Both the position numbers and the translations under genes were made by a program. From the NCBI GenBank assembly GCA_016179185.1, contig JACORW010000080.1:18629-82628 (forward strand): a stretch of DNA of 64,000 nt, written 5' to 3'. The notes under the pieces were generated by a model, which saw only the letters and a list, made by a program, of their open reading frames with translations, was not told the DNA's origin and ran no database searches. Of this stretch, positions 1 through 64,000 are shown piece by piece; positions within the stretch are counted from its first letter, which is position 1; the number at the start of each line of letters is the position of its first letter. Origin of the DNA: Gammaproteobacteria bacterium. Its GTDB lineage: Bacteria > Pseudomonadota > Gammaproteobacteria > Eutrophobiales > Eutrophobiaceae.

Positions 1-255
1 TACCCTTGTGCGCGCAACAGGCGTCGCCTGACCATGCACAGATTTGCCAGCGCGCAGGCCACCTCCAGCCGGTGCAGATAGCCGTTCACAGTACACACCG
101 CCTGAAGGGGCGGCCGCGGCAAGAATAGAAGGAGGTGTGGCCCGGAATGAACTTCCAGCAAAGATAAAAATGGACGTAGATTATTTGCGGTAGAAATTAG
201 GGTACCTGTACTAGCATTCGTCCTTCGGAGTGACCCTGCGGGTTCCTCACGCAGG

Positions 256-627
256 GTGTCTGGTTTGCAGCATTGGGTGAAGTCAGACTTACCGATGGAC
301 TTTCATCCCAAAGCCCCGGCCATTTTTGCGCCGAGGAAGGTCACGGATTACCTGCTTTCAAGCACTCATCCCATTGGCCGCTTCAAATCTGCCTTTTTCC
401 GGTCTCTCGGCTATTCGGCAGAGGCGCCAAAGGTCCTTGAACGGGACCTTGTTGCGCTGCTGAAAAGCGACTTTCATCCGGCGGAGGCGACAGAATTCGG
501 TCAAAAGTATGTATCGCGCGGACAACTTCAGGGTCCAAACGGCCGCGCAGGCCGGGTTCTGGTCATCTGGATTATACTAGCTGGTGAAACTGCGCCACGT
601 TTTGTAACCGCTTACCCCGAGGAATAG
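256..627 (+). CDS. DUF6883-like small protein, first gene of a two-gene toxin-antitoxin-like module
   Basis: 123-aa ORF (GTG start in the table; an in-frame ATG at 295 is equally possible). 'STHPIGRFKSAFFRSLGY' and the C-terminal 'RVLVIWIILAGETAPRFVTAYP' match my recollection of the DUF6883 family. The next ORF starts 4 nt after its stop. The region is visibly less GC-rich than most of the window. Confidence 0.5.
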   Translation: MSGLQHWVKSDLPMDFHPKAPAIFAPRKVTDYLLSSTHPIGRFKSAFFRSLGYSAEAPKVLERDLVALLKSDFHPAEATEFGQKYVSRGQLQGPNGRAGRVLVIWIILAGETAPRFVTAYPEE

Positions 628-630
628 AAG

Positions 631-861
631 ATGACGTACCGAGAACTCGATACAGTCGTGGTTACCGAAGACGTCCCGGCCCACGATTTGAAGAAGGGAG
701 ACGTAGGTGCAGTGGTGCACGTGTATTCGCCCCTGGCCATCGAACTGGAGTTTGTAACTGCCACCGGTAGCACGCGGGCAGTGGTAACGCTGCGCACAGA
801 TTGCGTGCGGCCGGCAGGTCGCAAGGACCTTCTTGCGGTTCGGCAATTGGACGCGGCCTGA
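631..861 (+). CDS. DUF4926-like small protein, second gene of the module
   Basis: 76 aa. 'LDTVVVTEDVPAHDLKKGDVGAVVHVYSP...ELEFVTATG' is the short SH3-like pattern I associate with DUF4926. It sits tightly behind 256..627. Confidence 0.5.
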   Translation: MTYRELDTVVVTEDVPAHDLKKGDVGAVVHVYSPLAIELEFVTATGSTRAVVTLRTDCVRPAGRKDLLAVRQLDAA

Positions 862-916
862 CAACCACATTCGGGTGATTTAGTGCACCAGTAGTTGGCC
901 GAACTCGAGATGCTCT

Positions 917-1402
917 TCACCGGATTCGGAGTTTCGCCATCTCGCCGTCAGCCTGTCCCGCTGCCGCCTTTTTGATCGCCGCGCGGATGCGCTGGTAAGT
1001 ACCGCAACGGCACAGGTTGCCGGCCATCGCCGCATCGATCTCGGCATCCGAAGGGTTCGGATTCTCCGCAAGCAGCGCCGCGGCCGACATGATCTGGCCC
1101 GACTGGCAGTACCCGCATTGCGGTACGGAGATTTCCTGCCATGCGGCCTGCACCGGGTGGGAGCCGTCGGCGCTGAGTCCTTCGATCGTGGTGACCTTCT
1201 TTCCCTCGACGGCCCGCAGCGGCGTGACGCAGGAACGCACCGCTGCGCCGTCCACGTGCACGGTGCAGGCGCCGCACTGCGCAATACCGCAGCCGAACTT
1301 GGTTCCCGTCAACCCGAGATGATCGCGCAGCACCCAGAGCAACGGCGTCTCCGGCTCCACGTTGAGTCCGACCACGTTCCCGTTTATGGTCAGTTTCGTC
1401 AT
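917..1402 (-). CDS. [2Fe-2S]-binding small subunit of a xanthine-dehydrogenase-family molybdenum hydroxylase (IorA / aldehyde-oxidase small-subunit type)
   Basis: 161 aa with two Cys clusters: '[12 protein letters not shown]' ... 'C' and 'CGYCQSG...CRCGTY'. It lies 19 nt downstream of the large-subunit gene on the same strand. Confidence 0.9.
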
Positions 1403-1420
1403 TGCGCGCGCACCGGGACC

Positions 1421-3694
1421 CTATGCCAGGGCCTGCATGACCCGGTCCGGCGTCAGCGGAATGTGACGCAGCCGTTTTCCGGTCAGCGCCGCGAAGGCAT
1501 TGCCGATCGCCGCGGCCACGACCACGGTTCCGATCTCGCCGACGCTGGTCGGGTGAGCTTCGTTCCTGATCAACTGCACATGGATCGCCGGCGCATCGGG
1601 CAGGCGCATCACCGGGTACTCATGAAAATTGGTCTGCTGCGCCACGCCGTTTTTTATCGTGATGTGCTCGGTGAGTACGTTGCTGAGACCGAATACTGCG
1701 CCGCCCTCGAGCTGCGCGCGCAGGTTGTCCGGCTGGATCACGAGACCGGCATCCACCGCGATCCAGACATTGTGCGGCACGATTTTCCCGGACTTGCCTT
1801 CGACCGAGACCTCGAGCATGCAGGCGATCATGCTGTCGCCGTGATGGGAATAGGCCATGCCCAGCGCGCGCCCGTCCCGCGGTTTTCCCCAGGATGCCAT
1901 CTCGGCTGCGGTTTCCAGCACCTTCTGCGCCCGCTCCGAGCGGTGCAGCAACTTGAGACGCAGCGACAGCGGATCGGGGCCGGTTTCGGCCGCGAGTTCG
2001 TCCAGAAACGATTCGATTGCGAATTTGTTTGCCACCGACCCGACTCCGCGCATCGCATACACACGCATGCCGGTTTCCACTTCCAGGTACTCGGCCAGCC
2101 GGTTCGGGAGATCGTAGCAATACGGCAACGGCGTGCCATCCTGTCCCTGGTGTTCCGCGCCATGCATGCCGATGACGGGGGCGCCCTGCCAGGCGTCAAA
2201 CAGCAGCGGTTCGAAGCGCCGGATCGGATCCTCGCAGGCCACGCGATGGTGCCAGGCGCCGATCCCGCCGCGCTCATCCAGCGCCGCGCGCAGCAGGTGC
2301 GCGGACATCGGCCGGAAGTAGTCTCCCTGCATGTCATCTTCGCGGGTCCAGATCACCTTGACCGGTTTTTTCAGCATCTTCGCAAGCCAGGCGGCGTCCT
2401 CGACAAAATCCATCCCGTAGATGGAGCGGCGGCCGAATCCGCCTCCGATCAGCATGCGGTGTACTGTGACCCGCTCCGGGGCCACGCCGGTGATCTTTGC
2501 AACCGTGTCCAGCGTGTAAGCCGGCGCCTGCGTGCCCGCCCACACCTCCGCGCTGCTGCCGTCCCCGGAGACGGACACCACGGCGCTGAGCGGCTCGATG
2601 GCGGCGTGGTACATGTAATCGCTGCGATACTCGCGCTCGAAAATTTCCGGGGCGGCGGCGAACAGCGGGCCAATGTCGCCTTGCGCGTCCCACGGCAGTC
2701 CCGGCGTGGACAGATCGCGCGCCGCGGCGACGTTGACGTCCAAGGCCTTGTCGCTGTCGTAGTCATTGGCCGGACCCACCCGCTCCCAGTCAACGCGCAG
2801 TTTGCGGCGCGCGTTCAATGCCTCGTAGCTGCTGCGCGCGACAACGGCAACCTGGTGTTTGCCCCGGTGGATACCGAGGACGCCCGGCGCCCCGGCAGCC
2901 TGGGTATCGTCTACCGACTTTATCCGGGCGTCGGCGATCGGCGCGCGCGCCACCGATGCATGCACCATGTCCGGCACCTGCACGTCAATGCTGTATTGCA
3001 GCCCGCCGTGGATCTTGCCGGCGAGATCCTTGCGGAATACATCCGTGCCGATGAGCCGGAATTGCGAAGGTTTCTTGAGTTCTTCCGGCGCCACCCGCGG
3101 CATCTCTGCCGGCAATTTCGCGAACGCCGCGATTTCGCCGTAGCCGAGTCTGCGTCCCGATTTCCCGTGGATCACCACACTCGGCTCCGTGCGCAGCTCA
3201 CTGAGTGGAACCTGCCAGCGCTCCGCGGCGTTCTGGATCAGCACGCGCCGCGCGCCGGCGCCGAATTCGCGCAACCGGTCGAAATAGATGTTCACAGAGC
3301 GGGTCGCGACGGTGAAAATCATGTTGAGAAACGCCGGGTCGCCGTACACCTCGCCGATCGGCGGCGAGGGCTCCAGGCGCACGTCGTCCCAGCTCGCATC
3401 GAGTTCCTCCGCGACAATCACCGGCAACGCGGTCATCACGCCCTGGCCCATCTCGGCGGCCGGATAGTAGATGCGGATGGCGCCGTCCGTGGCGATGTGT
3501 ACGTAGGCGTTCAGTTCCAGACCTCGCGCCGGCGCAAGGCGAACCGCCGCGCCCGCCTTGGGCGAAAGTTGCAGCAGGCTGCCCAACGCCAGGCCGAAGG
3601 TCAGACCGGTACTTTGTTTGAGAAATCGCCTGCGAGCCTGTCCGGGGGCCGAAAGGGTCGTCGCGGCGCGTGCCGGTGAGGGAAGTGCCTTCAA
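1421..3694 (-). CDS. Molybdopterin-binding large subunit of a xanthine-dehydrogenase-family hydroxylase (IorB-like), Tat-exported
   Basis: 757 aa. N-terminal twin-arginine signal 'GQARRRFLKQSTGLTFGLALG'. Length and sequence character fit aldehyde oxidase/xanthine dehydrogenase large subunits. It is paired with the Fe-S subunit. Confidence 0.85.
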   Translation of the reverse strand: MKALPSPARAATTLSAPGQARRRFLKQSTGLTFGLALGSLLQLSPKAGAAVRLAPARGLELNAYVHIATDGAIRIYYPAAEMGQGVMTALPVIVAEELDASWDDVRLEPSPPIGEVYGDPAFLNMIFTVATRSVNIYFDRLREFGAGARRVLIQNAAERWQVPLSELRTEPSVVIHGKSGRRLGYGEIAAFAKLPAEMPRVAPEELKKPSQFRLIGTDVFRKDLAGKIHGGLQYSIDVQVPDMVHASVARAPIADARIKSVDDTQAAGAPGVLGIHRGKHQVAVVARSSYEALNARRKLRVDWERVGPANDYDSDKALDVNVAAARDLSTPGLPWDAQGDIGPLFAAAPEIFEREYRSDYMYHAAIEPLSAVVSVSGDGSSAEVWAGTQAPAYTLDTVAKITGVAPERVTVHRMLIGGGFGRRSIYGMDFVEDAAWLAKMLKKPVKVIWTREDDMQGDYFRPMSAHLLRAALDERGGIGAWHHRVACEDPIRRFEPLLFDAWQGAPVIGMHGAEHQGQDGTPLPYCYDLPNRLAEYLEVETGMRVYAMRGVGSVANKFAIESFLDELAAETGPDPLSLRLKLLHRSERAQKVLETAAEMASWGKPRDGRALGMAYSHHGDSMIACMLEVSVEGKSGKIVPHNVWIAVDAGLVIQPDNLRAQLEGGAVFGLSNVLTEHITIKNGVAQQTNFHEYPVMRLPDAPAIHVQLIRNEAHPTSVGEIGTVVVAAAIGNAFAALTGKRLRHIPLTPDRVMQALA

Positions 3695-3744
3695 GAAAAT
3701 GGGGCCGGAGCGGGTTTGAATGCGGGCGCGAATGCGGTATGGTT

Positions 3745-3760
3745 AGATTATAAATAATCT
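3745..3760. promoter_or_regulatory. AT-rich inverted repeat AGATTAT-AA-ATAATCT upstream of the first UbiD gene (candidate operator)
   Basis: Read directly: 'AGATTATAAATAATCT', 7-bp arms around AA, in the 72-nt-plus gap between divergent genes (3694 minus / 3808 plus). It stands out in GC-rich DNA. Confidence 0.35.
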
Positions 3761-3807
3761 TATCAATGAAAACACTAACAAACCGGGTACAGAGGAGGGA
3801 GGAGGCA

Positions 3808-5421
3808 ATGACCCAGGCTCAGAAGAAGACATCCCCGGCGCCGCAGCGCGGCGCGACCACCACCAATCATCCGGACAAGGTCCCCGCGGACCTTTCCGAC
3901 TACATGGCCCTGCTGGAAAAGGAGGGCGAACTGGTGCGCGTCCCGGACGCCGTGGACCCGCGCAATTTCGAGTTGTCTTCGATGGTGCAGCTCATGGAGA
4001 ACGGCCCGAACAAGGCCGTCCTGTTCGAGAACGTGAAAGGATTCCGGGACATGCCGGTGGTGGCGAACCTGTACGGCAGCGTGCACCGGGCGGCGCTGGC
4101 GCTCGGCATCGAGCCCAGTGCGCAGCAGATCGAACAATACAAGGATGACCCGCGCGGCAGTCCCGGCAGCACCGCCGGCATGTCGGGCCGCAAGTTCAAT
4201 GCCTTCGCCATGGACGCCCGCTCCCGGGCCGAACTGATCCTAATCAAGGAACTGCTGCTGGAGGCCGATCAACGCGCCCATGCCAAAGAATGCCCCTATG
4301 TCATTGTCAACTCCGGTCCCTGCCAGGAAGTGGTCATCACGGAAAACCTGGATCTGCTGAAGATGCTGCCCGTGGTCTGGCACCTGAAGCAGGACGCGAG
4401 CCCGTACATCACGCCCGCCGGCTGCGTGCAGAAGGATCCCGAGAACGGCATCCTGAACATCGGCGTGCGCCGCCACATGGTGTGCCCGGAACGCTACGGG
4501 CCGAAGCGCATGGGCGTGCAGATCGGCACGCAGACGCCGGGAGGCAAGATCCTGCAGAAATGGCACGAGCAGGGGAAGGCGTGCCCGATGGCGCTCTGTC
4601 TCGGCACCGATCCGGCCACGGCGATCCTGTCCACCTATTCCTCGCCGCACTACTGGATGGATCCGCCCTACAGCGAGTTCGACATGACCGGCGTCATCCG
4701 TGGCAAGCCGCTGGAACTGGTGAAGTGCAAGACCATTGATGTGGAGGTTCCCGCCAACTCTGCCATTGTCATTGAGGGATTCTGCCCGCCGCCGCCCGAC
4801 AACAAGATTGACGAAGGTCCGATGATGGAGTTCACCGACTACTCTGGAACCGTCGTGGAGGCAATTCCCTACATGGAAGTCACCGCGATCACGATGCGCC
4901 GGAACCCGGTGTTTCACACCACTATGTCCGGCAATTCGGAGGAACATCGGGTCGGTTGCATCTGGGCCTTCTTTGGCTACGAACAGATGGCGCTGGCGCT
5001 GATCCGCAAGCAGTTCCATCACGTCAAGGACATCGGCATCATGGCCGGGTCCCATGGTTTCCACGCCGTTGTTTCGCTGAAGAAGACCTATGAGGGCGAG
5101 GATCGGCAGGTGCTGAACTACCTGCTGTCCACGCAGTATTTCAAGTATGTCACCGTCGTGGACGACGACGTCGACCCGCATAACAGTGAGCAGGTGGAAT
5201 GGGCGAAGGCCTGCCGTGCCGGCCGCACGCCGGACGACTTCGTCGTGTTTCCGAAACTGCCGACCTGGGAAATGGACCCCGAAATTGACAAGCACTGGCA
5301 GGTCGCGAAGCTCGGCATCCTCGCGACCCGCGCCATTGATCAGACGTACGAAGTGCCGGCGCCGGATCGTCAGGTCATGGAACGCATGCGGCCGGTGTTC
5401 GAGAAGTACCTCATCAAATAA
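3808..5421 (+). CDS. UbiD-family (prFMN-dependent) decarboxylase, paralogue 1
   Basis: Table ORF 3766..5421. I prefer the ATG at 3808 because 'GAGGAGGGAGGAGG' lies just upstream. UbiD-like length and the motif 'DEGPMMEFTDY' (a variant of the family 'EGPFGE' di-glutamate motif). Confidence 0.8.
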   Translation: MTQAQKKTSPAPQRGATTTNHPDKVPADLSDYMALLEKEGELVRVPDAVDPRNFELSSMVQLMENGPNKAVLFENVKGFRDMPVVANLYGSVHRAALALGIEPSAQQIEQYKDDPRGSPGSTAGMSGRKFNAFAMDARSRAELILIKELLLEADQRAHAKECPYVIVNSGPCQEVVITENLDLLKMLPVVWHLKQDASPYITPAGCVQKDPENGILNIGVRRHMVCPERYGPKRMGVQIGTQTPGGKILQKWHEQGKACPMALCLGTDPATAILSTYSSPHYWMDPPYSEFDMTGVIRGKPLELVKCKTIDVEVPANSAIVIEGFCPPPPDNKIDEGPMMEFTDYSGTVVEAIPYMEVTAITMRRNPVFHTTMSGNSEEHRVGCIWAFFGYEQMALALIRKQFHHVKDIGIMAGSHGFHAVVSLKKTYEGEDRQVLNYLLSTQYFKYVTVVDDDVDPHNSEQVEWAKACRAGRTPDDFVVFPKLPTWEMDPEIDKHWQVAKLGILATRAIDQTYEVPAPDRQVMERMRPVFEKYLIK

Positions 5422-5734
5422 TACTTCGTTTCAGCGGAGCTTTACCGAATTCTTCCGGCACAAGTTCTCCAGTGCCCGCACTCGCGGCCGATGCGCAGGG
5501 GTCAGCACGTCATTGAAGCGCGGCCGCGCACGGCAATCATGACGCGTGCCTGGGCGGTTTTGTCCACTTGCGCATGGCGTGCACATAACTAATAGTGTGT
5601 TGTTCGCGGAAGTTATGACCTTCGAGGACTGCAAGGTCCGACGGCGCCGTGTGTACTATTGCGATCCCGACGCAGAAATACCCGGTCTCCGGAAGCTCCC
5701 CTCCAGACTCCGCCGTACCCCGGCGCGAATTTTC

Positions 5735-5749
5735 TGTATACTGTATACA
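5735..5749. promoter_or_regulatory. 15-bp perfect palindrome TGTATAC-T-GTATACA (candidate GntR-family operator), 20 nt upstream of the aldehyde dehydrogenase start
   Basis: Read directly. The reverse-complement form TGTATAC-A-GTATACA recurs at 12065..12079. It contains two GT-AT-AC cores of the kind GntR/FadR-type regulators recognise. Confidence 0.5.
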
Positions 5750-5768
5750 AAAACCAGACTGCCTGCCC

Positions 5769-7274
5769 ATGCGCCCCAACGACCTATCCACGCTTTTGCC
5801 GTCCGTCGTGGCCTTTCTGGGCGCGACACCGGGGCTGCTCATCGACGGCCGGCGCGTGCCCGCCGCGTCCGGTCGCACCTTCACCGTAACGGACCCGTCA
5901 TCGGGCCGTGAGATCAGCCGTGTGCCCGAGGGCGGTGCGGAGGACGTCGACCGCGCCGTGGCGGCGGCGCGCCGGGCATTCCGTGACGGGCCGTGGCGGG
6001 AGTTTCGCGCCACGGAACGCGAGCGGCGCCTGCTGAAGCTCGCGGACCTGCTGGAACGCCACGGTGATGAGTTCGCGCAGATCGAGAGCGTGAACAGCGG
6101 CCGCACGCTCGTGAACACGAAGCTCTTCGACGTCGATTTGTCCGTGGATTACCTGCGCTACATGGCGGGCTGGGCCACGAAGATCCACGGCGAAACCGCG
6201 GACCTGACCGTGCCATACCTGCCCGACAACCACTTCTTCGGCATGACGTTGCGAGAACCAGTCGGTGTCGTCGGCGCCATCACGCCCTGGAACGTGCCCC
6301 TCGGCCAGGCTATCTGGAAGCTGGCGCCGGCGCTGGCCACCGGCTGTACCATCGTGCTCAAGCCCGCCGAGCAGACGCCGCTGACGGCGTTGCGCTTCGC
6401 CGATTTGATCGAGGAGGCGGATTTTCCGCCCGGCGTCGTCAACATCGTCACGGGGTTTGGCGAGACCGCGGGCGCGGCGCTTGTAGAGCATCCGCGCGTG
6501 GACAAGATCTCCTTCACCGGTTCCACGGAAGTGGGCCGGCGCATCGGCGCCCAGGCCGCGGCGGCGTTCAAGCGCTTCACGCTGGAGCTGGGCGGCAAGT
6601 CGCCGGTGGTCGTGCTGGCGGATGCAGATCTGCGCGAGGCGATTCCCGGCGCCGCATGGGCCATCTTCGGCAATCATGGCCAGAACTGCTGCGCCGGCTC
6701 GCGGCTTCTGGTTCATGCCAGCCTGTACGACGAGATCCTTGCCGGTGTCGCGGAAATCGCGCGCAAAATCCGCCTCGGCCCGGGTCTCGATCCCGTCACG
6801 GAAATGGGCCCGCTGGTGTCGCGCGCGCAGCAGGAGCACGTCATGTCCTACATCCGCTCCGCCGTCTCCGCGGGCGCGCGCGTGCTGGCCGGCGGAAATG
6901 CCGTGCCAGGACCCGGTTGTTACGTCCAACCGACCGTGATCACCGATACGACGCCGGATATGGCCGCCGTGCGCGAGGAGATCTTCGGCCCAGTGCTGTG
7001 CGCGATGAGGTTTGACACCGAGGCAGAGGCCCTGGCCCGCGCCAACGACACGCAGTTCGGGCTCGGCGCCAGCATCTGGACGCGGGACGTTTCAAAGGCG
7101 CACCATTTCATACGCAGGCTCAACGCCGGGACGGTCTGGGTAAACACCCATAACGTTTTGGATCTTGGCCTGCCGTTCGGCGGATTCAAGCATTCGGGCA
7201 TGGGACATGAACTGGGCCAGGAAGCCATTCACCATCACACGCTGCTCAAGTCAGCGGTGATCAAACTGGGCTGA
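5769..7274 (+). CDS. NAD(P)-dependent aldehyde dehydrogenase
   Basis: Table ORF 5649..7274, trimmed to the ATG at 5769 ('MRPNDLSTLLPSV'). 'ELGGKSP' and the catalytic-Cys motif 'GQNCCAGSR'. 'GSTEVG' is present. Confidence 0.9.
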   Translation: MRPNDLSTLLPSVVAFLGATPGLLIDGRRVPAASGRTFTVTDPSSGREISRVPEGGAEDVDRAVAAARRAFRDGPWREFRATERERRLLKLADLLERHGDEFAQIESVNSGRTLVNTKLFDVDLSVDYLRYMAGWATKIHGETADLTVPYLPDNHFFGMTLREPVGVVGAITPWNVPLGQAIWKLAPALATGCTIVLKPAEQTPLTALRFADLIEEADFPPGVVNIVTGFGETAGAALVEHPRVDKISFTGSTEVGRRIGAQAAAAFKRFTLELGGKSPVVVLADADLREAIPGAAWAIFGNHGQNCCAGSRLLVHASLYDEILAGVAEIARKIRLGPGLDPVTEMGPLVSRAQQEHVMSYIRSAVSAGARVLAGGNAVPGPGCYVQPTVITDTTPDMAAVREEIFGPVLCAMRFDTEAEALARANDTQFGLGASIWTRDVSKAHHFIRRLNAGTVWVNTHNVLDLGLPFGGFKHSGMGHELGQEAIHHHTLLKSAVIKLG

Positions 7275-7287
7275 AGGGGGCTGACCC

Positions 7288-8481
7288 ATGCCGGTGCGTG
7301 TGGGGTTGGGCTGGTGCGTGATGCTGCTGCTGGGCGCGGGCCCTGTGGCGGCCGGCGACGCCTTGCACCAGGAGGACATCATCGGCAAGGTGAAACGGCT
7401 TCCCTCCGCGCCTGCGCCCCACTGGATCTGGGTCAATGACGCGGCGCTGAGCTCCATGCCTGACGGCCGGGCCATGCTCGTGGACGGTGACACGGGCACC
7501 GTGCTGGGTATGCTCGGCACGGGTTATTCTTTTGCCGCGCTCACGCACGCGCTCGTGCCCCGCGGCGAGTTCTATTCGGCGGAAACCTACTACAGTCGCC
7601 ACACGCGCGGCGCGCGTACGGACATTGTGACGATCCGCGACGCGGAGACGCTGGCCGTCCGCGCGGAGGTGCCTCTGCCGCCTAAGCGTGCCTCCACGAT
7701 CCCGCGCTTGAACGACGCGGCCATCACCGACGACGGCCGTTTCATGGCGGTGTTCAACCTGACTCCGGCCACGTCCCTCAGCATCGTGGACGTGGAGGCG
7801 CGCCGCTTCGTCGGCGAGATTGGCATCCCCGGCTGCAGCCTCGTGTTTCCCGCCGGACCGCGCGCGCTGTTTTCCCTGTGTTTCAATGGCGAGGCCCTTG
7901 TCACCGAGCTGCGCGATGATGGTGCGCTGGCGAGGCAGTACCGCGTCGAGAAGATCTTCGACGCCGAGGGGGATTTCATCGCCGACAACGGCGCCCGACA
8001 CGGTGATGCGTGGCTGTTCCCGTCGCTAGACGGCAACCTGTACACGCTGGACTTCTCGTCCGGCGTGCTGAAGGCGCTGCCGCCGTGGCCGCTGCTCGCG
8101 CCAGAGGAGGTCCGCGCCGGCTGGCGCATGAGCGGCTTTCAGGGTGTCGCGGCCCATGACAGGCGCCACGAGCTTTATTTCCTGGTGCACCAGGGCACGC
8201 CCGACACCTACAAGGACTTCGGCACCGAGGTGTGGGTGTACGAATTGGCGCACAGGACGGCAGTGCGCCGTATCGCGCTGCGCCATCCCGCGGTGTCGAT
8301 CGCCGTGAGCGCGGACGACGACCCCATGCTGGGGGCCGTTTCCATGGACACGGCGGAACTGCATCTGTACGGTGCCGTCACAGGGCGGCACTTGCGCACC
8401 GTCGCCGAAGTGGGTGTGACATCCACACTGTTGCAGTTCCCCTGGCGTGACACGCCGGAGAAAACTTCGCCCGAGCGATGA
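7288..8481 (+). CDS. mauB: TTQ-dependent amine dehydrogenase heavy (large) subunit, MauB/AauB type beta-propeller
   Basis: 397 aa with a signal peptide 'LGWCVMLLLGAGPVAAG'. The sequence resembles methylamine/aromatic amine dehydrogenase heavy chains as I recall them, and the light-chain gene follows immediately. RBS-like 'AAGGGGG' lies upstream. Confidence 0.75.
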   Translation: MPVRVGLGWCVMLLLGAGPVAAGDALHQEDIIGKVKRLPSAPAPHWIWVNDAALSSMPDGRAMLVDGDTGTVLGMLGTGYSFAALTHALVPRGEFYSAETYYSRHTRGARTDIVTIRDAETLAVRAEVPLPPKRASTIPRLNDAAITDDGRFMAVFNLTPATSLSIVDVEARRFVGEIGIPGCSLVFPAGPRALFSLCFNGEALVTELRDDGALARQYRVEKIFDAEGDFIADNGARHGDAWLFPSLDGNLYTLDFSSGVLKALPPWPLLAPEEVRAGWRMSGFQGVAAHDRRHELYFLVHQGTPDTYKDFGTEVWVYELAHRTAVRRIALRHPAVSIAVSADDDPMLGAVSMDTAELHLYGAVTGRHLRTVAEVGVTSTLLQFPWRDTPEKTSPER

Positions 8482-8485
8482 GCCC

Positions 8486-9010
8486 ATGAACCGATTTGAC
8501 CGCTGGTTTGCGCACGCCTCGCGCCACGTGGCGCGCCACACGTCGCGCCGCAGTTTCCTCACGCTGCTGGGCGCCTCCCTCGCGGGCGTTTCCGGATTCC
8601 CGGTACTGCCCGTGGCCCGTGCCGCAGAGCAGCGCGGAAGCGCTGCCGCTGACCCAGTGCAGGACCCCAACCATTGCGAATACTGGCGCAATTGCGGTAT
8701 GGATGGATTCCTGTGTGGCTGCTGCGGCGGCAGTTCCACCAGCTGCCCGCCGGGCACCGAGATGGCGAAGACCACATGGATCGGCACGTGCCGCGATCCC
8801 TCGGACGGCAGGGATTACATCATTGCCTACAATGATTGCTGCGGGATGAGCACCTGCAACCGCTGCATGTGTGGCCGCCACGAAGGTGACCGACCCATCT
8901 ATTACCCGGCCAAGAGCAACAACGTCAACTGGTGTGCAAGCGCCTCGACCAACGTTTACCATTGCACCACTACGCTGCTACTGGGTTTGTCCGAACCCGA
9001 GCCCCCCTGA
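8486..9010 (+). CDS. mauA: TTQ-dependent amine dehydrogenase light (small) subunit, MauA/AauA type
   Basis: Table ORF 8447..9010, trimmed to the ATG at 8486. Tat-type leader 'TSRRSFLTLLGASLAG'. The mature part 'CEYWRNCGMDGFLCGCCGGSSTSCPPGTEMAKTTWIGTC...YIIAYNDCCG...NVNWCAS...YHCTT' lines up with the Cys-rich MADH light chain, including both TTQ tryptophans (TTW, VNW). Confidence 0.85.
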   Translation: MNRFDRWFAHASRHVARHTSRRSFLTLLGASLAGVSGFPVLPVARAAEQRGSAAADPVQDPNHCEYWRNCGMDGFLCGCCGGSSTSCPPGTEMAKTTWIGTCRDPSDGRDYIIAYNDCCGMSTCNRCMCGRHEGDRPIYYPAKSNNVNWCASASTNVYHCTTTLLLGLSEPEPP

Positions 9011-9027
9011 GCACCATCTATCGGCCC

Positions 9028-9702
9028 ATGGCAATGGTGAGCAAGATCCGCAAGGCGGCAAACCTGCGCGACCAAGTGACGGTACGTGTGCGCGAGTTAC
9101 TTCTGCAGGGCAGGTTTCACCCCGGCGATCGGATCACCGAGGAACAGCTGGCGGAATCCCTGGGTGTGTCGCGCACGCCGGTGCGCGAGGCCATGGTACA
9201 ACTGGCCCAGCAAGGCATGCTGGAGAAGCGCGCGCGCGGCGGCTACTTGGTACCGACCCTTAGCGAGGCAGAGCTGGACGACTTTATTCATGTGCGCAAG
9301 ATCCTGGAGACCGCGGTAGCGCAGGACGCCGTGCGCCACGTCACTGAAGCCGACATCGCTTCCATGCGGAAGATTCTGGACAAGGAGCGCGGGTGCCTAG
9401 ATTCGTCGGATCCGTCCGGATTCTTCCTGGCCACGACCGAGTTCCTGTCGCAAATGTGGGCAATGTCCGGCAGCCTAGGGCTGGTGCGTTGCATGGAGCA
9501 GGTGGTGCGCTACTATCACTTCGAGATCGCGAGCCAGAAGGCGCTACGGGATCGGGGGGTGCGCCAGCGCGTGTTGCGGGAGCATGAGAAGATCTGCCAC
9601 GCCATCGCCAGACGCGACGCCGGCGCCGCGACCGAGATCGTCAGCGCGCACCTGGATTACAAGCACGCCGAGCTGATCAAGGTGCTGCGCCGGCCCGAAT
9701 GA
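9028..9702 (+). CDS. GntR-family transcriptional regulator (FadR/FCD-type C-terminal domain)
   Basis: Table ORF 8932..9702, trimmed to the ATG at 9028. Winged-helix 'ITEEQLAESLGVSRTPVREAMVQLAQQGMLEKRARGGYLV' followed by an all-helical domain. Confidence 0.85.
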   Translation: MAMVSKIRKAANLRDQVTVRVRELLLQGRFHPGDRITEEQLAESLGVSRTPVREAMVQLAQQGMLEKRARGGYLVPTLSEAELDDFIHVRKILETAVAQDAVRHVTEADIASMRKILDKERGCLDSSDPSGFFLATTEFLSQMWAMSGSLGLVRCMEQVVRYYHFEIASQKALRDRGVRQRVLREHEKICHAIARRDAGAATEIVSAHLDYKHAELIKVLRRPE

Positions 9703-9723
9703 CCGGGCGCAACGTCCCCGCCG

Positions 9724-12015
9724 TTACCAGCGATAACTCACCGTACCGCCGACCCAGCGCGGCTGGCCGATCATCTGCTGCATGAAGCCCAAGCTCGTGA
9801 CCGGGATCGCATAGGTGCGGTATCCGTTATCACCGATGTTCTTGACCCATAGCGCCACCTGCCAGGTATCCGAGGCATCGGTCCAGGACAGGCGCCCGTT
9901 GCCGACCACGTAGGTATCCTCCTTCGTGATCGGATTGTTGGCGATGTCGAAGTACTGGTCGCCGACTATGCGGAAGTCCAACTGCAACGCCATGCTGCCG
10001 CCGAACATGGCCCATCCGTAGCGTCCGAGCCCGTTGAACGTGAAGTCCGGCGTCAGGACCATGTCGCGGTCTCGCGTGACGGGGTCGCCGGTAAAGAAGT
10101 TGGCGCTGGTCACGTCCTTGACCTCGGCATCTTGGACGTTCAGCCCGAAGCTGAATTCCCACCCCTCCCATGGATTTGTGATGAGTTCCGCCTCAAATCC
10201 CATGACCTCCGCATCCTTGTTCGAGACCACATTCGTCAGAACTTCGAAACTGAAGGCCTGGAAGTCGCTGTAGTCGTAGTAGTACAGGCTCGTATTGAGA
10301 CGCGCGCGGCCGTCGAGCAGCGTGCTCTTGAAGCCGAGTTCGTAGGCCATCAGCTTCTCTTCGTCGAAGGGGATCTGGGCCGCCGTGCTGCTACCGAGGA
10401 TTCCCGTGCCGTCGATGGCGAAATTGAAGCCGAAGCCCTTCACGCCGCGGGCGACGGAGCCATACACCAGCCAATCGTCCACAGGACGCCAGTCGAGCTC
10501 GAAGCGGAACGACACGTTGTCACCGTCCTGTTTTGTCAGATCACCTACCGTGGCCTCGGTGAAATCGAAGATCACGAAGCCGGGCACCGGCGCGGGAGTC
10601 AGGCCGAGGAAGAACGGCGTGTTGCCGAGGTCGTCACGGGCGATCATCTCGAACTCGCGTTCCTCGTCCGTGTAGCGCGCCCCGCCGATTGCGGTCCACC
10701 GGTCATTGATGTCGTACTCCAGTTGGCCGAACAGCGCCCAGGACTCCGTCAGGTCCGAGTCCACGGTGTTATCGTTGACGAGCCCGATGCCGGAGACGTC
10801 GGTGCGCGAACCGGTGCGTACGTCGCGGTTGAAATAGAAGAAGCCCGTGGTCCAGCGCAGCCGGTCCCGCTCGCCCGCAAGCCGCAACTCCTGGCTCCAC
10901 TGCTGGCTGTCCACGGGGTTCGTGACCGCGATGGCCGGCACTGGACCCACGTCCGTGTCCTCGCCGAAGAACTTGTTCAGGTATTCGAACGCGGAGATCG
11001 ATGTCAACGTCATGCCTGCCACGTTCCAGTCCACGTGTAACGACACGCCAGCGGTGTCCAGGTCCAGGAATGTCTGCCGATCGTTGTCCGTGGCATGGAT
11101 ATCGCCGTCGGTGTCGCGGTAGCCGAAGCAGTCCTGACCCGGGCCGGTGAGCCCCCCGACGCCGGCGCAAAGGGGATTGACCTGGTCGGCTGGGACGAAA
11201 ACCTCGGTGACGCCATCCGGGGCAAACGTCGTCGACGCGTGCTCGTAGGTGGCCGAGATTTGATCCGCGGTGGCGTAATGGGCGCTGGCCAAGATCTCGA
11301 GGTCGACGGTTGGCTGCCACAGGACTTGCCCACGCACGGCCCAGACATCGGTGGAATTGGCATCCTTGAGTCCGGGCGTGCGTGTCTCGCGGTAACCGTC
11401 GTGATCGTGGTATAGGAACGAGACGCGCCCGGACAGCGTATCAGCGATGGGACCGCCCGCAGCACTCTCGAGACGCACTTGATCGTATTCGCCGAACGTG
11501 GCCTCGCCATACCCCTCGAACGTGTCCGTGGGGCGGCGCGTCACCATGTGCACGAGGCCGCCGGACGTGTTGCGTCCGAACAGCGTGCCCTGGGGTCCCT
11601 TCAGCACCTCGGCGCGTTCGAGGTCGAATAACTGAAATCCCAGGCCCGCGAGAGTGGCCTGGTACACCTCGTCCACGTACACGGCCACCGGCGACTCGTT
11701 GTGCTCGGAGAAGTCGTTCAGCCCCACGCCGCGCAGCGTGAACGCCGCATTGTTGCCGTCGCCGAAGGGTGGCACGTATGTGAGGCCCGGCGTCTGCTGC
11801 ACGAGGTCCGTGGTGGTCACGAACCCCAGTTCCTTCAGTTGGTCGCCGCTGAAGGCGGTGACAGCGATTCCGACGTCCTGAAGGTTCTGTTCTCGTTTCT
11901 GCGCTGTGACGAGGATCTCCTCCAGTACGGCCGCGACAGCAGCCGGCGCCGGCACGACGAGGCACAACAGCAGCGACGTTTGAAAGGCACGGAAACAGAG
12001 CGGAGACTGGTTCAT
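9724..12015 (-). CDS. TonB-dependent receptor 1
   Basis: Table ORF extends to 12615, but the extra 200 aa are Arg/Pro-rich junk. Start taken at 'MNQSPLCFRAFQTSLLLCLVVPAPAAVAA' (signal peptide). Plug motifs 'LEEILVTAQKREQNLQDVGIAVTAF' and 'VLKGPQGTLFGRNTSGG'. Barrel terminus '...GGTVSYRW'. Confidence 0.9.
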   Translation of the reverse strand: MNQSPLCFRAFQTSLLLCLVVPAPAAVAAVLEEILVTAQKREQNLQDVGIAVTAFSGDQLKELGFVTTTDLVQQTPGLTYVPPFGDGNNAAFTLRGVGLNDFSEHNESPVAVYVDEVYQATLAGLGFQLFDLERAEVLKGPQGTLFGRNTSGGLVHMVTRRPTDTFEGYGEATFGEYDQVRLESAAGGPIADTLSGRVSFLYHDHDGYRETRTPGLKDANSTDVWAVRGQVLWQPTVDLEILASAHYATADQISATYEHASTTFAPDGVTEVFVPADQVNPLCAGVGGLTGPGQDCFGYRDTDGDIHATDNDRQTFLDLDTAGVSLHVDWNVAGMTLTSISAFEYLNKFFGEDTDVGPVPAIAVTNPVDSQQWSQELRLAGERDRLRWTTGFFYFNRDVRTGSRTDVSGIGLVNDNTVDSDLTESWALFGQLEYDINDRWTAIGGARYTDEEREFEMIARDDLGNTPFFLGLTPAPVPGFVIFDFTEATVGDLTKQDGDNVSFRFELDWRPVDDWLVYGSVARGVKGFGFNFAIDGTGILGSSTAAQIPFDEEKLMAYELGFKSTLLDGRARLNTSLYYYDYSDFQAFSFEVLTNVVSNKDAEVMGFEAELITNPWEGWEFSFGLNVQDAEVKDVTSANFFTGDPVTRDRDMVLTPDFTFNGLGRYGWAMFGGSMALQLDFRIVGDQYFDIANNPITKEDTYVVGNGRLSWTDASDTWQVALWVKNIGDNGYRTYAIPVTSLGFMQQMIGQPRWVGGTVSYRW

Positions 12016-12064
12016 GGTTCCCCCCGGCAGAGGGCAGCTGGGCGCCCGGATGTCAATCGAAAAC

Positions 12065-12079
12065 TGTATACAGTATACA
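12065..12079. promoter_or_regulatory. 15-bp perfect palindrome TGTATAC-A-GTATACA (second copy of the candidate GntR operator) in the divergent TBDR / Rieske-oxygenase promoter region
   Basis: Read directly. It lies 11 nt upstream of the ATG at 12090 and about 50 nt from the divergent TBDR start at 12015. Confidence 0.5.
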
Positions 12080-12089
12080 ATATAGACCC

Positions 12090-13403
12090 ATGAGCGCAGA
12101 TACGCAAAGCCGGTTTTCACCGGGGGATTTGGTGCAGCCCGGCCGGGTCCACAAGCGCGTCTACACGGACCCGGAGATCTTCGAACTGGAGATGGAGCGC
12201 CTGTGGCGGCGCACTTGGTTGTACGTGGGTCATGAAAGCCAGGTGCCGTTGCCGGGCAGTTATTTCGCGGCGACGCTGGCACGTCAGCCGGTGATGATGC
12301 TGCGCCATTCGGACGGCAGTGTGCGCGTGTTCTACAACCGTTGTGCCCACAAGGGCGCGATGGTCGTCTGCGACGAGAGCGGTCGCGTTGAACGGCTGCG
12401 CTGCGCCTATCACGGCTGGACCTATGCCACCGACGGCACACTGCTCCACACGCCGCAGCCCGAAGGGTACGCCGGGTGCGGTTTCGGCGCCGGTCACCGC
12501 GAGTCCAGTCTGCGCCCGCTGGGGCGCGTGGCGAGTTACCGTGGTTTCGTGTTTGCGAGCATGAATCCCGATGTGCCCGACCTGCAGGAATGGCTCGGCC
12601 AGACGCGCGCCACATTCGACAACGCCGTGGATCGATCGCCCGAGGGGGTGATCGAGGTCACCGGCGGCGTGCTGCGCTACGTGCACGACGCCAACTGGAA
12701 GATCCTGCTGGAAAATGTCAGCGACAACATGCACCCGATGGTCACACACCAGTCGGCGATCCAGCCCGTCAGGGTGTTGCGTCGCGACCTCCCGCGAGAC
12801 GCCGAGATCCCGTTGGCGGTGACCATGATCGAGCCCTTCGGTGGTGGTTACGACTTCTTCGACCAGATCGGCCACACCGTTTGCGGCGAAGGCCATAGCT
12901 ACACGGGAGGGAGCTTAAGTATCCATTCCGAGTATCCGGAGGTCCCCGAATACCTGGCCGCCATGGAAAGACGTCACGGCGCGGAGCGAACCCGGGAAAT
13001 CCTGTCCGTGCAAAGGCACAATACGATTGTCTATCCGAGCATGAGCCTGAAGTGTGCGCTGCAGACTGTCCGCGTGTACCGACCCCTGGCGGTGGACCGC
13101 ACCGTCCAGGAGACGTGGACGTTCCGACTGAAGGGCGCGCCCGGTGCCCTGCTGGAACGCGCCGCGTTCTACAACCACCTGATCTTCTCGCCCGCTTCCA
13201 TCGCCGGCAATGACGACTGGGAGGCCTATCACCGCATCCAACAGGGGCTTGTGAGTCAGGGTTCGGACTGGGTCAGTCAGCACCGGCACCTCGACACGGT
13301 CACGGAGAATTCCGAGGGTTCCCGCAGCGCACCCGGCACGAGCGACATTGTCTTCCGACACGAGTTCGCGGCGTGGAAGCGCTATTTAACTGCTGAAGCG
13401 TGA
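12090..13403 (+). CDS. Rieske [2Fe-2S] aromatic-ring-hydroxylating oxygenase, alpha subunit
   Basis: 'CAHKGAMVV...CAYHGWTY' Rieske motif and 'DNMHPMVTH' mononuclear-iron motif (D-x2-H-x4-H). Confidence 0.85.
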   Translation: MSADTQSRFSPGDLVQPGRVHKRVYTDPEIFELEMERLWRRTWLYVGHESQVPLPGSYFAATLARQPVMMLRHSDGSVRVFYNRCAHKGAMVVCDESGRVERLRCAYHGWTYATDGTLLHTPQPEGYAGCGFGAGHRESSLRPLGRVASYRGFVFASMNPDVPDLQEWLGQTRATFDNAVDRSPEGVIEVTGGVLRYVHDANWKILLENVSDNMHPMVTHQSAIQPVRVLRRDLPRDAEIPLAVTMIEPFGGGYDFFDQIGHTVCGEGHSYTGGSLSIHSEYPEVPEYLAAMERRHGAERTREILSVQRHNTIVYPSMSLKCALQTVRVYRPLAVDRTVQETWTFRLKGAPGALLERAAFYNHLIFSPASIAGNDDWEAYHRIQQGLVSQGSDWVSQHRHLDTVTENSEGSRSAPGTSDIVFRHEFAAWKRYLTAEA

Positions 13404-13410
13404 CGGCGGC

Positions 13411-15021
13411 ATGACGATCCATGATCGTTTCGCCGGCACGGCGCTGCGATTCCCCGATCATCCTTACCTGTACATCCCGGCGGAAGCCCGCCGGCAGTAT
13501 GCGGACGGGCCCCTTACGCTGACCTACGCACAGGCCGCGCAGAAAGTGGATGTACTGGCGGCTGCTTGGTCTGCCGCAGGCTACGCGCACGGGTACAAGG
13601 TGGCCCTCGCACTGGATAACCGCGCGGATTTTTTCCTGCATTTCCTCGCGTTGAACCGGCTGGGCGTGTGTGTCGTTCCACTGAACAGCGAGGCCACGCC
13701 GGCGGAACTGGCTCACGTGCTGAACACCAGCGGCGCATCGCTGCTGGTGACGTTGTCGGAGCACGGCGCACGCATGGGCGCGGCCGTGGATGCCGCGGGA
13801 CGCGCCGTCGCGCTGTGCGACATCGGCTCGTTCCCGAACCTGCCGCCGGCACCCGGTCCATGCCGCCCCGATGCGCCGGACGGCACCACCGCCGCCGCCA
13901 TCATCTTCACGTCCGGCACGACGTCGCGGCCCAAAGGCTGCCTGCTGTCGAATGATTATTTTCTTTATGTGGGAGAGTGGTACGCCGCCCTCGGCGGCCA
14001 CTGCACGCTCGGGCCCGGCGCCGAGCGCGCCATCACGCCGTTGCCGGTATTCCACACCAATGCGCTCGTGTTTTCGCACATGGCGATGATCGAGACCGGC
14101 GGATGTGTCGTGCAGCTCGATCGCTTCCATCCCGACACGTGGTGGGAGGTCGTGCGCGCATCGCGCGCGACGCTGGCACACTACCTTGGCATCATGCCGG
14201 CCATCCTCATCTCGCTGCCGGAGGACCCGCTGCGGGATCGGGGTCACGGGCTGCGCTTTGGGTTCGGCGCCGGCGTGGACCCCGCTCACCAAGCCCCGTT
14301 CGAGGAGCGCTTCGGCTTCCCGCTCATCGAGGGCTGGGCCATGACCGAGACCGGCGCCGCGACGTGCGTCATGGCGGCCCGCGAACCGCGCCACGTGGGC
14401 ACGCGCTGCATCGGCCGGCCGCCGGGCCATATGGAATACCGCATCGTGGACGAGGCGGGGCGCGATGTGGCGGCGGGAGAGCCCGGCGAATTCCTCGTGC
14501 GCCGGGCGGGGGCGGACCCGCGTCGCTACTTCTATTCCGGCTACATCGGCGATCCCGAGGCGACGGAGATAGCCTGGGCCGGCGGCTGGTTCCACACTGG
14601 CGATGTGGTGCGTGAAGGTGCGGACGGTTCGTTACATTTCATCGAACGGCGCAAGAACATCATTCGCCGCAGCGGTGAGAATATCGCGGCGGCGGAAGTG
14701 GAAAGCGTACTGCTGTGCCATCCCGCGGTGGCCGCCTGTGCCGTGGCGCCGGTGCCGGACGAGGCGCGCGGCGAGGAAGTTGCAGCGTGCGTTGTGGCCG
14801 CGCCCGGAGCCAATACCGGGCCGGTGCTGGCGCGGGACATCGTGCGCCATTGCCTCGCGACGTTGTCGTACTACAAAGTGCCGGGCTACGTTGCCTTTGT
14901 GCCGGCGTTGCCCGTGACTTCTACACAGAAACTGCAGCGTGGGGTGCTGGAGGATTTGCTGCGGCGGGAACTGGTGGCCGGGAGGGCGGTGGATCTGCGC
15001 GAGATGAAGAAGCGGAACTAG
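13411..15021 (+). CDS. AMP-dependent synthetase/ligase (acyl- or aryl-CoA ligase)
   Basis: 'IIFTSGTTSRPKGC' AMP-binding motif, 'WFHTGDVV', 'RRSGENIAAAEVE', and a C-terminal 'TSTQKLQR' lysine motif. Confidence 0.85.
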   Translation: MTIHDRFAGTALRFPDHPYLYIPAEARRQYADGPLTLTYAQAAQKVDVLAAAWSAAGYAHGYKVALALDNRADFFLHFLALNRLGVCVVPLNSEATPAELAHVLNTSGASLLVTLSEHGARMGAAVDAAGRAVALCDIGSFPNLPPAPGPCRPDAPDGTTAAAIIFTSGTTSRPKGCLLSNDYFLYVGEWYAALGGHCTLGPGAERAITPLPVFHTNALVFSHMAMIETGGCVVQLDRFHPDTWWEVVRASRATLAHYLGIMPAILISLPEDPLRDRGHGLRFGFGAGVDPAHQAPFEERFGFPLIEGWAMTETGAATCVMAAREPRHVGTRCIGRPPGHMEYRIVDEAGRDVAAGEPGEFLVRRAGADPRRYFYSGYIGDPEATEIAWAGGWFHTGDVVREGADGSLHFIERRKNIIRRSGENIAAAEVESVLLCHPAVAACAVAPVPDEARGEEVAACVVAAPGANTGPVLARDIVRHCLATLSYYKVPGYVAFVPALPVTSTQKLQRGVLEDLLRRELVAGRAVDLREMKKRN

Positions 15022-15222
15022 AAGCTTGATGAGCTTGTGCTAAACGATGCTTGCGCTACCATTGATCATGGCGACGAGATCTGTCGACGGAGGCAAGTTC
15101 TTGAATTCCAAGTCCGCGTTTCGTTACCTCTTTTGGCTTGCCGCCGGCCCCGTGGATTAAGGCGCCAAGTAAACTGGGCGGGGCCGGGACGCTCGTCGAC
15201 CGCGAAGCGAGATCGTCATCCG

Positions 15223-16371
15223 ATGACCCGCATACCTGAAATTGATACCTCGTATGTGAACCGCAGCCGGTATCTGCAGGCGGCGGCCTACGCAGACTTG
15301 GATCTGCTGGCAGTGGAAATCGGACTCGGTTTCCGGCGGCACTGGATCAGCATCGGCGTCACGACCGAAGTGCAATTACCCGGCAGCGCGTTACCGGTGG
15401 ACGCCGCCGGCTGCCCGTTGCTGATGACCCGCGATCTGTCCGGGACGCTGCACGTGTTTCACAATGTCTGCCGGCACCAGGGCACGCGGCTTGTGGATGC
15501 CCCGTGCCGGCGCGACACCGGCCAGATCGTCTGTCCCTATCATTCCTGGACCTATGGACTGGATGGGAGGCTGCGCGCCACGCCCTACTGGGACCGCACC
15601 CCGGGTTCGGCGCCGTCGCCAGAGGAAATGGAGCGACTCGCGCTATTGCCGGCGCGCTTCGCTGTCTGGTTCGACACCGTGTTCGTGGACTTGTCCGGTA
15701 CGGCGCCGCCGTTCGAGGAATGGATTGCACCACTCGCATCGCGCTGGTCTCCCTTCGACCAGCGCGAACTGCGCCGCGTGGTGGCCCGGGAGTTTCGGCT
15801 CGCGGGCAACTGGAAACTCGCCTGCGAGAATTTCCTCGACGGCTACCATGTGCCCTGGGTGCACAGCCAGATCGGCGCGCCCGCGACCGGCGTTAATTAC
15901 AGCGCGCTGAAACTTTCCGGCGATCTGTTCGGCGCGTTCATGCCCCAGGGCGAGACGGACAAGCCGCGCACCGCGGATCGGCTGCCTTCGTTTCCCGGTC
16001 TGCCGCGCGAGTTCATCGGATCGCAGCACTTCATCTATGCGTTTCCCAATACGCTGCTGGCGCTGACGCCGGACTGGTTCCAGGTATTTTCAGTGTTCCC
16101 CGACGGCGTGGACCGGTGTGTCGAATATGCGAGTCTGTACCTGGTCGGCGACGGGGCGCTGGCGCCGGAGTGCGCGGCGCAGCGGGATGAGTTCATCCGC
16201 CAGATGTGGCTTATCAACGAGCAGGACGTCGCGCTGATTGCGAAGATCCACGCCGGTCGATCGTCACCGGCATCGGACCAGGGCAGCTTCGCGCCGTACT
16301 GGGACGAACTCTCCGCGGCGTTCCATGCCCGGATCGGGCGGCTGCACGGCTCTTTACAAACCGGCATTTAG
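15223..16371 (+). CDS. Rieske [2Fe-2S] oxygenase (second, different family member)
   Basis: Table ORF 15037..16371, trimmed to the ATG at 15223 ('MTRIPEID'). 'CRHQGTRLV...CPYHSWTY' and 'DGYHVPWVH'. Confidence 0.8.
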   Translation: MTRIPEIDTSYVNRSRYLQAAAYADLDLLAVEIGLGFRRHWISIGVTTEVQLPGSALPVDAAGCPLLMTRDLSGTLHVFHNVCRHQGTRLVDAPCRRDTGQIVCPYHSWTYGLDGRLRATPYWDRTPGSAPSPEEMERLALLPARFAVWFDTVFVDLSGTAPPFEEWIAPLASRWSPFDQRELRRVVAREFRLAGNWKLACENFLDGYHVPWVHSQIGAPATGVNYSALKLSGDLFGAFMPQGETDKPRTADRLPSFPGLPREFIGSQHFIYAFPNTLLALTPDWFQVFSVFPDGVDRCVEYASLYLVGDGALAPECAAQRDEFIRQMWLINEQDVALIAKIHAGRSSPASDQGSFAPYWDELSAAFHARIGRLHGSLQTGI

Positions 16372-16422
16372 GTCGCGCACTTCCCGTTAGGCAGTGCTTG
16401 CGACCAGTGGTAGCATAAATCG

Positions 16423-16683
16423 ATGCCGGTAGTCTCAACGTTTTTTGGGATCATAATTCGAATGTATTTCGACGACCACGAACCACCACACTTTCACGTC
16501 GAGTATCAGGGACAGTCCGCGACATTCGATTTTGCCGGGAAACTACTGACTGGAGAGCTCCGCTCCGTCAGAGCAAGGCGTTTAGTTCGGGAATGGGCGC
16601 GACTCCACGAACATGAGCTGCGGGCGAATTGGAAGCGCGCAAAGGTGCTCAAGCCGCTTCGCCAGATCGCTCCATTGGAGTGA
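16423..16683 (+). CDS. DUF4160-like small protein
   Basis: 86 aa. 'FFGIIIRMYFDDHEPPHFHVEYQG' is the hallmark N-terminus of DUF4160 proteins as I recall them. Locally AT-richer DNA. Confidence 0.7.
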   Translation: MPVVSTFFGIIIRMYFDDHEPPHFHVEYQGQSATFDFAGKLLTGELRSVRARRLVREWARLHEHELRANWKRAKVLKPLRQIAPLE

Positions 16684-16688
16684 CAACC

Positions 16689-16943
16689 ATGAAAATTCTG
16701 CCGCAAGTTACCGAGGCCCGGTACGTATCGGGGTACCGGATTGAGCTTGTCTTCAACACCGGCCTTCGAAAGACCGTTGATTTTTCACGTTGGCTAAAAG
16801 GACCAGTGTTCGAGCCCCTTCGAAATCATTCTGAATTCCGCAAGTTTTTTGTCGCAGGCGGAACAGTATGTTGGCCAAACGGTGCAGATATTGCGCCAGA
16901 AACGCTTTTTTCTGTACGCAGCGTATCGGAGCACGCTGCCTAA
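16689..16943 (+). CDS. DUF2442-like small protein
   Basis: Table ORF 16629..16943, trimmed to the ATG at 16689 ('MKILPQVTEARYVSGYRIELVFNTG...WPNGADIAPETL'). This is the usual partner of DUF4160, and the gap between them is 5 nt. Confidence 0.7.
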   Translation: MKILPQVTEARYVSGYRIELVFNTGLRKTVDFSRWLKGPVFEPLRNHSEFRKFFVAGGTVCWPNGADIAPETLFSVRSVSEHAA

Positions 16944-16944
16944 C

Positions 16945-17061
16945 GCCTGTCGGTCGTCGCCGGCCTCGGACCACGGCAGCTTCGCGCCGGACTGGGACGA
17001 ACTTTCCGCGCTGTTCCACGCCCGCATCGCGCGGCTGCGTGACCAAGGGTCCTGCTCATGA
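16945..17061 (+). pseudogene. Remnant: diverged copy of the last ~35 codons of a Rieske oxygenase gene (paralogue of 15223..16371)
   Basis: 16945..17043 aligns by eye at roughly 85 percent identity with 16252..16350. Encoded 'SSPASDHGSFAPDWDELSALFHARIARLRD' versus 'SSPASDQGSFAPYWDELSAAFHARIGRLHG'. No upstream coding body is present. Confidence 0.65.
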
Positions 17062-17185
17062 ACCTGAGCCAAGTCTCGATCTCCTCATGGACGCCCGGGG
17101 GTGCCGTGCCCGGGAGGGTCGGGCAAAGGCGGGACGACCGGGGCTTGCATGCGTGACACGCTGGTCAAGGTTGGCTTCGTAATGA

Positions 17186-17476
17186 TCTTCGGCAGCCTTC
17201 GAAATCCGGCAGGCTGAGCCCAACCCTGCCGGGGTCGGAGAACTCATTACGCTTCGCGGGACCAACTTCGGACACGCGGAGAACCACAGCGTCGCCGTCG
17301 GCGGGCAAGGCATGAGGGTTGAGCTGGAAGTCGTCGAGTGGGGCCAGGACGTCATCCGAGTGCGGATCCCCAACGACCCGCGCCTGAAGCGGGGCGGCTA
17401 TTACTACCGCGTGGAACGGATCGTCGGGCCTTATGTGAGCAGCAACCTGTTTATGTTTTTGTTGGAGAAGCAATAG
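17186..17476 (+). pseudogene. Possible start-less fragment of an IPT/TIG-domain protein
   Basis: An open frame without an ATG at its head reads '...EPNPAGVGELITLRGTNFGHAENHSVAVGGQGMRVELEVVEWGQDVIRVRIPNDPRLKRGGYYYRV...'. The 'ITLRGTNFG...V.VGG' pattern is IPT/TIG-like. Weak call. Confidence 0.3.
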
Positions 17477-17502
17477 CAGGCGTGCGTTATTGTTCTCATT
17501 GC

Positions 17503-17817
17503 TCAGAGATAGAGCCGGTCCCTGAGCTTGTAGATCGCGTTTTCGAGCCGCGTGTGCGCGGCCGCGTGGCGCGTCGTGTCCCGGACGTTCAGAACATGCT
17601 GCGTCGCCGCCACCTCCTTGACCAGCGACTTGACCAGCGGCGCGAAGTCCTTCGGCCATTGAATGTGGCCGATGATGCGGCTCATGAAATCCAGTTCCGC
17701 GAGCGCGGCCGGAACCTGCCAGTCCTCCCAGGCGGCCTTCTCGCGGATCAGGGCGAGCTCCAGTTCGTGGATCCCCAGCGGGGCGTCAATGCGGATTCCG
17801 GATTTTCTGGCAGCCAT
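17503..17817 (-). CDS. Hypothetical helical protein, translationally coupled downstream of UbiD paralogue 2
   Basis: 104 aa. The start lies 6 nt after the UbiD stop (17823). No motif I recognise and no Cys. Confidence 0.45.
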   Translation of the reverse strand: MAARKSGIRIDAPLGIHELELALIREKAAWEDWQVPAALAELDFMSRIIGHIQWPKDFAPLVKSLVKEVAATQHVLNVRDTTRHAAAHTRLENAIYKLRDRLYL

Positions 17818-17822
17818 GGGGG

Positions 17823-19220
17823 TCAGGCCCGGCGTTTACCGGGAAAATAGTCCTGCAGCTTGATCTTCGTCCACATGTCCCGCGGCACGTCGGCGCGTTC
17901 TTCGAACGGAAGGCCTACCGGCTTGGTGGCATCAATGGCCCACTTGGTGTTCAGATAGTCGCGGCGGTTGCGATCCTTGATGGAGTAGGCGGAGGGGTCC
18001 AGTTCCGACACGTAGGCCTCCGGCACCATGAAGATGGCGCGGTCGGCCTGGGTGCGCGTGGCCACCGCCCACCACACCTCGCTCTCGTTTTCCACGTCAA
18101 TGTCGTCATCAACGATGACCGCGAGCTTCATCATGGTCTCCGCGGCCAGCGCCGCCATGGCGGCGATCTTGCCCTGGCCGTCGAAGTCCTTGCGCATGGA
18201 GATGTAGCCCACGTGCCGGCAGGTGCCGGACACGGGCAGGCACACGGCCCTGGCGCCCGGCACCGACATGCGCACGCGCTTCAGGATCACCGCCTCGCGC
18301 TGGATCTTGCCGCACATGTTGTGATCGCGATGGCCGCTGAAGATGTCGTGGTAAATGGCGTCGTCGCGGTGGGTGATGGCGCGCACGCGCATCACGTGGC
18401 TCTGGCGCTCGAGGCCGTAATACCAGGGGTATTCGCCGAACGGCCCCTCCGGTTCGCGCACATTGGGCAGGATCTCGCCTTCCAGCACGAACTCCGCGCG
18501 CGCCGGCACGACCACATCCACGGTTTTCGCGTCCACGGTCTCCACCGGCTCCTCCAGCAGACCGCCCATGACGGAGAATTCATCCACGGTCGCCGGCACC
18601 TTGGTCTGGGAACTGAGGATGCTGGCCGGGTGGTGGCCGATGTACACCGCCATTTCCGTTGGCTTGTTGCGCTTTTCGTTTTTCGTGATGACGCGCGCCG
18701 CCTTGGAGTAGGCGCCGTACAGTACGCCGAGCCGGTTCTTTTCCTTTAGCTGCAGGCGGAAGATGCCGACGTCGTAGATCCCGGTGTCCGGATCCTTGAA
18801 CACGCCGACGCCGGAGGTGATGTAGGGCCCGGCGTCCTTTTCGCAGTGGGTGACGATGGGCAGCTTCGTGAGGTCCACCCTGCGGCCGGTGAGCACCCGG
18901 TCCTGCACCGGCGCGTTGCGCACGCGCACCGGTGCGACCAGCCGATCTTCGAGCTTCATGTAGCCCTCGACCAGGTTCTCCACCTGGACGCCGAAGGCCA
19001 GCGCCAGGCGGTTGCTGCTGGCGAACAGGTTCGAGACCACGGGAAAGCGGCTGCCTTTCACCTTTTCGAACATTACCGCCGGATATTGATCTCCATCCTG
19101 CAGCTTGCGCAGCACGGCGGGCAGTTCAAAAAGCGGGTCCACCTCGCGTTTGACCCGCAAGTATTCGGCGGGAAGTTTCCTGGTCAACTGGTCGAGGTAG
19201 TGGCGTAGGTCCTTTGCCAT
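17823..19220 (-). CDS. UbiD-family (prFMN-dependent) decarboxylase, paralogue 2
   Basis: Table ORF to 19280, trimmed to the ATG at 19220 ('MAKDLRHYLDQL', RBS-like AGGGGA upstream). 'REPEGPFGEYPWYYG' family motif. Confidence 0.85.
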   Translation of the reverse strand: MAKDLRHYLDQLTRKLPAEYLRVKREVDPLFELPAVLRKLQDGDQYPAVMFEKVKGSRFPVVSNLFASSNRLALAFGVQVENLVEGYMKLEDRLVAPVRVRNAPVQDRVLTGRRVDLTKLPIVTHCEKDAGPYITSGVGVFKDPDTGIYDVGIFRLQLKEKNRLGVLYGAYSKAARVITKNEKRNKPTEMAVYIGHHPASILSSQTKVPATVDEFSVMGGLLEEPVETVDAKTVDVVVPARAEFVLEGEILPNVREPEGPFGEYPWYYGLERQSHVMRVRAITHRDDAIYHDIFSGHRDHNMCGKIQREAVILKRVRMSVPGARAVCLPVSGTCRHVGYISMRKDFDGQGKIAAMAALAAETMMKLAVIVDDDIDVENESEVWWAVATRTQADRAIFMVPEAYVSELDPSAYSIKDRNRRDYLNTKWAIDATKPVGLPFEERADVPRDMWTKIKLQDYFPGKRRA

Positions 19221-19360
19221 CGCTGATTTTCCCCTGTCATCGCTCGGTTTCGCGCCCCGGTGGCGCATGATAATCGTCAATAATTTGATTTACAATGTTG
19301 GTAATACGTGCGCGCGGCGTCGCCCGGAATCTGCGTACCGGAATGCGCTACAGACACACA

Positions 19361-19570
19361 ACGGGTGGTCCGATCGTATGTTGGCAGACACGCCGTGAAT
19401 ACAGTCTGACCGCCATGGACGACCGCCAGGGATGGCGGAAGTGCGGAAAATGTATGGAACGGTTTTCCGCTGGCGGGAATGCAGATTGCGCAGGAGCAGC
19501 AATCTGCCATGTAGGCTCGGGCGCCGCTCCTGCGGCGCACGGTCCGCCAACATACGATCCGACCACCCGT
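19361..19570. mobile_element. MITE-like non-autonomous repeat, copy 1 (~210 bp, ~30-bp terminal inverted repeats)
   Basis: Ends 'ACGGGTGGTCCGATCGTATGTTGGCAGAC...' and '...GTCCGCCAACATACGATCCGACCACCCGT' are inverted copies. A second, shorter copy in the opposite orientation is at 34391..34551. No transposase-sized ORF inside. Confidence 0.7.
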
Positions 19571-19643
19571 CTGATCGATAACCCGGAACGCTATTTTGCC
19601 TGACGCTCCTCGAGCCGGTTTTTCGAAACAGGAGGAAACAAAA

Positions 19644-20768
19644 ATGCACTCAGCCCGTCCCGACGTACCCCTGAGCGGCGTCGCCGCCGGATACCCCGGT
19701 CATCACATCTCGGCACCGGCGATGTTGCCGCAACTGATGGAAGCGGCCACGAACTGTGTGCGGGATTTCTGCAGGGTGCAGCCGGGAGAGAAGGTGCTCG
19801 TGGTCGCGGAGCCGGATACGGATCCGCTGGTGGCGGCGAGCATGGCCAGCGCCGCCAAGCTGGCCCATGCGGAGGTGGCGACCATCACCGTGAATTCCTT
19901 CAGCGCCGGCGGTTGCGAACGCAACAGTCCGGGCGAAATGCTCATGGGCGCCTATCAACAGGCGGACGTCATCATCGCCTGCACATATTTCGAATTCGCC
20001 CATGCAGCGAAGACGTTCTTCAGCAAGATCTTCGGGAGCAGGCAGCGCGTCTGCTCCATCCTCATGGGGGCGACGCCCGGCTGCCTGGTCACCTCCGGTC
20101 GCTTTCCGATGGGTCTCTACATGGAGATCGCGCAGCGCGCCCTGGAACGCATGCGTGGCTGCCGCGAGATCCGTTATGTCACCGATTCCGGCACGGACCT
20201 CACCTTCGAGGGGCCGCAGGGGCTGGGCGTCAGTGAGCCGCTGAAGACCGGCACCTGGAGCATTTTTCCTCCGATGGGCATCAATTTCTATCCCGACAAC
20301 AGCAACGGCGTATTTGTGTTCGATGAGTCCACGCTGCACGGCCGGCCGCTGGCGCCGGTGCGCATCACGATGCGGGACAATTTCGTAGCCGGCGTGGACG
20401 CGGACTCCATGGCGGATGCAGCGATAGTGGATGCATTCGCGAACGGCAGGTATTACATGCGCCACGCGGTGGTCGGCCTGAATCCCAAGGTGCGGATGGT
20501 GCACGCGCCGCAGTTCGAGCGCGAGCGCGCCGCGGGCACCGCGTATCTGGGCGTGGACGGCACCGGCGAGAGCGGCAAGATCGATCGCTCCGGTCCGGGC
20601 TTCGCGCACCTGGATGTGATTTTCGACACGCCGACGGTGTACGTGGACGGCAAATTGTTCGTGGACCGGCGCCGGCTGCTGCTGCTCGAGGATCCGGACC
20701 TGCTCAAGGCCGCGGAGCGCTATGGCGATCCGAAGCGGATCCTGGCGCAGAATCCGTTCATCTGGTGA
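19644..20768 (+). CDS. M29-aminopeptidase-fold / NicX-like (2,5-dihydroxypyridine dioxygenase family) protein
   Basis: Table ORF 19596..20768, trimmed to the ATG at 19644 behind 'AGGAGG'. The C-terminal 'GFAHLDVIFDTPTVYVDGKLFV' resembles the 'CHLDIPLRNCDIYLDDKAVV' segment of NicX as I recall it. Confidence 0.5.
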   Translation: MHSARPDVPLSGVAAGYPGHHISAPAMLPQLMEAATNCVRDFCRVQPGEKVLVVAEPDTDPLVAASMASAAKLAHAEVATITVNSFSAGGCERNSPGEMLMGAYQQADVIIACTYFEFAHAAKTFFSKIFGSRQRVCSILMGATPGCLVTSGRFPMGLYMEIAQRALERMRGCREIRYVTDSGTDLTFEGPQGLGVSEPLKTGTWSIFPPMGINFYPDNSNGVFVFDESTLHGRPLAPVRITMRDNFVAGVDADSMADAAIVDAFANGRYYMRHAVVGLNPKVRMVHAPQFERERAAGTAYLGVDGTGESGKIDRSGPGFAHLDVIFDTPTVYVDGKLFVDRRRLLLLEDPDLLKAAERYGDPKRILAQNPFIW

Positions 20769-22695
20769 CGTCACCCTCTCCCGCATTCGGGAGAGGGAGT
20801 GACCGATTGACACTCTCTCCACGCGGGAGAGGCCGCCGCGAAGCGGCGGGTGAGGGGGTCGTCTGCGCAACGAGTAACTGAAACTCCGCAAGCGCACGAT
20901 CCACTTCCGTGGCCGCAGTGATTGGTTTTGTGCAGAGCGTGCTGGTGCAAATATAGAGGGCGGGCCGCCCGAGGTCCGGATAGCGACCGGGCGCCTCGTA
21001 CTTGAGAATTTTGCGCGGCTCGTAGGCGCGCACGGCGGCCAGAAACAGCTCACGGGCCATGGGATCGCCGGCCGTGCCGACGACGCTGAACTCAAAGGGG
21101 CCAGCCAGGAGATGCTGCACGGCCAGCGCCAGTTCAGCGACCATCTTTCCTTCACGTTCCACCTTGTCCGCGCCGCCCACGGCCTTGAGCGCACTTTCGG
21201 CCTGCGCCAGCAGAGGTTCGTCACCGCCGGGTTTCCGGTAATAGGCAAGACGCTGCAGGAACAGCGCGGCCAGCGCATTGTCGGATACCGGCACCAGCAC
21301 GGGGCCTGCTCCCGGCGGCCGGCGCGCAACGAATCCTCCACTGCCCGCATCGAGCAGGTGCGCCGCCATGGCGTGGTAAAGCTCCTGCGCCAGAGCCAGC
21401 CATTCCTTGTTTCCGGTGGTGCCATACAGGGCGAGCAGGGCATGGCCCATCCACACCTGTGTACGCAGATAGATGACCGGTTCGAGGTCGGCCGCCTCGG
21501 GCAGATCGCGCACGCGTGCGTCCCGGCCGATCTCCGGGCCGGGTACCAGTTGCCGGTACCAGCCCGCACCTGTATTTCGTCCGGAGATCATCCGGCGCGC
21601 CACGGCCTGCGCTGAATCCAGCCAGGCGGCATCGCCGCCGGCGGCAAACGCGTGGGCAAACGCGATGATCAGACGGGCGTTGTTATCCGTCTGCACGGTC
21701 CGGTCCACGTCCGGTATTCCGAGCGCGCGGCGCCCGGCGTCGTCCAGTTGGAAATAGCCGTGATCCGCCTCGGCGCTGCCGGCGTGGCGGAAGGGATCCT
21801 GGCTGTTGAAATAGGTGCCATCCGGCGACTTCAGGAAGCGATCCAGATAGCCCCTGGTTCGGACCGCCAGGTCCAGCCAGCGCGGCTTGCCGGTCACCTG
21901 ATAGGCCTCGGCGAAATTCTGGATCACCCCCGCCTGCTTCCAGCCGATTTTCTCGGGCGCCAGCAGACTCCAGTCGTCTTTGCCCGCCGCGAACACGCCG
22001 CCCCACACCGGATCCAGCAGCCGCGCGGTTCCTTCCAGCGTGTCCAGCGCCCGCTCGCGCCAGAACGGGACGCCGTCCACGTGGGCGCGGAAGAACGCCT
22101 GTTCCACATGGATGGGCAGCGGGCTCCGGGCGGGACCGCCCCAGCCGCCGTTGTTCTCGTTGAAGCTTCGATCCAGTTGCCGGTTGATGCGCTGCGAAAG
22201 CTGCTGCAGTGCTTCCGGCGCCGGATCGGCGCCTTCCTTGAGATCCGTGCGCCATTCCATCAGCGTGCCCTGCCGCTGCCGATCCAGCACGGTGCGCAGG
22301 ATCGGAAGAAAACGATCCGGCCGGCGGAACCCTGCGAATTCATTGATCTGTGTGCCGTCCGGCAGCAGGAAGATGAGCGCGGGCCAGCCCCATGCCGAAT
22401 ACAGTTCGCCCACGTCCGGCTGGACCTCCGCGTCAACCTTGATGCTGATGAACCGATCGTTGAGCAGGGCGATGACTTCCCGGTCGGCATAGGTGATGGA
22501 CTCCTGTTTCTGGCAGGCGCCGCACCACTCCGTGCCCACGTCCATAAAAATGAGTTTGTTTTCCCGTTGCGCGCGCCGAAAGGAGTCTTCCCGCCAGGGC
22601 TGCCAGAGGACTGACAACGAATCTCCGGTTGCCGCCGTGACCCAGCACAGAAGCAGCGCGCAGAGCGCTTGCCGTTGCTTGCCGCAGGCATTCAT
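20758..22695 (-). CDS. Secreted thioredoxin-domain protein (DUF255/YyaL-like: thioredoxin fold + alpha/alpha-toroid)
   Basis: Table ORF to 22923, trimmed to 'MNACGKQRQALCALLLCWVTAATG' (signal peptide). 'IFMDVGTEWCGACQ' thioredoxin-like CxxC, then a long helical repeat region. Confidence 0.65.
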   Translation of the reverse strand: MNACGKQRQALCALLLCWVTAATGDSLSVLWQPWREDSFRRAQRENKLIFMDVGTEWCGACQKQESITYADREVIALLNDRFISIKVDAEVQPDVGELYSAWGWPALIFLLPDGTQINEFAGFRRPDRFLPILRTVLDRQRQGTLMEWRTDLKEGADPAPEALQQLSQRINRQLDRSFNENNGGWGGPARSPLPIHVEQAFFRAHVDGVPFWRERALDTLEGTARLLDPVWGGVFAAGKDDWSLLAPEKIGWKQAGVIQNFAEAYQVTGKPRWLDLAVRTRGYLDRFLKSPDGTYFNSQDPFRHAGSAEADHGYFQLDDAGRRALGIPDVDRTVQTDNNARLIIAFAHAFAAGGDAAWLDSAQAVARRMISGRNTGAGWYRQLVPGPEIGRDARVRDLPEAADLEPVIYLRTQVWMGHALLALYGTTGNKEWLALAQELYHAMAAHLLDAGSGGFVARRPPGAGPVLVPVSDNALAALFLQRLAYYRKPGGDEPLLAQAESALKAVGGADKVEREGKMVAELALAVQHLLAGPFEFSVVGTAGDPMARELFLAAVRAYEPRKILKYEAPGRYPDLGRPALYICTSTLCTKPITAATEVDRALAEFQLLVAQTTPSPAASRRPLPRGESVNRSLPLPNAGEGDVTR

Positions 22696-22702
22696 GGGTC
22701 GT

Positions 22703-24163
22703 TCAAAATGAATGAAACCGGTTTTGCGGATCATATCCGGATCGTACCGCCTGCAACCGGCGCCAGCCTTCCGGCGTGAAGCTGCGCCGGGCACGTTCCG
22801 GCCGCGAAAGGAAATCCGTTTCGTTGATGTAACAGCCGGCGCTGTAGGGCTCAAGGAGCCGCGCCGCGGCATCCACCCAGGCCAGGTTTGAACCATCGTC
22901 GGACGGGGAATCCCACGAGGCAAGCCACATCGCGTAACAGGGCGCCAGTACCGCGCCGGCCCCGTCCGGAGCCGGGCCCGGCAGGGATCGGAAATTGGCG
23001 ATCACGACGCTGTCGGGGGAAGGCGCCCGGGCAAAGTGTTCTGCCAGGACCGTGAGGGCGTCAACGGGCCGGTGGGTCCAGAGATTGTCCGCCGCGATGC
23101 GGCGTGGCGTGCCGGTGCTGTTTTCGGCCAGCAGCCCGGCAATGGTCGAATCATGACGCTCTTCGCCCAAGGCGCCGGAAATGTCCGGCGCGGAGCGTGT
23201 GATTTGCTCGAGCCGCGCGTCCGCTTCGGCGGAGGAATCCGCAAAGCAGGTGATCGAAACGAGGCACGAGGGCAGTGTGGGTGCATGCGCGTCCGGCGGC
23301 GCAACCCCGCCGGCAAGAATGAGCGTGAGTTCCACGCCCGGATGCGGCACGGCCGCTGCTCCGTGCAGCCAGCCGGCGACGGCCGGCACAGCCGCCCACG
23401 GAAAAGCGCGAATGCTGCGACGGATGCTCCGCAGCCGGGGAAAGGCCTCGAAATGAAAGCGCGTGACCACGCCGGGGAAGGCCGGTCCGGCGCCGCGGGC
23501 CGCCCAGAACAGGTCCGGGTGGGAGCCCGGTCCCGCACGCAGTCGCCGGCCGTCCGCCGTCACGAGTTCCACCGCGGAGAGATTGAAGCACGCGAGGCCG
23601 CCCCACGTTTCCCCGTTCCAGCCCATGCCGCCGCCGAGCAGGTATCCGGCCATGCCGACGCTGCCCACGTGGGGGACCGGGAAGGCGAGATCATGGGCAG
23701 CCAGGTGCGCATCCAGCACCGCCCCGCGCACGCCGGGACCGATTTCCACGACGCGCCTGCCCAGATGGACACGAATATCCTGCAGCGCCGACACGTCAAT
23801 CAGCAGGGCGTCATCGCGCAGGAAATTGGCAACGTAACTGTGACCGCCGGCGCGTACCGACACACGCAGGTTCTCGTTCCGGGCCAGGTTCACCGCGTTC
23901 ACGACGTCCGCTTCCGAAGCGGCCGCGACGATTCGTGCCGGATGGCGATCCGGTTTCAACGCCTGCCAGACGGTATTGCCGCGCTTGTCTTCGTAGCCCG
24001 GATCCCCGCGCAACAGGGACTGAGTCACGCCCGGCGCGGATGGCCCGGAGATCGCGGACATGGCGCCCAGGGGAAGCGCCGCAAGCCCGGCGAGATGTGC
24101 CAGAAACTCCCGGCGTCCGATGGGGCGCCCGGGAAACTGCGCAACGCCCTGACGTGGTGTCAA
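22703..24163 (-). CDS. Tat-exported FAD-linked oxidase (FAD_binding_4 / berberine-bridge-enzyme-like)
   Basis: Twin-arginine leader 'GRREFLAHLAGLAALPLGA', 'VRAGGHSY' FAD-binding motif, and a BBE-like C-terminus 'GYDPQNRFHSF'. Confidence 0.8.
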   Translation of the reverse strand: MTPRQGVAQFPGRPIGRREFLAHLAGLAALPLGAMSAISGPSAPGVTQSLLRGDPGYEDKRGNTVWQALKPDRHPARIVAAASEADVVNAVNLARNENLRVSVRAGGHSYVANFLRDDALLIDVSALQDIRVHLGRRVVEIGPGVRGAVLDAHLAAHDLAFPVPHVGSVGMAGYLLGGGMGWNGETWGGLACFNLSAVELVTADGRRLRAGPGSHPDLFWAARGAGPAFPGVVTRFHFEAFPRLRSIRRSIRAFPWAAVPAVAGWLHGAAAVPHPGVELTLILAGGVAPPDAHAPTLPSCLVSITCFADSSAEADARLEQITRSAPDISGALGEERHDSTIAGLLAENSTGTPRRIAADNLWTHRPVDALTVLAEHFARAPSPDSVVIANFRSLPGPAPDGAGAVLAPCYAMWLASWDSPSDDGSNLAWVDAAARLLEPYSAGCYINETDFLSRPERARRSFTPEGWRRLQAVRSGYDPQNRFHSF

Positions 24164-24232
24164 AACAGAATTCCCCTCCCGCGGGGGAGGGGAATCTGCC
24201 GGAAAATCAGGCCGCCCTGCGCAAATGGCGGT

Positions 24233-26593
24233 TCAATAGTGCCAGTTCAACTGCGCGCCGAAGGTTCGCGGGAAGGTCGGGAAGGCATCGAAGCCGTCCA
24301 GGCCCACGTCGGCGTCCACGATCCCGAGATCATCGGCGACATTGTTGATGAACAGCTTGGCCTCCCAGTTCTCCCAGTAAAAGCTGGCGTTCAGGTTCAA
24401 CAGGAAATAGTCGCCGATTGACGCGTTGAACGGATCCGTGTCGTTGAAAAACGTTTTCGAATCGTCGGTGTAGGAGAAATTGGCGCGCAGCACCGGCTGC
24501 ACCGACCCGAACAGGTTGGCCGGCACGGTGTACTGGACACTACCGGACAATGCCACGTCGGGGACCTTCGGGATCGGATCGCCGTCAAAGCCCCTCGGGG
24601 TATCCGGTGCGGGCACGAATCCCGGCGGGAAGATCTGATCCGCAGTCAGTTCCGCGTCCAGCCAGGTCAGACCGAAGGTCAGCAGCCAGGGATCGGAAGG
24701 ACGCGCGAAAATTTCCAGTTCCACGCCGTCTATTCCCGCCTCGGCCGCGTTGGCGATGAATTCGAATGCGCCGGTGGGTTCCTCCCCGGGCACGAAGATG
24801 TCATCCCAGAACATGTGGAAGTAGGCCGCGTTGAGGATCAGGCGGTTGTCGAACCAGCTTGTCTTGGCGCCGACTTCGACACTGAGCACGCTGTCCGGAT
24901 CAAATGTGTCCGGGATGTCAATGCCAAATTGTGATCCTAGCGCCGTATCATTGATGCCGCCGGGACGAAAGCCGGTGGCCGCGCGGAAATAATAAAGTTC
25001 CTCGTCGTTGCGCTTGAAGGACAGGTTCGCGTCGTAGGTCAGTTCATTGCTCTCCGCCCGCTCGTTCACGCCGGGGATCGGAATCAACTGCGGCGGGCCG
25101 CCGATAATTGGTGGGAAAATCGGCGGGTCGTTGTCCGGTAGTCCCTGTGTCAGGAATTCAATGTTGCGCAGATCGCCGTCAAAATTGGCGACGCCGCCGC
25201 CCACCGACCAGTGTTCGGTAAGCTGGTAATCCACGTGGCCGAAGTAGCGCTGGAACTCGACGTCGTTCTCCAGCGTGCGGCCGAACACGATGTTGGGGAT
25301 CAAGGCCGGGTCCTCCAGACACTTGCGCCGGCTCTTGCACAGGATGCTGCCGTCGGCCGCGCGCGCAAGCACGTCCAGCGTGTTGAAATTGTCGTCGTCC
25401 TCGTAGAAGAATCCGACCACGAAATTGAACGGCCCGTCGAATTTCGAGCTGACGCGGAGTTCCGTGGACAGGATGGAGCGGTACTGGTCCTGGTGACCGG
25501 CGATCGGCACCTGCGGCAGGCCGAAGAAGATGGCCGTGGGCGTGGTATCGAACGGCGAGAACACCTCGCGCTCAAAATAGTTCAGCGTTGCCAGGGTTTC
25601 CACCTTGTCGAGGTTCAGTTCGAAGGTGACGCCGAACATCTCAATCTCATCCTCCCAGGGTTCCGTGGACGGCTTGGTCAGCTTCAGATCGCCGAATTCG
25701 CCGCCGAACGGGCCAAAAAAGACGTTCTCGTCGAAATTGAACGGGATCGGAACCAGGGTGCCGCTTGCCTGCGGATAGAATGCCTGCGTGCCGTCCACCT
25801 CGATATCCTGGATCTGCGCGTAGGCGGTCGCCGCGAAGTAGTCCCCCGGGGTCCATTTGAGCATCAGGCGGCCGCCGGTGATCTCGGCGTCGTTGACGTC
25901 GTCGTTTTCGAAGGTGCCGTTCAGACCGGAAAGCTGATCGATGAATCCGCCGCGCTCCTCCCGCCAGCCGACCCCGCGCAGCGCCAACTGGTCCTTGATC
26001 AGCGGAATATTGATCATGCCGTTGACGTCGTAACCTTCGTCGCCGTCTTCCACGGTGTTGCCGCCCACGGTGACATTGGCGTCGAAAGCGGAGGCATCGG
26101 GCTTGTTGGTGATGATGCGCACGGTGCCGCTCATGGAACTGGCGCCGAACAGCGTGCCCTGCGGCCCCTTCAGGACTTCGAGGCGCTGCACGTCGTGGAG
26201 CCGGAGATCCGGCGTGCGGCCGCCGCCGTCCTGGAAGTTCGAAGCCGTGATCACGGTTTCGTCGAAGTACAGGCCGACGGTGCCGGAACCCGGCGACTGG
26301 ATGCCGCGGATGATCAACTGCGCATCGCCGGTGCCCTGGCTGGCAAACTGCAGCGACGGCTGCAGGCGCGCGTAATCGTCCAGCGAGTAGGCGTTGTACT
26401 GCTCGATGACTTCACCGGAATAGGCGGAGATACCGCCGGAGATGTCCTGCACCGACACTTCGCCGCGCTTGGTGGCGGTGACGATGATTTCTTCCAGTGT
26501 TTCCTGCGCCACGGCTGCGGCCGTGACGCCAAGAATGGAAACCAGTGATGCACAACGAATCGCGCGAACCAGGGGATTGGCTGGGCTGCCCAT
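24233..26593 (-). CDS. TonB-dependent receptor 2
   Basis: Signal peptide, then 'LEEIIVTATKRGEVSVQDISGGISAY', 'LEVLKGPQGTLFGASSMSGTVRII', terminus 'FGAQLNWHY'. Confidence 0.9.
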   Translation of the reverse strand: MGSPANPLVRAIRCASLVSILGVTAAAVAQETLEEIIVTATKRGEVSVQDISGGISAYSGEVIEQYNAYSLDDYARLQPSLQFASQGTGDAQLIIRGIQSPGSGTVGLYFDETVITASNFQDGGGRTPDLRLHDVQRLEVLKGPQGTLFGASSMSGTVRIITNKPDASAFDANVTVGGNTVEDGDEGYDVNGMINIPLIKDQLALRGVGWREERGGFIDQLSGLNGTFENDDVNDAEITGGRLMLKWTPGDYFAATAYAQIQDIEVDGTQAFYPQASGTLVPIPFNFDENVFFGPFGGEFGDLKLTKPSTEPWEDEIEMFGVTFELNLDKVETLATLNYFEREVFSPFDTTPTAIFFGLPQVPIAGHQDQYRSILSTELRVSSKFDGPFNFVVGFFYEDDDNFNTLDVLARAADGSILCKSRRKCLEDPALIPNIVFGRTLENDVEFQRYFGHVDYQLTEHWSVGGGVANFDGDLRNIEFLTQGLPDNDPPIFPPIIGGPPQLIPIPGVNERAESNELTYDANLSFKRNDEELYYFRAATGFRPGGINDTALGSQFGIDIPDTFDPDSVLSVEVGAKTSWFDNRLILNAAYFHMFWDDIFVPGEEPTGAFEFIANAAEAGIDGVELEIFARPSDPWLLTFGLTWLDAELTADQIFPPGFVPAPDTPRGFDGDPIPKVPDVALSGSVQYTVPANLFGSVQPVLRANFSYTDDSKTFFNDTDPFNASIGDYFLLNLNASFYWENWEAKLFINNVADDLGIVDADVGLDGFDAFPTFPRTFGAQLNWHY

Positions 26594-26771
26594 CGGTGAT
26601 GTCCTCCCGTTTTGAATCAGGACTGCATAATCTGTTGTTTTTCCGCGATTTGCCTTGCCTGGCGCAGTCGCGCGGAATAATGTTTACAAGATTATTGTGG
26701 ATTTGGTTAATTAAATCCTAAGCCTTGGGCGGGGCATTTTCAATGTCGGTTCGGGAGTACGTCGGGATGAA

Positions 26772-28022
26772 ATGTCTGTTGCGATTGCGCAACAACCCGC
26801 TTGTGGGTCGTCCGTGACGGCGCTGCATTCCAAACGCAGGGTTGTCATGCTTGTCTGCGCGGCCGGGGCCGTGGCGGTCGTTGCCCTCATCATTTCGGAC
26901 TGGATGTTCTGGGATCGCTACCTGCACGCGTACAGCTTCGACTCCTACGTCAGAAACCCGTTTCCCGCCGCAGACCGGTTGTATCCCCAGGAGGCCGTCC
27001 CCGGCGTGTCTGCGCCGGTGGAACTGCCCTCCGGCGATCCGGCTTCGCGCTCCATCAGCAATGAGGCGTTGCAGGCCGCAGTGGATTTTGCCGGGCGCAC
27101 CCATTCCACTTCGCTGCTGGTCGCGCACAATGGCCGCATCGAGCTTGAGAAGTACTGGCTGGGGGCGGATGCGGGCACGCCGGTGGATTCGTTCTCGATG
27201 CACAAGACCGTCGTGGCCCTGTTGATCGGGATCGCGATCAGCGAGCGGGCCATCGGCGGCGTGGATGATCCGCTGTCGAAATACCTCGATGAGTGGGCCG
27301 GGGATGCGCGAGGAAGGATCACGCTGCGACAGCTCCTGCAGATGAACAGCGGCTTCGAACCCATGCAGTTCCCCAGGAATCCGTTTTCAAAACATGTGCG
27401 GCGCCAGATCGGGACCGATCTCGCGCAGGTGGCGCTCAGTTTCCCGCTCGTGGATGAACCGGGAACGGTATTCAGCTACAACGGGCTGAATCCCACGCTG
27501 CTGGTGATGGTCCTTGAACGCGCCACGGGGCGCCGCTACGCGGATTACCTGTCGGCAAAACTCTGGGCCCCGCTCGGCAACCGGACAGCGGCGGTATGGC
27601 TGGATCGGCCGGGGGGACTGGCCCGCGGCGCGACATCGTTGTTCGCCGTGCCGCGGGACTGGCTGCGCATCGGCCACCTGCTGCTGAACCGTGGGCGCGC
27701 CGGTGACCGGCAACTTGTGCCGGAGGACTGGGTTGTACAGATGACCACCCCGTCGCCCACCAATCCGCTGTACGGATTCCTGATCTGGATCGGCAGCCAG
27801 TACACCGAGAAGCGGACGCTGGACGCCTTCAAGGGGTTTGCCGCGAATGCGCGGGAGCCGTTTCTCGCGCCGGACATCGTCTATCTCGACGGGCTCGGCG
27901 GTCAGCGCGTCTACGTGATCCCGTCCCGGGATCTGGTTATTGTGCGCACCGGGGTGCTGGCCAGGGAGTGGGAAGACTCGCCGTTGCCGAACTTGGTACT
28001 GTCGGGCATCCTCGAACGGTGA
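26772..28022 (+). CDS. Membrane-anchored serine hydrolase (beta-lactamase / PBP-like family)
   Basis: N-terminal TM 'VVMLVCAAGAVAVVALII'. 'SFSMHKTVVALLIG' carries the S-x-x-K motif. Confidence 0.75.
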   Translation: MSVAIAQQPACGSSVTALHSKRRVVMLVCAAGAVAVVALIISDWMFWDRYLHAYSFDSYVRNPFPAADRLYPQEAVPGVSAPVELPSGDPASRSISNEALQAAVDFAGRTHSTSLLVAHNGRIELEKYWLGADAGTPVDSFSMHKTVVALLIGIAISERAIGGVDDPLSKYLDEWAGDARGRITLRQLLQMNSGFEPMQFPRNPFSKHVRRQIGTDLAQVALSFPLVDEPGTVFSYNGLNPTLLVMVLERATGRRYADYLSAKLWAPLGNRTAAVWLDRPGGLARGATSLFAVPRDWLRIGHLLLNRGRAGDRQLVPEDWVVQMTTPSPTNPLYGFLIWIGSQYTEKRTLDAFKGFAANAREPFLAPDIVYLDGLGGQRVYVIPSRDLVIVRTGVLAREWEDSPLPNLVLSGILER

Positions 28023-28059
28023 GTCCGTCCGGAAGCATCACAACCGCCAAGGGGGAAAA

Positions 28060-29331
28060 TTGAATCCAGGGGCTCCGAGGATTTTTTACGGCTGGTGGAT
28101 CGTGCTCGCGTGCATGCTCTGCATCTCGACGGGCACGGGGCCCTTCGCGTTCGCCTCGCTCGGGCTGTTCATGCTCCCGCTGACGGAGGAATTCGGCTGG
28201 AGCCGGGCACAGGTCAGCCTGTGCACGACGATCCTCGTCGCGACCACGGCGGTGTCAATGCCGGTCATCGGCAGGTTCGTGGATCAGTATGGATCGCGCC
28301 GGATACTCGTATTTTCGATCCTGGCCATGGCGGCGTGTCTGGCCGCGATCCCGACGCTTGTGTCCGAGCTCTGGCATCTGGCGCTGATCTTCGTGCTTAT
28401 CGGCACGCTGGCAGCCGGGACCAACAGCGTTCCGTACATGCCGATCCTGTCGGCCTGGTTCGACCGGCATCGCGGGCTGGCCATCGGTCTCTCGATTGCC
28501 GGCATCGGCCTGGGATACGCCTATGTGCCCCTGCTGCTGCAGTTTCTGATCGATCGCTTCGGCTGGCGATCCGGATACTACGCGCTCAGCATCATGGAAA
28601 TGGCCGTGGCGATCCCGCTGGTCTGGCTGGTGCTGCGGGAATCGCCGGCCGAGATGGGATTGAAGCCCGATGGCGCCGCGGCCGGTTCCCAGCCGAAGGC
28701 CACCTCGCGCGAGGTCGGATTCAGCGTCCCGGAAATCCTCCGCCACCGGGAGTTCTGGATGCTGGTCGGCATCTTTGCCGTGCTGTCCTTCGTGCTCAAC
28801 GGCATGCTGGCCCATCTTGTGCCGATGCTGGTGGACCGGGGAATGGAGGCCGGCAGCGCTGCGGCCGTGGCAGCGGTCGAGGGTGCCACGGTTTTCTTCA
28901 GCCGCATCTTCATCGGCTTCCTGATCGACAGGATCTTTGCGCCGCGGGTCGCGGTGGCGTTTTTCACGTTGTCGGCGCTTGGGATCGGCCTGTTTGCGCT
29001 GGGCGCGGTGGATGCCGCGGCGTTCTTCGCCGCGTTTCTGATCGGGCTCAGCCTCGGCGCCGAGATTGACATTCTCGCTTTCCTTGCCAGCCGCTATTTC
29101 GGTCTGCGCGCCTACGGTACGGCGTACGGTCTGCTGTTCGCGGCGGTGCTGTTCGGGACGGCCACCGGCCCGTTTGTCTTCGGACTGGGATTTGACCTGT
29201 CCGGCTCCTATGACATCGTTCTGGCCGGTTGCGTGCTCATCAACATACTGGCGGTGGCGCTGACCAGCCTGCTGGGTCCGTACCCGGACTGGGAGAAGGC
29301 GCCGTCAGCCGCCGCGGCATCCCCTCAATGA
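28060..29331 (+). CDS. MFS transporter
   Basis: Table ORF 27940..29331 overlaps the previous gene. I prefer the in-frame TTG at 28060 behind 'GGGGGA' (start uncertain). About 12 hydrophobic segments. Its stop overlaps the next start (ATGA at 29328). Confidence 0.8.
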   Translation: MNPGAPRIFYGWWIVLACMLCISTGTGPFAFASLGLFMLPLTEEFGWSRAQVSLCTTILVATTAVSMPVIGRFVDQYGSRRILVFSILAMAACLAAIPTLVSELWHLALIFVLIGTLAAGTNSVPYMPILSAWFDRHRGLAIGLSIAGIGLGYAYVPLLLQFLIDRFGWRSGYYALSIMEMAVAIPLVWLVLRESPAEMGLKPDGAAAGSQPKATSREVGFSVPEILRHREFWMLVGIFAVLSFVLNGMLAHLVPMLVDRGMEAGSAAAVAAVEGATVFFSRIFIGFLIDRIFAPRVAVAFFTLSALGIGLFALGAVDAAAFFAAFLIGLSLGAEIDILAFLASRYFGLRAYGTAYGLLFAAVLFGTATGPFVFGLGFDLSGSYDIVLAGCVLINILAVALTSLLGPYPDWEKAPSAAAASPQ

Positions 29332-30686
29332 GGATTCATCCGATGGCATTCCACGACCTCCGCTCCTTCCTGGACGCCCTCGAGGCGGAAGGCGATCTGG
29401 TTCGCATCCACCACGAAGTGGACGCAGTGCACGAGATCGCGGCGCACATTCGCCGAAGTTCCGACACCGACGGTCCTGCGCTCCTGTTTGAGAAGGTCAG
29501 GTGTTGCGGAGTGCGCGCGGCCGGCGGCCTGTTTGCCAGCCGGCGCAAGGCGGTTCGGGCACTGGAAGTCGGCGCCGCCGAGGCGGTGGAGAAATTTGTC
29601 CGGGCAATGGAGGCGCCGATCCCGACCCGGCGGGTGGATTCCGGTCCCTGCAAGGACGTGGTTCTTACCGGCAACGACGCCGGCCTGACCGGGTTTCCGA
29701 TCTGCACCTACAGCGAACTTGACAGCGGCCCGTTCATCACCGCGGCCGTGGCGATCAGCAGAGACCCGGAGGACGGCGGCAGGAACGCTTCGATCTACCG
29801 GTTCGAGCTGAAGGGCCCGCACCGCCTGGGCGTGCTGGCGGAAGCGCCGCACCATCTCGGGATTCACATTCAGAAGGCCGAGCAACGCAATGTGCCGCTG
29901 CCGGTGGCGCTGGCGGTCGGCGTCGCCCCGGCAGTGCTGATGGCAACGCAGTGGGAAGCGCCCTATGGCGTGGATGAACTGGGGCTGGCGGGCGCGTTGC
30001 TCGGACGGGCCGTGGAAGTTGTGCGCTGTGAAACATCCGACCTGGAAGTTCCCGCCGCAGCCGAAATCATCATCGAAGGCCGCATCCTTCCGGGTGTGCG
30101 CGAGACCGAAGGCCCGTTTGGCGAATACACCGGCTACTACACGCCGGCGTATCCGAAGCCGGTGCTGGAAATCACCGCCATCAGCCACCGGCGCGATCCG
30201 ATCTTCCAGGCCATGCTCACCGGGATGCCCACCACCGAGAACCACGTCCTGAAAATGATCCCCATGGAGGCCTCGTGCCTCGTCAACCTGCGGCGCCGGT
30301 TTCCCGGTGTGACCGCGGTGCATTTCCCCGGCGCAGGCGGTGTCGGCCTCATGGGCGTGGTTGCGCTCAAGGTGCGCGCAAAGAATGAAGCGCGCGGCGT
30401 GCTGGCGACGATGCTGGGGAGCCAGGGCAACAAGCTGGTGATCGTTGTAGACGACGACATTGACGTGCTCGACATGCAGCAGGTCATGTGGGCGGTGTGC
30501 ACCCGCTGCCAGCCGGATCGGGACGTGATCATTCTGCCGCGCATGCCGGGCTGGCAGCTCGATCCCTCCGCGCCGGAGCCGGGCACCTATGCAGTTATGG
30601 GCATCAATGCCACCCGGCCGGTCGGAGAGAAATTCGGAACGGTCGCGCGCGTGCCGGGCGTGGAATCCGTTCCGCCTTTTCGATAA
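29328..30686 (+). CDS. UbiD-family (prFMN-dependent) decarboxylase, paralogue 3
   Basis: Table ORF 29229..30686, trimmed to the ATG at 29328 (ATGA overlap with the MFS stop; the ATG at 29343 is also possible). 'FHDLRSFLDALEAEGDLVRI' is a typical UbiD N-terminus. 'RETEGPFGEYTGYY'. Confidence 0.85.
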   Translation: MRIHPMAFHDLRSFLDALEAEGDLVRIHHEVDAVHEIAAHIRRSSDTDGPALLFEKVRCCGVRAAGGLFASRRKAVRALEVGAAEAVEKFVRAMEAPIPTRRVDSGPCKDVVLTGNDAGLTGFPICTYSELDSGPFITAAVAISRDPEDGGRNASIYRFELKGPHRLGVLAEAPHHLGIHIQKAEQRNVPLPVALAVGVAPAVLMATQWEAPYGVDELGLAGALLGRAVEVVRCETSDLEVPAAAEIIIEGRILPGVRETEGPFGEYTGYYTPAYPKPVLEITAISHRRDPIFQAMLTGMPTTENHVLKMIPMEASCLVNLRRRFPGVTAVHFPGAGGVGLMGVVALKVRAKNEARGVLATMLGSQGNKLVIVVDDDIDVLDMQQVMWAVCTRCQPDRDVIILPRMPGWQLDPSAPEPGTYAVMGINATRPVGEKFGTVARVPGVESVPPFR

Positions 30687-30702
30687 GGGTCCCCGGAACC
30701 CG

Positions 30703-31146
30703 ATGGAACTTCCCCAGGAACTGATCGGAATTCTGAAGCCCGGCGCGCCGGCGCTGCTGCTCAGCGTGGATGAGGCGGGTTTTCCACACAGCGTGTTTAC
30801 CTGGGTGGTGTGCGCGGATCAGCCGCGTTTGCAGTTCGTGGTGGATATCGGCTCCGGCACCGAGAAGAACCTGCAGCGGACCGGTTCCGCGGCCCTCCAG
30901 GTCATCGCACCCGGCAATTTGATCTATCTCATCAAGGGCAGGGCGCGTTGCGTGAACGCACGCATGTCGGTTCCGATCCTGAGGCTAGCGCACTATGAAC
31001 TGGAGGTGGCGAGCGCCAAGGATCAATCCTGGCCCGAGTCAACTGTTGCGCCGCTGGAATTCCAGTGGACCGGGACGCGCAGTCAGCGATTGCAGGAAGC
31101 GGAAACCGCGGTGCTCAACGAACTGCGCGGCGCCGCAGGTGCATAG
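30703..31146 (+). CDS. Small pyridoxamine-5'-phosphate-oxidase-like / FMN-binding split-barrel protein (tentative)
   Basis: Table ORF 30589..31146, trimmed to the ATG at 30703 ('MELPQELIGILKPGAPALLLSVDEAGFPHSVFTW'). The N-terminal pattern resembles PNPOx-like split-barrel proteins. Weak family call. Confidence 0.4.
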   Translation: MELPQELIGILKPGAPALLLSVDEAGFPHSVFTWVVCADQPRLQFVVDIGSGTEKNLQRTGSAALQVIAPGNLIYLIKGRARCVNARMSVPILRLAHYELEVASAKDQSWPESTVAPLEFQWTGTRSQRLQEAETAVLNELRGAAGA

Positions 31147-31191
31147 CAGGCAGGGCAGCAGGCTGCCGAAAACAGGTTTCCCGGCAACCTG

Positions 31192-31797
31192 TCAGTCAAC
31201 ACCGTTTCCTGCCGGCGTTGCATTGACCCCCTGCCAGCGCTTGACGATGCCCGGGTCCAGTCCGAACAGGTCCAATACCCGCCCCACCGTGGTATTCAGG
31301 ATGTCGTCAATGCTCCGTGGCCGGTTGTAGAACGCCGGGACCGGGGGAAAAAGTATCACGCCCATCAGCGAGGCTTCGTACATGAGGCGGCAATGCCCCG
31401 TATGCAGCGGCGTCTCGCGGGGCAGGACCACGAGGCGCCGGCGTTCCTTCAGCACCACGTCTGCGGCGCGCGCCAGAAGGTTGTCGGCATGGGAATGCAC
31501 GATGGCGGACAACGTCCGCATCGAGCAGGGGGCGATGATCATGCCTTCGGTCCTGAACGAGCCGCTGGAAATGTTGGCGGCCACGTTCTTGTTGTTGTGG
31601 ACCACGTCGGCCAGGCGTTCGATTTCAGCCAGCTGCAGATCGGTTTCGATGCCGACATTGAGCTTTGCGGTACTGCTCATGACGAGATGGACTTCGTAGT
31701 CCGGGATCCTTTGCAGCACCTCCAGCAGGCGGACGCCGTAGGGCAGGCCGCTGGCGCCGGAGATCCCGACAATCAGGCGTTTACTGGCGTTTTTCAT
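31192..31797 (-). CDS. ubiX: Flavin prenyltransferase UbiX (prFMN synthase)
   Basis: 201 aa. 'KRLIVGISGASGLPYGVRLLEVL', 'MIIAPCSMRTLSAI' and 'VVLPRETPLH' are typical UbiX/Pad1 motifs. Confidence 0.9.
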   Translation of the reverse strand: MKNASKRLIVGISGASGLPYGVRLLEVLQRIPDYEVHLVMSSTAKLNVGIETDLQLAEIERLADVVHNNKNVAANISSGSFRTEGMIIAPCSMRTLSAIVHSHADNLLARAADVVLKERRRLVVLPRETPLHTGHCRLMYEASLMGVILFPPVPAFYNRPRSIDDILNTTVGRVLDLFGLDPGIVKRWQGVNATPAGNGVD

Positions 31798-31975
31798 TGT
31801 GGCCTTGAATCCATCATCTGACGGGCGCGGTCAGCGCGGGCAGTATTCCACAACCGGGCACCCGCTGCCGAATTCCGGCGACGCGCCTCGACAAAAATCT
31901 GCGAGTCGCGCCGCCGTCCGGAAGCTGCCGCGGACACGTTGATTTTCGCCCCGGTCATTGTTAAATTGTCGATCC

Positions 31976-31989
31976 GATTGTTAACAATC
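31976..31989. promoter_or_regulatory. Perfect 14-bp palindrome GATTGTTAACAATC upstream of TonB-dependent receptor 3 (candidate operator)
   Basis: Read directly. A half-site-like 'ATTGTTAA' recurs about 20 nt upstream. It lies in the divergent ubiX / TBDR3 intergenic region. Confidence 0.35.
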
Positions 31990-32060
31990 TCATTAATACC
32001 TGGAGCGTGGGCGAATTGGAACGCTCTTCGTCCCGGGACCCGCGCATGGGGGGAGTCGTC

Positions 32061-34364
32061 ATGAATCGCATCGCTGCGCTGTGGGCCGACACTTGCATTT
32101 CGTTGGTGGCCGGATTGGTGCTGGCCACCTGCGCGGTTCCCGCCCATGCAGCCGAACTGGAAGAAATTGTCGTCACGGCCACCCGGCGCCAGGAATCCAC
32201 GCAGGACATCCCCATCTCGGTGACCGCATTTTCCGCCGAGTCCATCGAGTCCCTCGGTTTTGCGCAGTCTTTCGACATCGCCTCCCAGGTTCCGAACCTG
32301 AAATTCATGGGCGAAACGGCCAGCACCATTCCGTTCATTTTCCTGCGCGGCATCGGCAATACCTCGTTCTTTGCCAACAGCATCAATCCGGTCGCGCTGT
32401 ACGTGGATTCGGTGTACCTGGGCCAGAACATCACCCAGGGGTTCCAGTTGTTTGACCTGGAGCGCGTGGAAGTGCTGCGCGGCCCGCAGGGGACATTGTT
32501 CGGACGCAACACCACGGCGGGGCTGGTACATTTTCTGACCCGCAAGCCTTCCGTTGACGACGGCTTGAATGCGCGCGCGGAGATCACCGGCGGCGACTTC
32601 GGCCAGTTCGACGTGGAAGGCGCCGTCGGTTTCCCGCTGGGCGATCGCGCCGCGGCGCGAATTTCAGCGATCCAGCAGATGGGCAGTGGCATGTACGAAG
32701 TGGAAAACCCATTTCGTGACGTGGACAAGACCGGGGATGTGGACATGCGCTCCGTCCGTGCCCAGCTTTTGTGGTCGCCCACGGACGATGTGGAAGTGCT
32801 GATCCGCGGCCATTGGGGCGAGGACAATTCGGAACTCAATGCCCTGAAGCCCGGCTATATCGTCAGCCCGTTCGGCGTTCCCAACTGCCCGCCCGGCGCC
32901 GTCTCGGGCGCCCTGAACAACGGCTGCTCGGATCCGTTCGGCATCGGGCTGACCGTGGATCCGGACTTCGAAGATGTGCAGTTCACCTTCGATCCGTTCC
33001 AGGAACTGGAAGGCGGCGGCGTGTCGGGAGAAATCAACTGGATCATCGGCGACTATACGGTGACCTCCCTGACGGCATGGAACACGGCCGACATGACGCG
33101 GCTGGAGGACGATGACGCCAATATTCTCGCGATTCTGAGCGATACGTTTCTCGCCGACGCCGAATTTTTCAGCCAGGAGTTGCGGCTGACGTCCAATCTC
33201 GACGGGCCTTTCAACTGGATCCTCGGCGCGTACTATTACACCGACGAACTGGATTCGGCGCTGCACTTCAACAACGTGGATCTTGGTCCGCCGCCGGGCA
33301 CCGGCATTCCCGTGCCGGTCGGCGTCGCCCAGAACATTTTTCAGGAAACCGAGAGCTGGTCGGTGTTCGGCGAGGTTACCTACAGGATCCTGGAACGGCT
33401 GACCGCACGTGCCGGCTTGCGCCTGACGGAAGATCAACGCAGCGTGGACATTGATTCGTTCTTCATGAACGCCCTGTTGCTGCCGCGGGAGCTGCCGATA
33501 TCGCGGAGCGTGGCGCGCAACGCCCTGCTGTTCCCCCTCATCCTGCCCGCGTCGCTGAAAGACGACTGGTTTGAGTGGAGCGGCCGGTTCGCGCTCGACT
33601 ACGAGTTTGCCGAACATCAGATGGTGTATTTCAGTGCCGCGCGCGGTTTCAAGGGCGGCGAGTTCAACGGCGGCGCGCTGCTGGACCCGAGCGAGGCCAC
33701 CATTGCCGATCCGGAGTTCATGGACAGCTACGAACTGGGTTACAAGGGCACGCTGCTCGATCGCAGCCTGCAGCTCAACGTCACGGGATTTTTCATGCAG
33801 TACGACGACCAGCAGGTGTTGATTTCCGGCGCGACGCCGTTCGGCCTGCTCCCGTCGCTGCAGAATGCGGCATCCTCGGACATCAGGGGTGTGGAAGTGG
33901 AAATGCAGTGGCAGCCGGACGACAACTGGTTCCTGCTGCTGGGTGGAGCCCATCTGGACGCCGAGTTCGATCGGTTTCTTGACCCGGCCCTGGGCGTTGA
34001 CCGGGAAGGAAACCGGCTGGCCCATGCCCCGGAATGGACCGTCAACGGCATCGTGCGCTACACGCAGCCCATCGGCGGGGGCACGGGTTCCGCGCAGGTG
34101 GACTGGTCGTGGAATGATGACCAGTTTTTCACCGTCGAAAATCTGCCGAGCCTGCGCGAGGGCGACTATGCCGTGGTCAATGGCCGGGTCAGCTACCGGT
34201 TCTGGAACGATCGCGTGGAACTGGCGCTGTTCGTAAAGAATATTTTCGACGAGGGATACAAGGCCACCGGGTTTGACACCGCCAGCGCGGGATTCGGCGC
34301 CCATGTCTATGTCATGAGCCGTCCGCGTACCTTTGGTGGGCAGTTGATCCTGAACTACGACTGA
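32061..34364 (+). CDS. TonB-dependent receptor 3
   Basis: Table ORF 32007..34364, trimmed to the ATG at 32061 ('MNRIAALWADTCISLVAGLVLATCAVPAHA'). 'LEEIVVTATRRQESTQDIPISVTAF', 'VEVLRGPQGTLFGRNTTAGLVHF'. Terminus 'GGQLILNYD'. Confidence 0.9.
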   Translation: MNRIAALWADTCISLVAGLVLATCAVPAHAAELEEIVVTATRRQESTQDIPISVTAFSAESIESLGFAQSFDIASQVPNLKFMGETASTIPFIFLRGIGNTSFFANSINPVALYVDSVYLGQNITQGFQLFDLERVEVLRGPQGTLFGRNTTAGLVHFLTRKPSVDDGLNARAEITGGDFGQFDVEGAVGFPLGDRAAARISAIQQMGSGMYEVENPFRDVDKTGDVDMRSVRAQLLWSPTDDVEVLIRGHWGEDNSELNALKPGYIVSPFGVPNCPPGAVSGALNNGCSDPFGIGLTVDPDFEDVQFTFDPFQELEGGGVSGEINWIIGDYTVTSLTAWNTADMTRLEDDDANILAILSDTFLADAEFFSQELRLTSNLDGPFNWILGAYYYTDELDSALHFNNVDLGPPPGTGIPVPVGVAQNIFQETESWSVFGEVTYRILERLTARAGLRLTEDQRSVDIDSFFMNALLLPRELPISRSVARNALLFPLILPASLKDDWFEWSGRFALDYEFAEHQMVYFSAARGFKGGEFNGGALLDPSEATIADPEFMDSYELGYKGTLLDRSLQLNVTGFFMQYDDQQVLISGATPFGLLPSLQNAASSDIRGVEVEMQWQPDDNWFLLLGGAHLDAEFDRFLDPALGVDREGNRLAHAPEWTVNGIVRYTQPIGGGTGSAQVDWSWNDDQFFTVENLPSLREGDYAVVNGRVSYRFWNDRVELALFVKNIFDEGYKATGFDTASAGFGAHVYVMSRPRTFGGQLILNYD

Positions 34365-34390
34365 ATAGCCGTTCCGAATTTCAGTTCAGG

Positions 34391-34551
34391 CGGGTGGTCC
34401 GATCCCATGTTGGCGGACCGTGTGCCGCAGGGACAGCGGCACCCGAGCCTACAGGGCAGATTGCTGCTCCTGCGCAATCTGCATTCCCGCCATCCCTGGC
34501 GGTCAGACTGTATTCACGGCGTGTCTGCCAACATGGGATCGGACCACCCGT
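34391..34551. mobile_element. MITE-like repeat, copy 2 (inverted relative to copy 1, with an internal deletion)
   Basis: The reverse complement matches 19361..19570 end to end except for about 50 bp missing from the middle and scattered substitutions. It sits between convergent genes. Confidence 0.7.
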
Positions 34552-34594
34552 TGGGTACTTGTAGCATGTTTTGGAACACGTATTTGGTTCGGTG

Positions 34595-35503
34595 TCAGTG
34601 CTCCACCTGCTGCACGATGCTTTCGTCCATTCTGCGCGTGCTGTGGCGCACGATGTAAACGCCGCCGATCACGATCAGCACGATGCCGACGAAAGTGATC
34701 GGATCCGGTTTCTCGCCCCAGATCGCATACCCGAGCAGCGCCACCCAGATCAGGGTCGCATAGTCGAGCGTGGCGGTCAGCGTAGCATCCACGCGCCGCA
34801 GCCCGGCGATGAAAAAAATTGTCGCCAGCGTGGCGAACAGACTCTGCAGGGCGAACAGCAGCCAATGCAGCCCGGCGGGCGGCAGCCACTGTGAGTGCCA
34901 CAGCGTGATCGCCGCGATCACGGCCGACGGCGGATAGATATAGAAGGTCAACGCGATGGTAGTCTCCGTGCGCGACAGGCCGCGCGCCAGCAGGATCAGC
35001 AGCGCATAGACCAGTGCGCAGCCGAACATGATCACGTGGGCGACATGGAAATGCCCCGGATCGGGCCGCAGGATGATGATCACGCCCAGAAACCCGACGC
35101 CGATTGCGAGCCAGTTGTGCCCGGTGACTTTCTCGTTGAGAAACACCGGCGCCAGCAGCGCGACGAAGAACGGCGCCGCATGCCCGATGGCCTCCACTTC
35201 GATCATCGGGATCTTGGCCAGCGCATAGAACACGCCGAGGATCACCAGCGCCACCAGCAGGGCGCGCGCCATGTGTCCTTCAAGTCGCCGCGTGCGCAGG
35301 TCTGCGAGGCGGCGCGTGACGATGACAAACGCGGTCATGTACAGCGCGCCCAGCGTGCAGCGGATGAAAGCGATCTGCGGGGTGCCGTAGTCGGCAGACA
35401 GCCATTTGGTCAATGCGTCCGCCAGCGCGACCAGCAGCGTGGCGGCGAGTATGTAGGCGATCCCCAGTGCCCGGGGGCGATCGCGGAGGAAACTCAGTGG
35501 CAC
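34595..35503 (-). CDS. EamA/DMT-family transporter
   Basis: 302 aa, about ten hydrophobic helices in two similar halves, typical DMT layout. Confidence 0.8.
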
Positions 35504-35513
35504 GGCGCCTGGA

Positions 35514-36449
<936 letters not shown>

Positions 36450-36450
36450 G

Positions 36451-37200
36451 TCAGATCACCTTACGTTCATTGCGCAGGCGGTGTACCAGCTCCTGCACCG
36501 ATGCCACCTTGATGCCGCCGCCCCGCGCCGGTGGCTCCTCCACCTTCAGCACCTTGAGGCGCGAGGTGAGATCCACCCCGAGATCCGCGGCCTTGATCAC
36601 ATCCAGCGGTTTTTTCTTTGCCTTCATGATGTTCGGCAGCTTGACGTAGCGCGGCTCGTTCAGGCGCAGGTCGGTGGTGACGATGGCCGGAAGTTTCAGC
36701 ATCAGTGTTTCCAGTCCGCCGTCCACTTCACGGGTGACGCGCAGCCCGCCGCCGGCAAACTCCAGTTTCGAGGCAAATGTCCCCTGCGCCCAGCCCAGCA
36801 GCGCCGCCAGCATCTGGCCGGTCTGATTGTTGTCGTCGTCAATCGCCTGCTTGCCGAGAATGATGACCTCCGGTTTTTCCCGATCCGCAACCGCCCGCAA
36901 CACCTTGGCAACGCCCAGCGGCTGCGCTTCAACATCGGTTTCCACCAGGATGGCGCGGTCCGCGCCCATGGCGAGCGCGGTGCGCAGGATGTCCTGGCAC
37001 TGGGCGCCGCCCACCGTGACCGCGACGATTTCCTTCACGGTGCCGGCCTCCTGCTGGCGCACGGCCTCTTCCATCGCGATCTCGCAGAAGGGATTCATGG
37101 CCATCTTGAGGTTGGCCAGTTCCACGCCGGAGCGGTCGCTTTTCACGCGCACGCGCACGTTGGCGTCCACAACGCGTTTGATGGGCACAAGAATCTTCAT
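36451..37200 (-). CDS. etfB: Electron transfer flavoprotein beta subunit
   Basis: '[20 protein letters not shown]...[14 protein letters not shown]' is a typical EtfB start. It is immediately upstream of etfA. Confidence 0.9.
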
Positions 37201-37329
37201 GGTTCAGGATCAGGGTGTTATGGGATATCCGGGCGGACGCGGAAGGCGCCGGATACCGCGCCGTCCCGGTAGAATGCCGCAGCGCAATAACATAGTAAAA
37301 TCGCAACCATTGCAACTCCGGAGACATCC

Positions 37330-38823
37330 ATGGCCGTCGCAAAACTGAATACGAAGCCGGTACACATCAAGGATCCGTCGCTGTTCCGCACCGAAGCCTA
37401 CGTCAACGGTGAGTGGGTGCAGGCCGCCGACGGCGCCGTCATTGACGTAACCAACCCCGCGGACGGATCGTTGCTGGGCACGATCCCGAAACTTGACGCG
37501 GCCATGGTGCGCGGGGCGATCGACGCCGCCCACGCGGCCTGGCCGGCCTGGCGCGCCACGCTGGCGAAGGACAAGGCGCGCATCCTGCGCCGCTGGTATG
37601 AGTTGATCATGGAAAACCAGAAGGATCTGGCCGTGATCATGACGTTGGAGCAGGGCAAGTCGCTGACGGAGTCCATGGGCGAGATCGCCTATGCCGCCTC
37701 GTTTGTCGAGTGGTTTGCCGAGGAGGGCAAGCGCGTCTACGGCGACACCATCCCGCAGCACATGCACAACCGCCGCATCGTTGTCACCAAGGAGCCGGTG
37801 GGCGTGTGCGCCGCGATCACGCCGTGGAACTTTCCCGCCGCGATGATCACGCGGAAATGCGCGCCGGCGCTGGCGGCCGGATGTACGGCCATAGTCAAGC
37901 CCGCTTCGGAAACGCCGTTTTCTGCGCTGGCGCTGGCAGTGCTGGCCGGGCGGGCCGGTGTGCCGAAGGGCGTGTTCAACGTGGTCACCGGCAAGGCCGT
38001 GGTGGTGGGCGCGGAAATGACGTCGAATCCAGTCGTGCGCAAGCTGAGTTTCACCGGTTCAACGGAGATCGGATCGCTGTTGATGGCCCAGTGCGCCCCC
38101 ACGGTGAAGAAGCTGTCCATGGAACTGGGCGGAAATGCGCCGTTCATCGTGTTCGACGATGCAGACCTGGATGCTGCGGTCACCGGAGCGATGGCGTCGA
38201 AGTACCGAAACAGCGGCCAGACCTGCGTCTGTGCGAACCGGCTGCTCGTGCAGGAAGGCATATATGATGAATTCGTGCGCCGGCTCGCCGGTGCCGTGCA
38301 AAGCCAGTTGCGTGTCGGCAATGGGCTGGAAGAGGGCGTGTCACAGGGGCCGCTCATTAATACTGCGGCGGTGGAGAAGGTGGAACAGCACATCCGGGAC
38401 GCAGTCGGGAAGGGTGCGCGCGTTGTCGTCGGCGGTAAACGGCACGCGCTGGGCGGAACCTACTTCGAGCCCACGATCCTTGCGAACGTGACCCCGGCCA
38501 TGGCAGTGGCGCGCGAAGAGACCTTCGGCCCGCTGGCACCGGTGTTCCGGTTCAGGACGGAAGACGAGGCGATCCACATGGCTAACGACACCGAGTTCGG
38601 CCTCGCTGCGTATTTTTACACCCGCGATCTGGGCCGCGCCTGGCGCGTGGGCGAGGCGCTGGAATATGGAATGGTATGCGTCAACAGCGGAATACTCTCC
38701 ACGGAAGTCGCGCCCTTCGGCGGCATGAAGCACTCCGGCTTCGGCCGCGAGGGGTCGAAGTACGGGATCGAGGAGTATCTGGAGATCAAGTATTGGTGCT
38801 TGGGAGAGATTGACAAAAAATAA
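37330..38823 (+). CDS. gabD: Succinate-semialdehyde dehydrogenase
   Basis: 'MELGGNAPFIVFDDADLDAAV...YRNSGQTCVCANRLLVQ' closely parallels E. coli GabD as I recall it. It is followed by gabT. Confidence 0.85.
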   Translation: MAVAKLNTKPVHIKDPSLFRTEAYVNGEWVQAADGAVIDVTNPADGSLLGTIPKLDAAMVRGAIDAAHAAWPAWRATLAKDKARILRRWYELIMENQKDLAVIMTLEQGKSLTESMGEIAYAASFVEWFAEEGKRVYGDTIPQHMHNRRIVVTKEPVGVCAAITPWNFPAAMITRKCAPALAAGCTAIVKPASETPFSALALAVLAGRAGVPKGVFNVVTGKAVVVGAEMTSNPVVRKLSFTGSTEIGSLLMAQCAPTVKKLSMELGGNAPFIVFDDADLDAAVTGAMASKYRNSGQTCVCANRLLVQEGIYDEFVRRLAGAVQSQLRVGNGLEEGVSQGPLINTAAVEKVEQHIRDAVGKGARVVVGGKRHALGGTYFEPTILANVTPAMAVAREETFGPLAPVFRFRTEDEAIHMANDTEFGLAAYFYTRDLGRAWRVGEALEYGMVCVNSGILSTEVAPFGGMKHSGFGREGSKYGIEEYLEIKYWCLGEIDKK

Positions 38824-38991
38824 GTGGCTAGTGGCTGGTGGCTAGTGGCTGGCAAGAAAGAATTGAATACATACTTGACGCAGATTAACGAAGCGCCACG
38901 CTTACGTTAACAAACCAGCCACCAGCCACCAGCCACCAGCCACCAGCCACCAGCCACCAGCCACCAGCCACCAGCCACCAGCCACCAGCCA
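38824..38991. repeat. Inverted heptanucleotide-repeat element 1: (GTGGCTR)x4 - 63-nt spacer - (CCAGCCA)x~11
   Basis: Read directly. The left arm starts at the base after the gabD stop, and the right arm ends about 18 nt before the gabT ATG. The arms are reverse complements (imperfect). The spacer contains TTGACG (38875..38880). Confidence 0.9.
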
Positions 38992-39009
38992 CTCAATGGA
39001 ACCAAATTA

Positions 39010-40290
39010 ATGACGACTAACACAGAACTTCACCGCCGTCGCGAAGCCGCCGTCGTCCGCGGTGTCGCCAACATCCTGTCCGTCTACGCCGAGCGGGCGT
39101 TGAACGCCGAACTGTGGGACGTCGAGGGCCGGCGCTACATTGATTTCGCCAGCGGCATCGCCGTGGTGAACACCGGCCACAACCATCCGCGCGTGCGGGC
39201 GGCCGTCGAGGCCCAGTTGCAGAAGTTCAGCCACACGTGCTTTCAGGTTACGCCGTATGAGAATTACGTGGCGCTGGCGGAAAAGCTGAATGCCATCGTG
39301 CCGGGCAGCGAGCCGAAGAAGACCATATTTCTCACCACGGGTGCCGAGGCCGTGGAGAACGCGGTCAAGATCGCGCGCTTCGCCACCGGCCGGTCAGGCG
39401 TCATCGCCTTCAGCGGCGCATTCCACGGCCGCACGATGCTGGGCATGGCGCTCACCGGCAAGGTCGCGCCCTACAAGGTCGGATTCGGGCCGTTCCCCGC
39501 GGATATCTACCACGCGCCGTTCCCGATCCCCTATCACGGCGTGGACGTGGCCGATGCGCTGAAGGCGCTGGATCACCTGTTCAGGTCCGAGATCGATCCG
39601 GCCCGGGTCGCCGCGATGATCATCGAGCCGGTGCTGGGCGAGGGCGGGTTCTACGTCGCCCCGCCTGAGTTCCTGCAGGCGCTGCGCAGGATCTGCGATG
39701 AGAACGGCATCGTATTCATCGCCGACGAGATCCAGACCGGCTTCGCCCGTACCGGGCGCATGTTCGCCATCGAGCACGCCGGCGTGGAACCGGACATCAT
39801 GACGCTGGCGAAGAGCCTCGCCGGCGGATTTCCGTTGTCCGCCGTCACCGGCAAGGCAAAGATCATGGATGCCCCCGGTCCCGGCGGACTGGGCGGTACC
39901 TATGCCGGGTCGCCCATTGCCTGCGCCGCGGCCCTGGCCGCCATTGAGGTGATCGAGAAGGAAAAGCTGTGCGATCGCGCCCAGCAAATCGGGCAACTGA
40001 TTCGCAGCCGGCTCAGGACCATGCAGGAAAAGTTGTCCTGCATCGGGGAGATCCGGGCCCTGGGAGCAATGGTGTCCATCGAACTGGTGAAGAATCACAA
40101 CGCCGCGGAGCCGGATGCGGACCTGACCAAGGCACTGGTACAGGAAGCCGCGAAGCGCGGCCTCGTGATCCTGCCCTGCGGCGTGCGCGGCAACGTGATC
40201 CGGTTCCTCGCGCCGCTGACGATTTCCGACGCGCTGCTGGAGGAAGGTATGGACATCCTCGTGGCCGCGCTTGAGCACATTGCTCATTAG
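39010..40290 (+). CDS. gabT: 4-aminobutyrate--2-oxoglutarate transaminase
   Basis: Class-III aminotransferase. 'GIAVVNTGHNHPRV', 'DEIQTGFARTGRMFA', PLP-lysine context 'TLAKSLAGGFPLSAV'. Confidence 0.9.
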   Translation: MTTNTELHRRREAAVVRGVANILSVYAERALNAELWDVEGRRYIDFASGIAVVNTGHNHPRVRAAVEAQLQKFSHTCFQVTPYENYVALAEKLNAIVPGSEPKKTIFLTTGAEAVENAVKIARFATGRSGVIAFSGAFHGRTMLGMALTGKVAPYKVGFGPFPADIYHAPFPIPYHGVDVADALKALDHLFRSEIDPARVAAMIIEPVLGEGGFYVAPPEFLQALRRICDENGIVFIADEIQTGFARTGRMFAIEHAGVEPDIMTLAKSLAGGFPLSAVTGKAKIMDAPGPGGLGGTYAGSPIACAAALAAIEVIEKEKLCDRAQQIGQLIRSRLRTMQEKLSCIGEIRALGAMVSIELVKNHNAAEPDADLTKALVQEAAKRGLVILPCGVRGNVIRFLAPLTISDALLEEGMDILVAALEHIAH

Positions 40291-40412
40291 CACCCAACAA
40301 GTGAAACCGGGGATTTCAAGGCGGACGGGCCCTGTCAGCGAGCACGGATGGAGGCAGGCGGTGACAGGACCCGCTCGCCCGGAGGCCACAGTACTTTTCA
40401 GGTTTTCATGCA

Positions 40413-41378
40413 ATGACCTACTGGAAAAACACCGATCTCGCGTTCACACGCGAGGACCTGCGCGGCAGCGGCGATGAACCGACGTACAGCGGCGCAACCA
40501 GTTTCATGCGCCGCCGTTTCACCCGCGATCTCGCCGGCGTGGACGTGGCCGTGCTCGGCGTGCCCTGGGATCTCGGTACCAGCAACCGGCCCGGCGCGCG
40601 CTTCGGGCCGCGGGCGATCCGGGCGGCTTCCACGTTCCTGGCATGGGGCCGCCAGGACGGCTATGACTTCGATGTATTCGATCGCCTCGCTGTCGTGGAT
40701 TATGGCGACTGCGGGTTCGACTTCGGCCGGCCGGAGGAAGCGCCATCCACCATCGAATCGCAGGTGGGTTCGATAATTGAGAAAGGATCGGCGGTACTGG
40801 CCCTGGGCGGCGATCACTTCCTCAGTTTTCCGGTGCTGAAGGCGACGGCGGCGCGGCACGGACCGCTGTCACTGATCCACTTTGATGCGCATTCCGATAC
40901 CTGGAAGACCGAGCCGGGCCGGCGTGACCACGGTTCCATGTTCTATCACGCGGCCCGGGAGGGCATCGTAATGCCCGATCGATCGATCCAGATCGGGCTG
41001 CGCACGCCCAATGACGACACCTGGGGCTTTCAGCAGGTGAAGGCGCCGTGGGTGCACGAGCACGGCGTAGCCGCCACCGTGGACAGGATCCGCGCGGTTG
41101 TCGGCGATCGACGCTGCTACGTGACTTTCGACATTGATTGCCTCGACCCGGCGTTCGCGCCGGGCACCGGCACGCCGGTGATCGGCGGGCTGTCCACGCA
41201 CACGGCGCAGCAGATCCTGCGTGGTCTCACCGGGCTCAATATCGTCGGCATGGACATCACGGAAGTTGCACCGCCCTACGACGTCGCCGAGATCACGGCG
41301 CTGGCCGGGGCCACGCTGGCGGTGGAGATGCTGTATCTTTTTGCGCTCTCTCCGCTGCGACTGCGAGAGTCAACCTGA
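40413..41378 (+). CDS. Ureohydrolase of the agmatinase/guanidinobutyrase family
   Basis: Mn-binding motifs 'GGDHFLSFP', 'HFDAHSDTW', 'VTFDIDCLDPAFAPGTGTP'. Its position after gabD-gabT suggests guanidinobutyrase rather than SpeB (inference). Confidence 0.85.
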   Translation: MTYWKNTDLAFTREDLRGSGDEPTYSGATSFMRRRFTRDLAGVDVAVLGVPWDLGTSNRPGARFGPRAIRAASTFLAWGRQDGYDFDVFDRLAVVDYGDCGFDFGRPEEAPSTIESQVGSIIEKGSAVLALGGDHFLSFPVLKATAARHGPLSLIHFDAHSDTWKTEPGRRDHGSMFYHAAREGIVMPDRSIQIGLRTPNDDTWGFQQVKAPWVHEHGVAATVDRIRAVVGDRRCYVTFDIDCLDPAFAPGTGTPVIGGLSTHTAQQILRGLTGLNIVGMDITEVAPPYDVAEITALAGATLAVEMLYLFALSPLRLREST

Positions 41379-41427
41379 TTTTCAATCCCCGGGCAAAAAC
41401 CCGGGCGACGCGGTCTGGAGACAACCT

Positions 41428-43098
41428 ATGCTTGGCCTGATGATGGATATGCCGCTGACCGTGACGTCGATCATGGGACATGTGGAACGCGTGCATGGCG
41501 GCACCGGGATCGTGTCGGTTACACACGACCAGCCGCGCCATCGCTGCACCTATGCCGATGCCTTCCGCCGGGCGCGTCAACTTGCCAGTGCGCTTGCGGC
41601 ATTCGGCATCCGCAACGGGGATCGCGTGGGCACGCTGGCCTGGAACGATTACCGGCATTTCGAGCTGTATTACGCGATCTCCTGCATGGGCGCGGTAACA
41701 CACACCATCAACCCGCGCCTGTTTCCGGAGCAGATCGCCTGGATCGTCAACGATGCCCGTGACCGCGTGCTGTTTGTGGATCCGCTGGTGCTGCCGATCG
41801 TCGAGTCCGTGCGTCCGCAATTGCAACACGTGGAAACCATTGTCGTGCTGAGCGATGCGGCACACATGCCGGCGGTGGCGCACGCCGGGGCGCTGTGTTA
41901 TGAAGGTTTCATCGCAGCGCAGCCGGAAGCGTTTTCCTGGCCGGACCTGGAGGAACAGACTGCATGCACGCTGTGTTACACCTCCGGCACCACCGGGAAC
42001 CCCCGCGGCGTTCTGTATTCGCACCGCTCGCAGGTTTTGCATTCACTGTTCTCCTGTGCTGTGGACGCCCTGGCGCTTTCCGCACGCGACGTCGTAATGC
42101 CCGTTGTGCCCATGTTTCACGTCAATGCCTGGGGTCTGGCCTACTCCGCGCCGCTGGTCGGCGCCAAGCTGGTGTTTCCCGGGCCGAAGGCTGGCGACGG
42201 CGAGACGTTGCAGAATCTCATGGACACGGAACAGGTGACGTTTTCCGCCGGCGTGCCGACCGTGTGGCTGGCGTTGCTGGCTTACCTGCGCCGCACCGGC
42301 AAGCGCATTGATTCGTTGCAGCGCGTCGTCATTGGGGGCGCCGCCTGTCCGTGGTCGGTCATGGAGGAGTTCGAGCGGGATCATGGCGTACACGTTCATC
42401 ATGCCTGGGGCATGACCGAAATGAGCCCGTTGGGCACCGTCAACCATCCAATCCGCGGCACCGAGACCCTGGCGCCGGACGAACAGAAGGCCCGGCGCAT
42501 GAAGCAGGGTCGGGCGATGTTTGGAGTGGAGATGAAAGTTGTTGATGACTCCGGAGCGGAGTTGCCGTGGGACGGCAGGTCCGCGGGCCTGCTCAAGGTG
42601 CGCGGCCCGACGGTGTGCGCGGGGTATTTTCAGGAGACAGGCCCGGTAGAGGCACATGCCGAACCCGGCTGGTTCGCCACCGGCGACGTGGCGCACATTG
42701 ATGCTGACGGTTATCTGCAGATCACCGATCGCGCCAAGGACGTCATCAAGTCCGGCGGAGAATGGATCAGTTCCATCGATCTCGAGAATGCCGCCATGGA
42801 ACATCCGGCCGTGGCGGAAGCGGCCGTGATCGCCGTGCCGCACCCGACGTGGACCGAGCGGCCGTTATTGATCCTGGTGCTGCGCGAACGTTGCGCGTTG
42901 ACACGGGAAGAAATGCTGGCGTTTCTGCGCGAACGGGTCGCCAAGTGGTGGCTGCCGGACGACGTCGTATTTGTGACGCAGATCCCTCACACGGCCACGG
43001 GAAAGATTCTGAAAACGAAGCTGCGCAAGCTGTATACGGACTACAAACTGCACGATGACGAAGAAGGGAAGGTGTCGGGCTGTCCCCCGGGACAATAG
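41428..43098 (+). CDS. Long/medium-chain fatty-acid--CoA ligase (AMP-dependent synthetase)
   Basis: Table ORF 41221..43098 overlaps the previous gene, so it is trimmed to the ATG at 41428 (GGAG upstream). '[18 protein letters not shown]', '[34 protein letters not shown]'. Confidence 0.85.
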
Positions 43099-43127
43099 AT
43101 CAAATTCAAGGAGTTGTCTGTCGTGGT

Positions 43128-45410
43128 GTGGGGAACTTGCATGGAATTTGCGGATCAGCCGGGCTTTATACGGCGCGCAATGCTGCGCAGTCGAACCCCG
43201 TCGGGGCGCGTGCTTTGAGTGATGCATCGAATCCATCGCGGCATCCGCTGGCTGACCTGTTCCTGATCAGCTTCCTGATTCTGTTATTCGAACTGGCGGC
43301 GATTCGCTGGTTCGCGAGCACGGTCGTCTTCCTCACGTTTTTTACCAATATTGTGCTGCTGGCCTGCTTTCTGGGCATGAGCGTGGGATTGCTCGCGGCC
43401 CGCAGACCGCAAAACTTCGTGCAGACGGCGTTGCCCGTGGCAATGCTGACGTTCGCCGCCGCAATCGCCACACACCTGCTTTATTGGCAATGGGCGGATC
43501 AGGTCACGGTCGCCCTCGGCAACCAGCAGACATCGCCCCGGATGATCTATTTCGGCACCGAATACCGGCCCGCCGATCCGGGCCGCTGGGTCATTCCAAT
43601 GTGGGCGATAGCCGGCACGTTCTTCACGCTCATCGCACTCACTTTCGTCGGTCTTGGGCAGGTGATGGGCCGCGCGTTCGACGCCATTCCAGATCGCGTC
43701 GTGGCGTACAGTGTGGATATCCTGGGCAGCCTGGCCGGCATCACCGCATTCGCGGCAATGAGTTACTTTCAATTGCCGCCGACCGCGTGGTTCGTCCCAA
43801 TCGTGTTGCTCATGCTTCACTTCGCCGGGTGGCGCAGGCCGTCACAGGTCGCCGCCGCGGCGGCGATGCTGATACTCGTCGGCATAGGCGCGCACGGCCG
43901 GATTGTCCATGGCCAGGTGTCCTGGTCGCCGTACTACAAGATCGCGTTCGACCCCCGGCTCCGGACGATCTCCACAAACGACATCGGACACCAGAGCATG
44001 GTGGAGATCGGGAAATACGGCACTGCATATCTGCTGCCGTACCTGATCAACCGCGACGCGGGTGGCACGGCGTTCGAGGAAGTGATGATCATTGGCGCGG
44101 GCAGCGGAAATGACGTCGCGGCAGCGCTGCGCGCCGGAGCCAGGCGCATCGACGCAGTCGAGATCGATCCGGGAATCACCGAGCTCGGCCGGCGCTGGCA
44201 CCCCAACCAGCCCTATGCCGACGCGCGCGTGTCGGTTCATCTCGATGACGGTCGCAGTTTCGCGCGCAATACCGGCGGCAGATACGACCTCGCAGTGTAC
44301 GCCCTGGTTGATTCATTGGTGCTGCACTCGGGCTACTCCAGCCTGCGGCTGGAGAATTTCCTTTTCTCCCGCGAGGCATTCGAGGACGTGAAGCGCACGC
44401 TCAAGCCTGACGGCGTTTTCGCCATGTACAACTTCTACCGGCAGGGCTGGGTGGTCGGCAGGGTCGCAAAAATGGCCCAGGAGGTATTCGGCGAGAAACC
44501 GCTGATCATTTCGCTGCCACACCAGGACCGGATCCAGCCCGATGACAGCCAGCGCGGCCATATAACTTTCCTGCTGGTCAGCGCCGATTCCAGACGCCTG
44601 CAGGCGGTGCGGGCCAGGTTCGAGAAAGGCGAGAGCTTCTGGGCACTCCCGGAGCCGCCCGCAAACGAGGCGATCAACGGCTTCCGTACCGCTGCTCCCG
44701 GGGCAGGCTGGGACAGGGCCGCGCCTGCGCAGATTGACCTTGACCGCATTAACCTGCTGCCGAGCGATGACTGGCCGCAGCTCTACCTTCGAAACCGCGA
44801 GATTCCATGGTCCCCGATCGGCCAGGGCATGCTCACCGTGGCCGTGCTGTCCCTGGCCATCCTGCTCGCGTTCGCACCGGAGCGGCGCCTCCGCCCCAAC
44901 TGGCAGATGTTCTTCCTCGGCGCGGGCTTCATGTTGCTCGAAACCAAGGGCGTAGTGCACATGGCACTGCTTTTCGGCGGTACCTGGGTCGTGAATTCGG
45001 TGGTGTTCTTTGCCATCCTGGTGATGATCCTGTGCGCCAACCTTTACGTACTGGCGGCGAATCCACGCAAGCTGACGCCCTGCTATGCGCTGCTGGTCGC
45101 GGCGCTGCTCCTGAACGCCTTTGTGCCGATGAACGTGTTCCTGTCATTCCCCCCTGTCGCGCGGGTCGCCGGTTCCTGCCTGATAGTCTTCGTTCCGGTA
45201 TTCTTCGCCGGGGTGATCTTCGCCTCCACGTTCAGGGAGAGCCGCCGCCCGGGCGTGGACTTGGGCTCCAACATAGCGGGCATCATCCTCGGCGGGCTGA
45301 GCGAGCAGTTGTCGCTGGTGCTGGGATTCAACAATCTTCTGCTGCTGGCGGCGGGATACTACCTGCTGTCGCTCGCGTTACGGCCTCGCGGCCCCCCGAC
45401 ACCGGCTTAG
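43128..45410 (+). CDS. Polytopic membrane protein with a central spermidine-synthase-like (class I methyltransferase fold) domain
   Basis: Multiple TM segments on both sides of 'VMIIGAGSGNDVAAALRAGARRIDAVEIDPGITELGRR...VHLDDGRSF...YDLAVYALVDS'. The start is uncertain (an in-frame TTG at 43215 is possible). Confidence 0.6.
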   Translation: MGNLHGICGSAGLYTARNAAQSNPVGARALSDASNPSRHPLADLFLISFLILLFELAAIRWFASTVVFLTFFTNIVLLACFLGMSVGLLAARRPQNFVQTALPVAMLTFAAAIATHLLYWQWADQVTVALGNQQTSPRMIYFGTEYRPADPGRWVIPMWAIAGTFFTLIALTFVGLGQVMGRAFDAIPDRVVAYSVDILGSLAGITAFAAMSYFQLPPTAWFVPIVLLMLHFAGWRRPSQVAAAAAMLILVGIGAHGRIVHGQVSWSPYYKIAFDPRLRTISTNDIGHQSMVEIGKYGTAYLLPYLINRDAGGTAFEEVMIIGAGSGNDVAAALRAGARRIDAVEIDPGITELGRRWHPNQPYADARVSVHLDDGRSFARNTGGRYDLAVYALVDSLVLHSGYSSLRLENFLFSREAFEDVKRTLKPDGVFAMYNFYRQGWVVGRVAKMAQEVFGEKPLIISLPHQDRIQPDDSQRGHITFLLVSADSRRLQAVRARFEKGESFWALPEPPANEAINGFRTAAPGAGWDRAAPAQIDLDRINLLPSDDWPQLYLRNREIPWSPIGQGMLTVAVLSLAILLAFAPERRLRPNWQMFFLGAGFMLLETKGVVHMALLFGGTWVVNSVVFFAILVMILCANLYVLAANPRKLTPCYALLVAALLLNAFVPMNVFLSFPPVARVAGSCLIVFVPVFFAGVIFASTFRESRRPGVDLGSNIAGIILGGLSEQLSLVLGFNNLLLLAAGYYLLSLALRPRGPPTPA

Positions 45411-45436
45411 CGAACGTGCCGACGCAAGTCTCCGTC

Positions 45437-47755
45437 ATGAGCAGCGACAAGACGCAGGTGGAATTGCCCATGTGGGCCGCGCCGGGCGTTTTTGCCACCC
45501 TCACGCTGGCGATGTTTTTCGATCTGCTCTTTACCGATGGACAAATCGTCTCGTCGTTGAACACGGACCTGGCGACGCAATTTGTCGCGTGGCGCGAATA
45601 TGGATATTCACAATTGCGACTGGGAACGTTCCCGCTGTGGAATCCGCATATCTACAGCGGCACGCCTTATTTCGCCGGATTTCAATCGGCCTTGCTCTAT
45701 CCGATAAACTGGCTGCATCTGTTTTTGCCGGCCACGCTCGCGATCAACTGGATCACTGCGATGCACGTATTCCTCGCCGGATATTTCACGTACCTCTGGT
45801 GCCGCAGGCAGGGGATCAACGCGGCCGGATCGATCGTCGCGGGAATCATCTTCATGTTCTCCGGCCCGTTCTTCATGCGCGTCTATGCCGGTCACCTGCC
45901 CCACCTTGGCGTGATGATCTGGACACCGCTCATGCTTCTGGCGCTGGACGCGCTTTCGCAAACCGGTGATTGGCGATGGATCATCCCCGGCAGCGGCGCG
46001 ACAACCATGCACATTCTCGCCGGTCATCCGCAGTATGTTTATTACACCGGCATCGCGCTGACAATCTATGTCGCGATTCTGACGATCCGTTCAACGCATC
46101 GGCGGTGCATCGTTGCCGGTATGCTCGCAATGTATCTGATCGCATCGTTGATCTCCGCGGTGCAGTTGTTCTCAAGTGTCCAGGCGGCCGGTGAATTCGT
46201 GCGCAGTGATGGCGCCAGTTTCCAGTTCGCATCCACGCTGGCGCTGTCACCGGCAAGCGTGATCACGGCCATCGCGCCGAATTTTTTCGGTTCCGTGCCG
46301 ATGGCGCCATCCGGCCATTACGGCCACGCTTATTGGGGCGGATCGTATCTGTGGGAGATGACGGTGTTCGCGGGCATCGGTGGACTGACCCTGGCGGTGA
46401 TCGGCGCAGTCCGTGGGCCGCGACAAGTCGCCGCACCGGCAATGGTCATGATCGTCATCACGCTCGTGTTGGCGTTGGGGCGCCACACGCCGCTTTACGG
46501 ACCGATGTTTGAATTATTGCCCGGATACGGCAGCTTTCGCGCTACCGCGAAATTCGTGTATCTCACGGTGCTGTTCGTTGCACTTCTGGCCGCGCTGGGA
46601 CTGGATTCTGTCTGGCGCAATCCGCCACTTGCGCGGCGATTCAGCATCGGTGTTGCCGCCGCCGCGGTGCTCATCGCGCTGGTGGCCGCAATTATCCGGC
46701 AATCGTTCGACCACTGGACAGGCTTCGTTCATGCGGTGGTTGTCGCCGCCGTCAACAGTCACGAATATTTCTTCCCTCTCGACCCGAGCGAGCCGGCATT
46801 TCTGGATCGAGCCTGGAATCAGGCGATTGGCTCGCTCGGTCTCGCAGCCGGCATGTGCGCCTTGTTCGCGGCGCTGTTGTGGATGGCGCCGAACAGGAAA
46901 TGGATGCCACATCTGCTCATGGTGACCGTGGCGGCGGAGATGTTCGCCTTCGGCCGCGCGATTCGCGCGACTACCGAACCAAGACCCCGGCCGATCCCGG
47001 CGATCTGGCGAAGCGCGATCGGTGCAATGCCGCCAGACACGCGCCTGCTCGCGCCGGAACCGCAGTTCGCCAATGCGGGGATGCTCGATGGATTCGAAAA
47101 TCTTGCCGGTTACGACCCCGGCGTACTGCGCCGATATGCCGAGTTGAACTTCGCGTCGCAACAGCTGCCCTACTCGCAAGCCACGCAATATGTGCGATTC
47201 GACCAGCGCAGCGAGCCGCTGCTGCGCATGTTCAGATGCAGGTTGATCATGGCCGATCCGGCACAACCGCCCGTGGAGGTGCCGAACCCGCTCGCGGTTG
47301 CGCAACTCGTGTCACACTGGGTCACGGCGGAAAACGTCGATCAGGCGATCGCGCATGTCACGCAATCGGACTTCGATCCCGCGACAACTGTGGTACTCGA
47401 ATCACCGGTTGACTTGCCCGGCGGCGAAAGTTCCGACTCCCCTGGCACCGTTCGTCTGCGGGATCGCCGGATTGGTCGGGTTGAAATCGAGGCGGATGTA
47501 TCACGACCCGCCGTGCTTCTGGTGACCGAGAATTACAGCACGGGCTGGCGCGTGATCCCCGTCGCGAAAGCGCAAAGCAGATATCAAATCCTGCCCGCAA
47601 ATCATGCGCTGATGGCGATCCCCCTTCAGACGGGCAGACATCATCTCGTTCTCGAGTATTCCCCTGCGGCGTTCCGGATCGGGCAATGGGTTTCGATAAC
47701 TTCGCTTATATCGTTCTTCCTTGGTTCAATCTGGCTGGTTCGAAAAGCGAAATAA
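45437..47755 (+). CDS. YfhO-like polytopic membrane protein (putative glycosyltransferase-type)
   Basis: Table ORF 44807..47755 overlaps the previous gene, so it is trimmed to the ATG at 45437 ('MSSDKTQVELP'). 'GTFPLWNPHIYSGTPYFAGFQSALLYP' and many TM segments resemble the YfhO family. Confidence 0.55.
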   Translation: MSSDKTQVELPMWAAPGVFATLTLAMFFDLLFTDGQIVSSLNTDLATQFVAWREYGYSQLRLGTFPLWNPHIYSGTPYFAGFQSALLYPINWLHLFLPATLAINWITAMHVFLAGYFTYLWCRRQGINAAGSIVAGIIFMFSGPFFMRVYAGHLPHLGVMIWTPLMLLALDALSQTGDWRWIIPGSGATTMHILAGHPQYVYYTGIALTIYVAILTIRSTHRRCIVAGMLAMYLIASLISAVQLFSSVQAAGEFVRSDGASFQFASTLALSPASVITAIAPNFFGSVPMAPSGHYGHAYWGGSYLWEMTVFAGIGGLTLAVIGAVRGPRQVAAPAMVMIVITLVLALGRHTPLYGPMFELLPGYGSFRATAKFVYLTVLFVALLAALGLDSVWRNPPLARRFSIGVAAAAVLIALVAAIIRQSFDHWTGFVHAVVVAAVNSHEYFFPLDPSEPAFLDRAWNQAIGSLGLAAGMCALFAALLWMAPNRKWMPHLLMVTVAAEMFAFGRAIRATTEPRPRPIPAIWRSAIGAMPPDTRLLAPEPQFANAGMLDGFENLAGYDPGVLRRYAELNFASQQLPYSQATQYVRFDQRSEPLLRMFRCRLIMADPAQPPVEVPNPLAVAQLVSHWVTAENVDQAIAHVTQSDFDPATTVVLESPVDLPGGESSDSPGTVRLRDRRIGRVEIEADVSRPAVLLVTENYSTGWRVIPVAKAQSRYQILPANHALMAIPLQTGRHHLVLEYSPAAFRIGQWVSITSLISFFLGSIWLVRKAK

Positions 47756-47843
47756 ACAGGGCAGGAGTCTGAGCCGTCCCCGGCATCGGCAAGATCCTGA
47801 AGACGGAATTGCGGAAGCGATTTGGGGACCACAAGCTCCCGGT

Positions 47844-48590
47844 TCAGATTTTCCCCCGTGGCAGGAATATGAAGTTCGGAGATTCATCGAAGCGGGTCAC
47901 ACGCACCAGCCTGCCGTCTCTCCACAGGTGGAAGTCGTAATCGAGGTCTTGGAGCAGTTCCTCGAGTTGCGCGATGGTATTCCCGTAGCGCGCGAGCTGC
48001 GCCGCCTTCACCTCCAAAATGAGGCGCGGCCGGAACTTTTCAAGCGTGCGCAAAGCGCCGCGCAGCACGCGGTACTCGGCGCCCTCGACATCGCATTTCA
48101 CCAGCGCGCAGTTGCGGACGTCATGCGACTCGACGAACCGGTCCAGCGTTGTCACTTCCACGGTCTCGAAAATGGCGGGGCCGGACCCGCCCGTTGCCAG
48201 GTGCGCGAGTCCGACGCCGAGGCGGCCGCCGGGCTTGATCGGGATCTCGAGTTGCATCCGGCCGTTTTCATCCGCCACGGCCAGTTCGTGAAAGCTGACG
48301 TTCCGCGTGCGCAGCAGGCGGCACATCAGGCGCAAGCCCGACAGCGTGATCGCGGAGGGCTCGATGGCATGGACCCGGCCTTGCGTGCCGACCAGCGGAG
48401 ACATGACGCGCACGTACTGGCCGTAATTCGCGCCCACATCGATCGCGACATCGCCGGGCCGAAGCAACAACGGCAGCGCGGCGGTCTCCCGCGGCGGCTT
48501 GGGATACACCGCCATCCGCAATATGCGCGGGTATTGCGTGATTCGGCGGTACGCGGCGTCACCCAGCAATCCGCGAATCGCGCGGCGCAT
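47844..48590 (-). CDS. FkbM-family SAM-dependent methyltransferase
   Basis: 'VAIDVGANYGQY' and 'ALVKCDVEGAEYRVLRGA' are typical FkbM-family segments. Confidence 0.75.
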   Translation of the reverse strand: MRRAIRGLLGDAAYRRITQYPRILRMAVYPKPPRETAALPLLLRPGDVAIDVGANYGQYVRVMSPLVGTQGRVHAIEPSAITLSGLRLMCRLLRTRNVSFHELAVADENGRMQLEIPIKPGGRLGVGLAHLATGGSGPAIFETVEVTTLDRFVESHDVRNCALVKCDVEGAEYRVLRGALRTLEKFRPRLILEVKAAQLARYGNTIAQLEELLQDLDYDFHLWRDGRLVRVTRFDESPNFIFLPRGKI

Positions 48591-48594
48591 CCGG

Positions 48595-49230
48595 TCAGTT
48601 CAGGAAATTGCGCAGTTGCTGCGCCATGCTTTGGCAGGCATTGGACTGCACGCGCGCCAGCAGCGGCACCGGAATGAAGATGGCAGGCAGAAACGAAGTG
48701 CCCTGGGTTTCGGTATTGATTTTCCCCGACAATGTCAGTTCCTTGAAATCCCAGATGCTGGCCTCGTAATTGGCCTCGTCATCCCAGGTGGCGAAACCGA
48801 AACAGCCGCCGCCGCCCGGGCCGATGGCGCAGGAAATGGACCCCTTGCTGTTCACGGTCTCGGTAAAGCCGTCGATCCAGACGAAATAGCGCACGCCGAA
48901 ATTCTGGAATTTCTGTTTGATCTCCGGGATCTGCGCCAGCCGTTCCAGGTTTTTCACGTCCGTGGGCGCGGTGCTGGTTTCAAAATAGGGGTACATGGAA
49001 TCAACGAAGGTTTTCTCCGGAACCACGTTGATGGGATTGCCGCCGCGCGTCAGGTTCTCGCCGACGCAGCGAATGAAATCATCCTCGGTCTCATGCTCGC
49101 TGTTGCTGCGCCGCCCGAGCACGACGATGGACTCGCCGGTGGCAATGTGCGTTGCCGCGATGCGGTGTTCGTCTATGACCGTCGTGCTCTTGCAGCCGGC
49201 GCCCAGGATGAGCACGCCCAGGAGCCGCAT
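48595..49230 (-). CDS. Lipoprotein of unknown function
   Basis: Table ORF to 49293, trimmed to 'MRLLGVLILGAGC' (lipobox LGAGC). No family recognised. Confidence 0.55.
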   Translation of the reverse strand: MRLLGVLILGAGCKSTTVIDEHRIAATHIATGESIVVLGRRSNSEHETEDDFIRCVGENLTRGGNPINVVPEKTFVDSMYPYFETSTAPTDVKNLERLAQIPEIKQKFQNFGVRYFVWIDGFTETVNSKGSISCAIGPGGGGCFGFATWDDEANYEASIWDFKELTLSGKINTETQGTSFLPAIFIPVPLLARVQSNACQSMAQQLRNFLN

Positions 49231-49276
49231 CAGTTGCGCGCGCGGCGTTCGCCGCGGATATTGCGCAACGCAGCGA

Positions 49277-49933
49277 TCAGCAGGCGTCTCCATAACGGTT
49301 GCAATCCCGGGTTTTCAACGCCAGCCAGCGCCGCACGTCCGGTACCTTCTCGAAACCCAGCGCCAGTTTCGCCCCGGCGTCGCGCATCGCAAGATTGATG
49401 GCCGTGGACAGGCCGTCGTCCTTGCTTTTCAGGATCGCGGTCTCGACCTTGCCATAGCCGGTCAACGGCCACTCGGCCACGAGTTGGCCGTCGCTGTCGT
49501 ATAACTGCAGTTGGTACTTGATCCAGGCTTCATACAGTTCGGTCTTGGTCTCCGTCGGCAGCGCGAACTGCATCTCCGCAACGCGCGGCGCGATGACGCC
49601 CGCCACACCGCCGACGCCGGTCGTCGCGGCGGCCGGAGTGACGGCTTCAAACATTGACGGCAGGATGCGATCGAACAGCGCCACCTGGGAATCGCCGCTC
49701 TCTATTTTCCAGTCCGGCCGGTCCTCGGTATTCTCGGTGTATGCGTATGTGCGCAGCACCGGGTCGTAGTACACGCCTAGGTTCAGCGGTATCCGGTTCA
49801 CGGTGGGGATTGGGACCTCGCTGTCCACTTTAATCTGCACCGATTGGGTGCACGCGGTCGCAAGCGCCAGCACGCCGAGGGTCAACGCCCGGCAAAGCAG
49901 CAAGGTGATGAATTGGTGGTTGGTTTGGCGCAT
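49277..49933 (-). CDS. Lipoprotein of unknown function
   Basis: Table ORF to 50005, trimmed to 'MRQTNHQFITLLLCRALTLGVLALATAC' (lipobox LATAC). No family recognised. Confidence 0.55.
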   Translation of the reverse strand: MRQTNHQFITLLLCRALTLGVLALATACTQSVQIKVDSEVPIPTVNRIPLNLGVYYDPVLRTYAYTENTEDRPDWKIESGDSQVALFDRILPSMFEAVTPAAATTGVGGVAGVIAPRVAEMQFALPTETKTELYEAWIKYQLQLYDSDGQLVAEWPLTGYGKVETAILKSKDDGLSTAINLAMRDAGAKLALGFEKVPDVRRWLALKTRDCNRYGDAC

Positions 49934-49988
49934 ACGGATCGGCCTGCCGAACGCTGGTTCGACCCGGTTTCCGTCCCGGGGTTCCGGA

Positions 49989-51020
49989 TCAGAACGGTGT
50001 CCCAATAGTGTAGCGGAATTTCTCCCGGGTGCCGCGAAAGTCGTTCAACCCCACGAATGTGCCCATGTTTTTCCGGGTCATTTCCCGCATCAGGTTGGCG
50101 AAACGGGCGCCGGTGATCTGCTGCTGGGCCGCGAACTGCACCGGGAACCCGATGGCGTGGATACGGATCTGCGGCACGCCGTCATTGTTTTTCGGGTTCA
50201 GCCGCTCGACCTCGTCCAGTACCCGCCGCACTGAATCGCCGGTGAAATCGTCGCCGAACACGTAGATGCTGATGCGCCGGTCCGGTTCGTGATAAGTCCG
50301 GATCGCCTTCTCAATACCCTCCACCGGGCTGCTGTTGCTGAACGGATTCCAGGTGCGCAGGCGATCCAGGATGATCTTGCGCCGCGCGGGCGAATCCGGG
50401 ATCCATTTCCCGCGGTAATCCTGGAACATGTAGCCGCCCTGGTCGTCCATGACCTGGATGCCTTTCACCTTCGGATAGATCTCCAGCACGCCGATCATCT
50501 CCTGCATGACGCGGTTCCACGCGTACTGGAACATGCTGCCGGACGTGTCAATGACGAAGATGACGTATTCGCTGTCCACGGGGATGCCGCCGACCAGATC
50601 GGTGCGCACCTGCTCGCGCCGGGCCGACAGGCGGCGCATTTCTTCGGTCAGATTCTGCAGCGCGGCCTGCAATTCGCCCTTGCGCGCGGCATTGGCGCTG
50701 GCCGATTTTTCCATGCCGGCGGCGTGATCGCGCAGGGCGCCAAATTCTCGGGCAAGCCGCGCCACCCGCTCCTTGATCTCGGACAGCTGTTCGCGCGCCG
50801 CGGTCAGGTCCCGGTTCAACACGCGCGCCTCGCCGCGGATCTCGAACAGCTTTTCCTGCATGTCGGCGATGATGCCGTCCAGGGACTGCGGCGCCGGTTC
50901 CAGTACCAATGGTTCCCCCGGTTTCGAGATCATTATCAGCAGGATGATGGCGCCAAGTCCGCAGGTGATCACGTCCAGGAAGGACAGGCTGAACGCCTCC
51001 GCGCCGCGCCGCCGTCTCAT
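49989..51020 (-). CDS. ExbD/TolR-like TM anchor + coiled coil + VWA domain protein (paralogue B, partly degenerate MIDAS)
   Basis: 'MRRRRGAEAFSLSFLDVITCGLGAIILLIMI' (single TM with Asp), a heptad-like Glu/Arg/Leu-rich stretch, and VWA 'YVIFVIDTSGSM'. ATGA overlap with the upstream gene. Confidence 0.7.
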   Translation of the reverse strand: MRRRRGAEAFSLSFLDVITCGLGAIILLIMISKPGEPLVLEPAPQSLDGIIADMQEKLFEIRGEARVLNRDLTAAREQLSEIKERVARLAREFGALRDHAAGMEKSASANAARKGELQAALQNLTEEMRRLSARREQVRTDLVGGIPVDSEYVIFVIDTSGSMFQYAWNRVMQEMIGVLEIYPKVKGIQVMDDQGGYMFQDYRGKWIPDSPARRKIILDRLRTWNPFSNSSPVEGIEKAIRTYHEPDRRISIYVFGDDFTGDSVRRVLDEVERLNPKNNDGVPQIRIHAIGFPVQFAAQQQITGARFANLMREMTRKNMGTFVGLNDFRGTREKFRYTIGTPF

Positions 51021-52108
51021 GGCCAGTCCGCCGCCGGGCTCAGGAACGATCCGCCGCTGGCTACGGCCAGGCCCCAGAACGAAAACGCCGCCATGGGATC
51101 GCCCTCCATGGGCAGCAGGATGGTATTGACTGGAACATTGTTGGGAAGCTGGTTTGCGGCGGCATTGAACAGCTTCAAGCGTTCGTTGCCGGTGACCTTG
51201 CCGCCGCGGCGGGGCGTCGAGATACCCTGGGTCGGCAGCCCGTCGGTGATCAGGTACACGTTATCCGGCAGCGGGCGCAATCGCGCCACGGCCTGGAATG
51301 CGCGTTCCAGGCTGGTCCCCCCGTCCGGAGCGGCGTCGCGCGCCGCCTGCACCGCCGTTTCCAGTTGTCCGGCATTGGCGACGTCCAGCCACTGACCCTC
51401 GGTGCCGGGCACGGCCGCTTTCACGTCGGTGTCGAACAGGTACACCTGGAATTTTCCACCCACCGGAAAGCGCGTCGTCAACCAGTCCAGCGTGGCCACC
51501 GCCTGGCGCCATTTCCGCGATCCGGTCCTGCGTTCGTCGGTCATGTTCCTGCGCCGGATCACGTTTACCAGGGTTTCATCGAGCATGCTGGCCGAGGTGT
51601 CCAGCAACACCAATATCCGGTCGCCGCCGATCTGCAGGCCGGTGAGATACTGCCGCGTCCCTTCGCCACTGAAGGCCCGGGTGTGTTCCCCGGTCTTGGC
51701 CTGCTCCAATTCCAGCTGCTGCTTCTTCTGCTCCAGGTCGCGGATCTGGGCCTCCAGTGCGGCCAGCTCATCCGTGGCGGAGCTGGCCCGCTTTGCGTCC
51801 GTATCACCCTGCGCCTCCCGGATCTGATCCTGTATGCGGCGCGCCATCCCCTCCGCGATTACCCTTTGCTGCTCCAGCCCGTCAATGGTGTTGCGCAGCT
51901 CCGCGAGTCCTTTTTGACCATCCCGCACCTCGCGATCCAGCAGATTGACCTCGGCGCGCTGATCCGGCGGTGTGTCGGCGGCGGGCACGGTGGCATTGAC
52001 ATTGTGCTTGATGATCAGAAACAACAACACCATCGCCCCGAGCCCGCAGGACATGATGTCCAGGAACGACAGGCTGAAGGTGGGCAGCGGGCGGCGGTTA
52101 CGTGGCAT
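51017..52108 (-). CDS. ExbD/TolR-like TM anchor + coiled coil + VWA domain protein (paralogue A, complete MIDAS)
   Basis: Table ORF (TTG) to 52180, trimmed to the ATG at 52108. 'MPRNRRPLPTFSLSFLDIMSCGLGAMVLLFLII', a coiled-coil-like stretch, and VWA 'ILVLLDTSASM ... DGGTSLERAF ... VYLITDGLPT'. Confidence 0.7.
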   Translation of the reverse strand: MPRNRRPLPTFSLSFLDIMSCGLGAMVLLFLIIKHNVNATVPAADTPPDQRAEVNLLDREVRDGQKGLAELRNTIDGLEQQRVIAEGMARRIQDQIREAQGDTDAKRASSATDELAALEAQIRDLEQKKQQLELEQAKTGEHTRAFSGEGTRQYLTGLQIGGDRILVLLDTSASMLDETLVNVIRRRNMTDERRTGSRKWRQAVATLDWLTTRFPVGGKFQVYLFDTDVKAAVPGTEGQWLDVANAGQLETAVQAARDAAPDGGTSLERAFQAVARLRPLPDNVYLITDGLPTQGISTPRRGGKVTGNERLKLFNAAANQLPNNVPVNTILLPMEGDPMAAFSFWGLAVASGGSFLSPAADWP

Positions 52109-53426
52109 CCGGGTGCGTGGTGCTGATGAGTGAGTAAACCGTATCCGAGCCGGCAAAGCTGATCTTGTCGCCGGCGGCAAGCCGGCGCGGGCCGTCTACA
52201 CGTTCGCCGTCCACGTAAATGGTGATGTCGGCGAGCGGCGTGATGCGGATGTCCATGCCGTTTCCGGTGATGGAGCACGACGATGTAGGCTGCGCCGCGG
52301 TACCGATGGACCCGCGCGCGGAAAGGTAGAGCGTGCGATCGGATACCGGATAGGCCAGGTAGCCGTGCAACAGATGGGTGGCCGCCCGGCTGTCCCGGGC
52401 CGGGCGCCGGGCGGTGACGGCCTCGGGATCGGCTGAGCGCAGCGCGGCCGCTTCCGGAGCCGGCAGTCTGGTTACAAAATTCAGGTTGGGGCCGCCGCTC
52501 TGGATGCGCTCCAGGTGCGCCAGGCAGCCGCGCCGGACCGCGTCCTCACCCAGTACCGGCGCCGCGCCGCATGCGGCCGCAAGTCCGGGCATAGCGGCGG
52601 CGCGATCGCCCAGCAGCGCCATTCGGCCCGGTTCCAGCCGTTGCACGATGGCGGCATATTCCCTTTGCAGCCGCGCGACCATCCCGTCTCGGGTGACGCG
52701 CGCCTGCTGGCGCGATCTGCCTGCGGCAATGTCCAGCAGGATCTCGTGTTGCGACTGCAGTGCGGCGAGACAGCGCGGCAACTGATCGTAAACCGCCTGT
52801 TCGGTCTCGGCGCGATGCAACGGGTCGAAGCGCGACTGTTGAATGAATGCGTCCGCGACCAGCTCCGCGGCAGCATCATGGAACGCCAGTATGCCGCTTC
52901 CTTCCACCACATCCACGCTTTGCCGCTGTACCTCGTTGCCCACGTCAATGCGCGTCAGCACTGCCTGGTGTAGTTGCAGTTCAATGTGCTGATATCTGCC
53001 GGCGCCCGCGACGGATGCGGCGGCTGCCACCGCGGCATCCACCAGGCCGGCTGCTTTGAAGGAGCAGGATTGGCTGATGCCCAGCAGCAATGACAGTTGC
53101 GCGGAGGAAAAACTGCCGGGGACCGCAAAAATGACCTGTTCCGGTTTGCCGGCCTGTTCGTGCAGCAACCGCAGGTGATGCCAGGCCAGATCCGCGTTGT
53201 GCCGCAGCGTGCCGGCGGCATCCGGCCAAGGCTCCTGACTCAGCGCCGACCAGAACCGGTTGTAGGTGTTGCGCGGATGCAGATGCGCGACTTGCGCGGC
53301 CTGTTCTCCGAGTTTCAGCTCGTTGCCCTGGATCACGGCTATGCCGGGGCTGCGCAACAGCGGCCGATCGCCGCGGCTGACGCGTATGTCGGCATCGTTG
53401 AGCTCGATGATGCACGGTGGCGCCAT
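52098..53426 (-). CDS. Degenerate Hsp70/actin-fold protein with an FHA-like C-terminal beta domain
   Basis: 'EQVIFAVPGSFSSAQLSLLLGISQSCSFKAAGLVDAAVAAAAS' parallels DnaK '[44 protein letters not shown]'. The phosphate motifs are replaced ('IIELNDADIRVS', 'IELQLHQAVLTRI'). The C-terminal 'ITIYVDGERVDGPRRLAAGDKISFAGSDTVYSLI' is FHA-like. Confidence 0.5.
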   Translation of the reverse strand: MAPPCIIELNDADIRVSRGDRPLLRSPGIAVIQGNELKLGEQAAQVAHLHPRNTYNRFWSALSQEPWPDAAGTLRHNADLAWHHLRLLHEQAGKPEQVIFAVPGSFSSAQLSLLLGISQSCSFKAAGLVDAAVAAAASVAGAGRYQHIELQLHQAVLTRIDVGNEVQRQSVDVVEGSGILAFHDAAAELVADAFIQQSRFDPLHRAETEQAVYDQLPRCLAALQSQHEILLDIAAGRSRQQARVTRDGMVARLQREYAAIVQRLEPGRMALLGDRAAAMPGLAAACGAAPVLGEDAVRRGCLAHLERIQSGGPNLNFVTRLPAPEAAALRSADPEAVTARRPARDSRAATHLLHGYLAYPVSDRTLYLSARGSIGTAAQPTSSCSITGNGMDIRITPLADITIYVDGERVDGPRRLAAGDKISFAGSDTVYSLISTTHPDAT

Positions 53427-53440
53427 GATGGAACGAAGGT

Positions 53441-54238
53441 TCAGCGGACCTGCAGGTGATAAATGAGATTCTGGTCACAGTAGTTCTGCGTATCCAGCAC
53501 CAGGCGCTCCTGCAGCAACTGCAGTTGATGCATCAGAAACATGATAACCATGCTGACTACAAGCGCGATAAGCGTGGAATTGAACGCCACGCCCAGGCTG
53601 ACGGTGACGCCGACGATGTCGCCCTCAACGGCGCGCTGCGCCTGACCGAGGGCATCGCCGATCCCGCGCACCGTGCCGAGGAAGCCGAGGGACGGAATGG
53701 CCCAGATGATGTAACGCACCAGCGACAGTTCCGAATCGAGCCGATTTGATTCCACGTCGCAGGCATTGCTTACGGCGGCGGCCGCGTCCTGGATATTGCG
53801 CGTCGATCCGAACCGCTGCAGGGCGGTGAGCAGCGCGCGCGGCAGCAGGTACTCGCGCTGGTTCGCGGGCAGAGCCTGCAACGGGCGCGCAAACTTGCGC
53901 GCGTCCTCGGGCAGGATGCTCGTTCCCTCGGTCACCTCCAGCAGCGATTGGCGCAGCAGTCGTCGCTCTCCCATGGTCTGGTGCAGTTTCAGCCCCATGA
54001 TGGCCACCGCCCAAAACGCCAGAATGATCTCCGATTCCTGCTCATAATCCTTGAGCACGATGTAGATGGAGCGCGGCAGTTCGGCGCTTTCCCCGGCCTC
54101 CTGCCGCGCGCGTTGATCGGCCAACAACGCATCCGACGCCGGCCACACGACCATCACATACAACGTGTGCACCAGGATGATGGACACAATCAGCGAGGCG
54201 AGCTGGAAGAAGAAGTCGGAGGAGACGGTGTGCTTCAT
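53441..54238 (-). CDS. MotA/TolQ/ExbB-family proton-channel protein
   Basis: Table ORF (TTG) to 54262; I prefer the ATG at 54238 (uncertain). One N-terminal and two C-terminal TM helices with 'YIIWAIPSLGFLGTVRGIGDALGQA ... VSLGVAFNSTLIALVVSMVIMFL'. Confidence 0.8.
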   Translation of the reverse strand: MKHTVSSDFFFQLASLIVSIILVHTLYVMVVWPASDALLADQRARQEAGESAELPRSIYIVLKDYEQESEIILAFWAVAIMGLKLHQTMGERRLLRQSLLEVTEGTSILPEDARKFARPLQALPANQREYLLPRALLTALQRFGSTRNIQDAAAAVSNACDVESNRLDSELSLVRYIIWAIPSLGFLGTVRGIGDALGQAQRAVEGDIVGVTVSLGVAFNSTLIALVVSMVIMFLMHQLQLLQERLVLDTQNYCDQNLIYHLQVR

Positions 54239-54268
54239 AGGCCGATTTGGATGGGAAGTCAATTAATC

Positions 54269-54390
54269 GGTATCTCGTGAAGCGTATCTCGTGAAGCGTG
54301 TCTCGTATCTTGGACAAACGCTGTCATGCTTGCAGGGCAGATTCGGAGGAATCTTGTCCTGCGAGATACGAGATACGAACGACGAGATAC
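54269..54390. repeat. Intercistronic inverted array of GTATCTCG / CGAGATAC octamers (long imperfect hairpin)
   Basis: Read directly. Three 'G(T/G)(A/G)TCTCGT' units on the left (two as the 14-mer GTATCTCGTGAAGC) face three 'GAGATAC' units on the right across an ~40-nt loop. The array fills the gap between 54397 (stop of the small ORF) and the MotA-like start. Confidence 0.8.
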
Positions 54391-54396
54391 GGGTTT

Positions 54397-54666
54397 TCAT
54401 ATGTCCACCGGAAATGACACCGACAAATCCTCGGAGATTTCCTCGCTGGGCACGAAGGACTCCGGGCTTTTCGATGCGGAGGTCGCCTGCTGCTTCGATG
54501 CCGGTGACGGCGTGGCCGCTCCGGGATCCCCGGCCGGCACGGGCGCCTGCGTTCCGGTTTCCGCCGGTGCAGCTTCAGGTGCTGCGGGAGTTTCATCGGC
54601 GGCGAAGCCCGCGCCGTATAACAGCGCCAGCAATGCCACAACATATGTCGTTCGCAAGATGTTCAT
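54397..54666 (-). CDS. Small secreted Pro/Ala-rich acidic protein
   Basis: 89 aa. Signal peptide 'MNILRTTYVVALLALLYGAGFA', a low-complexity middle, and an acidic tail 'EEISEDLSVSFPVDI'. ATGA overlap with the upstream gene. Confidence 0.5.
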   Translation of the reverse strand: MNILRTTYVVALLALLYGAGFAADETPAAPEAAPAETGTQAPVPAGDPGAATPSPASKQQATSASKSPESFVPSEEISEDLSVSFPVDI

Positions 54667-56744
54667 TCCAGATAGCGGGCAATGCGGAAACCTACATCAT
54701 CGCGTCCGTCCACGCCATAGTCGCGAAAACTCAATCGCAGTTCCGTCACCGTACCGTGCGCCCAGCTCGCGCCGCGGATCACGTGGTGCTGTCCGCCCCC
54801 TGGCCCCTGGGGATCGGTCATCGGCGCGGTCTGCTCCGCCGGCACGTCGTACCAGTCATGCACCCACTCCGCGACGTTCCCGTCGAGGTCATACAGACCC
54901 CTGCCGTTGTGCGCGAAGCTGCCCACCGGGGCGGAAACCGGGTAGCCGTCCTGGTATTTTTCCAGCACCTGGGCGACCAGGCCGACCGCCGACTGATCGG
55001 CAAAGTTGCCGGCCCTGGGCGGCGGCGGCAGCGATTCGCCCCACGCAAAGCGCGCCATGCCGCCGGGATGCTGGCGGGCAGCCCATTCCCATTCCGCTTC
55101 GGTGGGCAGGCGGTAGCCCGCTGCGCCGGGTGTCGCGCCCAGCACCTTGCCGTCGCGCACAAGGTAAAACGGCTGCAGCCCGTCTTTTTCGCTCAACCAG
55201 TTGCAGAACAGTGCCGCGCGCTCCCACGGGATCTTGACCGCCGGCTGGTTGGCGCCGTCCAGGTTTTTCTCCTGAAAATTTCCGGAACTGTGAGTCGGGT
55301 CGAAGTTCTTGAACTCGGCGTTCGTGGTCTCCTTCACCGACAGGTAGAACGGGCGCTTGAGCAGCACCGCGCGCAACGCCTCATTTGCGCGCCGGCCCGG
55401 TTCGCGTCGCGACGCGCCCAGCATGAACACCCCCTCGGGCCGGAACAGTTTCAAATCCTGTCCTCCGCCTGCCGTAATCTGCGGCTTGATGGACGCCTGT
55501 CGGGCTTCCCCCTCGGTCATCAATTTCACGTGCAGTTGCTGCGGGATCCCGGCGCGCGGCGTGATCGTGGTTTCGTGGGCGACGTAGCCCGGCTTGTGAA
55601 TGCGGATGACATGCGCGCGCGTGTTTAACTCCACCGTCTGCGCCGCCGGGCCGCGCGCTTCGCCGTCTATGAACAGCTCCGCATCGGCAGGTGACGCGCG
55701 TATTTCCACCGCGGCCACATCCGCTGTCAGATTCACCTCCAGCGCGCGCCGTTCTCCGGATGCGAGCCGGACGCCGCGCTCGGCCGAGGCATAGCCGTCG
55801 CGAAACAGGCGCACCGTGCTGTTTTCTCCCGGTGTCAGGGCCAGCTCCAGCGGTGTGCGGCCTTCGAACCGGCCGTTGACGGTAACGCTGGCGCCGGCGG
55901 GAATGCTGCGCAGTTCCAGCACGGCGTCGGCGGGCTGCAGCAGGATTTCAGGCAGGATCAGGGGCTGGCCCGCAACGATATCCAGTTTTCGCAGTTCGGA
56001 TTTGTAGCCGGACAACTGCACGCGAATCGCGCGCCGGCCCTCGAGGATCTGCGCCTGCAGCGGCGTGTGGCCCACCGACTGCTCATCAACAAAGATCTCG
56101 GCGCCCGCAGGATCGGAGCTCAGCGTCACATCGGCCCATGCCGGCTTGAGGTCCACGTTCAGAGTCTGTTCCACGCCCAGCCCCTCGATACTGACAGCCT
56201 GTTCGACGGGTTGATGCCGATCCAGACTGAACCGCAGCGCGTGCCCGCCCGCCTCGAGCTTTTCCACCAGAAGCGGCGTGCGCCCGCGCAGGTCGCCGTC
56301 CACCGCGACCTCCGCGCCCGTGGGGCGCGATTCGATGCGCAACTTTCCCGGGAGCTTCGCCAGTACAAAGGACTTGCGCTGATTCTGCTCCGGCCCGATC
56401 TCCAGCATCGTATCCAGCGGATGATAGCCCGGCGCGCGCAGGCGGAGATCGTAGCGTCCCGGTCGCAACAGGAAGCGGCCGCCGAATTGCAGCTTGAAGC
56501 GCGCCGCGATCTCGATCTCCGTCTGTTCCGGGTCGGTAACCACGTGTACTGATTTTGCCGATACGACAAACCAGCCGATTGCGCCCAGGGCACACAGCAC
56601 CAGACCAAACAACAATGCCGCGACCGGCAGCCGGCGGCGCCGCCGGGTGCCGTGCGCGGCCGGCGGCGTAAACGGCGCGGGCCGGATTATGCCGCCGTCA
56701 TCAAAACGCGCGGGTTCGATCTGCTGTATTTCACGCGGACCCAT
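54663..56744 (-). CDS. Membrane-anchored protein with five PEGA-like domains and a C-terminal FGE-sulfatase (SUMF1-like) domain
   Basis: TM 'LPVAALLFGLVLCALGAIGWFVV'. Repeats contain 'SRPTGAEVAVDG', 'SDPAGAEIFVDE', 'SIPAGASVTVNG', 'ASPADAELFIDG'. C-terminal 'YRLPTEAEWEWAAR ... LYDLDGNVAEWVHDWY ... HVIRGASW ... VGFRIAR' is FGE-sulfatase-like. Confidence 0.8.
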   Translation of the reverse strand: MGPREIQQIEPARFDDGGIIRPAPFTPPAAHGTRRRRRLPVAALLFGLVLCALGAIGWFVVSAKSVHVVTDPEQTEIEIAARFKLQFGGRFLLRPGRYDLRLRAPGYHPLDTMLEIGPEQNQRKSFVLAKLPGKLRIESRPTGAEVAVDGDLRGRTPLLVEKLEAGGHALRFSLDRHQPVEQAVSIEGLGVEQTLNVDLKPAWADVTLSSDPAGAEIFVDEQSVGHTPLQAQILEGRRAIRVQLSGYKSELRKLDIVAGQPLILPEILLQPADAVLELRSIPAGASVTVNGRFEGRTPLELALTPGENSTVRLFRDGYASAERGVRLASGERRALEVNLTADVAAVEIRASPADAELFIDGEARGPAAQTVELNTRAHVIRIHKPGYVAHETTITPRAGIPQQLHVKLMTEGEARQASIKPQITAGGGQDLKLFRPEGVFMLGASRREPGRRANEALRAVLLKRPFYLSVKETTNAEFKNFDPTHSSGNFQEKNLDGANQPAVKIPWERAALFCNWLSEKDGLQPFYLVRDGKVLGATPGAAGYRLPTEAEWEWAARQHPGGMARFAWGESLPPPPRAGNFADQSAVGLVAQVLEKYQDGYPVSAPVGSFAHNGRGLYDLDGNVAEWVHDWYDVPAEQTAPMTDPQGPGGGQHHVIRGASWAHGTVTELRLSFRDYGVDGRDDVGFRIARYLE

Positions 56745-58280
56745 TCAAGTTCCTGCGCCGACGGTTTCGGTGCAGCGTATCTCCACCGGCGCCGGCGCGG
56801 CGCCGGCCGCGAGCGTCAATTCGACGCGCGCGTCCCGGAAACCGGGGCGCGTGCCGACGATCACATGGCGGCCGGGCCTCAACGTGATCTCCTTGCTGAC
56901 AAAGCGGCCCAGCTTGCCGACCCGGTACACGGTTACCTCGGTCTTGCCGTCGGACACGAATGTTACGGCAATCGGGACGCGCGCCTCCTGCAGCAACGCG
57001 GTCAGCGCGGCGATCTGCCGCTTCAGTTTCGTTCCCGGCCCGCTGATCTCCCCGGAATGCAGCAGCAGCGCAGTGGTTTCTTCATATACCGTGTCGTCAG
57101 AGAGCCGCTCCGGCCGCGCAATTGCCAGTGACAATTGCCTGTCCAGATCGCTGCGCCGCGTGGCATTCTCGATCCCGGACTGCGCCGCCAGCAGATTCGC
57201 GTCCAGCTTCAGTGCCGCCTCGTACGCCGAGATTGCGGCGGCCCAGTCCTCGGACTGTTCGGCGGCCTGCGCCGCCGCCAGGTGCCGCCCGATCTCCGCC
57301 GAGGTCAGGCCGGTTTCGGCCTGACGCAGCGCGTCCGCGGCTTCGGGCGAGCCCGGCCGGAGGCGCAGGGCGGCGCTGAAATGCCCACGCGCCGCCCCCA
57401 GATCGCCGTTGTCGAGGGCCGCGAATCCGGCGCTCATTGCGGCCCGGTATGCCCGCGCGCCGAGTTCGCTGCGGGCGTTTTGCAGTCGTTCCCGGGCCGG
57501 TTGAAACTCTGGATCGAGGTCGCTGGCCTTTTGGTATGCCTCCGCCGCGCCGGGCAGATCCCCCGCGCCGGACAGCTCCTCGCCGCGCCGGATCAGCTCG
57601 ATGACCTGATCCATGTGTCCGGCGCGCTCCGCTCCCTTGTGCGCGCCGGGGTCATCCGGGCGGATCAACAATGCCGTATGAAACTGCCCGGCCGCGGCCT
57701 GGCCGTTGCCTTCGTTAAGCGCCTGATTGCCGCGCGCCATCGAGTCCGTGAAAACTGCGTCGGCCCGCCGGATCAACGCTTTGAACCGCGGCAGCGCCGA
57801 CTGGAAGGCATCGCGCGCCGACGCGTAATCCAGGGATCGGTAGAAACGATCGCCTGCGGCGAGACTGTCCGCCCCGGCGCGGTAATCGGCCCCGGCCCAG
57901 GACTGCACGCCCATCGCCAGCAACGCCTGGTCCAGTTCCCGCAACCGCTCCAACAGCTCCTGGGCGGCGGCCCGCGCTGCGCCGATTTCCGTTTTCGTCA
58001 ATTCCGATTGGGTGTCTCCAGGCTTTGGCACCGGTTCCGGGCGCGGGTCAGGCTTTGAGACAGCCGGCTTCGGGGGGGCGGATTCGGTCCGGCCCTGCCA
58101 CTGGGGAAGAACGAAGATCACGAACAGCGCGGCAAGCGTCAGCAAACCGATGACGATGGCGGGCCAAAGCAACGGGCTGCCGGGAGTCCCGGTCACGGGC
58201 GGCGCAACCTCACCCGGCGCGTTGCCGAGCTTTACCGGCGCGGGCGCGATGCGATCAAAGGGATGAGTGGGTTGTTCCAT
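56745..58280 (-). CDS. Membrane-anchored TPR-repeat protein with a PEGA-like C-terminal domain
   Basis: Table ORF to 58343, trimmed to the ATG at 58280 ('MEQPTHPF'). TM 'LLWPAIVIGLLTLAALFVIFVL', then repeated Ala/Leu-rich 34-mer-like units. The tail 'VTFVSDGKTEVTVYRVGKLG...LRPGRHVIVGTRPGFRDARVEL' is PEGA-like. Its stop abuts the next ATG. Confidence 0.65.
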   Translation of the reverse strand: MEQPTHPFDRIAPAPVKLGNAPGEVAPPVTGTPGSPLLWPAIVIGLLTLAALFVIFVLPQWQGRTESAPPKPAVSKPDPRPEPVPKPGDTQSELTKTEIGAARAAAQELLERLRELDQALLAMGVQSWAGADYRAGADSLAAGDRFYRSLDYASARDAFQSALPRFKALIRRADAVFTDSMARGNQALNEGNGQAAAGQFHTALLIRPDDPGAHKGAERAGHMDQVIELIRRGEELSGAGDLPGAAEAYQKASDLDPEFQPARERLQNARSELGARAYRAAMSAGFAALDNGDLGAARGHFSAALRLRPGSPEAADALRQAETGLTSAEIGRHLAAAQAAEQSEDWAAAISAYEAALKLDANLLAAQSGIENATRRSDLDRQLSLAIARPERLSDDTVYEETTALLLHSGEISGPGTKLKRQIAALTALLQEARVPIAVTFVSDGKTEVTVYRVGKLGRFVSKEITLRPGRHVIVGTRPGFRDARVELTLAAGAAPAPVEIRCTETVGAGT

Positions 58281-58449
58281 GGCAATAAGGGCGCGGTTGC
58301 AATCATTGCATGCATTTATCGGCCGGCGTAAAGCCGGCCCCACAAGAATCTCTGGAATCCGAACGCCCTTGTGGGGCCGGGTTCATCCCGGCCGGGAGGC
58401 GCGCATCGGAAAATAGACACTTGAGGTCCGGAAGACCTCGTGCTTGATG

Positions 58450-59679
58450 TTACTGTTCTCTTACCGGCAGTGTCGGTGCCGTCCCGGTCTCGGTGCGATA
58501 GATCTCCTGCAGGATCTCGCGCCACTGCGCGTACTGCTGATCTACCGTACCGGACAGCGTGACGGTCCGATCCTCCAGCTCCATCCGGTGCGGCTGAATG
58601 TCCGCGTCAAGGGAGGCGGCGATTTCCTTCAACGACTCCAGGTGCAGTTTCGCCTCGGCGTTGCGGTCCAGCCCGCTCTTCACGAGCATCGCGCCGGCGC
58701 CGATGCCGGTCAGTCCGCCCAGCGTGCCCAGCGTCCGCAGGCCGGGATCGCTGCTGTTGGCGCCAAAATAGATGGCGGCTATGCTGGCGGCGATGGCCGC
58801 AATGCCGCCCACGGTGCGCGCCGCCGCGGAACCACGCGCCTCATGCAACTGCCGGATCTCGGAATAGCTTTCGTTGCGCCATTGCAGATAGGGACTGCGC
58901 ATCTTCGCCGCGTAGCCGGTGTAGTGGTCCTGAAGGGTATCCACGAACAGATTGTCGCGCTCACGGATGCGCCGCAGCCGCTCCATCAACGGGTCATTGT
59001 CGGCGGGCAGGCGCGCGATGCTGTATCGCCCCTTGCCGTCCCGGGTCAGGTATCCCGAGTAAATCTCCGGAGCGAAACGCTCGGCAAAGCGCAATTCGCT
59101 GATGGTGCGCAACGCACTCACCTGCGCCGGGGTTATCTGGCTGCGAAACGCGGCCATGTCGCTGGCGATGCGGTTGTAAAGCCCCTGGAACGGTTCGATG
59201 CTGCGGCTCAGTTCCTTGTCGTAGGCGTACTTGCTGGCCTCTGCCTCATAGGTGCGGGTAAACCAGGTCTTGCCGGAGGAGTCCTGCACCGTGATCTGCA
59301 ACTTCAGAAATTCGCCGTCGGACTGGAGGATGACGCCGTCCACAAATACGTCCATTTCGCTGCGTTGTCCCGGGACCACGCGCACAACGCCCCAATTGCC
59401 CGTGTTCTGCAGCGTCGTGGCAAGCAGGGTCGGGAAATAACGCGCCTCGGCCTGGCGCACTTCCGGATAGATCAGTTCCAGTTCCTTGTCGCTCAATCCC
59501 TCGGTGCCGGGATTGAAAATGTTTACGCCGACGTCCAGCAGCATCGCTTCCGGGACCGCGCCGGTGGGGTCGGCGCGCACCGGCGTCTGGGACGTGGTCT
59601 TGACCGTGGTGGTGTTGCAGCCCGGCAGCAGCAGCGCTACCAGCAACGACGCGATCAATGTGCGCAGGGACGTCATCAT
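58450..59679 (-). CDS. Lipoprotein with C-terminal glycine-zipper-like hydrophobic segments
   Basis: 'MMTSLRTLIASLLVALLLPGC' lipobox. 'VGGIAAIAASIAAIYFGA ... LGTLGGLTGIGAGAMLV'. No family recognised. Confidence 0.55.
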   Translation of the reverse strand: MMTSLRTLIASLLVALLLPGCNTTTVKTTSQTPVRADPTGAVPEAMLLDVGVNIFNPGTEGLSDKELELIYPEVRQAEARYFPTLLATTLQNTGNWGVVRVVPGQRSEMDVFVDGVILQSDGEFLKLQITVQDSSGKTWFTRTYEAEASKYAYDKELSRSIEPFQGLYNRIASDMAAFRSQITPAQVSALRTISELRFAERFAPEIYSGYLTRDGKGRYSIARLPADNDPLMERLRRIRERDNLFVDTLQDHYTGYAAKMRSPYLQWRNESYSEIRQLHEARGSAAARTVGGIAAIAASIAAIYFGANSSDPGLRTLGTLGGLTGIGAGAMLVKSGLDRNAEAKLHLESLKEIAASLDADIQPHRMELEDRTVTLSGTVDQQYAQWREILQEIYRTETGTAPTLPVREQ

Positions 59680-60851
59680 TCCTTCACCGGTATGCCCTTG
59701 TATTTGCGATATTCATTCCAGAGTTTCTCCCGCAGCACAGGGTCGGGTTCCTGCATGGCCGCCTCGCGCAACTGGCGCGCGACCACGTCGTCGTCATTTC
59801 CGCGCGGAATGTCCTGCGGTACCGCGGCCACGGCGACCGGCCCATGATCCCCGGCGCGCTCCGGCACAGGCAGATCCGGCATGCCGCCACCAGCGGAATT
59901 GGAATTACGGTTTCCCCTGCCGCCACCGCCGGTCAGCGGTGGAGGCGCATCACCACTGCCGCCCGCCCCGGTCCCCTCTTCGCCGTCATCCCCGGACTCG
60001 TCGCCGACACCAGGTCCGGTGCCCTCATCATCGGCGCCCACGGTACCGCTGTCCCGCTGCCGGGCGGCCGCCGCGGCGCGTTCCTCCAGCAGCATGCCGT
60101 CGAACTTTGCCAGCTGCTCGCCCAGGCGTCCGTCCAGCAATACAACCTGCTCACCCTGGGTGACGGCGCCGCCGGGAGCGGTGCCTGCGCCGGTGCTTCC
60201 GGAAGTTCCCGCAGTGGAGCCGGTGGTTCCCGCGCCGGGCGAACCGCCGGCGATGGTGGTTCCACCGCCCGGCGCCGCACCCGCAGGCGGACTCCCGGCC
60301 GTGCCCACGCCTTGCGCGTCGTTACCTCCGGCGGTGCCGGCTCCCGCTTCTGACGAAGCCGTCAACGGCGGCGGGCTGTCGGATTCGGAACCCGGCGCTG
60401 GCGCGCTCTGCATGCCTTTGTCGAAGGTTTCCAGTGCCGCCTCCAGCACTTCTTCGTCGGACTGCGATTTGCCCGACGCCCCGGTATTGTCCTCGGCGGC
60501 AGGCGCACCGGCAGCCGGGTCACCGGCTCCCGTGGCCGGGAGACCCGCGGGGGGCGCACCGGCATTCGCCTGCGCTGCGGCGTCTGGCGGGGCGGATTCG
60601 CCGGGTTGCGATGGGGCGGATTCAGACCGGGCCGTCGTGGGTTCCGCAGCCGATTCGGACTGGGACCGGCTCTGTTCGCTGGCGGGAGGACTCGTCGCGG
60701 GCGAAGGGGGCGATTGCGTCGAACTCTGCGGCGGCTGCGGCATCGCCGGCGGAGTCGGCTGGCTCGGAGGCGTCGAACACGCGGCTGCGGCGGCCAGAAT
60801 CAACCCGCACGCGAACTGGTGTCCATGCCGGCGCAGAAAGATTGTGTCCAT
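59676..60851 (-). CDS. Lipoprotein with a very long Pro/Ala/Ser/Gly-rich disordered region and a short conserved-looking helical C-terminus
   Basis: 'FACGLILAAAAAC' lipobox, about 300 aa of low complexity, and the tail 'DDDVVARQLREAAMQEPDPVLREKLWNEYRKYKG'. ATGA overlap with the next gene. Confidence 0.55.
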   Translation of the reverse strand: MDTIFLRRHGHQFACGLILAAAAACSTPPSQPTPPAMPQPPQSSTQSPPSPATSPPASEQSRSQSESAAEPTTARSESAPSQPGESAPPDAAAQANAGAPPAGLPATGAGDPAAGAPAAEDNTGASGKSQSDEEVLEAALETFDKGMQSAPAPGSESDSPPPLTASSEAGAGTAGGNDAQGVGTAGSPPAGAAPGGGTTIAGGSPGAGTTGSTAGTSGSTGAGTAPGGAVTQGEQVVLLDGRLGEQLAKFDGMLLEERAAAAARQRDSGTVGADDEGTGPGVGDESGDDGEEGTGAGGSGDAPPPLTGGGGRGNRNSNSAGGGMPDLPVPERAGDHGPVAVAAVPQDIPRGNDDDVVARQLREAAMQEPDPVLREKLWNEYRKYKGIPVKE

Positions 60852-60868
60852 ATATAAATGTGTCCGGA

Positions 60869-62218
60869 TCAGTTGACGGGGACGCGCCTAATCGTGCCCA
60901 CGGTGTCCACAGCCACGCCGTTTTCCAGCCGCGGCCGAAATCGCTTGCCACGGATCGACTCCAGCACCTTGCGCCGCGAAGAGGTCTCCGCCCCGGGGCT
61001 GGTTTCCGTGACCTCCGCGTTGCGGACACGCCCGGTCTTGCTTACGTCATAGCTGACCGTGATGTATTTCGCGGGATTCTCCGGCGCCACCTGCCGGTCG
61101 ACACTCGGCAGCGACAGGCGCAACGCCGGTACGGAAACCGGCGCGCCGAACAATGCCTCGATCACCTTGTCGCCCTCCGGGATGCCCTGAAGCAGTTGCC
61201 ACGCCTTCTGGTAATGTTCCATGGCGGTGCCCGCGCTTCCGCGGAGAATATGCCAGTCGCCCAGATGAACCAGCGCCTCGGCGCGCGATTGCGCCGGCAA
61301 ATCCGGGTGCGCTTCGTGAATGGCGACAACCCGTTCCAGCGACCTGCGCGCCGCGAAAAAACGCCGCTCCACGTCGAGGTCCTTCTCGTCCTGCGCGCGC
61401 GCATAGGTGCCGATATTCGTGACCGGAATCAGGTAACATGACATGCCGATCTGCCCGTTCGGCAATCGTACGGGCATGCAGCGCTGCATGTAGCTCACCG
61501 TGCTGGTGGCCTGGCGCTGTACATATTTGTCCAGCGGCCGGTTCGCATATTCAATCATGGCCTGATAACTGGCCAGTGCGTGTCCGTACCGGAGTTCGAC
61601 CAGGCGTGGGTCGTTTTCGCCGTAGCGTTGCTCGGTCAGTTTGATGGTGCGGGAGAAAAGATCCGCGGCCTCGCTCACCGTCCCGTAGGCCTTGTCCTTC
61701 AGCAGTCCGTCGCGATAGGCCTGAATCTTCCAGCGTCCCACCTCGTCATAAACATTGAGCAGTTCCTGATCCCCTTCTGCGTAATTGCGGCGATAGATCC
61801 ACAGCATCTGGTCGAAGTTCTGATCGACCTCGGCCCAGTCCCGCAGCGCGATCTGGCTCTCTATGATGTCGTGCAGCAGGGGAACCTGGCCGAGATCCTG
61901 CAGTCCGTCGTTGACGCGTTTGATGTGAAACGCGCGCTTCAGCGAATCCACCGCGCGCGTGTGATCCTGCAACTGCTGGTACACGCGTCCCTGGCTCAGC
62001 AATTGTTCCCCGAGCCGGCCGTCATAGGGCCCATAGTCGGACTCGAGCCTGGCGATTTGCTGTTCGTATTGTTCCGCGATGGACAGCAGCTCCACGGACG
62101 TGGCGGACGGCGCGCGGTTGTCGGCGCCGGCAGGCGGTGTTGCGTCCGCGGCGGCGGCGACCGTACACGCAAGTCCCCACGCCACAGCACAACCGGCAAT
62201 AGTCAGTGTCTTGCCCAT
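60869..62218 (-). CDS. Secreted helical-repeat (TPR-like) protein with a TonB_C-like C-terminal domain
   Basis: Signal/lipobox-like 'MGKTLTIAGCAVAWGLACTVAAAADA'. The C-terminal 'YITVSYDVSKTGRVRNAEVTETSPG...KVLESIRGKRFRPRLENGVAVD' follows the TonB C-terminal domain pattern. Confidence 0.5.
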   Translation of the reverse strand: MGKTLTIAGCAVAWGLACTVAAAADATPPAGADNRAPSATSVELLSIAEQYEQQIARLESDYGPYDGRLGEQLLSQGRVYQQLQDHTRAVDSLKRAFHIKRVNDGLQDLGQVPLLHDIIESQIALRDWAEVDQNFDQMLWIYRRNYAEGDQELLNVYDEVGRWKIQAYRDGLLKDKAYGTVSEAADLFSRTIKLTEQRYGENDPRLVELRYGHALASYQAMIEYANRPLDKYVQRQATSTVSYMQRCMPVRLPNGQIGMSCYLIPVTNIGTYARAQDEKDLDVERRFFAARRSLERVVAIHEAHPDLPAQSRAEALVHLGDWHILRGSAGTAMEHYQKAWQLLQGIPEGDKVIEALFGAPVSVPALRLSLPSVDRQVAPENPAKYITVSYDVSKTGRVRNAEVTETSPGAETSSRRKVLESIRGKRFRPRLENGVAVDTVGTIRRVPVN

Positions 62219-62530
62219 GAATGGGTTGGATATTTGATCCCGCTATTATGCAGGCAGTTGCCCCGGCGAAGCAGGGCGCGCTGCCTTTCGAGTGTTGGAT
62301 TCGGAATCTCCCCGGTTTGTTCCGAAGAACGATGGCCCTCCCGGGCTTTCCAGCCGGACGGTGGGTCACGTAAGACCATGATGTGCAAAGACAATTCCGC
62401 TGACCTTGCGCGGCAGGTATTCCGGGGGCCGGCACGGGGATCCGGTTCAGCAGCCTGTTACGAGGTTCAACCCCCCCGGCCCGAAAATATATCCTGTACA
62501 GTCCATAACGCATAGATAAAGGAGCGAACC

Positions 62531-63253
62531 ATGACCAGGGTGGCGGTGGTGACCGGTGGGACGCGCGGCATCGGCGCAGCCATTTCGGTGGCATTGAAGA
62601 ACGCCGGCTACAAGGTGGCGGCCAACTACGCCGGCAATGTCGAGGCGGCGGACAAATTCAGCAAGGCCGCGGGGATCGCGGTGTACAGGTTCGACGTCGG
62701 TGATTTCGAGGCCTGCCAGCGCGGTGTGAAGCAGATTGAGACGGACCTGGGGCCCATTGATGTCGTCGTCAACAACGCCGGCATCACCCGCGACGGCACA
62801 TTGCAGAAAATGTCCTTCGAGCAGTGGAATGCGGTGATCCAGACCAATCTCACCTCGTGCTTCAACATGTGCCGCGCGGTCATTGACGGCATGCGCGCCC
62901 GGGGTTTCGGCCGCATCGTCAACATCGGCTCCATCAACGGCCAGGCCGGGCAGTATGGCCAGGTCAATTACGCCGCGGCCAAGTCCGGGATTCACGGCTT
63001 CACCAAGGCCCTAGCCCAGGAAGGCGCAGGCAAGGGCATTACCGTGAACGCCATTGCCCCGGGCTACATTGATACCGACATGGTGCGCGCCGTGCCGCCG
63101 AACGTGCTGGAAAAGATCATCGCGAAAATCCCTGTGGGGCGACTCGGCAAGGCCGAAGAAATCGCCCGTGGGGTGTTGTTTCTCGTGGCGGATGGCGCCG
63201 GTTTCATTACCGGATCGACGCTGAGCATCAATGGCGGACAGCATATGTATTGA
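62531..63253 (+). CDS. phbB: Acetoacetyl-CoA reductase (SDR family)
   Basis: 'VAVVTGGTRGIGAAI', 'NNAGITRD', 'SINGQAGQYGQVNYAAAKSG' (S...YxxxK). Overall very PhbB-like. 'AAGGAG' RBS. Confidence 0.8.
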   Translation: MTRVAVVTGGTRGIGAAISVALKNAGYKVAANYAGNVEAADKFSKAAGIAVYRFDVGDFEACQRGVKQIETDLGPIDVVVNNAGITRDGTLQKMSFEQWNAVIQTNLTSCFNMCRAVIDGMRARGFGRIVNIGSINGQAGQYGQVNYAAAKSGIHGFTKALAQEGAGKGITVNAIAPGYIDTDMVRAVPPNVLEKIIAKIPVGRLGKAEEIARGVLFLVADGAGFITGSTLSINGGQHMY

Positions 63254-63257
63254 AGCA

Positions 63258-63488
<231 letters not shown>

Positions 63489-63501
63489 TTCACCGGTATC
63501 C

Positions 63502-63873
63502 ATGTCCGACCTCGTCTGCTGGAAATGCGGCGCTCCGTTCGGAGACATCCCGCTGCCGTTGTCGCGGTTCGCGGAGTGCAAGACCTGCCATGCGCCGCTG
63601 CATGTTTGCCGCCAGTGCGAGTTCTACGACACCGGCGTGGCGAAACACTGCCGCGAACCCGTTGCCGAGGAAGTGAAGGACAAAGCCCGCGCCAACTTCT
63701 GCGACTACCTGCGCCCGCGGCCCGGCGCATTTCAGGCAGATGACGGGTTGGCCGCGGTCAAGGCGCGATCAGAGCTTGAATCCCTGTTCGGCATGGTGCC
63801 TGGAACAGCGCCGCAATCGCCGACTAATGCAGATAAGGCCCGTGAGGAGTTGGAGCGGTTGTTCAAGAAATAA
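63502..63873 (+). CDS. Cys-rich zinc-ribbon-like protein of unknown function
   Basis: 123 aa. 'CWKCG...CKTCH...CRQCEFY...HCRE...FCDY' then a helical acidic/basic tail. Bracketed by heptamer arrays on both sides. Confidence 0.6.
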   Translation: MSDLVCWKCGAPFGDIPLPLSRFAECKTCHAPLHVCRQCEFYDTGVAKHCREPVAEEVKDKARANFCDYLRPRPGAFQADDGLAAVKARSELESLFGMVPGTAPQSPTNADKAREELERLFKK

Positions 63874-64000
63874 GTGGCTGGTGGCTGGTGACTAGTGGCT
63901 GGAAAAGCCTGACAACGATCAGCCTTGACAGTATTTTCGGCAGTGCAAAGACTCCTTGGCCCACCAGCCACCAGCCACCAGCCACCAGCCACCAGCCACC
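63874..64000. repeat. Inverted heptanucleotide-repeat element 3 (truncated by the window end): (GTGGCTG-type)x4 - ~57-nt spacer - (CCAGCCA)n
   Basis: Read directly. It starts at the base after the stop at 63873. The spacer contains TTGACA (63925..63930). The right arm runs off the window. Confidence 0.85.

What the first reader, a model, noticed from the sequence alone, without database searches (positions are those of the whole stretch)
38824..38991. Inverted heptanucleotide-repeat array filling the gabD-gabT intergenic region
Seen: directly after the gabD stop come four units GTGGCT(A/G). A 63-nt unique spacer follows, then about eleven perfect tandem CCAGCCA units ending about 18 nt before the gabT start. 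The two arms are reverse complements of each other (one mismatch per 7 or 14 nt), so DNA or RNA could form a stem of up to ~28 bp in many alternative registers. The same architecture occurs twice more (63258..63488 and 63874..64000+), always starting within 0-5 nt of a stop codon. All three spacers contain TTGAC(A/G). Heptamer tandem repeats are known from cyanobacteria (STRR). I do not know a described element with opposed complementary heptamer arrays of unequal length bracketing a spacer. Possible roles (inference): a register-variable terminator or RNA-stability hairpin, a slipped-strand length-variable 5' leader for the downstream gene, or a protein-binding array.
Basis: seen in the sequence. 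Interest (0 to 1): 0.7.

Follow-up and report, generated by a model that had tools for sequence, protein, structure and literature searches.

The report
Inverted heptamer-repeat hairpin between genes
Directly after the stop codon of one gene sits a run of 7-base repeats, then a short spacer, then a longer run of the complementary 7-base repeat; this real, hairpin-forming microsatellite belongs to a kind already seen in Xanthomonas and Haemophilus, and its role here is still unproven.

Summary
There are three TGGCTGG/CCAGCCA elements at the stated coordinates, plus a fourth with another heptamer (GTATCTC/GAGATAC) at 54270-54390. All four share one layout: stop codon, 0-6 nt, 4-6 'GT.....' units, a 45-61 nt spacer, 6-20 complementary units, 17-31 nt, start codon.

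In eight related metagenomic lineages the orthologous gabD-gabT gap holds the same layout with six different heptamers. The 7-nt period, arm complementarity and stop-codon abutment are conserved; the sequence is not.

TGGCTGG/CCAGCCA arrays occur in many phyla with a fixed polarity:
- The G-rich reading follows stops (34 vs 10).
- The C-rich reading precedes starts (45 vs 14).
- Paired arrays are always G-arm first (19 vs 0).

Copy number varies from 3 to 22 among related phage-like contigs.

The architecture is not undescribed. Xanthomonas GGGAATC repeats form 70-75 such inverted pairs per genome. The Haemophilus hmw (ATCTTTC)n repeat forms a 5'-UTR hairpin that RNase III cleaves.

Most likely this is a transcribed, length-variable microsatellite hairpin acting post-transcriptionally. 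A tolerated, functionless microsatellite remains a serious rival. It is a new member of a known kind and of moderate interest.

The parts
38821..38823 (+). stop codon (TAA) of the succinate-semialdehyde dehydrogenase gene (gabD, 37330-38823); element W1 starts at the next base
38824..38852 (+). W1 5' arm: GTGGCTA GTGGCTG GTGGCTA GTGGCTG +G (4 units, 14-nt super-period). Its two TAG triplets plus the gabD TAA give stops in all three frames.
   Evidence: frames read from the sequence
38853..38913 (+). W1 spacer (unique sequence). It contains TTGACG at 38875-38880, then 17 nt, then CACGCT, which would place a start site at about 38910, the first base of the 3' arm. This is an inference; the promoter scan did not call it.
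38914..38992 (+). W1 3' arm: (CCAGCCA) x 11.3, perfect. It has no start or stop codon in any frame and is the most C-over-G-skewed 78-nt stretch of the + strand (z 5.3).
39010..40290 (+). 4-aminobutyrate aminotransferase gene (gabT). A weak GGAA ribosome-binding site lies outside the arms.
63258..63300 (+). W2 5' arm: (GTGGCTG GTCGCTG)-type, 6 units, 4 nt after the TGA stop of the acetoacetyl-CoA reductase-like SDR gene (62531-63253)
63301..63345 (+). W2 spacer with CTTGACA, then 16 nt, then GACCAT
63346..63488 (+). W2 3' arm: about 20 units, CTAGCCA x ~13 then mixed CCAGCCA. It ends 13-16 nt before the ATG of a 123-aa Cys-rich ORF (63502-63873).
63874..63902 (+). W3 5' arm: GTGGCTG GTGGCTG GTGACTA GTGGCTG +G, directly after the TAA stop of the 123-aa ORF
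63903..63960 (+). W3 spacer with CTTGACA, then 17 nt, then AAGACT. The scan tool also calls a weak promoter-like site here (CTGACA-17-TATTTT).
63961..64000 (+). W3 3' arm: (CCAGCCA) x at least 5.7, cut by the window end
54362..54390 (-). W4 5' arm in the sense of the flanking minus-strand genes: GTATCTC GTCGTTC GTATCTC GTATCTC +G. It starts 6 nt after the TGA stop (54399-54397) of an 89-aa signal-peptide ORF.
54312..54361 (-). W4 spacer (50 nt) with its own small inverted repeat GGACAA..TTGTCC
54270..54311 (-). W4 3' arm in sense: AAGATAC GAGACAC GCTTCAC GAGATAC GCTTCAC GAGATAC (6 units). It ends 31 nt before the ATG (54238-54236) of the next minus-strand gene.

Best explanation
The element is a paired (inverted) heptanucleotide microsatellite. 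I infer that it is transcribed as part of the gabD-gabT intercistronic RNA.

The 5' arm, (GUGGCUR)4, pairs with any four of the eleven (CCAGCCA) units. This gives a roughly 28-bp, slightly mismatched stem whose foot abuts the gabD stop codon. The rest of the C-rich arm stays single-stranded as a leader free of start and stop codons, ending just upstream of the gabT ribosome-binding site.

Most likely the stem acts after transcription in one or more of three ways:
- as a substrate for the double-strand RNase III, as in the Haemophilus hmw hairpin;
- as a 3' exonuclease barrier that sets the relative stability of the two cistrons;
- because it begins less than 15 nt from the stop codon, as a brake on the terminating ribosome, as shown for REP elements.

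Unit number changes by slippage in each arm independently, so stem and leader length, and hence expression, are tunable.

Shown here: the anatomy, the pairing potential, the position, the polarity, the conservation of architecture with sequence turnover, and copy-number variation elsewhere. Inferred: transcription across the element, RNase III or ribosome involvement, and any effect on expression.
For: 1. Predicted stems begin 1-3 nt after the stop. For the window elements, energies lie 7-9 sd below shuffled sequence; for most relatives, 4-8 sd.
2. Eight lineages with 84-88% identical GabT and conserved synteny all carry a heptamer-periodic inverted repeat right after the gabD stop. They use six different heptamers: GTGGCTG, GTATGTC, GTATCTC/GTGAAAC, GTTACAA, GTGGTAG, AGGTAGT. 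The two arms always change together.
3. The same holds at a second site, SDR to the 123-aa ORF.
4. Polarity is tied to transcription direction. In independent genome and viral data sets, a stop lies within 15 nt before the G-reading 34 times and before the C-reading 10 times. A start lies within 30 nt after the C-reading 45 times and after the G-reading 14 times.
5. Paired arrays are G-first 19 times and C-first 0 times.
6. Arrays prefer 4 units (49 arrays, against 34 with 3 units and 10 with 5), which is about 28 nt and long enough for RNase III.
7. Copy number ranges from 3 to 22 among related contigs. One arm alone changed between L119 and L129.
8. Experimental precedents exist. The hmw (ATCTTTC)n hairpin is cleaved by RNase III, and the hairpin is needed for repeat-number change (PMC12721329). 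REP stems within 15 nt of a stop stall ribosomes (as cited in PMC12306157).
9. There is no Rfam family, no intrinsic terminator and no convincing promoter that would explain the element otherwise.
Against: - There are no transcript data for this uncultured organism.
- Sense and antisense fold energies show no consistent asymmetry, so nothing proves selection on the RNA rather than the DNA.
- Many TGGCTGG arrays elsewhere are solitary, with no partner arm, so a hairpin cannot be the whole story.
- At orthologous sites some relatives carry a REP-like palindrome or nothing at all (L311, L315, L310). The element is therefore dispensable.
- In W2 the two arms have amplified different variant units. 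This shows no ongoing selection for perfect pairing.
- The ribosome-binding site lies outside the stem, so there is no simple translational masking of gabT.
Confidence: 0.4

Rival explanations
1. Tolerated microsatellite with no function. Heptamer slippage expands units inside pre-existing intergenic palindromes. Purifying selection only removes harmful placements. Deletion bias then presses the arrays against the stop codon.
For: - Site occupancy turns over among close relatives: heptamer family A, family B, a REP-like palindrome or nothing.
- The arms of W2 diverge by amplifying different variants.
- Same-composition control heptamers also form arrays in viral contigs: 25 and 17 loci, against 56 for CCAGCCA.
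- Heptanucleotides are reported as the commonest long repeat class in prokaryotes (Mrazek 2007, as summarised in PMC4679880).
- The polarity can be explained by avoidance. (TGGCTGG)n carries GTG/CTG start codons and GG runs, which are bad in a leader. (CCAGCCA)n is a Rho-loading-like C-rich tract, which is bad right after a stop inside an operon.
Against: - The architecture is kept at the same site in eight lineages while the sequence is replaced.
- The 19-to-0 G-first rule and the peak at 4 units rather than a monotonic decline look like constraint.
- The same two-heptamer family (GTATCTC plus GTGAAGC) sits at three different loci in three genomes. In-situ birth does not explain that.
Confidence: 0.3
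2. Promoter-bracketing element. The spacer carries the promoter of the downstream gene. The 3' arm is then exactly its 5' leader. The 5' arm serves as the upstream gene's 3' end and as an anti-leader that pairs only in read-through transcripts.
For: - All three CCAGCCA-family spacers of the window share CTTGAC(A/G), then 16-17 nt, then xAxxxT, about 7 nt before the first unit of the 3' arm.
- The scan tool calls one weak promoter-like site in the W3 spacer.
- C-rich arrays commonly abut start codons or Shine-Dalgarno sites as leaders in other taxa.
Against: - No promoter is called in the W1 spacer, and the -10-like hexamers are poor.
- TTGAC is absent from the spacers of W4 and of elements in L122, L124, L125, L128, L310, L311, L034, L037 and L077. 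Several of those spacers (10-30 nt) are too short for a promoter.
- gabD-gabT synteny suggests one operon.
Confidence: 0.15
3. Non-autonomous mobile or copied element (REP/REPIN- or MITE-like). Heptamer-array hairpins of a given family are spread to permissive sites just downstream of stop codons by a trans-acting enzyme or by gene conversion.
For: - The same families recur at different loci and genomes. CCAGCCA is at three window loci and in L122 and L317. GTATCTC/GTGAAGC is at W4, L125 (gabD-gabT) and L317 (ORF to ald).
- Elements are replaced by REP-like palindromes at the same site.
- All families read 5'-GT...AC-3' at their outer ends.
- The same genome carries REP-like doublets and a MITE-like element.
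Against: - Spacers of same-family copies are unrelated, apart from weak similarity among W1-W3.
- No target-site duplications were seen, and no transposase was identified.
- Solitary arrays are common.
Confidence: 0.1
4. Rho-dependent attenuator. The long C-rich, G-poor 3' arm is a Rho loading site in front of gabT, and the G-rich arm partly masks it.
For: The W1 and W2 3' arms are the two most extreme C-over-G 78-nt windows on the + strand of the 64-kb window (56% C and 13% G, z 5.3; 49% C and 14% G, z 4.2). They are 79 and 140 nt long, which is the size Rho needs (textbook knowledge).
Against: Other families at the same site (GAGATAC, TTGTAAC, ATACGAT, CTACCAA) are not C-rich. Rho loading therefore cannot be the conserved property. 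It was not tested.
Confidence: 0.07
5. Recombination hotspot. (TGGCTGG)n contains the E. coli Chi octamer GCTGGTGG once per unit. The two arms carry it on opposite strands, so both are active for RecBCD moving outward from the spacer.
For: This can be read from the sequence: 24 of the 32 GCTGGTGG matches in the window lie in the arrays. The fixed G-first orientation is compatible with a directional DNA process.
Against: - Outside the arrays the octamer occurs only 8 times in 64 kb, 5 on + and 3 on -. The whole-window chance expectation is 3.3, so there is no Chi-like density or skew.
- Other heptamer families at the same sites lack it.
- The arrays occur in phyla that do not use this Chi sequence or RecBCD (general knowledge).
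Confidence: 0.03

Closest known systems
Xanthomonas GGGAATC (and Nostoc GGGGAYT) intergenic heptameric repeats, including 70-75 convergent inverted pairs per genome (Rehm et al. 2015, PMC4692102)
   Same: - 7-nt unit and tandem arrays of 2-26 units, with a mode of 4.
- About 90% are intergenic.
- They lie much closer to the upstream ORF's stop (average 28 nt, some overlapping it) than to the next ORF.
- The G-rich strand is on the coding strand downstream of ORFs.
- Arrays are frequently paired on opposite strands around a spacer.
- Position is conserved, but length and sequence vary between related species.
- Function is unresolved.
   Different: - The unit here (TGGCTGG, GTATCTC and others) has no G3-4 tracts, so the G-quadruplex rationale does not apply.
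- Several unrelated heptamers fill the same site in relatives.
- The 3' arm is often much longer than the 5' arm.
Haemophilus influenzae hmw1A/hmw2A (ATCTTTC)n repeat: 5'-UTR hairpin cleaved by RNase III (Rapun-Araiz et al. 2025, PMC12721329)
   Same: A heptanucleotide microsatellite is transcribed. About 10 units form one arm of a long, slightly mismatched hairpin upstream of a start codon. Repeat number tunes expression. The hairpin and RNase III are required for expression and for repeat-number change.
   Different: - There, the partner arm is a non-repetitive G-rich stretch, and the element lies in a 5'-UTR downstream of a mapped promoter of a phase-variable adhesin.
- Here both arms are repeats, the element lies between two metabolic genes, it abuts a stop codon, and nothing has been tested.
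REP / BIME / REPIN elements of enterobacteria and pseudomonads
   Same: - Intergenic imperfect palindromes placed just after stop codons, often inside operons.
- They stabilise upstream mRNA and stall terminating ribosomes when within 15 nt of the stop (PMC12306157, citing Liang, Rudd and Deutscher 2015).
- They are family-structured and dispensable, with occupancy differing between relatives.
   Different: REPs are single conserved palindromes of 20-40 nt with a GTAG foot, linked to RAYT transposases. They are not tandem 7-nt arrays. No RAYT was found here.
TAACTGA direct repeats of marine Beggiatoaceae, cyanobacteria and Bacteroidetes (MacGregor 2015, PMC4679880), and cyanobacterial STRR heptamers
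   Same: Heptamer tandem arrays, mainly intergenic, directly upstream of start codons in place of a Shine-Dalgarno site. Their phylogenetic distribution is patchy across phyla. Binding of one cold-shock-domain protein per heptamer has been suggested.
   Different: They are almost always direct only (169 direct sets and 1 inverted). They are AT-rich with stop codons in all frames, and have no stop-codon-abutting partner arm.

Membership tests
Long heptanucleotide simple sequence repeat (LSSR, sensu Mrazek 2007) | Head-to-tail copies of a 5-11 nt unit, longer than chance allows | tested here: met
   TRF gives period 7, 11.3 and 20 copies, 97-100% matches. There are 44 matches against 0.8 expected.
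Long heptanucleotide simple sequence repeat (LSSR, sensu Mrazek 2007) | Copy number varies between related sequences | tested here: inconclusive
   For the same heptamer it is shown elsewhere: 3-22 units in related phage-like contigs. One arm differs between L119 and L129. The window's own arrays have no population data. Short imperfect arrays are identical across 2-4 samples.
Xanthomonas-type paired heptameric intergenic repeats | Two arrays of the same heptamer on opposite strands, convergent, close together in an intergenic region | tested here: met
   Four elements in the window. Across loci, 19 pairs are G-first and 0 are C-first.
Xanthomonas-type paired heptameric intergenic repeats | Nearer to the upstream ORF's stop than to the next ORF, with the G-rich strand on the coding strand | tested here: met
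   0-6 nt from the stop in all four window elements. Stop before G-reading 34, before C-reading 10.
Xanthomonas-type paired heptameric intergenic repeats | G-tracts (G3 or longer) able to form a G-quadruplex | tested here: not met
   The units TGGCTGG, GTATCTC, GTTACAA and GTATGTC have no G3 tract.
hmw-type microsatellite hairpin processed by RNase III | Repeat units form one arm of a long stable hairpin in the transcript | tested here: inconclusive
   Predicted stems of 28-42 nt, z -7 to -9. This is prediction only, and transcription across the element is not shown.
hmw-type microsatellite hairpin processed by RNase III | Cleavage by RNase III and dependence of expression on it | not testable with these tools
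   Needs RACE or RNA-seq in wild type versus an rnc mutant, or in vitro cleavage.
REP / REPIN | A conserved 20-40 nt imperfect palindrome repeated many times per genome, with a GTAG-type foot and an associated RAYT | tested here: not met
   The arms are tandem 7-mers, the spacers are unrelated, and no RAYT was identified. Separate REP-like doublets do exist in the same genome (58320-58394).
REP / REPIN | A stem starting within 15 nt of the upstream stop codon (the subset that stalls ribosomes) | tested here: met
   Stems begin 1-7 nt after the stop in the window elements and in 8 relatives.
Intrinsic (Rho-independent) terminator | A short GC-rich stem with a small loop, followed by a U-tract | tested here: not met
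   No terminator-like site in 38700-39100 or 63200-64000. No T-run follows the 3' arms.
Chi recombination hotspot | The octamer is over-represented genome-wide and strand-skewed | tested here: not met
   There are 8 copies outside the arrays in 64 kb, 5 on + and 3 on -. Only one window was tested.
Known RNA family (Rfam 15) | A match at the gathering score | tested here: not met
   0 matches in the whole window.
Cyanobacterial STRR / Beggiatoaceae TAACTGA repeats | The specific heptamers (for example CCCCAGT-type, TAACTGA) as direct repeats | tested here: not met
   The units differ and the arrangement is inverted.

The most novel reading that the evidence does not exclude
Heptamer-array hairpins are a family-structured, actively copied class of stop-codon-proximal elements with a unit grammar (5'-GT-N5 on the first arm, N5-AC on the second, period strictly 7, preferred length 4 units, always 'GT-arm first'). 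A trans-acting factor would read this grammar, for example a cold-shock-domain protein binding one heptamer each, an RNase III-linked process as in hmw, or a REP-transposase-like enzyme. On this reading, arrays of one family in a genome form a co-regulated or co-mobilised set, and the pan-phylum TGGCTGG/CCAGCCA arrays are its most widespread family.
Probability: 0.15. Interest if true: 0.75.

Novelty: new member of a known kind. Interest (0 to 1): 0.5.

Why it matters
Heptanucleotide repeats are reported as the commonest long microsatellites in bacteria, yet only one case (Haemophilus hmw) has a tested mechanism. The Xanthomonas pairs were explained by G-quadruplexes. The elements here share the Xanthomonas architecture, position and four-unit preference but cannot form quadruplexes. 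That argues the general property is the 7-nt period plus arm pairing, not the G-tracts.

The orthologous-site series, with six heptamers in one layout, is a natural covariation experiment. It points to structure or process rather than sequence.

Two rules are simple and testable, and they separate RNA-level function from neutral slippage:
- The G-rich reading follows stops and the C-rich reading precedes starts.
- Pairs are always G-first.

If these hairpins tune the ratio of neighbouring cistrons through repeat number, they would be a widespread, evolvable expression dial in environmental bacteria. They also break short-read assemblies.

Tried and rejected
- **Source look-up.** The exact GabT protein is not on record. 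The organism is known only as an uncultured gammaproteobacterium. Its GabT is 87% identical to that of RIFCSPLOWO2_02_FULL_61_13.
- **Literature string search.** Searching for CCAGCCACCAGCCA and TGGCTGGTGGCTGG gave no bacterial paper.
- **Strand test.** Sense versus antisense folding energies showed no consistent bias.
- **Intrinsic terminator.** None was found.
- **Sigma-70 promoter in the spacers.** Only one weak call, in W3. TTGAC is not found in other lineages' spacers.
- **W4 flanks.** I first read W4 as lying between divergent genes. Translation and third-position GC showed that both flanks are minus-strand genes, so W4 obeys the same stop-to-start layout.
- **Chi hypothesis.** There is no density or skew of GCTGGTGG outside the arrays.
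- **Is CCAGCCA unique?** Same-composition controls also form arrays in viral contigs (25 and 17 loci against 56). It is favoured about 2-3 fold, not unique. One of my control scans was by mistake a rotation of the previous control and adds nothing.
- **Metagenome scan for close GabT relatives.** These served as a background set: 722 kb held 2 heptamer arrays of 3 or more units and no inverted pair by my detector, although L146 is in fact a GGGGAT/ATCCCC pair that the detector missed.
- **Other classes considered.** An integron attC site was rejected because the core-site order is opposite and the context is a syntenic metabolic operon. A Tn7/Mu-like transposon end was rejected because 7-nt sites are too short and there is no cargo. 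Both rejections rest on reading the sequence and on general knowledge.
- **Assembly artefact.** Rejected for existence, because arrays occur in complete isolate genomes (Zymobacter, Sodalis, Kutzneria). It is not rejected for exact unit counts.
Full report
**1. Observation**

The sequence is as described.
- Directly after the TAA stop of an aldehyde dehydrogenase gene (37330-38823) come GTGGCTA GTGGCTG GTGGCTA GTGGCTG (38824-38852).
- A unique stretch of about 61-63 nt follows, then 11.3 perfect CCAGCCA units (38914-38992).
- These end 17-18 nt before the ATG of a class-III aminotransferase gene (39010-40290).

The two genes pass NCBIfam's succinate-semialdehyde dehydrogenase and GABA transaminase models, so 'gabD' and 'gabT' are fair names.

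Two more copies lie at 63258-63488 and at 63874 to the window end. Each starts 0-4 nt after a stop codon. The repeat matches 44 times against 0.8 expected by chance, and the arms are 90-93% complementary in many registers.

A fourth element with the same layout but different heptamers lies at 54270-54390. I first took it to sit between divergent genes. Translation and third-position GC show that both neighbours are minus-strand genes. In their sense it reads:
- TGA stop, then 6 nt;
- GTATCTC GTCGTTC GTATCTC GTATCTC;
- a 50-nt spacer;
- six GAGATAC/GCTTCAC units;
- 31 nt, then ATG.

All four window elements therefore share one layout: stop, 0-6 nt, 4-6 units beginning GT, a spacer of 45-61 nt, 6-20 complementary units, 17-31 nt, start.

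**2. Source and relatives**

The window comes from an 88-kb metagenomic contig of an uncultured gammaproteobacterium. Its GabT is 84-88% identical to proteins on syntenic contigs, one of them named Gammaproteobacteria bacterium RIFCSPLOWO2_02_FULL_61_13.

In every one of these lineages the gabD-gabT gap begins, 0-4 nt after the stop, with a heptamer-periodic inverted repeat. The heptamer differs between them:

| Locus | First arm | Middle | Second arm |
|---|---|---|---|
| L122 | GTGGCTG-type x4 | short spacer | CCACCAG x2 |
| L124 | GTATGTC-type x4 | spacer | ATACGAN x3-4 |
| L125-127 | GTATCTC, GTGAAAC | spacer | GAGATAC, GCTTCAC |
| L128 | GTTACAA x3 | 50-nt spacer | TTGTAAC x3 |
| L129/130 | GTGGTAG-type x5 | GGGGG/CCCCC top | CTACCAA x3 |
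| L119-123 | same as L129/130, about 2 fewer units | same | unchanged |

What is conserved is the 7-nt period, the complementarity of the arms and the position at the stop codon. The sequence is not conserved.

A second orthologous site, acetoacetyl-CoA-reductase-like gene to the 123-aa ORF, behaves the same way:
- The window has the CCAGCCA family.
- L310 has AGTGAAA/TTTCACT-type arms.
- L311 has AAAAGT/ACTTTT-type arms.
- L317 keeps only remnants of the CCAGCCA family, with another palindromic element inserted.
- L315 has a 34-nt gap with no element.

Downstream of the ORF, L317 carries the GTATCTC/GAGATAC family between convergent genes. L311 carries a REP-like doublet there, and L310 carries nothing.

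Occupancy therefore turns over and the elements are dispensable. The same families recur at different loci and genomes: GTATCTC with GTGAAGC is at W4, at L125 and at L317.

**3. Folding**

RNAfold places the foot of the stem 1-3 nt after the stop codon. Energies lie 7-9 sd below shuffles for the window elements and 4-8 sd below for most relatives. Sense and antisense energies show no consistent difference, so folding alone cannot say whether RNA or DNA is the relevant molecule. There is no intrinsic terminator and no Rfam family. The likely ribosome-binding site of gabT lies outside the arms.

**4. The TGGCTGG/CCAGCCA heptamer elsewhere**

These span Acidobacteriota, Gemmatimonadota, Planctomycetota, Actinomycetota, Bacteroidota and Alpha-, Beta- and Gammaproteobacteria, including complete isolate genomes. 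The arrays are therefore not assembly artefacts.

The full layout with this same heptamer occurs in a Caulobacteraceae MAG (twice), a Burkholderiales MAG, Blastocatellia, Gemmatimonadaceae and others.

A test that treats both strands alike gives a clear polarity:
- A stop codon lies within 15 nt upstream of the G-rich reading 28 times, against 7 for the C-rich reading, in genome loci. In viral contigs the counts are 6 against 3.
- A start codon lies within 30 nt downstream of the C-rich reading 27 times against 12 in genome loci, and 18 against 2 in viral contigs.
- The stop codon often abuts the first unit ('TAG TGGCTGG').
- Paired arrays are G-arm first in 19 cases and C-arm first in none.

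Because an inverted repeat reads the same on both strands, G-first is a real architectural rule.

Array length peaks at 4 units: 49 arrays, against 34 with 3 units and 10 with 5.

In a family of related phage-like contigs, (CCAGCCA)n directly abuts the ATG of a lipoprotein-like gene, with n ranging from 3 to 22. That is direct evidence of slippage-type hypervariability.

The heptamer is favoured but not unique. Same-composition control heptamers give 25 and 17 viral loci against 56.

In 722 kb around more distant GabT homologues I found only two heptamer arrays of 3 or more units. The window has four paired elements in 64 kb, so such elements are enriched in particular lineages.

**5. What is known**

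- Mrazek 2007 (as summarised in PMC4679880) found heptanucleotides to be the commonest long repeats in prokaryotes.
- Rehm et al. 2015 (PMC4692102) described 186 GGGAATC arrays in Xanthomonas campestris. About 90% are intergenic, on average 28 nt from the upstream ORF against 160 nt to the next. The mode is four units, and 70-75 cases are two arrays in convergent orientation. Function was unresolved and G-quadruplexes were proposed.
- Rapun-Araiz et al. 2025 (PMC12721329) showed that the Haemophilus hmw (ATCTTTC)n repeat is transcribed. Ten units form one arm of a long hairpin, RNase III cleaves it and raises expression, and transcription, hairpin and RNase III are all needed for repeat-number change.
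- REP stems within 15 nt of a stop codon stall terminating ribosomes (PMC12306157, citing Liang, Rudd and Deutscher 2015).

I found no paper that mentions this particular heptamer in bacteria.

**6. Explanation**

I commit, at about 0.4, to a transcribed microsatellite hairpin:
- The G-rich arm pairs with four of the C-rich units to give a roughly 28-bp imperfect stem at the gabD stop.
- The stem is a likely RNase III substrate and exonuclease barrier. Being within 15 nt of the stop, it may also brake the terminating ribosome.
- The unpaired C-rich units form a leader without start or stop codons.
- Slippage in either arm retunes the system.

Shown: anatomy, pairing potential, position, polarity, architecture conserved through sequence turnover, and copy-number variation elsewhere. 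Inferred: transcription through the element, the nucleases involved, and any effect on expression.

The main rival (0.3) is a tolerated, functionless microsatellite seeded in intergenic palindromes, with polarity produced by avoidance of harmful placements.

Lesser rivals:
- A promoter in the spacer (0.15). CTTGAC, 16-17 nt and xAxxxT would place a start site exactly at the first unit of the 3' arm in W1-W3. The motif is missing in all other lineages, and the scan calls only one weak site.
- A copied or mobile REP-like element (0.1). The same family occurs at several loci, but the spacers are unrelated.
- A Rho loading site (0.07). The 3' arms are the most C-over-G-skewed stretches of the window, but other families are not C-rich.
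- Chi (0.03). The array contains GCTGGTGG once per unit, but the octamer shows no Chi-like density or skew outside the arrays.

**7. Verdict**

This is a real feature and a new member of a known but poorly understood kind. Its value lies in three points:
- the orthologous series of six heptamers in one layout;
- the polarity and G-first rules;
- the four-unit preference in a heptamer that cannot form quadruplexes, which questions the quadruplex reading of the Xanthomonas repeats.

Interest is moderate (0.5).

Noticed in passing
window 34391-34550: A MITE-like element with 28-nt terminal inverted repeats (96% complementary, 104 nt apart) lies just after the gene ending at 34364. Similar 'GCCGTGAATnnGTCCATGTAGGCTCG'-containing palindromic elements sit in intergenic regions of relatives (L119 5270-5460, L124 3315-3503, the L128 3' end, and inside the L317 spacer).
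   Followed up: partly
window 58320-58394; also L122 5275-5385 and 5930-6000, L124 4280-4330, L311 3372-3464: A REP-like doublet (GGCCGGCGTAAAGCCGGCCCCACAAG / CTTGTGGGGCCGGG..CCCGGCC) is a second family of intergenic palindromes in this lineage. In L311 it occupies the site where the window has heptamer element W3.
   Followed up: partly
window 5730-5748 and 12059-12084: CTGTATAC-type near-palindromes (TTTTCTGTATACTGTATAC; AACTGTATACAGTATACAATATA) lie in two intergenic regions. They look like operator sites, possibly SOS-box-like. They were not examined.
   Followed up: no
L212, L213, L216, L217, L223, L225-L227, L230, L231, L234, L238, L240, L244, L246, L250, L262 (viral contigs): In related phage-like contigs, (CCAGCCA)n directly abuts the ATG of a lipoprotein-like gene (MKPLLALLALLLAGC...). 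Here n ranges from 3 to 22, with no room for a Shine-Dalgarno site. This is a hypervariable leader, possibly a contingency locus.
   Followed up: partly
L001-L118 and L211-L266 (array length census): TGGCTGG/CCAGCCA arrays peak at 4 units (49, against 34 with 3 and 10 with 5), although the search floor was 3. Xanthomonas showed the same four-unit mode, where it was ascribed to G-quadruplex formation. That explanation cannot hold for this heptamer.
   Followed up: partly
window W1-W4; L122, L124, L125, L128, L129, L310, L317: Across seven or more heptamer families, the units of the first arm begin with GT (GTGGCTG, GTATCTC, GTGAAGC, GTATGTC, GTTACAA, GTGGTAG, GTGAAAA, GTGTCCC). Units of the second arm end with AC, so every element reads 5'-GT...AC-3' at its outer ends. 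Only L311 departs from this. The families may be related, so the statistics are weak.
   Followed up: partly
L146 91-118 and about 190-217; L153 3-39: In a more distant lineage there is an AGGGGAT x4 array, a ~70-nt spacer and an ATCCCCY x4 array, forming an inverted pair. At the homologous site of a relative there is a different heptamer array (CTGTCCC x5) at a contig end. This is another case of heptamer turnover at one site.
   Followed up: no
P0122, P0123, P0125-P0127 and other closest homologues of the 123-aa ORF (window 63502-63873): The nearest homologues of the small Cys-rich ORF sit on very short contigs (0.8-1.6 kb). This fits short-read assemblies breaking at repeat arrays on both sides of this gene. 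The ORF itself matches no Pfam or NCBIfam family, and some sources mislabel its relatives 'ribosomal protein L40E'.
   Followed up: partly
window 38821-38845: The gabD TAA stop plus the two TAG triplets of the GTGGCTA units fall in three different reading frames within 25 nt. In L119 and L129 every unit of the first arm starts with TAG, so the 7-nt period places stops in all frames.
   Followed up: no
window 57541-57592: TRF reports an 18-nt tandem repeat (TCCCCCGCGCCGGACAGA x2.8) inside a minus-strand coding region. It was not examined.
   Followed up: no

What the first reader, a model, noticed from the sequence alone, without database searches (positions are those of the whole stretch)
47844..62218. 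Tightly coupled 13-gene envelope cluster combining Ton/Tol/Mot-type motor parts with VWA, Hsp70-fold, PEGA/FGE-sulfatase and TPR proteins: candidate undescribed PMF-powered system
Seen: thirteen same-strand ORFs (62218 down to 47844) have very short junctions. Several are translationally coupled: ATGA overlaps at 59676/59679, 54663/54666 and 51017/51020, TGA directly followed by ATG at 56745/56744, and an 11-nt overlap at 52098/52108. Gene order: (1) a secreted TPR-like protein ending in a TonB_C-like domain; (2) a Pro/Ala/Ser-rich lipoprotein; (3) a lipoprotein with Gly-zipper segments; (4) a membrane-anchored TPR protein; (5) a membrane-anchored 5xPEGA + FGE-sulfatase protein; (6) a small secreted acidic protein; (7) a MotA/ExbB/TolQ-type channel; (8) a degenerate Hsp70-fold protein with an FHA-like tail. 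(9, 10) are two paralogues whose single TM helix looks like the ExbD/TolR helix but whose periplasmic part is coiled coil + VWA. (11, 12) are two lipoproteins and (13) is an FkbM methyltransferase. Established: ExbB/TolQ/MotA oligomers house ExbD/TolR/MotB dimers and convert proton flow into work passed to TonB_C- or peptidoglycan-binding partners. Myxococcus Agl-Glt is a precedent for an expanded Tol-like machine with two TolR paralogues, TonB_C-domain proteins, TPR proteins and lipoproteins. Inference: this is a Ton/Tol-like energised trans-envelope complex whose stator plug carries a metal-dependent adhesion (VWA/MIDAS) output instead of a canonical ExbD/TolR periplasmic domain. I cannot map this gene set onto any characterised system I know (Ton, Tol-Pal, Mot, Agl-Glt, Zorya, Bat/MoxR).
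Basis: partly seen in the sequence, partly recalled or inferred. Interest (0 to 1): 0.85.

Follow-up and report, generated by a model that had tools for sequence, protein, structure and literature searches.

The report
TolQ-like motor operon with VWA partners
This is a conserved 12-gene operon of marine and soil Gammaproteobacteria, probably a proton-driven Tol/Ton-type envelope machine in which two adhesion-type (VWA) proteins replace the usual TolR/ExbD subunit. A 2025 paper already predicted the motor core by computer, but I found no description of the other nine components, and the function is unknown.

Summary
Thirteen co-directional ORFs lie at 47844-62218 with the reported overlaps, and nearly every domain call was confirmed: MotA_ExbB, 4-5 PEGA plus FGE-sulfatase, TPR, TonB_C, VWA, an Hsp70-NBD fold with an FHA-like tail, and FkbM.

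Genes 1-12 are strictly colinear in all 80 related genomes fetched, out of 283 species that carry the marker gene. Gene 13 (FkbM) is never linked and is not part of the system.

The two VWA proteins are ancient paralogues built as TM helix, ~95-residue coiled coil and VWA domain with an intact MIDAS motif. Each has an invariant Asp in an 'SFLD[IV]' helix, positioned like TolR D23 and ExbD D25. The TolQ-like protein keeps both pore threonines. No ExbD/TolR/MotB gene is present.

Apparently new are the conserved accessory proteins:
- a cytoplasmic pseudo-Hsp70/FHA protein;
- a PorK/GldK-like PEGA-FGE protein that lacks the catalytic cysteines;
- two TPR proteins, four lipoproteins and a small acidic secreted protein.

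Distant variants keep only the motor plus the VWA pair. Function is untested.

The parts
60869..62218 (-). g1: secreted TPR protein (449 aa) ending in a TonB_C domain
   Evidence: Signal peptide read from the sequence. TPR_12 and TonB_C are weak in this copy, but TonB_C matches 14 of 17 orthologues and TPR_12 matches 15 of 17. Present at the first position in 39 of 80 loci; many loci are cut at the contig end.
59676..60851 (-). g2: lipoprotein (391 aa) with a long Pro/Ser/Ala/Gly-rich linker and a conserved C-terminal motif DDD[IV]VARQLREAA..DP.LREKLW.EYRKYKG
   Evidence: Lipobox AAAC. The C-terminal motif is conserved across 61 orthologues. No Pfam, NCBIfam or PADLOC match.
58450..59679 (-). 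g3: lipoprotein (409 aa) with two Gly-rich hydrophobic segments (about aa 285-336) and a conserved C-terminal domain
   Evidence: Lipobox LPGC. Found in 67 of 80 loci. No Pfam match, and no relative among solved structures by profile search. A g3-like gene is also present in the distant variant L084.
56745..58343 (-). g4: bitopic inner-membrane TPR protein (532 aa; the likelier start is the ATG at 58280) with a C-terminal beta domain and a conserved cytoplasmic N-terminal motif GF.RI[KE]PA.[IV].L
   Evidence: TPR_2 at 40 bits and TPR_1 at 34 bits. TM helix read from the sequence. The I.PA motif occurs in 53 of 68 orthologue tails. Found in 69 of 80 loci. g4-like genes are present in variants L084 and L086.
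54663..56744 (-). g5: bitopic inner-membrane protein (693 aa) with 4-5 PEGA domains and a non-catalytic FGE-sulfatase (PorK/GldK-like) domain. Its cytoplasmic tail carries the motif I[KRE]P.[KR]F[EK]P
   Evidence: PEGA at 172 bits and FGE-sulfatase at 128 bits. GldK model at 87 bits, below the 350 cut-off. Matches PDB FGEs at E 3e-20 and PorK at E 1.6e-13. The two catalytic Cys of FGE align with non-Cys residues ('W.AHGTV.TELR' against 'YlCHdsyCnryR'). Found in 77 of 80 loci.
54397..54666 (-). g6: small secreted acidic protein (89 aa) with a conserved C-terminus F.PSEEISEDLSVSFPVDI
   Evidence: Signal peptide read from the sequence. The C-terminal motif is conserved in 46 loci. It is under-detected by tblastn because it is short and of low complexity.
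53441..54238 (-). g7: MotA/TolQ/ExbB-type proton channel subunit (265 aa)
   Evidence: PF01618 at 49.3 bits against a cut-off of 22.9. T189 ('GFLGTVRGI') and T222 ('FNSTLIAL') are conserved in at least 97% of 78 orthologues and align with the 'GLFGTVWGI' and 'ATAIGL' threonines of E. coli TolQ. Found in 78 of 80 loci, at 55-90% identity.
52098..53426 (-). g8: cytoplasmic Hsp70-NBD-fold protein (442 aa) without the Gly-rich phosphate loops, with a C-terminal FHA-like beta domain (about aa 350-435)
   Evidence: No Pfam match. AF2 model with pLDDT 90. Foldseek top hits are DnaK/Hsp70 NBDs at E 1e-15. Profile search of the tail matches afadin, KIF13B, Ki-67 and EssC FHA structures at E 0.004-0.2. 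Some family members carry PF00498, or the UniRef name 'FHA domain-containing protein'. The family has at least 549 clusters, all named 'hypothetical'.
51017..52108 (-). g9: VWA1 (363 aa): short basic N-tail, TM helix with invariant D17, coiled coil (about aa 50-145), and a VWA domain with MIDAS residues D170-S172-S174, T265 and D289
   Evidence: VWA_2 at 26.7 bits, E 9e-6. Invariant columns are listed. Paralogue of g10 by hhalign at 99.3% probability. Found in 78 of 80 loci.
49989..51020 (-). g10: VWA2 (343 aa): TM helix with invariant D16, coiled coil (aa 48-141), and a VWA domain (aa 150-325) with MIDAS residues D158-S160-S162 and D257
   Evidence: AF2 model: VWA part at pLDDT 80-90, whole protein 66. 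Foldseek matches VWA domains at E 9e-7 to 1e-4, including ITIH1, 4fx5, ANTXR2 and vWF A3. Invariant columns are listed. NCBI names orthologues 'VWA domain-containing protein'. The family has 301 clusters at 50% identity with E<=1e-30.
49277..49933 (-). g11: lipoprotein A (about 218 aa from the ATG at 49933; the longest ORF starts at 50005)
   Evidence: Lipobox ATAC. Found in 71 of 80 loci. No Pfam match and no PDB relative by profile search.
48595..49230 (-). g12: lipoprotein B (about 211 aa from the ATG at 49230; the longest ORF starts at 49293), with the conserved motif GPGGGGCFGFATWDDEANYEASIWDF and four invariant Cys
   Evidence: Lipobox GAGC. Found in 64 of 80 loci at 36-71% identity. No Pfam match and no PDB relative.
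47844..48590 (-). g13: FkbM-type methyltransferase. It is adjacent and possibly co-transcribed here, but is NOT part of the conserved system
   Evidence: Methyltransf_21 at 78.7 bits. Linked in 0 of 80 related loci. In 25 loci an M48 peptidase gene occupies this position instead.

Best explanation
Genes g1-g12 form one operon for a trans-envelope machine built around a proton-driven 5:2-type motor.

Proposed core (inferred): five copies of the TolQ/ExbB-like g7 form the channel. A heterodimer of the paralogues g9 and g10 takes the place of the TolR/ExbD/MotB dimer. Their TM helices sit in the pore, and their invariant Asp residues (D17 and D16), facing the g7 threonines T189 and T222, take up and release protons.

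Proposed output (inferred): in place of a peptidoglycan- or TonB-binding domain, each partner carries a ~95-residue coiled coil. At about 0.15 nm per residue this is a stalk of roughly 14 nm (my estimate). Each stalk ends in a VWA domain with an intact metal-ion site (MIDAS). Proton flow would therefore turn or pull a metal-dependent 'gripper' in the periplasm.

Likely ligands and scaffold (inferred): the co-conserved envelope proteins.
- the inner-membrane TPR protein g4;
- the PEGA plus PorK/GldK-like protein g5, whose FGE domain has lost the catalytic cysteines and is probably structural;
- the periplasmic TPR-TonB_C protein g1;
- the small acidic protein g6;
- the lipoproteins g2, g3, g11 and g12, whose residues after the lipobox Cys (S/N/T/K, no Asp) suggest outer-membrane sorting.

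Cytoplasmic side (inferred): g8 is the only cytoplasmic component. It has an Hsp70-NBD fold with degenerate nucleotide loops plus an FHA-like domain. I propose it docks the conserved N-terminal tail motifs of g4 and g5 and/or the large cytoplasmic loop of g7, acting as a hub or regulator.

Shown versus inferred: the gene content, domain folds, conserved residues and synteny are shown. The 5:2 assembly, the heterodimer, the ligand identity, the lipoprotein sorting, the role of g8 and the physiological output are inferred. My best guess for the output is Tol-Pal-like envelope tethering or remodelling.
For: g7 is a MotA_ExbB family member above Pfam's gathering score. It keeps both pore threonines in at least 97% of 78 orthologues, aligned with those of E. 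coli TolQ.

None of the 13 products matches ExbD, TolR or MotB.

g9 and g10 are paralogues (hhalign 99.3%; cross-HMM E-values of 1e-10 to 1e-20 even in distant variants). Both have an invariant Asp early in the TM helix, in 'SFLD[IV]'. This lines up with TolR 'PLLDV' (D23) and ExbD 'PFIDV' (D25) and follows a short basic tail.

VWA identity: g10 is a VWA domain by Foldseek at E about 1e-6, and g9 matches Pfam VWA_2 at E 9e-6. The DxSxS and distal Asp residues of MIDAS are invariant in both. Long helices at 48-141 are predicted for g10.

Synteny: g1-g12 are colinear and same-strand in 80 of 80 loci from different species. The core genes are present in 78-80 loci, and independent gene calls agree.

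Distant variants (g10 at 35-37% identity) always keep g7 plus VWA1 plus VWA2. They shuffle or lose g3, g4, g5 and g8.

PMC12204202 reports AlphaFold 3 models of this class in which the two Asp residues sit inside the Thr ring of a TolQ-like pentamer.

g8 fold. g8 FHA-like tail. Tail motifs of g4 and g5.
Against: There is no experimental datum for any member of this class.

The anchors of g9 and g10 give no statistically significant match to ExbD or TolR, so the homology claim rests on a short motif and on gene context.

I could not run a multimer prediction. The 5:2 stoichiometry and the g9/g10 heterodimer are therefore unverified for these sequences.

I could not compare directly with the Idiomarina proteins of the published class.

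The g10 model is only moderately confident overall (pLDDT 66).

g8's FHA assignment is weak: Pfam FHA matches only 1 of 26 members, at E 0.027.

No outer-membrane beta-barrel or obvious cargo is encoded in the cluster, so the output of the machine is a guess.
Confidence: 0.6

Rival explanations
1. A surface-motility or secretion apparatus analogous to the Bacteroidota T9SS/gliding motor (GldL, GldM, GldK/PorK ring, TPR lipoprotein PorW) or to Myxococcus Agl-Glt. In this reading the motor drives movement or export of a surface component rather than envelope tethering.
For: g5 carries a PorK/GldK-type non-catalytic FGE domain. The part list loosely parallels GldKLMN plus PorW and Agl-Glt: a motor, long bitopic periplasm-spanning partners, TPR proteins, a TonB_C protein and several lipoproteins. 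PMC12204202 itself speculates about gliding for vWA transducers.
Against: No GldL, GldM, GldN, SprA or Glt equivalog scores anywhere near its cut-off; GldK scores 87 bits against 350. No outer-membrane translocon, adhesin or barrel is encoded. The VWA domains are anchored to the inner membrane and cannot reach a substratum. Carriers are mostly planktonic or sediment Gammaproteobacteria MAGs with no known gliding.
Confidence: 0.15
2. A static Bat-like VWA/TPR envelope scaffold or sensor. In this reading the VWA proteins and TPR proteins assemble without mechanical work, and g7 acts only as an ion-conducting or signalling subunit that reports to the cytoplasmic g8.
For: Membrane-anchored VWA proteins paired with TPR proteins are the hallmark of Bat-type operons. 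There is a weak BatC TPR hit of 19 bits. g8 looks like a regulatory pseudo-enzyme.
Against: No MoxR ATPase, DUF58 or BatA/BatD-type protein is present. The motor-type Asp and Thr residues are invariant over large evolutionary distances, which is hard to explain without proton coupling. The g7 plus VWA pair is the invariant core.
Confidence: 0.12
3. An anti-phage defence system of the Zorya type, in which a MotA/MotB-like sensor motor is coupled to effectors.
For: Zorya shows that 5:2 motors can be recruited for defence. There is a weak ZorA hit (14.5 bits, E 0.003). One distant variant lies next to a ZorA-like cluster.
Against: No other PADLOC model matches, and there is no nuclease, ATPase or ZorB/C/D-like effector. 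Eleven of the 12 products are membrane, periplasmic or lipoproteins. The order is strictly conserved in at least 80 species, with partly conserved housekeeping flanks (SDR, ETF) rather than a variable island. There is no homologue on any plasmid in PLSDB.
Confidence: 0.05

Closest known systems
TPH-vWA / TolQ-like motors predicted in 'Origin and Evolution of Bacterial Periplasmic Force Transducers' (Mol Biol Evol 2025, PMC12204202, section 8, Fig. 4c-d)
   Same: A tolQ-like gene with no tolR/exbD nearby. A heterologous pair of TM-tethered vWA proteins. A TolR/ExbD-like trans-pore helix with a conserved Asp facing a conserved Thr ring. No SHLS motif. Found in Proteobacteria. Function unknown.
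   Different: The paper's text describes only the motor and the vWA pair. Here these sit in a conserved 12-gene operon with a pseudo-Hsp70/FHA gene between tolQ and the vWA pair, plus PEGA-FGE, TPR and TonB_C proteins, four lipoproteins and a small acidic protein. I could not see Fig. 4c, nor compare with the Idiomarina seed sequences.
Tol-Pal (TolQRA-TolB-Pal)
   Same: A TolQ-type channel with the two pore Thr residues. A partner helix with Asp at the same position. An envelope-spanning set that includes lipoproteins and TPR proteins (compare CpoB).
   Different: No TolR periplasmic domain and no TolA, TolB or Pal. The output domain is coiled coil plus VWA. There is an extra cytoplasmic component.
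Ton (ExbB-ExbD-TonB)
   Same: A MotA_ExbB channel. An ExbD-like Asp helix. A TonB_C domain is present in the cluster (g1).
   Different: The TonB_C domain sits on a secreted TPR protein with a signal peptide, not on a TM-anchored Pro-rich TonB with an SHLS helix. There is no ExbD domain and no TonB-dependent transporter gene.
T9SS / gliding motor GldLM with the GldK/PorK-GldN ring
   Same: A 5:2-type motor partnered with a long bitopic periplasm-spanning protein. A non-catalytic FGE-sulfatase-fold protein (g5 matches PorK at E 1.6e-13). TPR proteins and lipoproteins.
   Different: No GldL, GldM, GldN, SprA or PorV homologues. g5 is TM-anchored with PEGA repeats rather than being a lipoprotein. 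The host phylum is different.
Myxococcus Agl-Glt focal-adhesion machine
   Same: A Tol-like motor with more than one TolR-type paralogue, TonB_C-domain proteins, TPR proteins, lipoproteins and a VWA protein (CglB).
   Different: In Agl-Glt the VWA protein is an outer-membrane adhesin, not the motor's axle. No Glt orthologues were detected here. Here the cytoplasmic partner is Hsp70-like/FHA-like rather than MreB/AglZ/MglA.

Membership tests
TPH-vWA/TolQ-like motor class (PMC12204202) | A tolQ-like (MotA_ExbB) gene tightly linked to the vWA genes | tested here: met
   g7 matches PF01618 at 49.3 bits. It is linked to g9 and g10 in 78 of 80 loci and in three distant variants.
TPH-vWA/TolQ-like motor class (PMC12204202) | No tolR/exbD/motB gene in the cluster | tested here: met
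   None of the 13 products matches ExbD (PF02472) or OmpA/MotB.
TPH-vWA/TolQ-like motor class (PMC12204202) | A heterologous pair of TM-tethered vWA proteins | tested here: met
   g9 matches VWA_2 at E 9e-6. g10 has a VWA fold at E about 1e-6. They are paralogues by hhalign at 99.3%. A TM helix is predicted.
TPH-vWA/TolQ-like motor class (PMC12204202) | A conserved proton-binding Asp in a TolR/ExbD-like trans-pore helix, and no SHLS motif | tested here: met
   g9 D17 and g10 D16 are invariant and align with TolR D23 and ExbD D25. There is no His in either helix.
TPH-vWA/TolQ-like motor class (PMC12204202) | A conserved Thr ring in the pentamer lumen | tested here: met
   g7 T189 and T222 are conserved in at least 97% of orthologues and align with the TolQ threonines.
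TPH-vWA/TolQ-like motor class (PMC12204202) | A predicted 5:2 complex with both helices inside the pentamer | not testable with these tools
TPH-vWA/TolQ-like motor class (PMC12204202) | Sequence homology to the Idiomarina loihiensis seed proteins | not tested
   The paper and the supplements held give no accession or sequence.
ExbD/TolR (PF02472) | A profile match, and an ExbD/TolR periplasmic alpha/beta domain | tested here: not met
   No Pfam hit for the full proteins or for their first 50 residues, even at E<=10. The family HMMs do not score E. coli ExbD or TolR. The periplasmic part is coiled coil plus VWA.
MotA/TolQ/ExbB (PF01618) | A profile match above the gathering score | tested here: met
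   49.3 bits against 22.9. It is not an equivalog of TolQ (19.7 bits against 221) or ExbB (20.3 against 135).
Tol-Pal | TolA, TolB and Pal encoded with TolQR | tested here: not met
   No TolA, TolB or Pal/OmpA matches among the products.
Ton system | A TM-anchored TonB (SHLS helix, Pro-rich linker, TonB_C) | tested here: not met
   TonB_C is present in g1, but on a secreted TPR protein with a cleavable signal peptide.
T9SS GldKLMN | GldK, GldL, GldM and GldN equivalogs | tested here: not met
   GldK TIGR03525 scores 87 bits against a cut-off of 350. There are no GldL, GldM or GldN hits.
Agl-Glt | AglRQS and GltA-K orthologues | tested here: inconclusive
   No such NCBIfam hit, but I do not know whether that library holds Glt models.
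Zorya | ZorA with a long tail, ZorB, and ZorC/D or ZorE effectors | tested here: not met
   Only a 14.5-bit ZorA hit on the shared MotA_ExbB region; nothing else.
Bat/MoxR aerotolerance operon | A MoxR AAA+ protein, DUF58, and BatA/BatB VWA proteins | tested here: not met
   No AAA+ or DUF58 protein. BatC scores 19 bits against a cut-off of 175.
Hsp70 (g8) | The nucleotide-binding-domain fold | tested here: met
   Foldseek E 1e-15 and TM-score 0.65-0.69 against DnaK and mortalin NBDs, from a model with pLDDT 90.
Hsp70 (g8) | A profile match, Gly-rich phosphate-binding loops, and a substrate-binding domain | tested here: not met
   No Pfam HSP70 hit in 26 members. Where I recall Hsp70's phosphate-1 loop (DLGTT) and phosphate-2 loop (DLGGGT), the family has 'IELND' and 'ELQLHQ' with no Gly. 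This mapping uses the strand order of the model and is my own reading. An FHA-like domain replaces the substrate-binding domain.
FHA (g8 tail) | A profile match and the phosphothreonine-binding Arg/Ser/His residues | tested here: inconclusive
   Profile against PDB FHA domains gives E 0.0035-0.2. Pfam FHA matches 1 of 26 members. A few relatives carry PF00498. As far as I can place them by eye against the FHA motif as I remember it, the canonical Arg and His positions are not conserved in the family consensus.
Formylglycine-generating enzyme (g5 C-terminal domain) | A fold/profile match | tested here: met
   PF03781 at 128 bits. Matches PDB FGEs at E 3e-20.
Formylglycine-generating enzyme (g5 C-terminal domain) | The catalytic Cys pair | tested here: not met
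   In the alignment to the FGE chains 6muj and 2q17, the two Cys of the target's 'CHdsyC' stretch face non-Cys residues in g5. That these two Cys are the catalytic pair is my recollection.
VWA / MIDAS | A VWA fold with DxSxS...T...D | tested here: met
   Invariant residues are D170/S172/S174/D289 in g9 and D158/S160/S162/D257 in g10.

The most novel reading that the evidence does not exclude
The 12 products assemble into a previously uncharacterised kind of trans-envelope nanomachine of Gammaproteobacteria. A TolQ-like pentamer would turn a heterodimeric coiled-coil/VWA axle whose metal-dependent heads engage a PorK-like PEGA-FGE scaffold and a set of outer-membrane lipoproteins. A cytoplasmic pseudo-Hsp70/FHA hub would bind the tail motifs of g4 and g5 and gate or localise the motor. 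This would be a third solution for sending proton-motive energy to the outer envelope, beside TonB/TolA-type and GldM-type transducers, with its own physiological role.
Probability: 0.35. Interest if true: 0.8.

Novelty: new variant of a known kind. Interest (0 to 1): 0.55.

Why it matters
Gram-negative bacteria have no ATP or ion gradient at the outer membrane. Every known way of sending energy there (Ton, Tol-Pal, Agl-Glt, T9SS) has proved biologically important.

This locus gives the recently predicted vWA-axle motor class a full, strongly conserved parts list: 12 proteins in four compartments. It also gives concrete residues to mutate:
- the Asp residues of the two VWA proteins (g9 D17, g10 D16);
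- the pore threonines of g7 (T189, T222);
- the two MIDAS sites;
- the cytoplasmic tail motifs of g4 and g5.

It also identifies cultured carriers in which the function can be tested: Microbulbifer harenosus, Elongatibacter sediminis, Sessilibacter and Marinibactrum. A cytoplasmic Hsp70-fold/FHA partner for a Tol-type motor, as far as I know, has no precedent.

Tried and rejected
- PADLOC defence models: nothing beyond a 14.5-bit ZorA hit on the shared channel domain.
- ExbD/TolR profile matches of the VWA-protein anchors: none, either with Pfam at E<=10 or with family HMMs against E. coli TolR and ExbD.
- Sequence-profile searches of PDB. The g3, g11 and g12 families gave no relatives. The g9 and g10 profiles gave only coiled-coil noise, and the VWA domain was not detected this way.
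- Pfam on g8 and 25 relatives: no HSP70 hit; FHA in 1 of 26.
- Promoter and terminator scan of 47000-64000: counts no different from shuffled sequence, so this gives no evidence for or against a single transcript.
- PLSDB plasmids with g10: no match.
- Literature searches for the gene set. Only PMC12204202 is relevant. The eLife 2020 vWA/Hsp70 conflict-systems paper (PMC7159879) concerns MoxR- or GTPase-centred cytoplasmic systems without MotA/ExbB and was rejected as a match.
- Finding the Idiomarina seed of the published class: no accession in the paper or the supplements held. Named members of low-identity clusters were all uncultured. A search seeded from an Alteromonadaceae g8 returned Microbulbifer but no Idiomarina.
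- FkbM (g13) as a system component: rejected, 0 of 80 loci.

Full report
**1. The observation**

The window is about 63% G+C throughout, with no compositional break at the cluster. Thirteen minus-strand ORFs fill 47844-62218.

- ATGA overlaps at g2/g3, g5/g6 and g9/g10;
- TGA directly followed by ATG at g4/g5;
- an 11-nt overlap at g8/g9.

Other gaps are 17, 14 and 4 nt. Two junctions are longer: g3/g4 is 106 nt, or 169 nt if the ATG at 58280 is the true start, which the orthologues suggest. g6/g7 is 158 nt.

A consensus scan found no more promoter- or terminator-like sites than in shuffled sequence, so it says nothing about transcript structure.

The ORF at 54324-54644 is an alternative-frame artefact. 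The real small gene is 54397-54666, whose C-terminal 'SFPVDI' motif is conserved elsewhere.

**2. What each product is**

Profile searches confirm the following:
- g7 is a MotA/TolQ/ExbB channel (49.3 bits against a gathering score of 22.9).
- g5 has PEGA repeats (172 bits) followed by an FGE-sulfatase domain (128 bits).
- g4 is a TPR protein.
- g13 is an FkbM methyltransferase.

g1's TonB_C domain is sub-threshold in this copy. It is found in 14 of 17 orthologues, with a best E-value of 1.5e-9.

g9 reaches VWA_2 at 26.7 bits, just under the cut-off of 27. g10 has no usable Pfam hit. Its AlphaFold2 model shows a TM helix (2-31), long helices (48-141) and an alpha/beta domain (150-325). That domain matches VWA domains in Foldseek at E 9e-7 to 1e-4.

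g8 has no Pfam hit in any of 26 family members. Its model is confident (pLDDT 90). Foldseek puts DnaK, Hsp70 and mortalin nucleotide-binding domains on top (E 1e-15, TM-score 0.65-0.69).

Where I recall Hsp70's Gly-rich phosphate loops, the g8 family has 'IELND' and 'ELQLHQ', without glycines. 'Degenerate' is therefore a fair description.

The last ~90 residues of g8 form a beta domain. Its profile weakly matches the FHA domains of afadin, KIF13B, Ki-67 and EssC (E 0.0035-0.2). A few relatives carry Pfam FHA, or the UniRef name 'FHA domain-containing protein'.

The FGE domain of g5 aligns with bacterial FGEs (E 3e-20) and with PorK of the type IX secretion system (E 1.6e-13). The two Cys of the FGE 'CHdsyC' stretch, which I recall as the catalytic pair, face non-Cys residues in g5. 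The domain is therefore probably structural, as I recall for PorK/GldK.

g2, g3, g11 and g12 have lipoboxes. g1 and g6 have signal peptides. g4, g5, g9 and g10 have one TM helix after a cytoplasmic tail. g3, g11 and g12 have no relatives in Pfam or among solved structures.

**3. Is it a unit?**

The g8 family has at least 549 clusters, all annotated 'hypothetical'. I used it to fetch loci from one-genome-per-species collections. 283 species encode a relative, and the best 80 were kept with 10-kb flanks.

tblastn of the 13 window proteins against these loci gave these counts out of 80:
- g8 in 80;
- g7, g9 and g10 in 78 each;
- g5 in 77;
- g11 in 71, g4 in 69, g3 in 67, g12 in 64, g2 in 61;
- g1 in 39 and g6 in 37;
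- g13 in none.

Many absences are loci cut at contig ends. g6 is short and of low complexity.

Wherever the genes are present, their order and strand are always 1-2-3-4-5-6-7-8-9-10-11-12, without a single rearrangement. Independent gene calls in two further genomes reproduce the architecture, including the complete genome of the cultured Microbulbifer harenosus.

The conserved unit is therefore 12 genes, and FkbM is a local neighbour. In 25 of the 80 loci a secreted M48-type peptidase gene follows g12 directly. It lies within 6 kb in 36 loci. The window has no such gene.

The flanks are ordinary metabolic genes. The divergent SDR gene upstream of g1 recurs in about 12 loci. This argues for a chromosomal, vertically inherited system rather than a mobile island.

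Carriers are almost all Gammaproteobacteria: many unnamed MAGs, Porticoccaceae, Cellvibrionaceae, Pseudohongiellaceae, Alteromonadaceae, Microbulbifer, and Elongatibacter of the Wenzhouxiangellaceae. A few records are labelled Klebsiella, Enterobacteriaceae, Planctomycetota or Phenylobacterium, and these labels look unreliable.

**4. The motor signature**

g9 and g10 are paralogues (hhalign 99.3%).

In 78 and 76 orthologues respectively, the TM helix begins 'FS[LI]SFLD[IV]' with an invariant Asp: D17 in g9 and D16 in g10.

I took E. coli TolR and ExbD from the K-12 record. They have 'VPLLDV' (D23) and 'TPFIDV' (D25) at the same distance from a short basic or acidic N-tail.

In g7, 'GFLGTVRGI' (T189) and 'FNSTLIAL' (T222) are at least 97% conserved. 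They align with the 'GLFGTVWGI' and 'ATAIGL' threonines of TolQ.

No ExbD, TolR or MotB domain is encoded anywhere in the cluster.

The anchors give no statistically significant profile match to ExbD or TolR. This is the limit of what a ~25-residue helix can show. Formally, g9 and g10 are not members of PF02472.

Both VWA domains keep the MIDAS residues invariant: D170/S172/S174/T265/D289 in g9 and D158/S160/S162/D257 in g10. This points to metal-dependent binding of an acidic ligand.

**5. How far the system extends**

An exhaustive search with g10 finds 301 clusters at 50% identity with E<=1e-30 and 724 with E<=1e-10. Most are 310-345 residues long and match end to end.

I looked at three relatives at 35-37% identity and scored them with HMMs of the 12 families:
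- L086 has g4-like, g5, g7, VWA1 and VWA2, and no g8.
- L085 has g7, a 495-residue g8-like gene, VWA1 and VWA2, and no g5.
- L084 has VWA1 and VWA2 next to a second operon with g3-like, g4-like, g5 and g7.

In each case, one gene is an orthologue of g9 and the other of g10, so the duplication is old. The invariant core is g7 plus the heterologous pair. The remaining genes are modules that come and go. The window carries the fullest version.

**6. Comparison with what is known**

A literature search found that this core has already been predicted. 'Origin and Evolution of Bacterial Periplasmic Force Transducers' (Mol Biol Evol, June 2025, PMC12204202) describes the following:
- the proteins are 'predominantly found in heterologous pairs';
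- they lack the SHLS motif and have a TolR/ExbD-like trans-pore helix with the conserved Asp;
- AlphaFold 3 places that Asp inside the conserved Thr ring of a TolQ-like pentamer.

The paper reports the class from Proteobacteria and Verrucomicrobia, with no phenotype known.

Every feature that I could test is met here (see the membership table). I could not test two things. One is a multimer model. The other is direct homology to the paper's Idiomarina seed, for which no sequence is given.

The text of that paper does not mention an Hsp70-like, FHA, PEGA or FGE partner. No other paper searched describes the gene set. I could not see its Fig. 4c, which may display the neighbouring genes.

The system is not Tol-Pal (no TolA, TolB or Pal). 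It is not Ton, because the TonB_C domain sits on a secreted TPR protein. It is not T9SS: the GldK model scores 87 bits against 350, and there is no GldL, GldM or GldN. It is not Zorya. It is not Bat/MoxR, as there is no AAA+ protein.

**7. Most likely mechanism**

Shown:
- a TolQ-type channel with motor-critical threonines;
- two co-conserved partners with an Asp-bearing helix, a ~95-residue coiled coil and MIDAS-competent VWA heads;
- co-inheritance with two bitopic scaffold proteins, two periplasmic proteins, four lipoproteins and one cytoplasmic pseudo-Hsp70/FHA protein.

Inferred:
- a 5:2 complex in which the g9/g10 heterodimer is the axle, driven by protonation cycles of the two Asp residues;
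- a stalk of about 14 nm (my estimate at roughly 0.15 nm per residue) that places the VWA heads near the peptidoglycan or outer-membrane lipoproteins, where MIDAS grips an acidic ligand. The conserved acidic C-terminus of g6 and the conserved C-terminal motif of g2 are candidates;
- work is done on the envelope, with Tol-Pal-like tethering or remodelling as my best guess.

I add one new, testable idea. The cytoplasmic tails of g4 and g5 both carry a conserved short motif about 20-25 residues before the TM helix. In g4 it is 'GF.RI[KE]PA.[IV].L', with I.PA in 53 of 68 tails. In g5 it is 'I[KRE]P.[KR]F[EK]P'. g8 is the only cytoplasmic protein of the system and could dock these tails, much as I recall PilM binding the tail of PilN or FtsA binding FtsN.

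Confidence in the motor-level explanation is 0.6. The physiological role is open.

**8. Verdict**

Its core is not new, it counts one gene too many, and the ExbD/TolR homology lacks statistical support.

I file the locus as a new variant of a recently predicted, experimentally uncharacterised kind. Interest is moderate to high because the full parts list, the cytoplasmic partner and the cultured carriers make the class directly testable.

Noticed in passing
L083:14788-15486; L087:14897-16351; 25 of the loci L001-L080, directly after the g12 orthologue: A secreted M48-family metallopeptidase gene (HExxH) follows the last lipoprotein gene in 25 of 80 related loci, and lies within 6 kb in 36 of 80. 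It may be a facultative 13th component. The window has no homologue; FkbM occupies the slot.
   Followed up: partly
window 58200-58343 (g4 tail) and 56640-56744 (g5 tail): The cytoplasmic N-terminal tails of the two bitopic scaffold proteins share a conserved short motif (g4 'RI.PA..L', g5 'I.P..F.P') about 20-25 residues before the TM helix. These are possible docking peptides for the cytoplasmic Hsp70/FHA-like g8.
   Followed up: partly
L086:6125-8960 (minus strand): Next to a minimal variant of the system lies a three-gene cluster on the opposite strand. Its 425-aa product hits MotA_ExbB and ZorA-like_t1. It is probably an unrelated Zorya-type defence locus.
   Followed up: no
window 54324-54644 (-): A 106-aa Arg/Pro-rich ORF overlaps g6 in another frame. 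It is an artefact of the high G+C content, not a gene.
   Followed up: yes
window 62531-63253 (+): A divergent short-chain dehydrogenase gene lies upstream of g1. The same arrangement recurs in about 12 related loci and in L083. ETF and AMP-binding genes also recur nearby, so the neighbourhood is partly syntenic and housekeeping-like.
   Followed up: partly
window 43128-45410 (+) and 44807-47755 (+): Two long same-strand ORFs, one with a spermine-synthase-like domain and one YfhO-like (982 aa), overlap by about 600 nt as listed. The true start of the second is probably later. Together with FkbM they suggest a glycan or polyamine-related envelope locus next to the cluster.
   Followed up: no
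L007, L017, L019, L061, L073 and others (record titles): MAG records that carry the cluster are labelled Klebsiella pneumoniae, Enterobacteriaceae, Planctomycetota or Phenylobacterium. Given 35-50% identity to clearly gammaproteobacterial marine and soil lineages, these labels look like mis-binning or default names.
   Followed up: no
L087:20768-21196 (-): Microbulbifer harenosus has a canonical ExbD gene about 6 kb beyond the cluster, on the other strand. The vWA motor therefore coexists with ordinary Ton/Tol components rather than replacing them.
   Followed up: no

Follow-up and report, generated by a model that had tools for sequence, protein, structure and literature searches.

The closest described counterpart of the locus analysed here is the TPH-vWA family, the second vWA family in 'Origin and Evolution of Bacterial Periplasmic Force Transducers' (Mol Biol Evol 2025, PMC12204202). 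Its members, found in Proteobacteria and Verrucomicrobia, are vWA proteins tethered by a transmembrane (TM) helix that has a conserved Asp and no SHLS motif; they usually occur as heterologous pairs, tightly linked to a tolQ-like gene and with no tolR, exbD or motB nearby. An AlphaFold 3 prediction puts both helices inside the TolQ-like pentamer, with the Asp coordinated by a Thr ring, and the motor class was put forward in 2025 from sequence and prediction (PMC12204202). The same paper mentions no Hsp70-like/FHA-like protein, no PEGA+FGE-sulfatase protein and no wider 12-gene cluster.

In the window, the 64,000-nucleotide stretch of gammaproteobacterial DNA that was analysed, a channel gene and two VWA genes, here called vwaB and vwaA, lie on one strand together with a fourth gene located between the channel gene and vwaB.

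53441..54238, minus strand: channel subunit of the MotA/ExbB/TolQ family, 265 aa when started at the ATG at 54238; the ORF reaches a TTG at 54262
52098..53426, minus strand: 442-aa cytoplasmic protein with an Hsp70/DnaK NBD-like actin fold (~1-330) and a C-terminal FHA-like domain (~350-435)
51017..52108, minus strand: VwaB, 363 aa, with a basic N-terminus, a TM helix with D17, a heptad stalk (~45-150) and a VWA domain
52010..52078, minus strand: VwaB TM helix FSLSFLDIMSCGLGAMVLLFLII; Asp17 codon 52058-52060, the Asp invariant in 100/100 homologues
49989..51020, minus strand: VwaA, 343 aa, with the architecture of VwaB and highly conserved juxtamembrane residues 33-72
50925..50993, minus strand: VwaA TM helix FSLSFLDVITCGLGAIILLIMIS; Asp16 codon 50973-50975, the Asp invariant in 71/71 homologues

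Both VWA genes start with ATG on the minus strand (vwaB at 52108, vwaA at 51020). The TGA stop of vwaB shares bases with the vwaA ATG in the sequence ATGA, and the vwaB start overlaps the next gene upstream by 11 nt. These start codons are supported by the agreement in length among homologues, which span 361-364 aa for the VwaB type and 331-346 aa for the VwaA type. Profile-profile comparison with hhalign aligned the two families over 310 columns (probability 99.9%, E=5e-32), indicating that VwaA and VwaB are full-length paralogs and bearing out the first-pass annotation, which had placed a paralogous pair of anchor-stalk-VWA proteins in these two ORFs. As judged from sequence, the split between the two types predates or crosses the divide between Gammaproteobacteria and Verrucomicrobia.

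The N-termini, MPRNRRPLPTFSLSFLDIMSCGLGAMVLLFLII in VwaB and MRRRRGAEAFSLSFLDVITCGLGAIILLIMIS in VwaA, consist of a basic stretch followed by a single Asp-bearing TM helix, as had been read from the letters, and AlphaFold2 places an N-terminal helix at residues 14-31. The Asp (VwaB D17, VwaA D16) was present in 171/171 aligned homologues (100 B-type and 71 A-type), its flanking residues (F, L, C, G.G and A) were conserved at 94-100%, and the resulting helix motif, [SA]F[LM]D[VIC][MI]xCG[FL]GA, contains no His and no SHLS motif. The arrangement is reminiscent of ExbD and TolR, with a short basic cytoplasmic N-terminus, one TM helix and an Asp two or three residues in, and the local F-(L/I)-D-V-(M/I) of VwaA and VwaB is similar to FIDVM of ExbD. 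A HMMER profile built from 52 N-terminal helices gave no ExbD, TolR or MotB match in the PDB or Pfam, and PF02472 matched neither full-length VwaA or VwaB nor any of the 52 N-terminal segments. When E. coli ExbD, TolR and MotB were spiked among 6431 background ORFs and searched with the helix profile, with all HMMER filters off, they scored -1.2, -0.5 and -1.4 bits and ranked from 446th to 1283rd. An hhalign comparison of the helix with an ExbD/TolR mini-alignment set Asp on Asp, but not significantly (P=0.05, probability 0.6%). Because the profile, spiked-background and hhalign tests were all non-significant, homology of the helix to ExbD, TolR or MotB is not claimed, and the ExbD/TolR-like anchor proposed for these proteins holds for the layout of the predicted helix only, not for its profile. 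The first-pass annotation had named, as evidence that would count against it, a helix that neither resembles ExbD/TolR in profile or structure nor is predicted to insert into the channel; since the helix profile fails to recognise ExbD, TolR or MotB, half of this now holds at the sequence level. The top match of the helix profile outside the family (E=0.13) was an ORF near 15.5 kb of the window, on the plus strand, containing ..RLSLSFLD.., which lacks a following TM helix and was set aside as a chance match.

Beyond the helix, VwaA and VwaB differ from ExbD and TolR in lacking the periplasmic ExbD/TolR domain and carrying a coiled coil and a VWA domain instead. The stalk (VwaB 45-150, VwaA 48-140) comprises roughly 100 aa, with hydrophobic periodicity at the heptad harmonics of 3.5 and 2.35 residues, a value matched by 0/2000 shuffles for VwaB and by 1.35% of 2000 for VwaA. 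AlphaFold2 builds long helices across it, and the heptad-like stretch of about 100 aa described earlier is thus confirmed. In the AlphaFold2 monomer, the stalk is modelled with low confidence and with breaks at 62-68 and 105-111, so that it may fold back and not extend.

VwaB scored 26.4 bits against Pfam VWA_2, for which the cut-off is 27, and its homologues scored 28-31 bits. The AlphaFold2 model of VwaA has a pLDDT of 75-91 over residues 150-325 and, in a Foldseek search of the PDB, retrieved VWA domains only (probability 1.0, E about 1e-6), consistent with the VWA fold that had been assigned after the stalk; phmmer searches of the PDB with VwaA and VwaB returned coiled-coil noise or nothing. 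The MIDAS set that had been called full in the 51017..52108 product is 88-100% conserved among VwaB homologues, comprising D170 (95% D, 5% E), S172 (100%), S174 (97%), T265 (88%, with S 6% and A 6%) and D289 (100%). In VwaA, the later MIDAS positions had been considered degenerate, leaving one active and one degenerate head. This view is not sustained, as the alignment pairs VwaA S230 (the Thr position) with VwaB T265 and VwaA D257 with VwaB D289, and D158, S160, S162, S230 and D257 are each 100% conserved in 71 homologues, in which S228-N229-S230 and G256-D257 are also invariant. The predicted MIDAS set is conserved in both heads.

The channel protein matched PF01618 with 49 bits (E=5.6e-13), so a MotA/ExbB-type channel is indeed encoded here, although it had been described as lying next to the vwaB/vwaA pair and is in fact two genes upstream, not immediately adjacent. 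Its motifs P..G..GTV.GI and NST bear T189 and T222, which align to T145/T178 of TolQ and T148/T181 of ExbB; neither Thr varies among 38 sequences, and both are kept in distant members, those from Verrucomicrobia included. The locus resembles ExbB-ExbD and TolQ-TolR in its PF01618 channel with P..G..GTV.GI and (A/S)T pore motifs. The protein is nevertheless very divergent, its profile reaching TolQ, the sole solved relative found and thus the nearest solved structure, only at E=0.023, and phmmer found no PDB entry similar to the channel.

Of 81 related loci, 74 have a MotA/ExbB-family gene alongside vwaA/vwaB; in the remaining seven, the upstream sequence is missing or too short, or no channel match reached the threshold. 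In a search of genome contigs, the order channel, 442-aa protein, vwaB, vwaA was present in 74-75 of these 81 loci, as well as in L082, L083, L084 and L086. Among five distant loci, the channel occupied the same place in four, one of them Verrucomicrobial, and the sequence of the fifth (L085) ends upstream. Whether homologues elsewhere neighbour a MotA/ExbB gene, a check proposed by the first-pass annotation, is thus answered in the affirmative. Both VwaA and VwaB were present in 79-81 of the 81 loci and both types occur in L082 (Puniceicoccaceae); the distant locus L083, by contrast, carries only one VWA gene, so that not every member can form a heterodimer. The genes exbD, tolR and motB were absent from every one of about 85 clusters examined, with 0 ExbD matches. 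These observations support a pair that behaves genomically as the channel's missing partner.

The undetectable homology of the helix to ExbD/TolR would also fit VwaA and VwaB being peripheral TolA/TonB-like transducers or simple BatA/BatB-like adhesion or scaffold proteins anchored in the membrane and facing the periplasm, located outside the pentamer or unbound, with the true axle elsewhere or absent, and a separate vWA family that binds peripherally is described in PMC12204202. We consider this quite unlikely, given that the helices have no SHLS/His motif like that of TolA/TonB-type anchors, that the genes are tightly coupled, that an invariant acidic TM residue would be costly unless functional, and that no cluster offers an ExbD, TolR or MotB gene as an alternative partner.

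The features shared with the TPH-vWA family are the N-terminal TM helix, the VWA domain, the helix Asp, the lack of SHLS/His, the linkage to a tolQ-like gene, the lack of tolR/exbD/motB, the occurrence mostly in pairs and a Verrucomicrobial member. The VwaA/VwaB locus appears to belong to this family, an identity based on matching features and not on alignment with the Idiomarina loihiensis references; none of the features compared speaks against membership. Because its architecture fits the class proposed in PMC12204202, the locus is best regarded as a new TPH-vWA/TolQ-like member and not as a new kind; the first-pass annotation had thought the architecture undescribed, and it had already been published as TPH-vWA with a TolQ-like partner.

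Taken together, we propose, at a probability of roughly 65%, that VwaA and VwaB form the dimeric inner "axle" of a proton-driven 5:2-type motor whose outer ring is a TolQ/ExbB-like pentamer. The two proteins would probably be made in equal amounts via ATGA translational coupling, and each would insert one TM helix in the pentamer with its N-terminus in the cytoplasm, giving a 5:1:1 stoichiometry. The Asp (VwaA D16, VwaB D17) would face Thr189/Thr222 of the channel and bind and release protons like ExbD D25, TolR D23 and MotB D32. The dimer would run on as a heptad coiled coil of ~100 residues, up to about 15 nm long if fully extended, which would replace the ExbD fold or peptidoglycan-binding domain and bear two predicted metal-dependent VWA heads, with their MIDAS intact, into the periplasm. 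Candidate ligands that the heads may grip are cluster-encoded, namely the PEGA+FGE-sulfatase protein, the TPR proteins, four or five lipoproteins or the protein ending in SFPVDI-COOH. Proton flow, presumably through rotation, would be converted into torque or a pulling force on an outer-envelope assembly, by analogy with GldLM/PorLM driving PorKN, and the Hsp70-NBD-like/FHA-like protein would probably bind the motor from the cytoplasmic side, to regulate or anchor it. Against the axle model stand the helix without profile similarity to ExbD/TolR/MotB and the great divergence of the channel. If true, this would be a fourth use of the 5:2 proton motor, in which the axle itself continues into a long stalk with a metal-dependent adhesion head and acts through neither TonB/TolA nor GldM nor a peptidoglycan anchor.

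The pair sits in a strictly syntenic 12-gene envelope cluster, and this cluster context is new here; a literature search on the whole combination (PEGA, FGE, TolQ, vWA, Hsp70, FHA) found nothing beyond PMC12204202. The remaining genes of the cluster are as follows.

60869..62218, minus strand: exported protein, 449 aa, with TPR; its C-terminal domain is weakly TonB_C-like (19.5 bits, below cut-off)
59676..60851, minus strand: predicted lipoprotein, 391 aa, low-complexity, with lipobox AAAC and a conserved C-terminus
58450..59679, minus strand: predicted lipoprotein, 409 aa, with lipobox LPGC (from sequence) and a Gly-rich hydrophobic C-terminal region
56745..58343, minus strand: TPR protein, 532 aa, with an N-terminal hydrophobic stretch as putative membrane anchor; the start is uncertain, orthologues having about 521 aa
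54663..56744, minus strand: PEGA+FGE-sulfatase protein, 693 aa, with 4 PEGA domains, an FGE-sulfatase domain and an N-terminal hydrophobic stretch as putative membrane anchor
54397..54666, minus strand: small secreted protein, 89 aa, with a body that varies and a C-terminal peptide, ...ISEDLSVSFPVDI-COOH (...SFPVDI), that hardly does
49277..49933, minus strand: predicted lipoprotein with lipobox ATAC; likely ATG start at 49933, the ORF reaching 50005
48595..49230, minus strand: predicted lipoprotein with lipobox GAGC; likely ATG start at 49230, the ORF reaching 49293

NCBIfam and Pfam gave no match for the four lipoproteins, the 89-aa protein or the 442-aa protein. The last of these was modelled by AlphaFold2 with a pLDDT of 94, and its top 50 Foldseek matches were all Hsp70/Hsp110/DnaK (E 1e-15 to 1e-13, TM about 0.65-0.68 to isolated NBDs). 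At the positions of the Gly-rich phosphate-binding loops DLGTT, DLGGGT and GG..R.P, as located by eye from the order of secondary structure, the family has ELND(S), DIHLH.T and sDRla.LP, and the canonical GR and SxxH phosphothreonine-binding residues are absent from the FHA-like domain. The conserved context points to concrete candidate partners for the pair, among them this actin-fold protein of the cytoplasm and a peptide that may serve as a ligand.

That a FHA-like/Hsp70-like partner is conserved in the cytoplasm also suggests signalling or regulated assembly, and VwaA and VwaB could be ligand-gated plugs or sensors, in which a ligand on the heads gates proton flow and the signal or depolarisation passes to the Hsp70-like/FHA-like protein, with no mechanical work. 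The channel and the Asp helix fit this equally well, and the very conserved juxtamembrane segment of VwaA could act like the MotB plug. We regard this explanation as unlikely, since the cluster codes predominantly for exported proteins of scaffold type (PEGA, TPR, lipoproteins), as is typical of trans-envelope machines, and contains no conserved kinase, phosphatase or transcription factor, and the FHA-like domain lacks the residues for binding phosphothreonine named above.

The proposed motor shares with MotA-MotB/PomA-PomB and ZorA-ZorB a 5:2-type channel family and a partner with a single Asp-bearing TM helix. It differs from MotB/PomB in having no OmpA-like peptidoglycan-binding domain, no match to the MotB plug in Pfam and no flagellar context, and from ZorA-ZorB in lacking a defence setting and scoring only marginally against ZorA. 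That score, a weak PADLOC match of the channel to ZorA2 (E=0.0035, 14 bits), was the one hint that the locus might be a Zorya-like system, with a MotAB-like module serving defence against phages. As PADLOC otherwise gave only coiled-coil noise, with no ZorB, C, D or E, this very improbable reading was rejected; moreover, the cluster encodes neither a nuclease nor a helicase nor any other effector, the great majority of its products belong to the envelope, and its 12 genes keep a fixed synteny in many families of two phyla, unlike the patchy distribution of defence islands.

Relative to Ton and Tol, the locus has no evident TonB/TolA-type third subunit with SHLS, and its dimer would be a heterodimer of paralogs. 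By analogy, it is similar to the GldL-GldM/PorL-PorM motor, which works with the PorK/GldK-PorN ring in type IX secretion and gliding and in which a dimer spanning the periplasm has its TM helices enclosed by a MotA-like pentamer, and as with GldK/PorK a protein with an FGE-sulfatase domain is encoded alongside the motor. The 693-aa protein matched TIGR03525 GldK with E=1.6e-24 via this domain, at 87 bits against a family cut-off of 350. VwaA and VwaB have no homology to GldM/PorM, and the carriers belong to Gammaproteobacteria and Verrucomicrobia instead of Bacteroidota. The GldM helix has Arg, not Asp. Likeness to the Agl-Glt gliding machinery of Myxococcus, by description and not by sequence orthology, lies in the combination of a TolQ/R-type motor (AglRQS) with TPR and TonB_C-domain proteins (Glt), lipoproteins and VWA (PMC9946355, PMC11761067). 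In Agl-Glt, the VWA domain belongs to CglB, an adhesin and lipoprotein of the outer membrane, and TolR-like AglQ/S form the axle (PMC9946355, PMC11761067), whereas here the VWA is fused to the axle itself.

We tentatively suggest, at somewhat less than even odds, that the 12 genes encode one PMF-driven envelope-spanning machine that moves, secretes or tensions something at the outer membrane, with a logic like that of type IX secretion or Agl-Glt. The Hsp70-like/FHA-like protein would then be a probably non-catalytic adaptor, and the SFPVDI-COOH tail a docking peptide, for example a MIDAS or TPR ligand.

The putative machine, with VwaA, VwaB and the channel as its engine, would be common among Gammaproteobacteria of sea and soil and would extend to Verrucomicrobia; only the motor pair had previously been published. 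The family comprises about 290 clusters at 50% identity with E<=1e-30 and >590 genomic loci, and culturable carriers include Microbulbifer, Congregibacter, Pseudoalteromonas denitrificans and Kineobactrum. In one locus (L015), a TolR-like match was observed 10 kb outside the cluster.

Two genes encoding an Asp-bearing helix, a stalk and a VWA domain had been reported from the sequence by the first-pass annotation, and this observation is confirmed by coordinates, starts and conservation; the genes are tightly coupled. The pair and the neighboring genes discussed here, in window coordinates, are:

49989-51020, minus strand: VwaA, 343 aa, ATG start
51017-52108, minus strand: VwaB, 363 aa, ATG start
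52098-53426, minus strand: 442-aa protein between the channel and VwaB, conserved, no Pfam match
53441-54262, minus strand: channel, PF01618 MotA_ExbB (49 bits, E=5.6e-13)
54397-54666, minus strand: 89-aa secreted protein, encoded immediately 5' of the channel gene

The VwaB TGA stop and the VwaA ATG overlap as ATGA, and the first 11 nt of VwaB are shared with the gene that precedes it. Homologues are 361-364 aa (VwaB) and 331-346 aa (VwaA) long, in agreement with the annotated starts, which are thereby confirmed. VwaA and VwaB align by BLASTP over residues 2-164 (28% identity, E=3e-12) and their family profiles align by hhalign over 310 columns (probability 99.9%, E=5e-32), indicating that they are full-length paralogs, VWA domains included. 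An exhaustive library search for the family (E<=1e-30) returned 291 clusters at 50% identity.

The locus belongs to a known, uncharacterised kind of proposed motor. TPH-vWA proteins without SHLS (PMC12204202, Mol Biol Evol 2025, section 8) occur "predominantly ... in heterologous pairs" and come chiefly from Proteobacteria and Verrucomicrobia, and AlphaFold 3 models in that work place the Asp pair within the Thr ring of a pentamer. VwaA and VwaB have every feature listed for this family, a match made by features and not by alignment to the Idiomarina reference. The motor hypothesis of that paper is purely computational, and no phenotype or structure for such a motor was found in the literature. 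Since the first-pass annotation arrived at the same hypothesis, it represents an independent rediscovery; its interpretation was largely right, with three corrections, namely that the architecture it considered unknown among stator families was already described in PMC12204202, that the helix has no profile homology to ExbD/TolR, and that neither head is degenerate. PMC12204202 does not mention the Hsp70-like/FHA-like gene, the 89-aa protein C-terminus or the VwaA juxtamembrane segment, and the present analysis adds the conserved context of 12 genes together with the Hsp70-like/FHA-like partner.

In the best-supported reading, to whose four parts jointly we assign a probability of about 0.65, a TolQ-like pentamer would enclose the VwaA/VwaB helix pair, with the Asp residues relaying protons; the coiled coil would span the periplasm and present its two MIDAS heads to partners whose genes lie in the cluster; the cytoplasmic actin-fold/FHA-like protein would regulate or anchor the complex; and work would be exerted on an outer-envelope assembly. 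Such a motor would resemble PorLM-PorKN and Agl-Glt in logic only.

Both N-termini carry three to five basic residues followed by FSLSFLD(I/V)(M/I)(S/T)CGLGA. The Asp is invariant in a diverse set of 100 B-type homologues and in 71 of A type, and the surrounding F, L, C, G-x-G and A are 94-100% conserved in the same sequences; alongside this invariance, a role of the VWA proteins as peripheral or purely structural anchors seems quite unlikely. AlphaFold2 placed the VwaA helix at residues 14-31, with the Asp two residues in from the end that adjoins the basic N-terminus, which is presumably cytoplasmic. The Asp layout is that of ExbD (D25) and TolR (D23), and the local string F-(L/I)-D-V-(M/I) is shared with ExbD, but the proposed similarity did not extend to profiles. 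A HMMER profile of 52 helices retrieved no PDB chain of ExbD, TolR or MotB, and the helix segments and profile matched no ExbD in Pfam. When every filter was disabled, E. coli ExbD (a sequence agreeing with PDB 6tyi except at one distant residue), TolR and MotB scored -1.2, -0.5 and -1.4 bits, ranking 446th to 1283rd among 6431 background ORFs. The hhalign comparison, though it matched the two Asp residues, gave P=0.05 and a probability of 0.6%. Membership of the ExbD/TolR family was therefore dropped: the likeness is one of layout, and the proteins are claimed to work like ExbD/TolR, not to belong with them. The best non-family match of the helix profile, a 130-aa ORF at about 15503 on the plus strand starting MPARHRPDRLSLSFLD... 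(E=0.13), was dismissed as coincidental, lying in a GC-rich alternative frame with no hydrophobic helix following the motif. VwaA residues 33-72 (50805-50924, minus) form a near-invariant periplasmic juxtamembrane segment, KPGxPxxLE...G.I.DLQE.LF.IRGEA.VLNRDL, absent from VwaB, which might be a plug or interface with the periplasmic face of the channel.

The channel is very divergent, with no phmmer match in the PDB, and a profile of 38 sequences matched only TolQ (E=0.023). Its P-x-x-G-x-x-G-T-V-x-G-I and (A/S)-T motifs fall on the pore-lining Thr of E. coli ExbB (T148/T181) and TolQ (T145/T178) in both profile and MAFFT alignments, and the corresponding T189 and T222 are invariant in the family, an invariance that extends to the Verrucomicrobial and other remote members. 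A Zorya-like defence function for this assembly appears very improbable.

That a coiled coil carries the VWA heads is supported by heptad periodicity and predicted helices; against this, AlphaFold2 modeled the stalk as long helices at low confidence and with two breaks. Between helix and VWA domain (VwaB 45-150, VwaA 48-140), family-averaged hydrophobicity has its maxima at periods of 3.5 and 2.35 residues, which are heptad harmonics two and three, a periodicity reached by 0/2000 shuffles for VwaB and 1.35% for VwaA. VwaA 150-325 was modeled at pLDDT 75-91, and its Foldseek matches in the PDB are VWA domains only (probability 1.0, E about 1e-6), among them ITIH4, ArnB, ITIH1, Rpn10, anthrax toxin receptors and vWF A3. 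VwaB scored 26.4 bits against the Pfam VWA_2 cut-off of 27, with close homologues above it. Its MIDAS set is D170 (95% D, 5% E), S172 (100%), S174 (97%), T265 (88%) and D289 (100%). The VwaA head, earlier read as degenerate, has not decayed: D158, S160, S162, S228-N229-S230 and G256-D257 are invariant in 71/71 A-type sequences, S230 aligning by profile with VwaB T265 and D257 with D289. Judged from sequence, each head appears to be a conserved binding site, that of VwaA having Ser in the Thr position. A ligand-gated channel or sensor built around such heads is an unlikely alternative to the proposed proton-driven motor.

Loci were sampled by a degenerate-pattern scan with one genome per species, and the best 80 of >590, from Gammaproteobacteria (e.g., Halieaceae, Microbulbifer, Porticoccaceae, Pseudohongiella, Colwellia, Pseudoalteromonas denitrificans, Congregibacter, Kineobactrum), were compared together with locus L001 by tblastn with the window's proteins. 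One fixed gene order was found.

Gene order and matches among the 81 loci
1. 449 aa, TPR/TonB_C-like: 44
2. 391-aa lipoprotein: 52
3. 409-aa lipoprotein: 54
4. 532-aa TPR: 59
5. 693-aa PEGA + FGE-sulfatase: 65
6. 89-aa small secreted protein: 54
7. Channel: 74
8. 442-aa protein: 75
9. VwaB: 81
10. VwaA: 81
11. Lipoprotein: 72
12. Lipoprotein: 67

Contig ends account for most missing genes. The neighboring MotA/ExbB gene clearly recurs elsewhere, being present also at the distant loci L082, L083, L084 and L086, so that the second ground for refutation named in the first-pass annotation, homologues that never lie beside such a gene, does not apply. ExbD had no match at any locus searched and TolR a single one, 10 kb outside one cluster. 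L075 and L080 have vwaB directly after the channel, without the 442-aa gene.

The core is kept in distant members. L082 (Puniceicoccaceae, Verrucomicrobiota; 31% identical) carries PEGA-FGE ... channel, a 499-aa gene, B-type VWA (E=2.6e-112) and A-type VWA (E=5.2e-58), an arrangement shared by L084 and L086. In L085, whose upstream part is cut off, nothing but the B-type gene and a 323-aa gene after it is seen. At L083 the channel and a 465-aa Hsp70-like gene are accompanied by one VWA gene alone, implying a homodimer. Directly downstream of the L082 cluster, on the opposite strand, lies a CsgG-family (curli-secretion-channel-like) lipoprotein gene (L082:10982-11944, minus), which may or may not be functionally linked.

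The 442-aa protein has an Hsp70/DnaK nucleotide-binding-domain-like actin fold (pLDDT 94; top 50 Foldseek matches all Hsp70/Hsp110, E 1e-15 to 1e-13) and an FHA-like C-terminus, with profile matches to the FHA domains of KIF13B (1.2e-4), EssC (5e-4) and Ki-67; Pfam FHA is found in 14/29 family members and the L084 counterpart bears Yop-YscD_cpl. Having neither signal peptide nor TM segment, it is cytoplasmic. The Gly-rich phosphate loops of Hsp70 are, judged by position, apparently replaced, and the FHA-like domain apparently lacks the phosphothreonine-binding GR/SxxH residues; the protein may be a non-catalytic adaptor. The 89-aa protein has a variable, low-complexity body and ends in ...ISEDLSVSFPVDI-COOH in 62/70 loci (F.P(S/T)E.ISEDLSVSFPVDI-COOH), and its Verrucomicrobial counterpart (L082:2057-2323) ends in ...VEMPSDV-COOH, keeping [FM]PxD[IV]-COOH. 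This C-terminus is a candidate docking peptide, whose partner could be a TPR protein or the MIDAS site of a VWA head.

The longest-ORF starts of 53441-54262, 49277-50005, 48595-49293 and 56745-58343 (minus) are probably too far upstream. The true channel start is likely ATG 54238, giving 265 aa as in orthologues, and orthologue lengths and signal peptides favor ATG 49933 and ATG 49230 for the lipoprotein pair, while the 532-aa TPR protein (56745-58343) probably begins at an internal codon. Several cluster-bearing MAG contigs (L016, L052, L077, L002/L005/L049/L056) are labeled Phenylobacterium, Vicinamibacteria, Klebsiella pneumoniae or 'uncultured Enterobacteriaceae'; the cluster is otherwise Gammaproteobacterial (Cellvibrionales/Alteromonadales-type), and this looks like binning or labeling error, not real spread.
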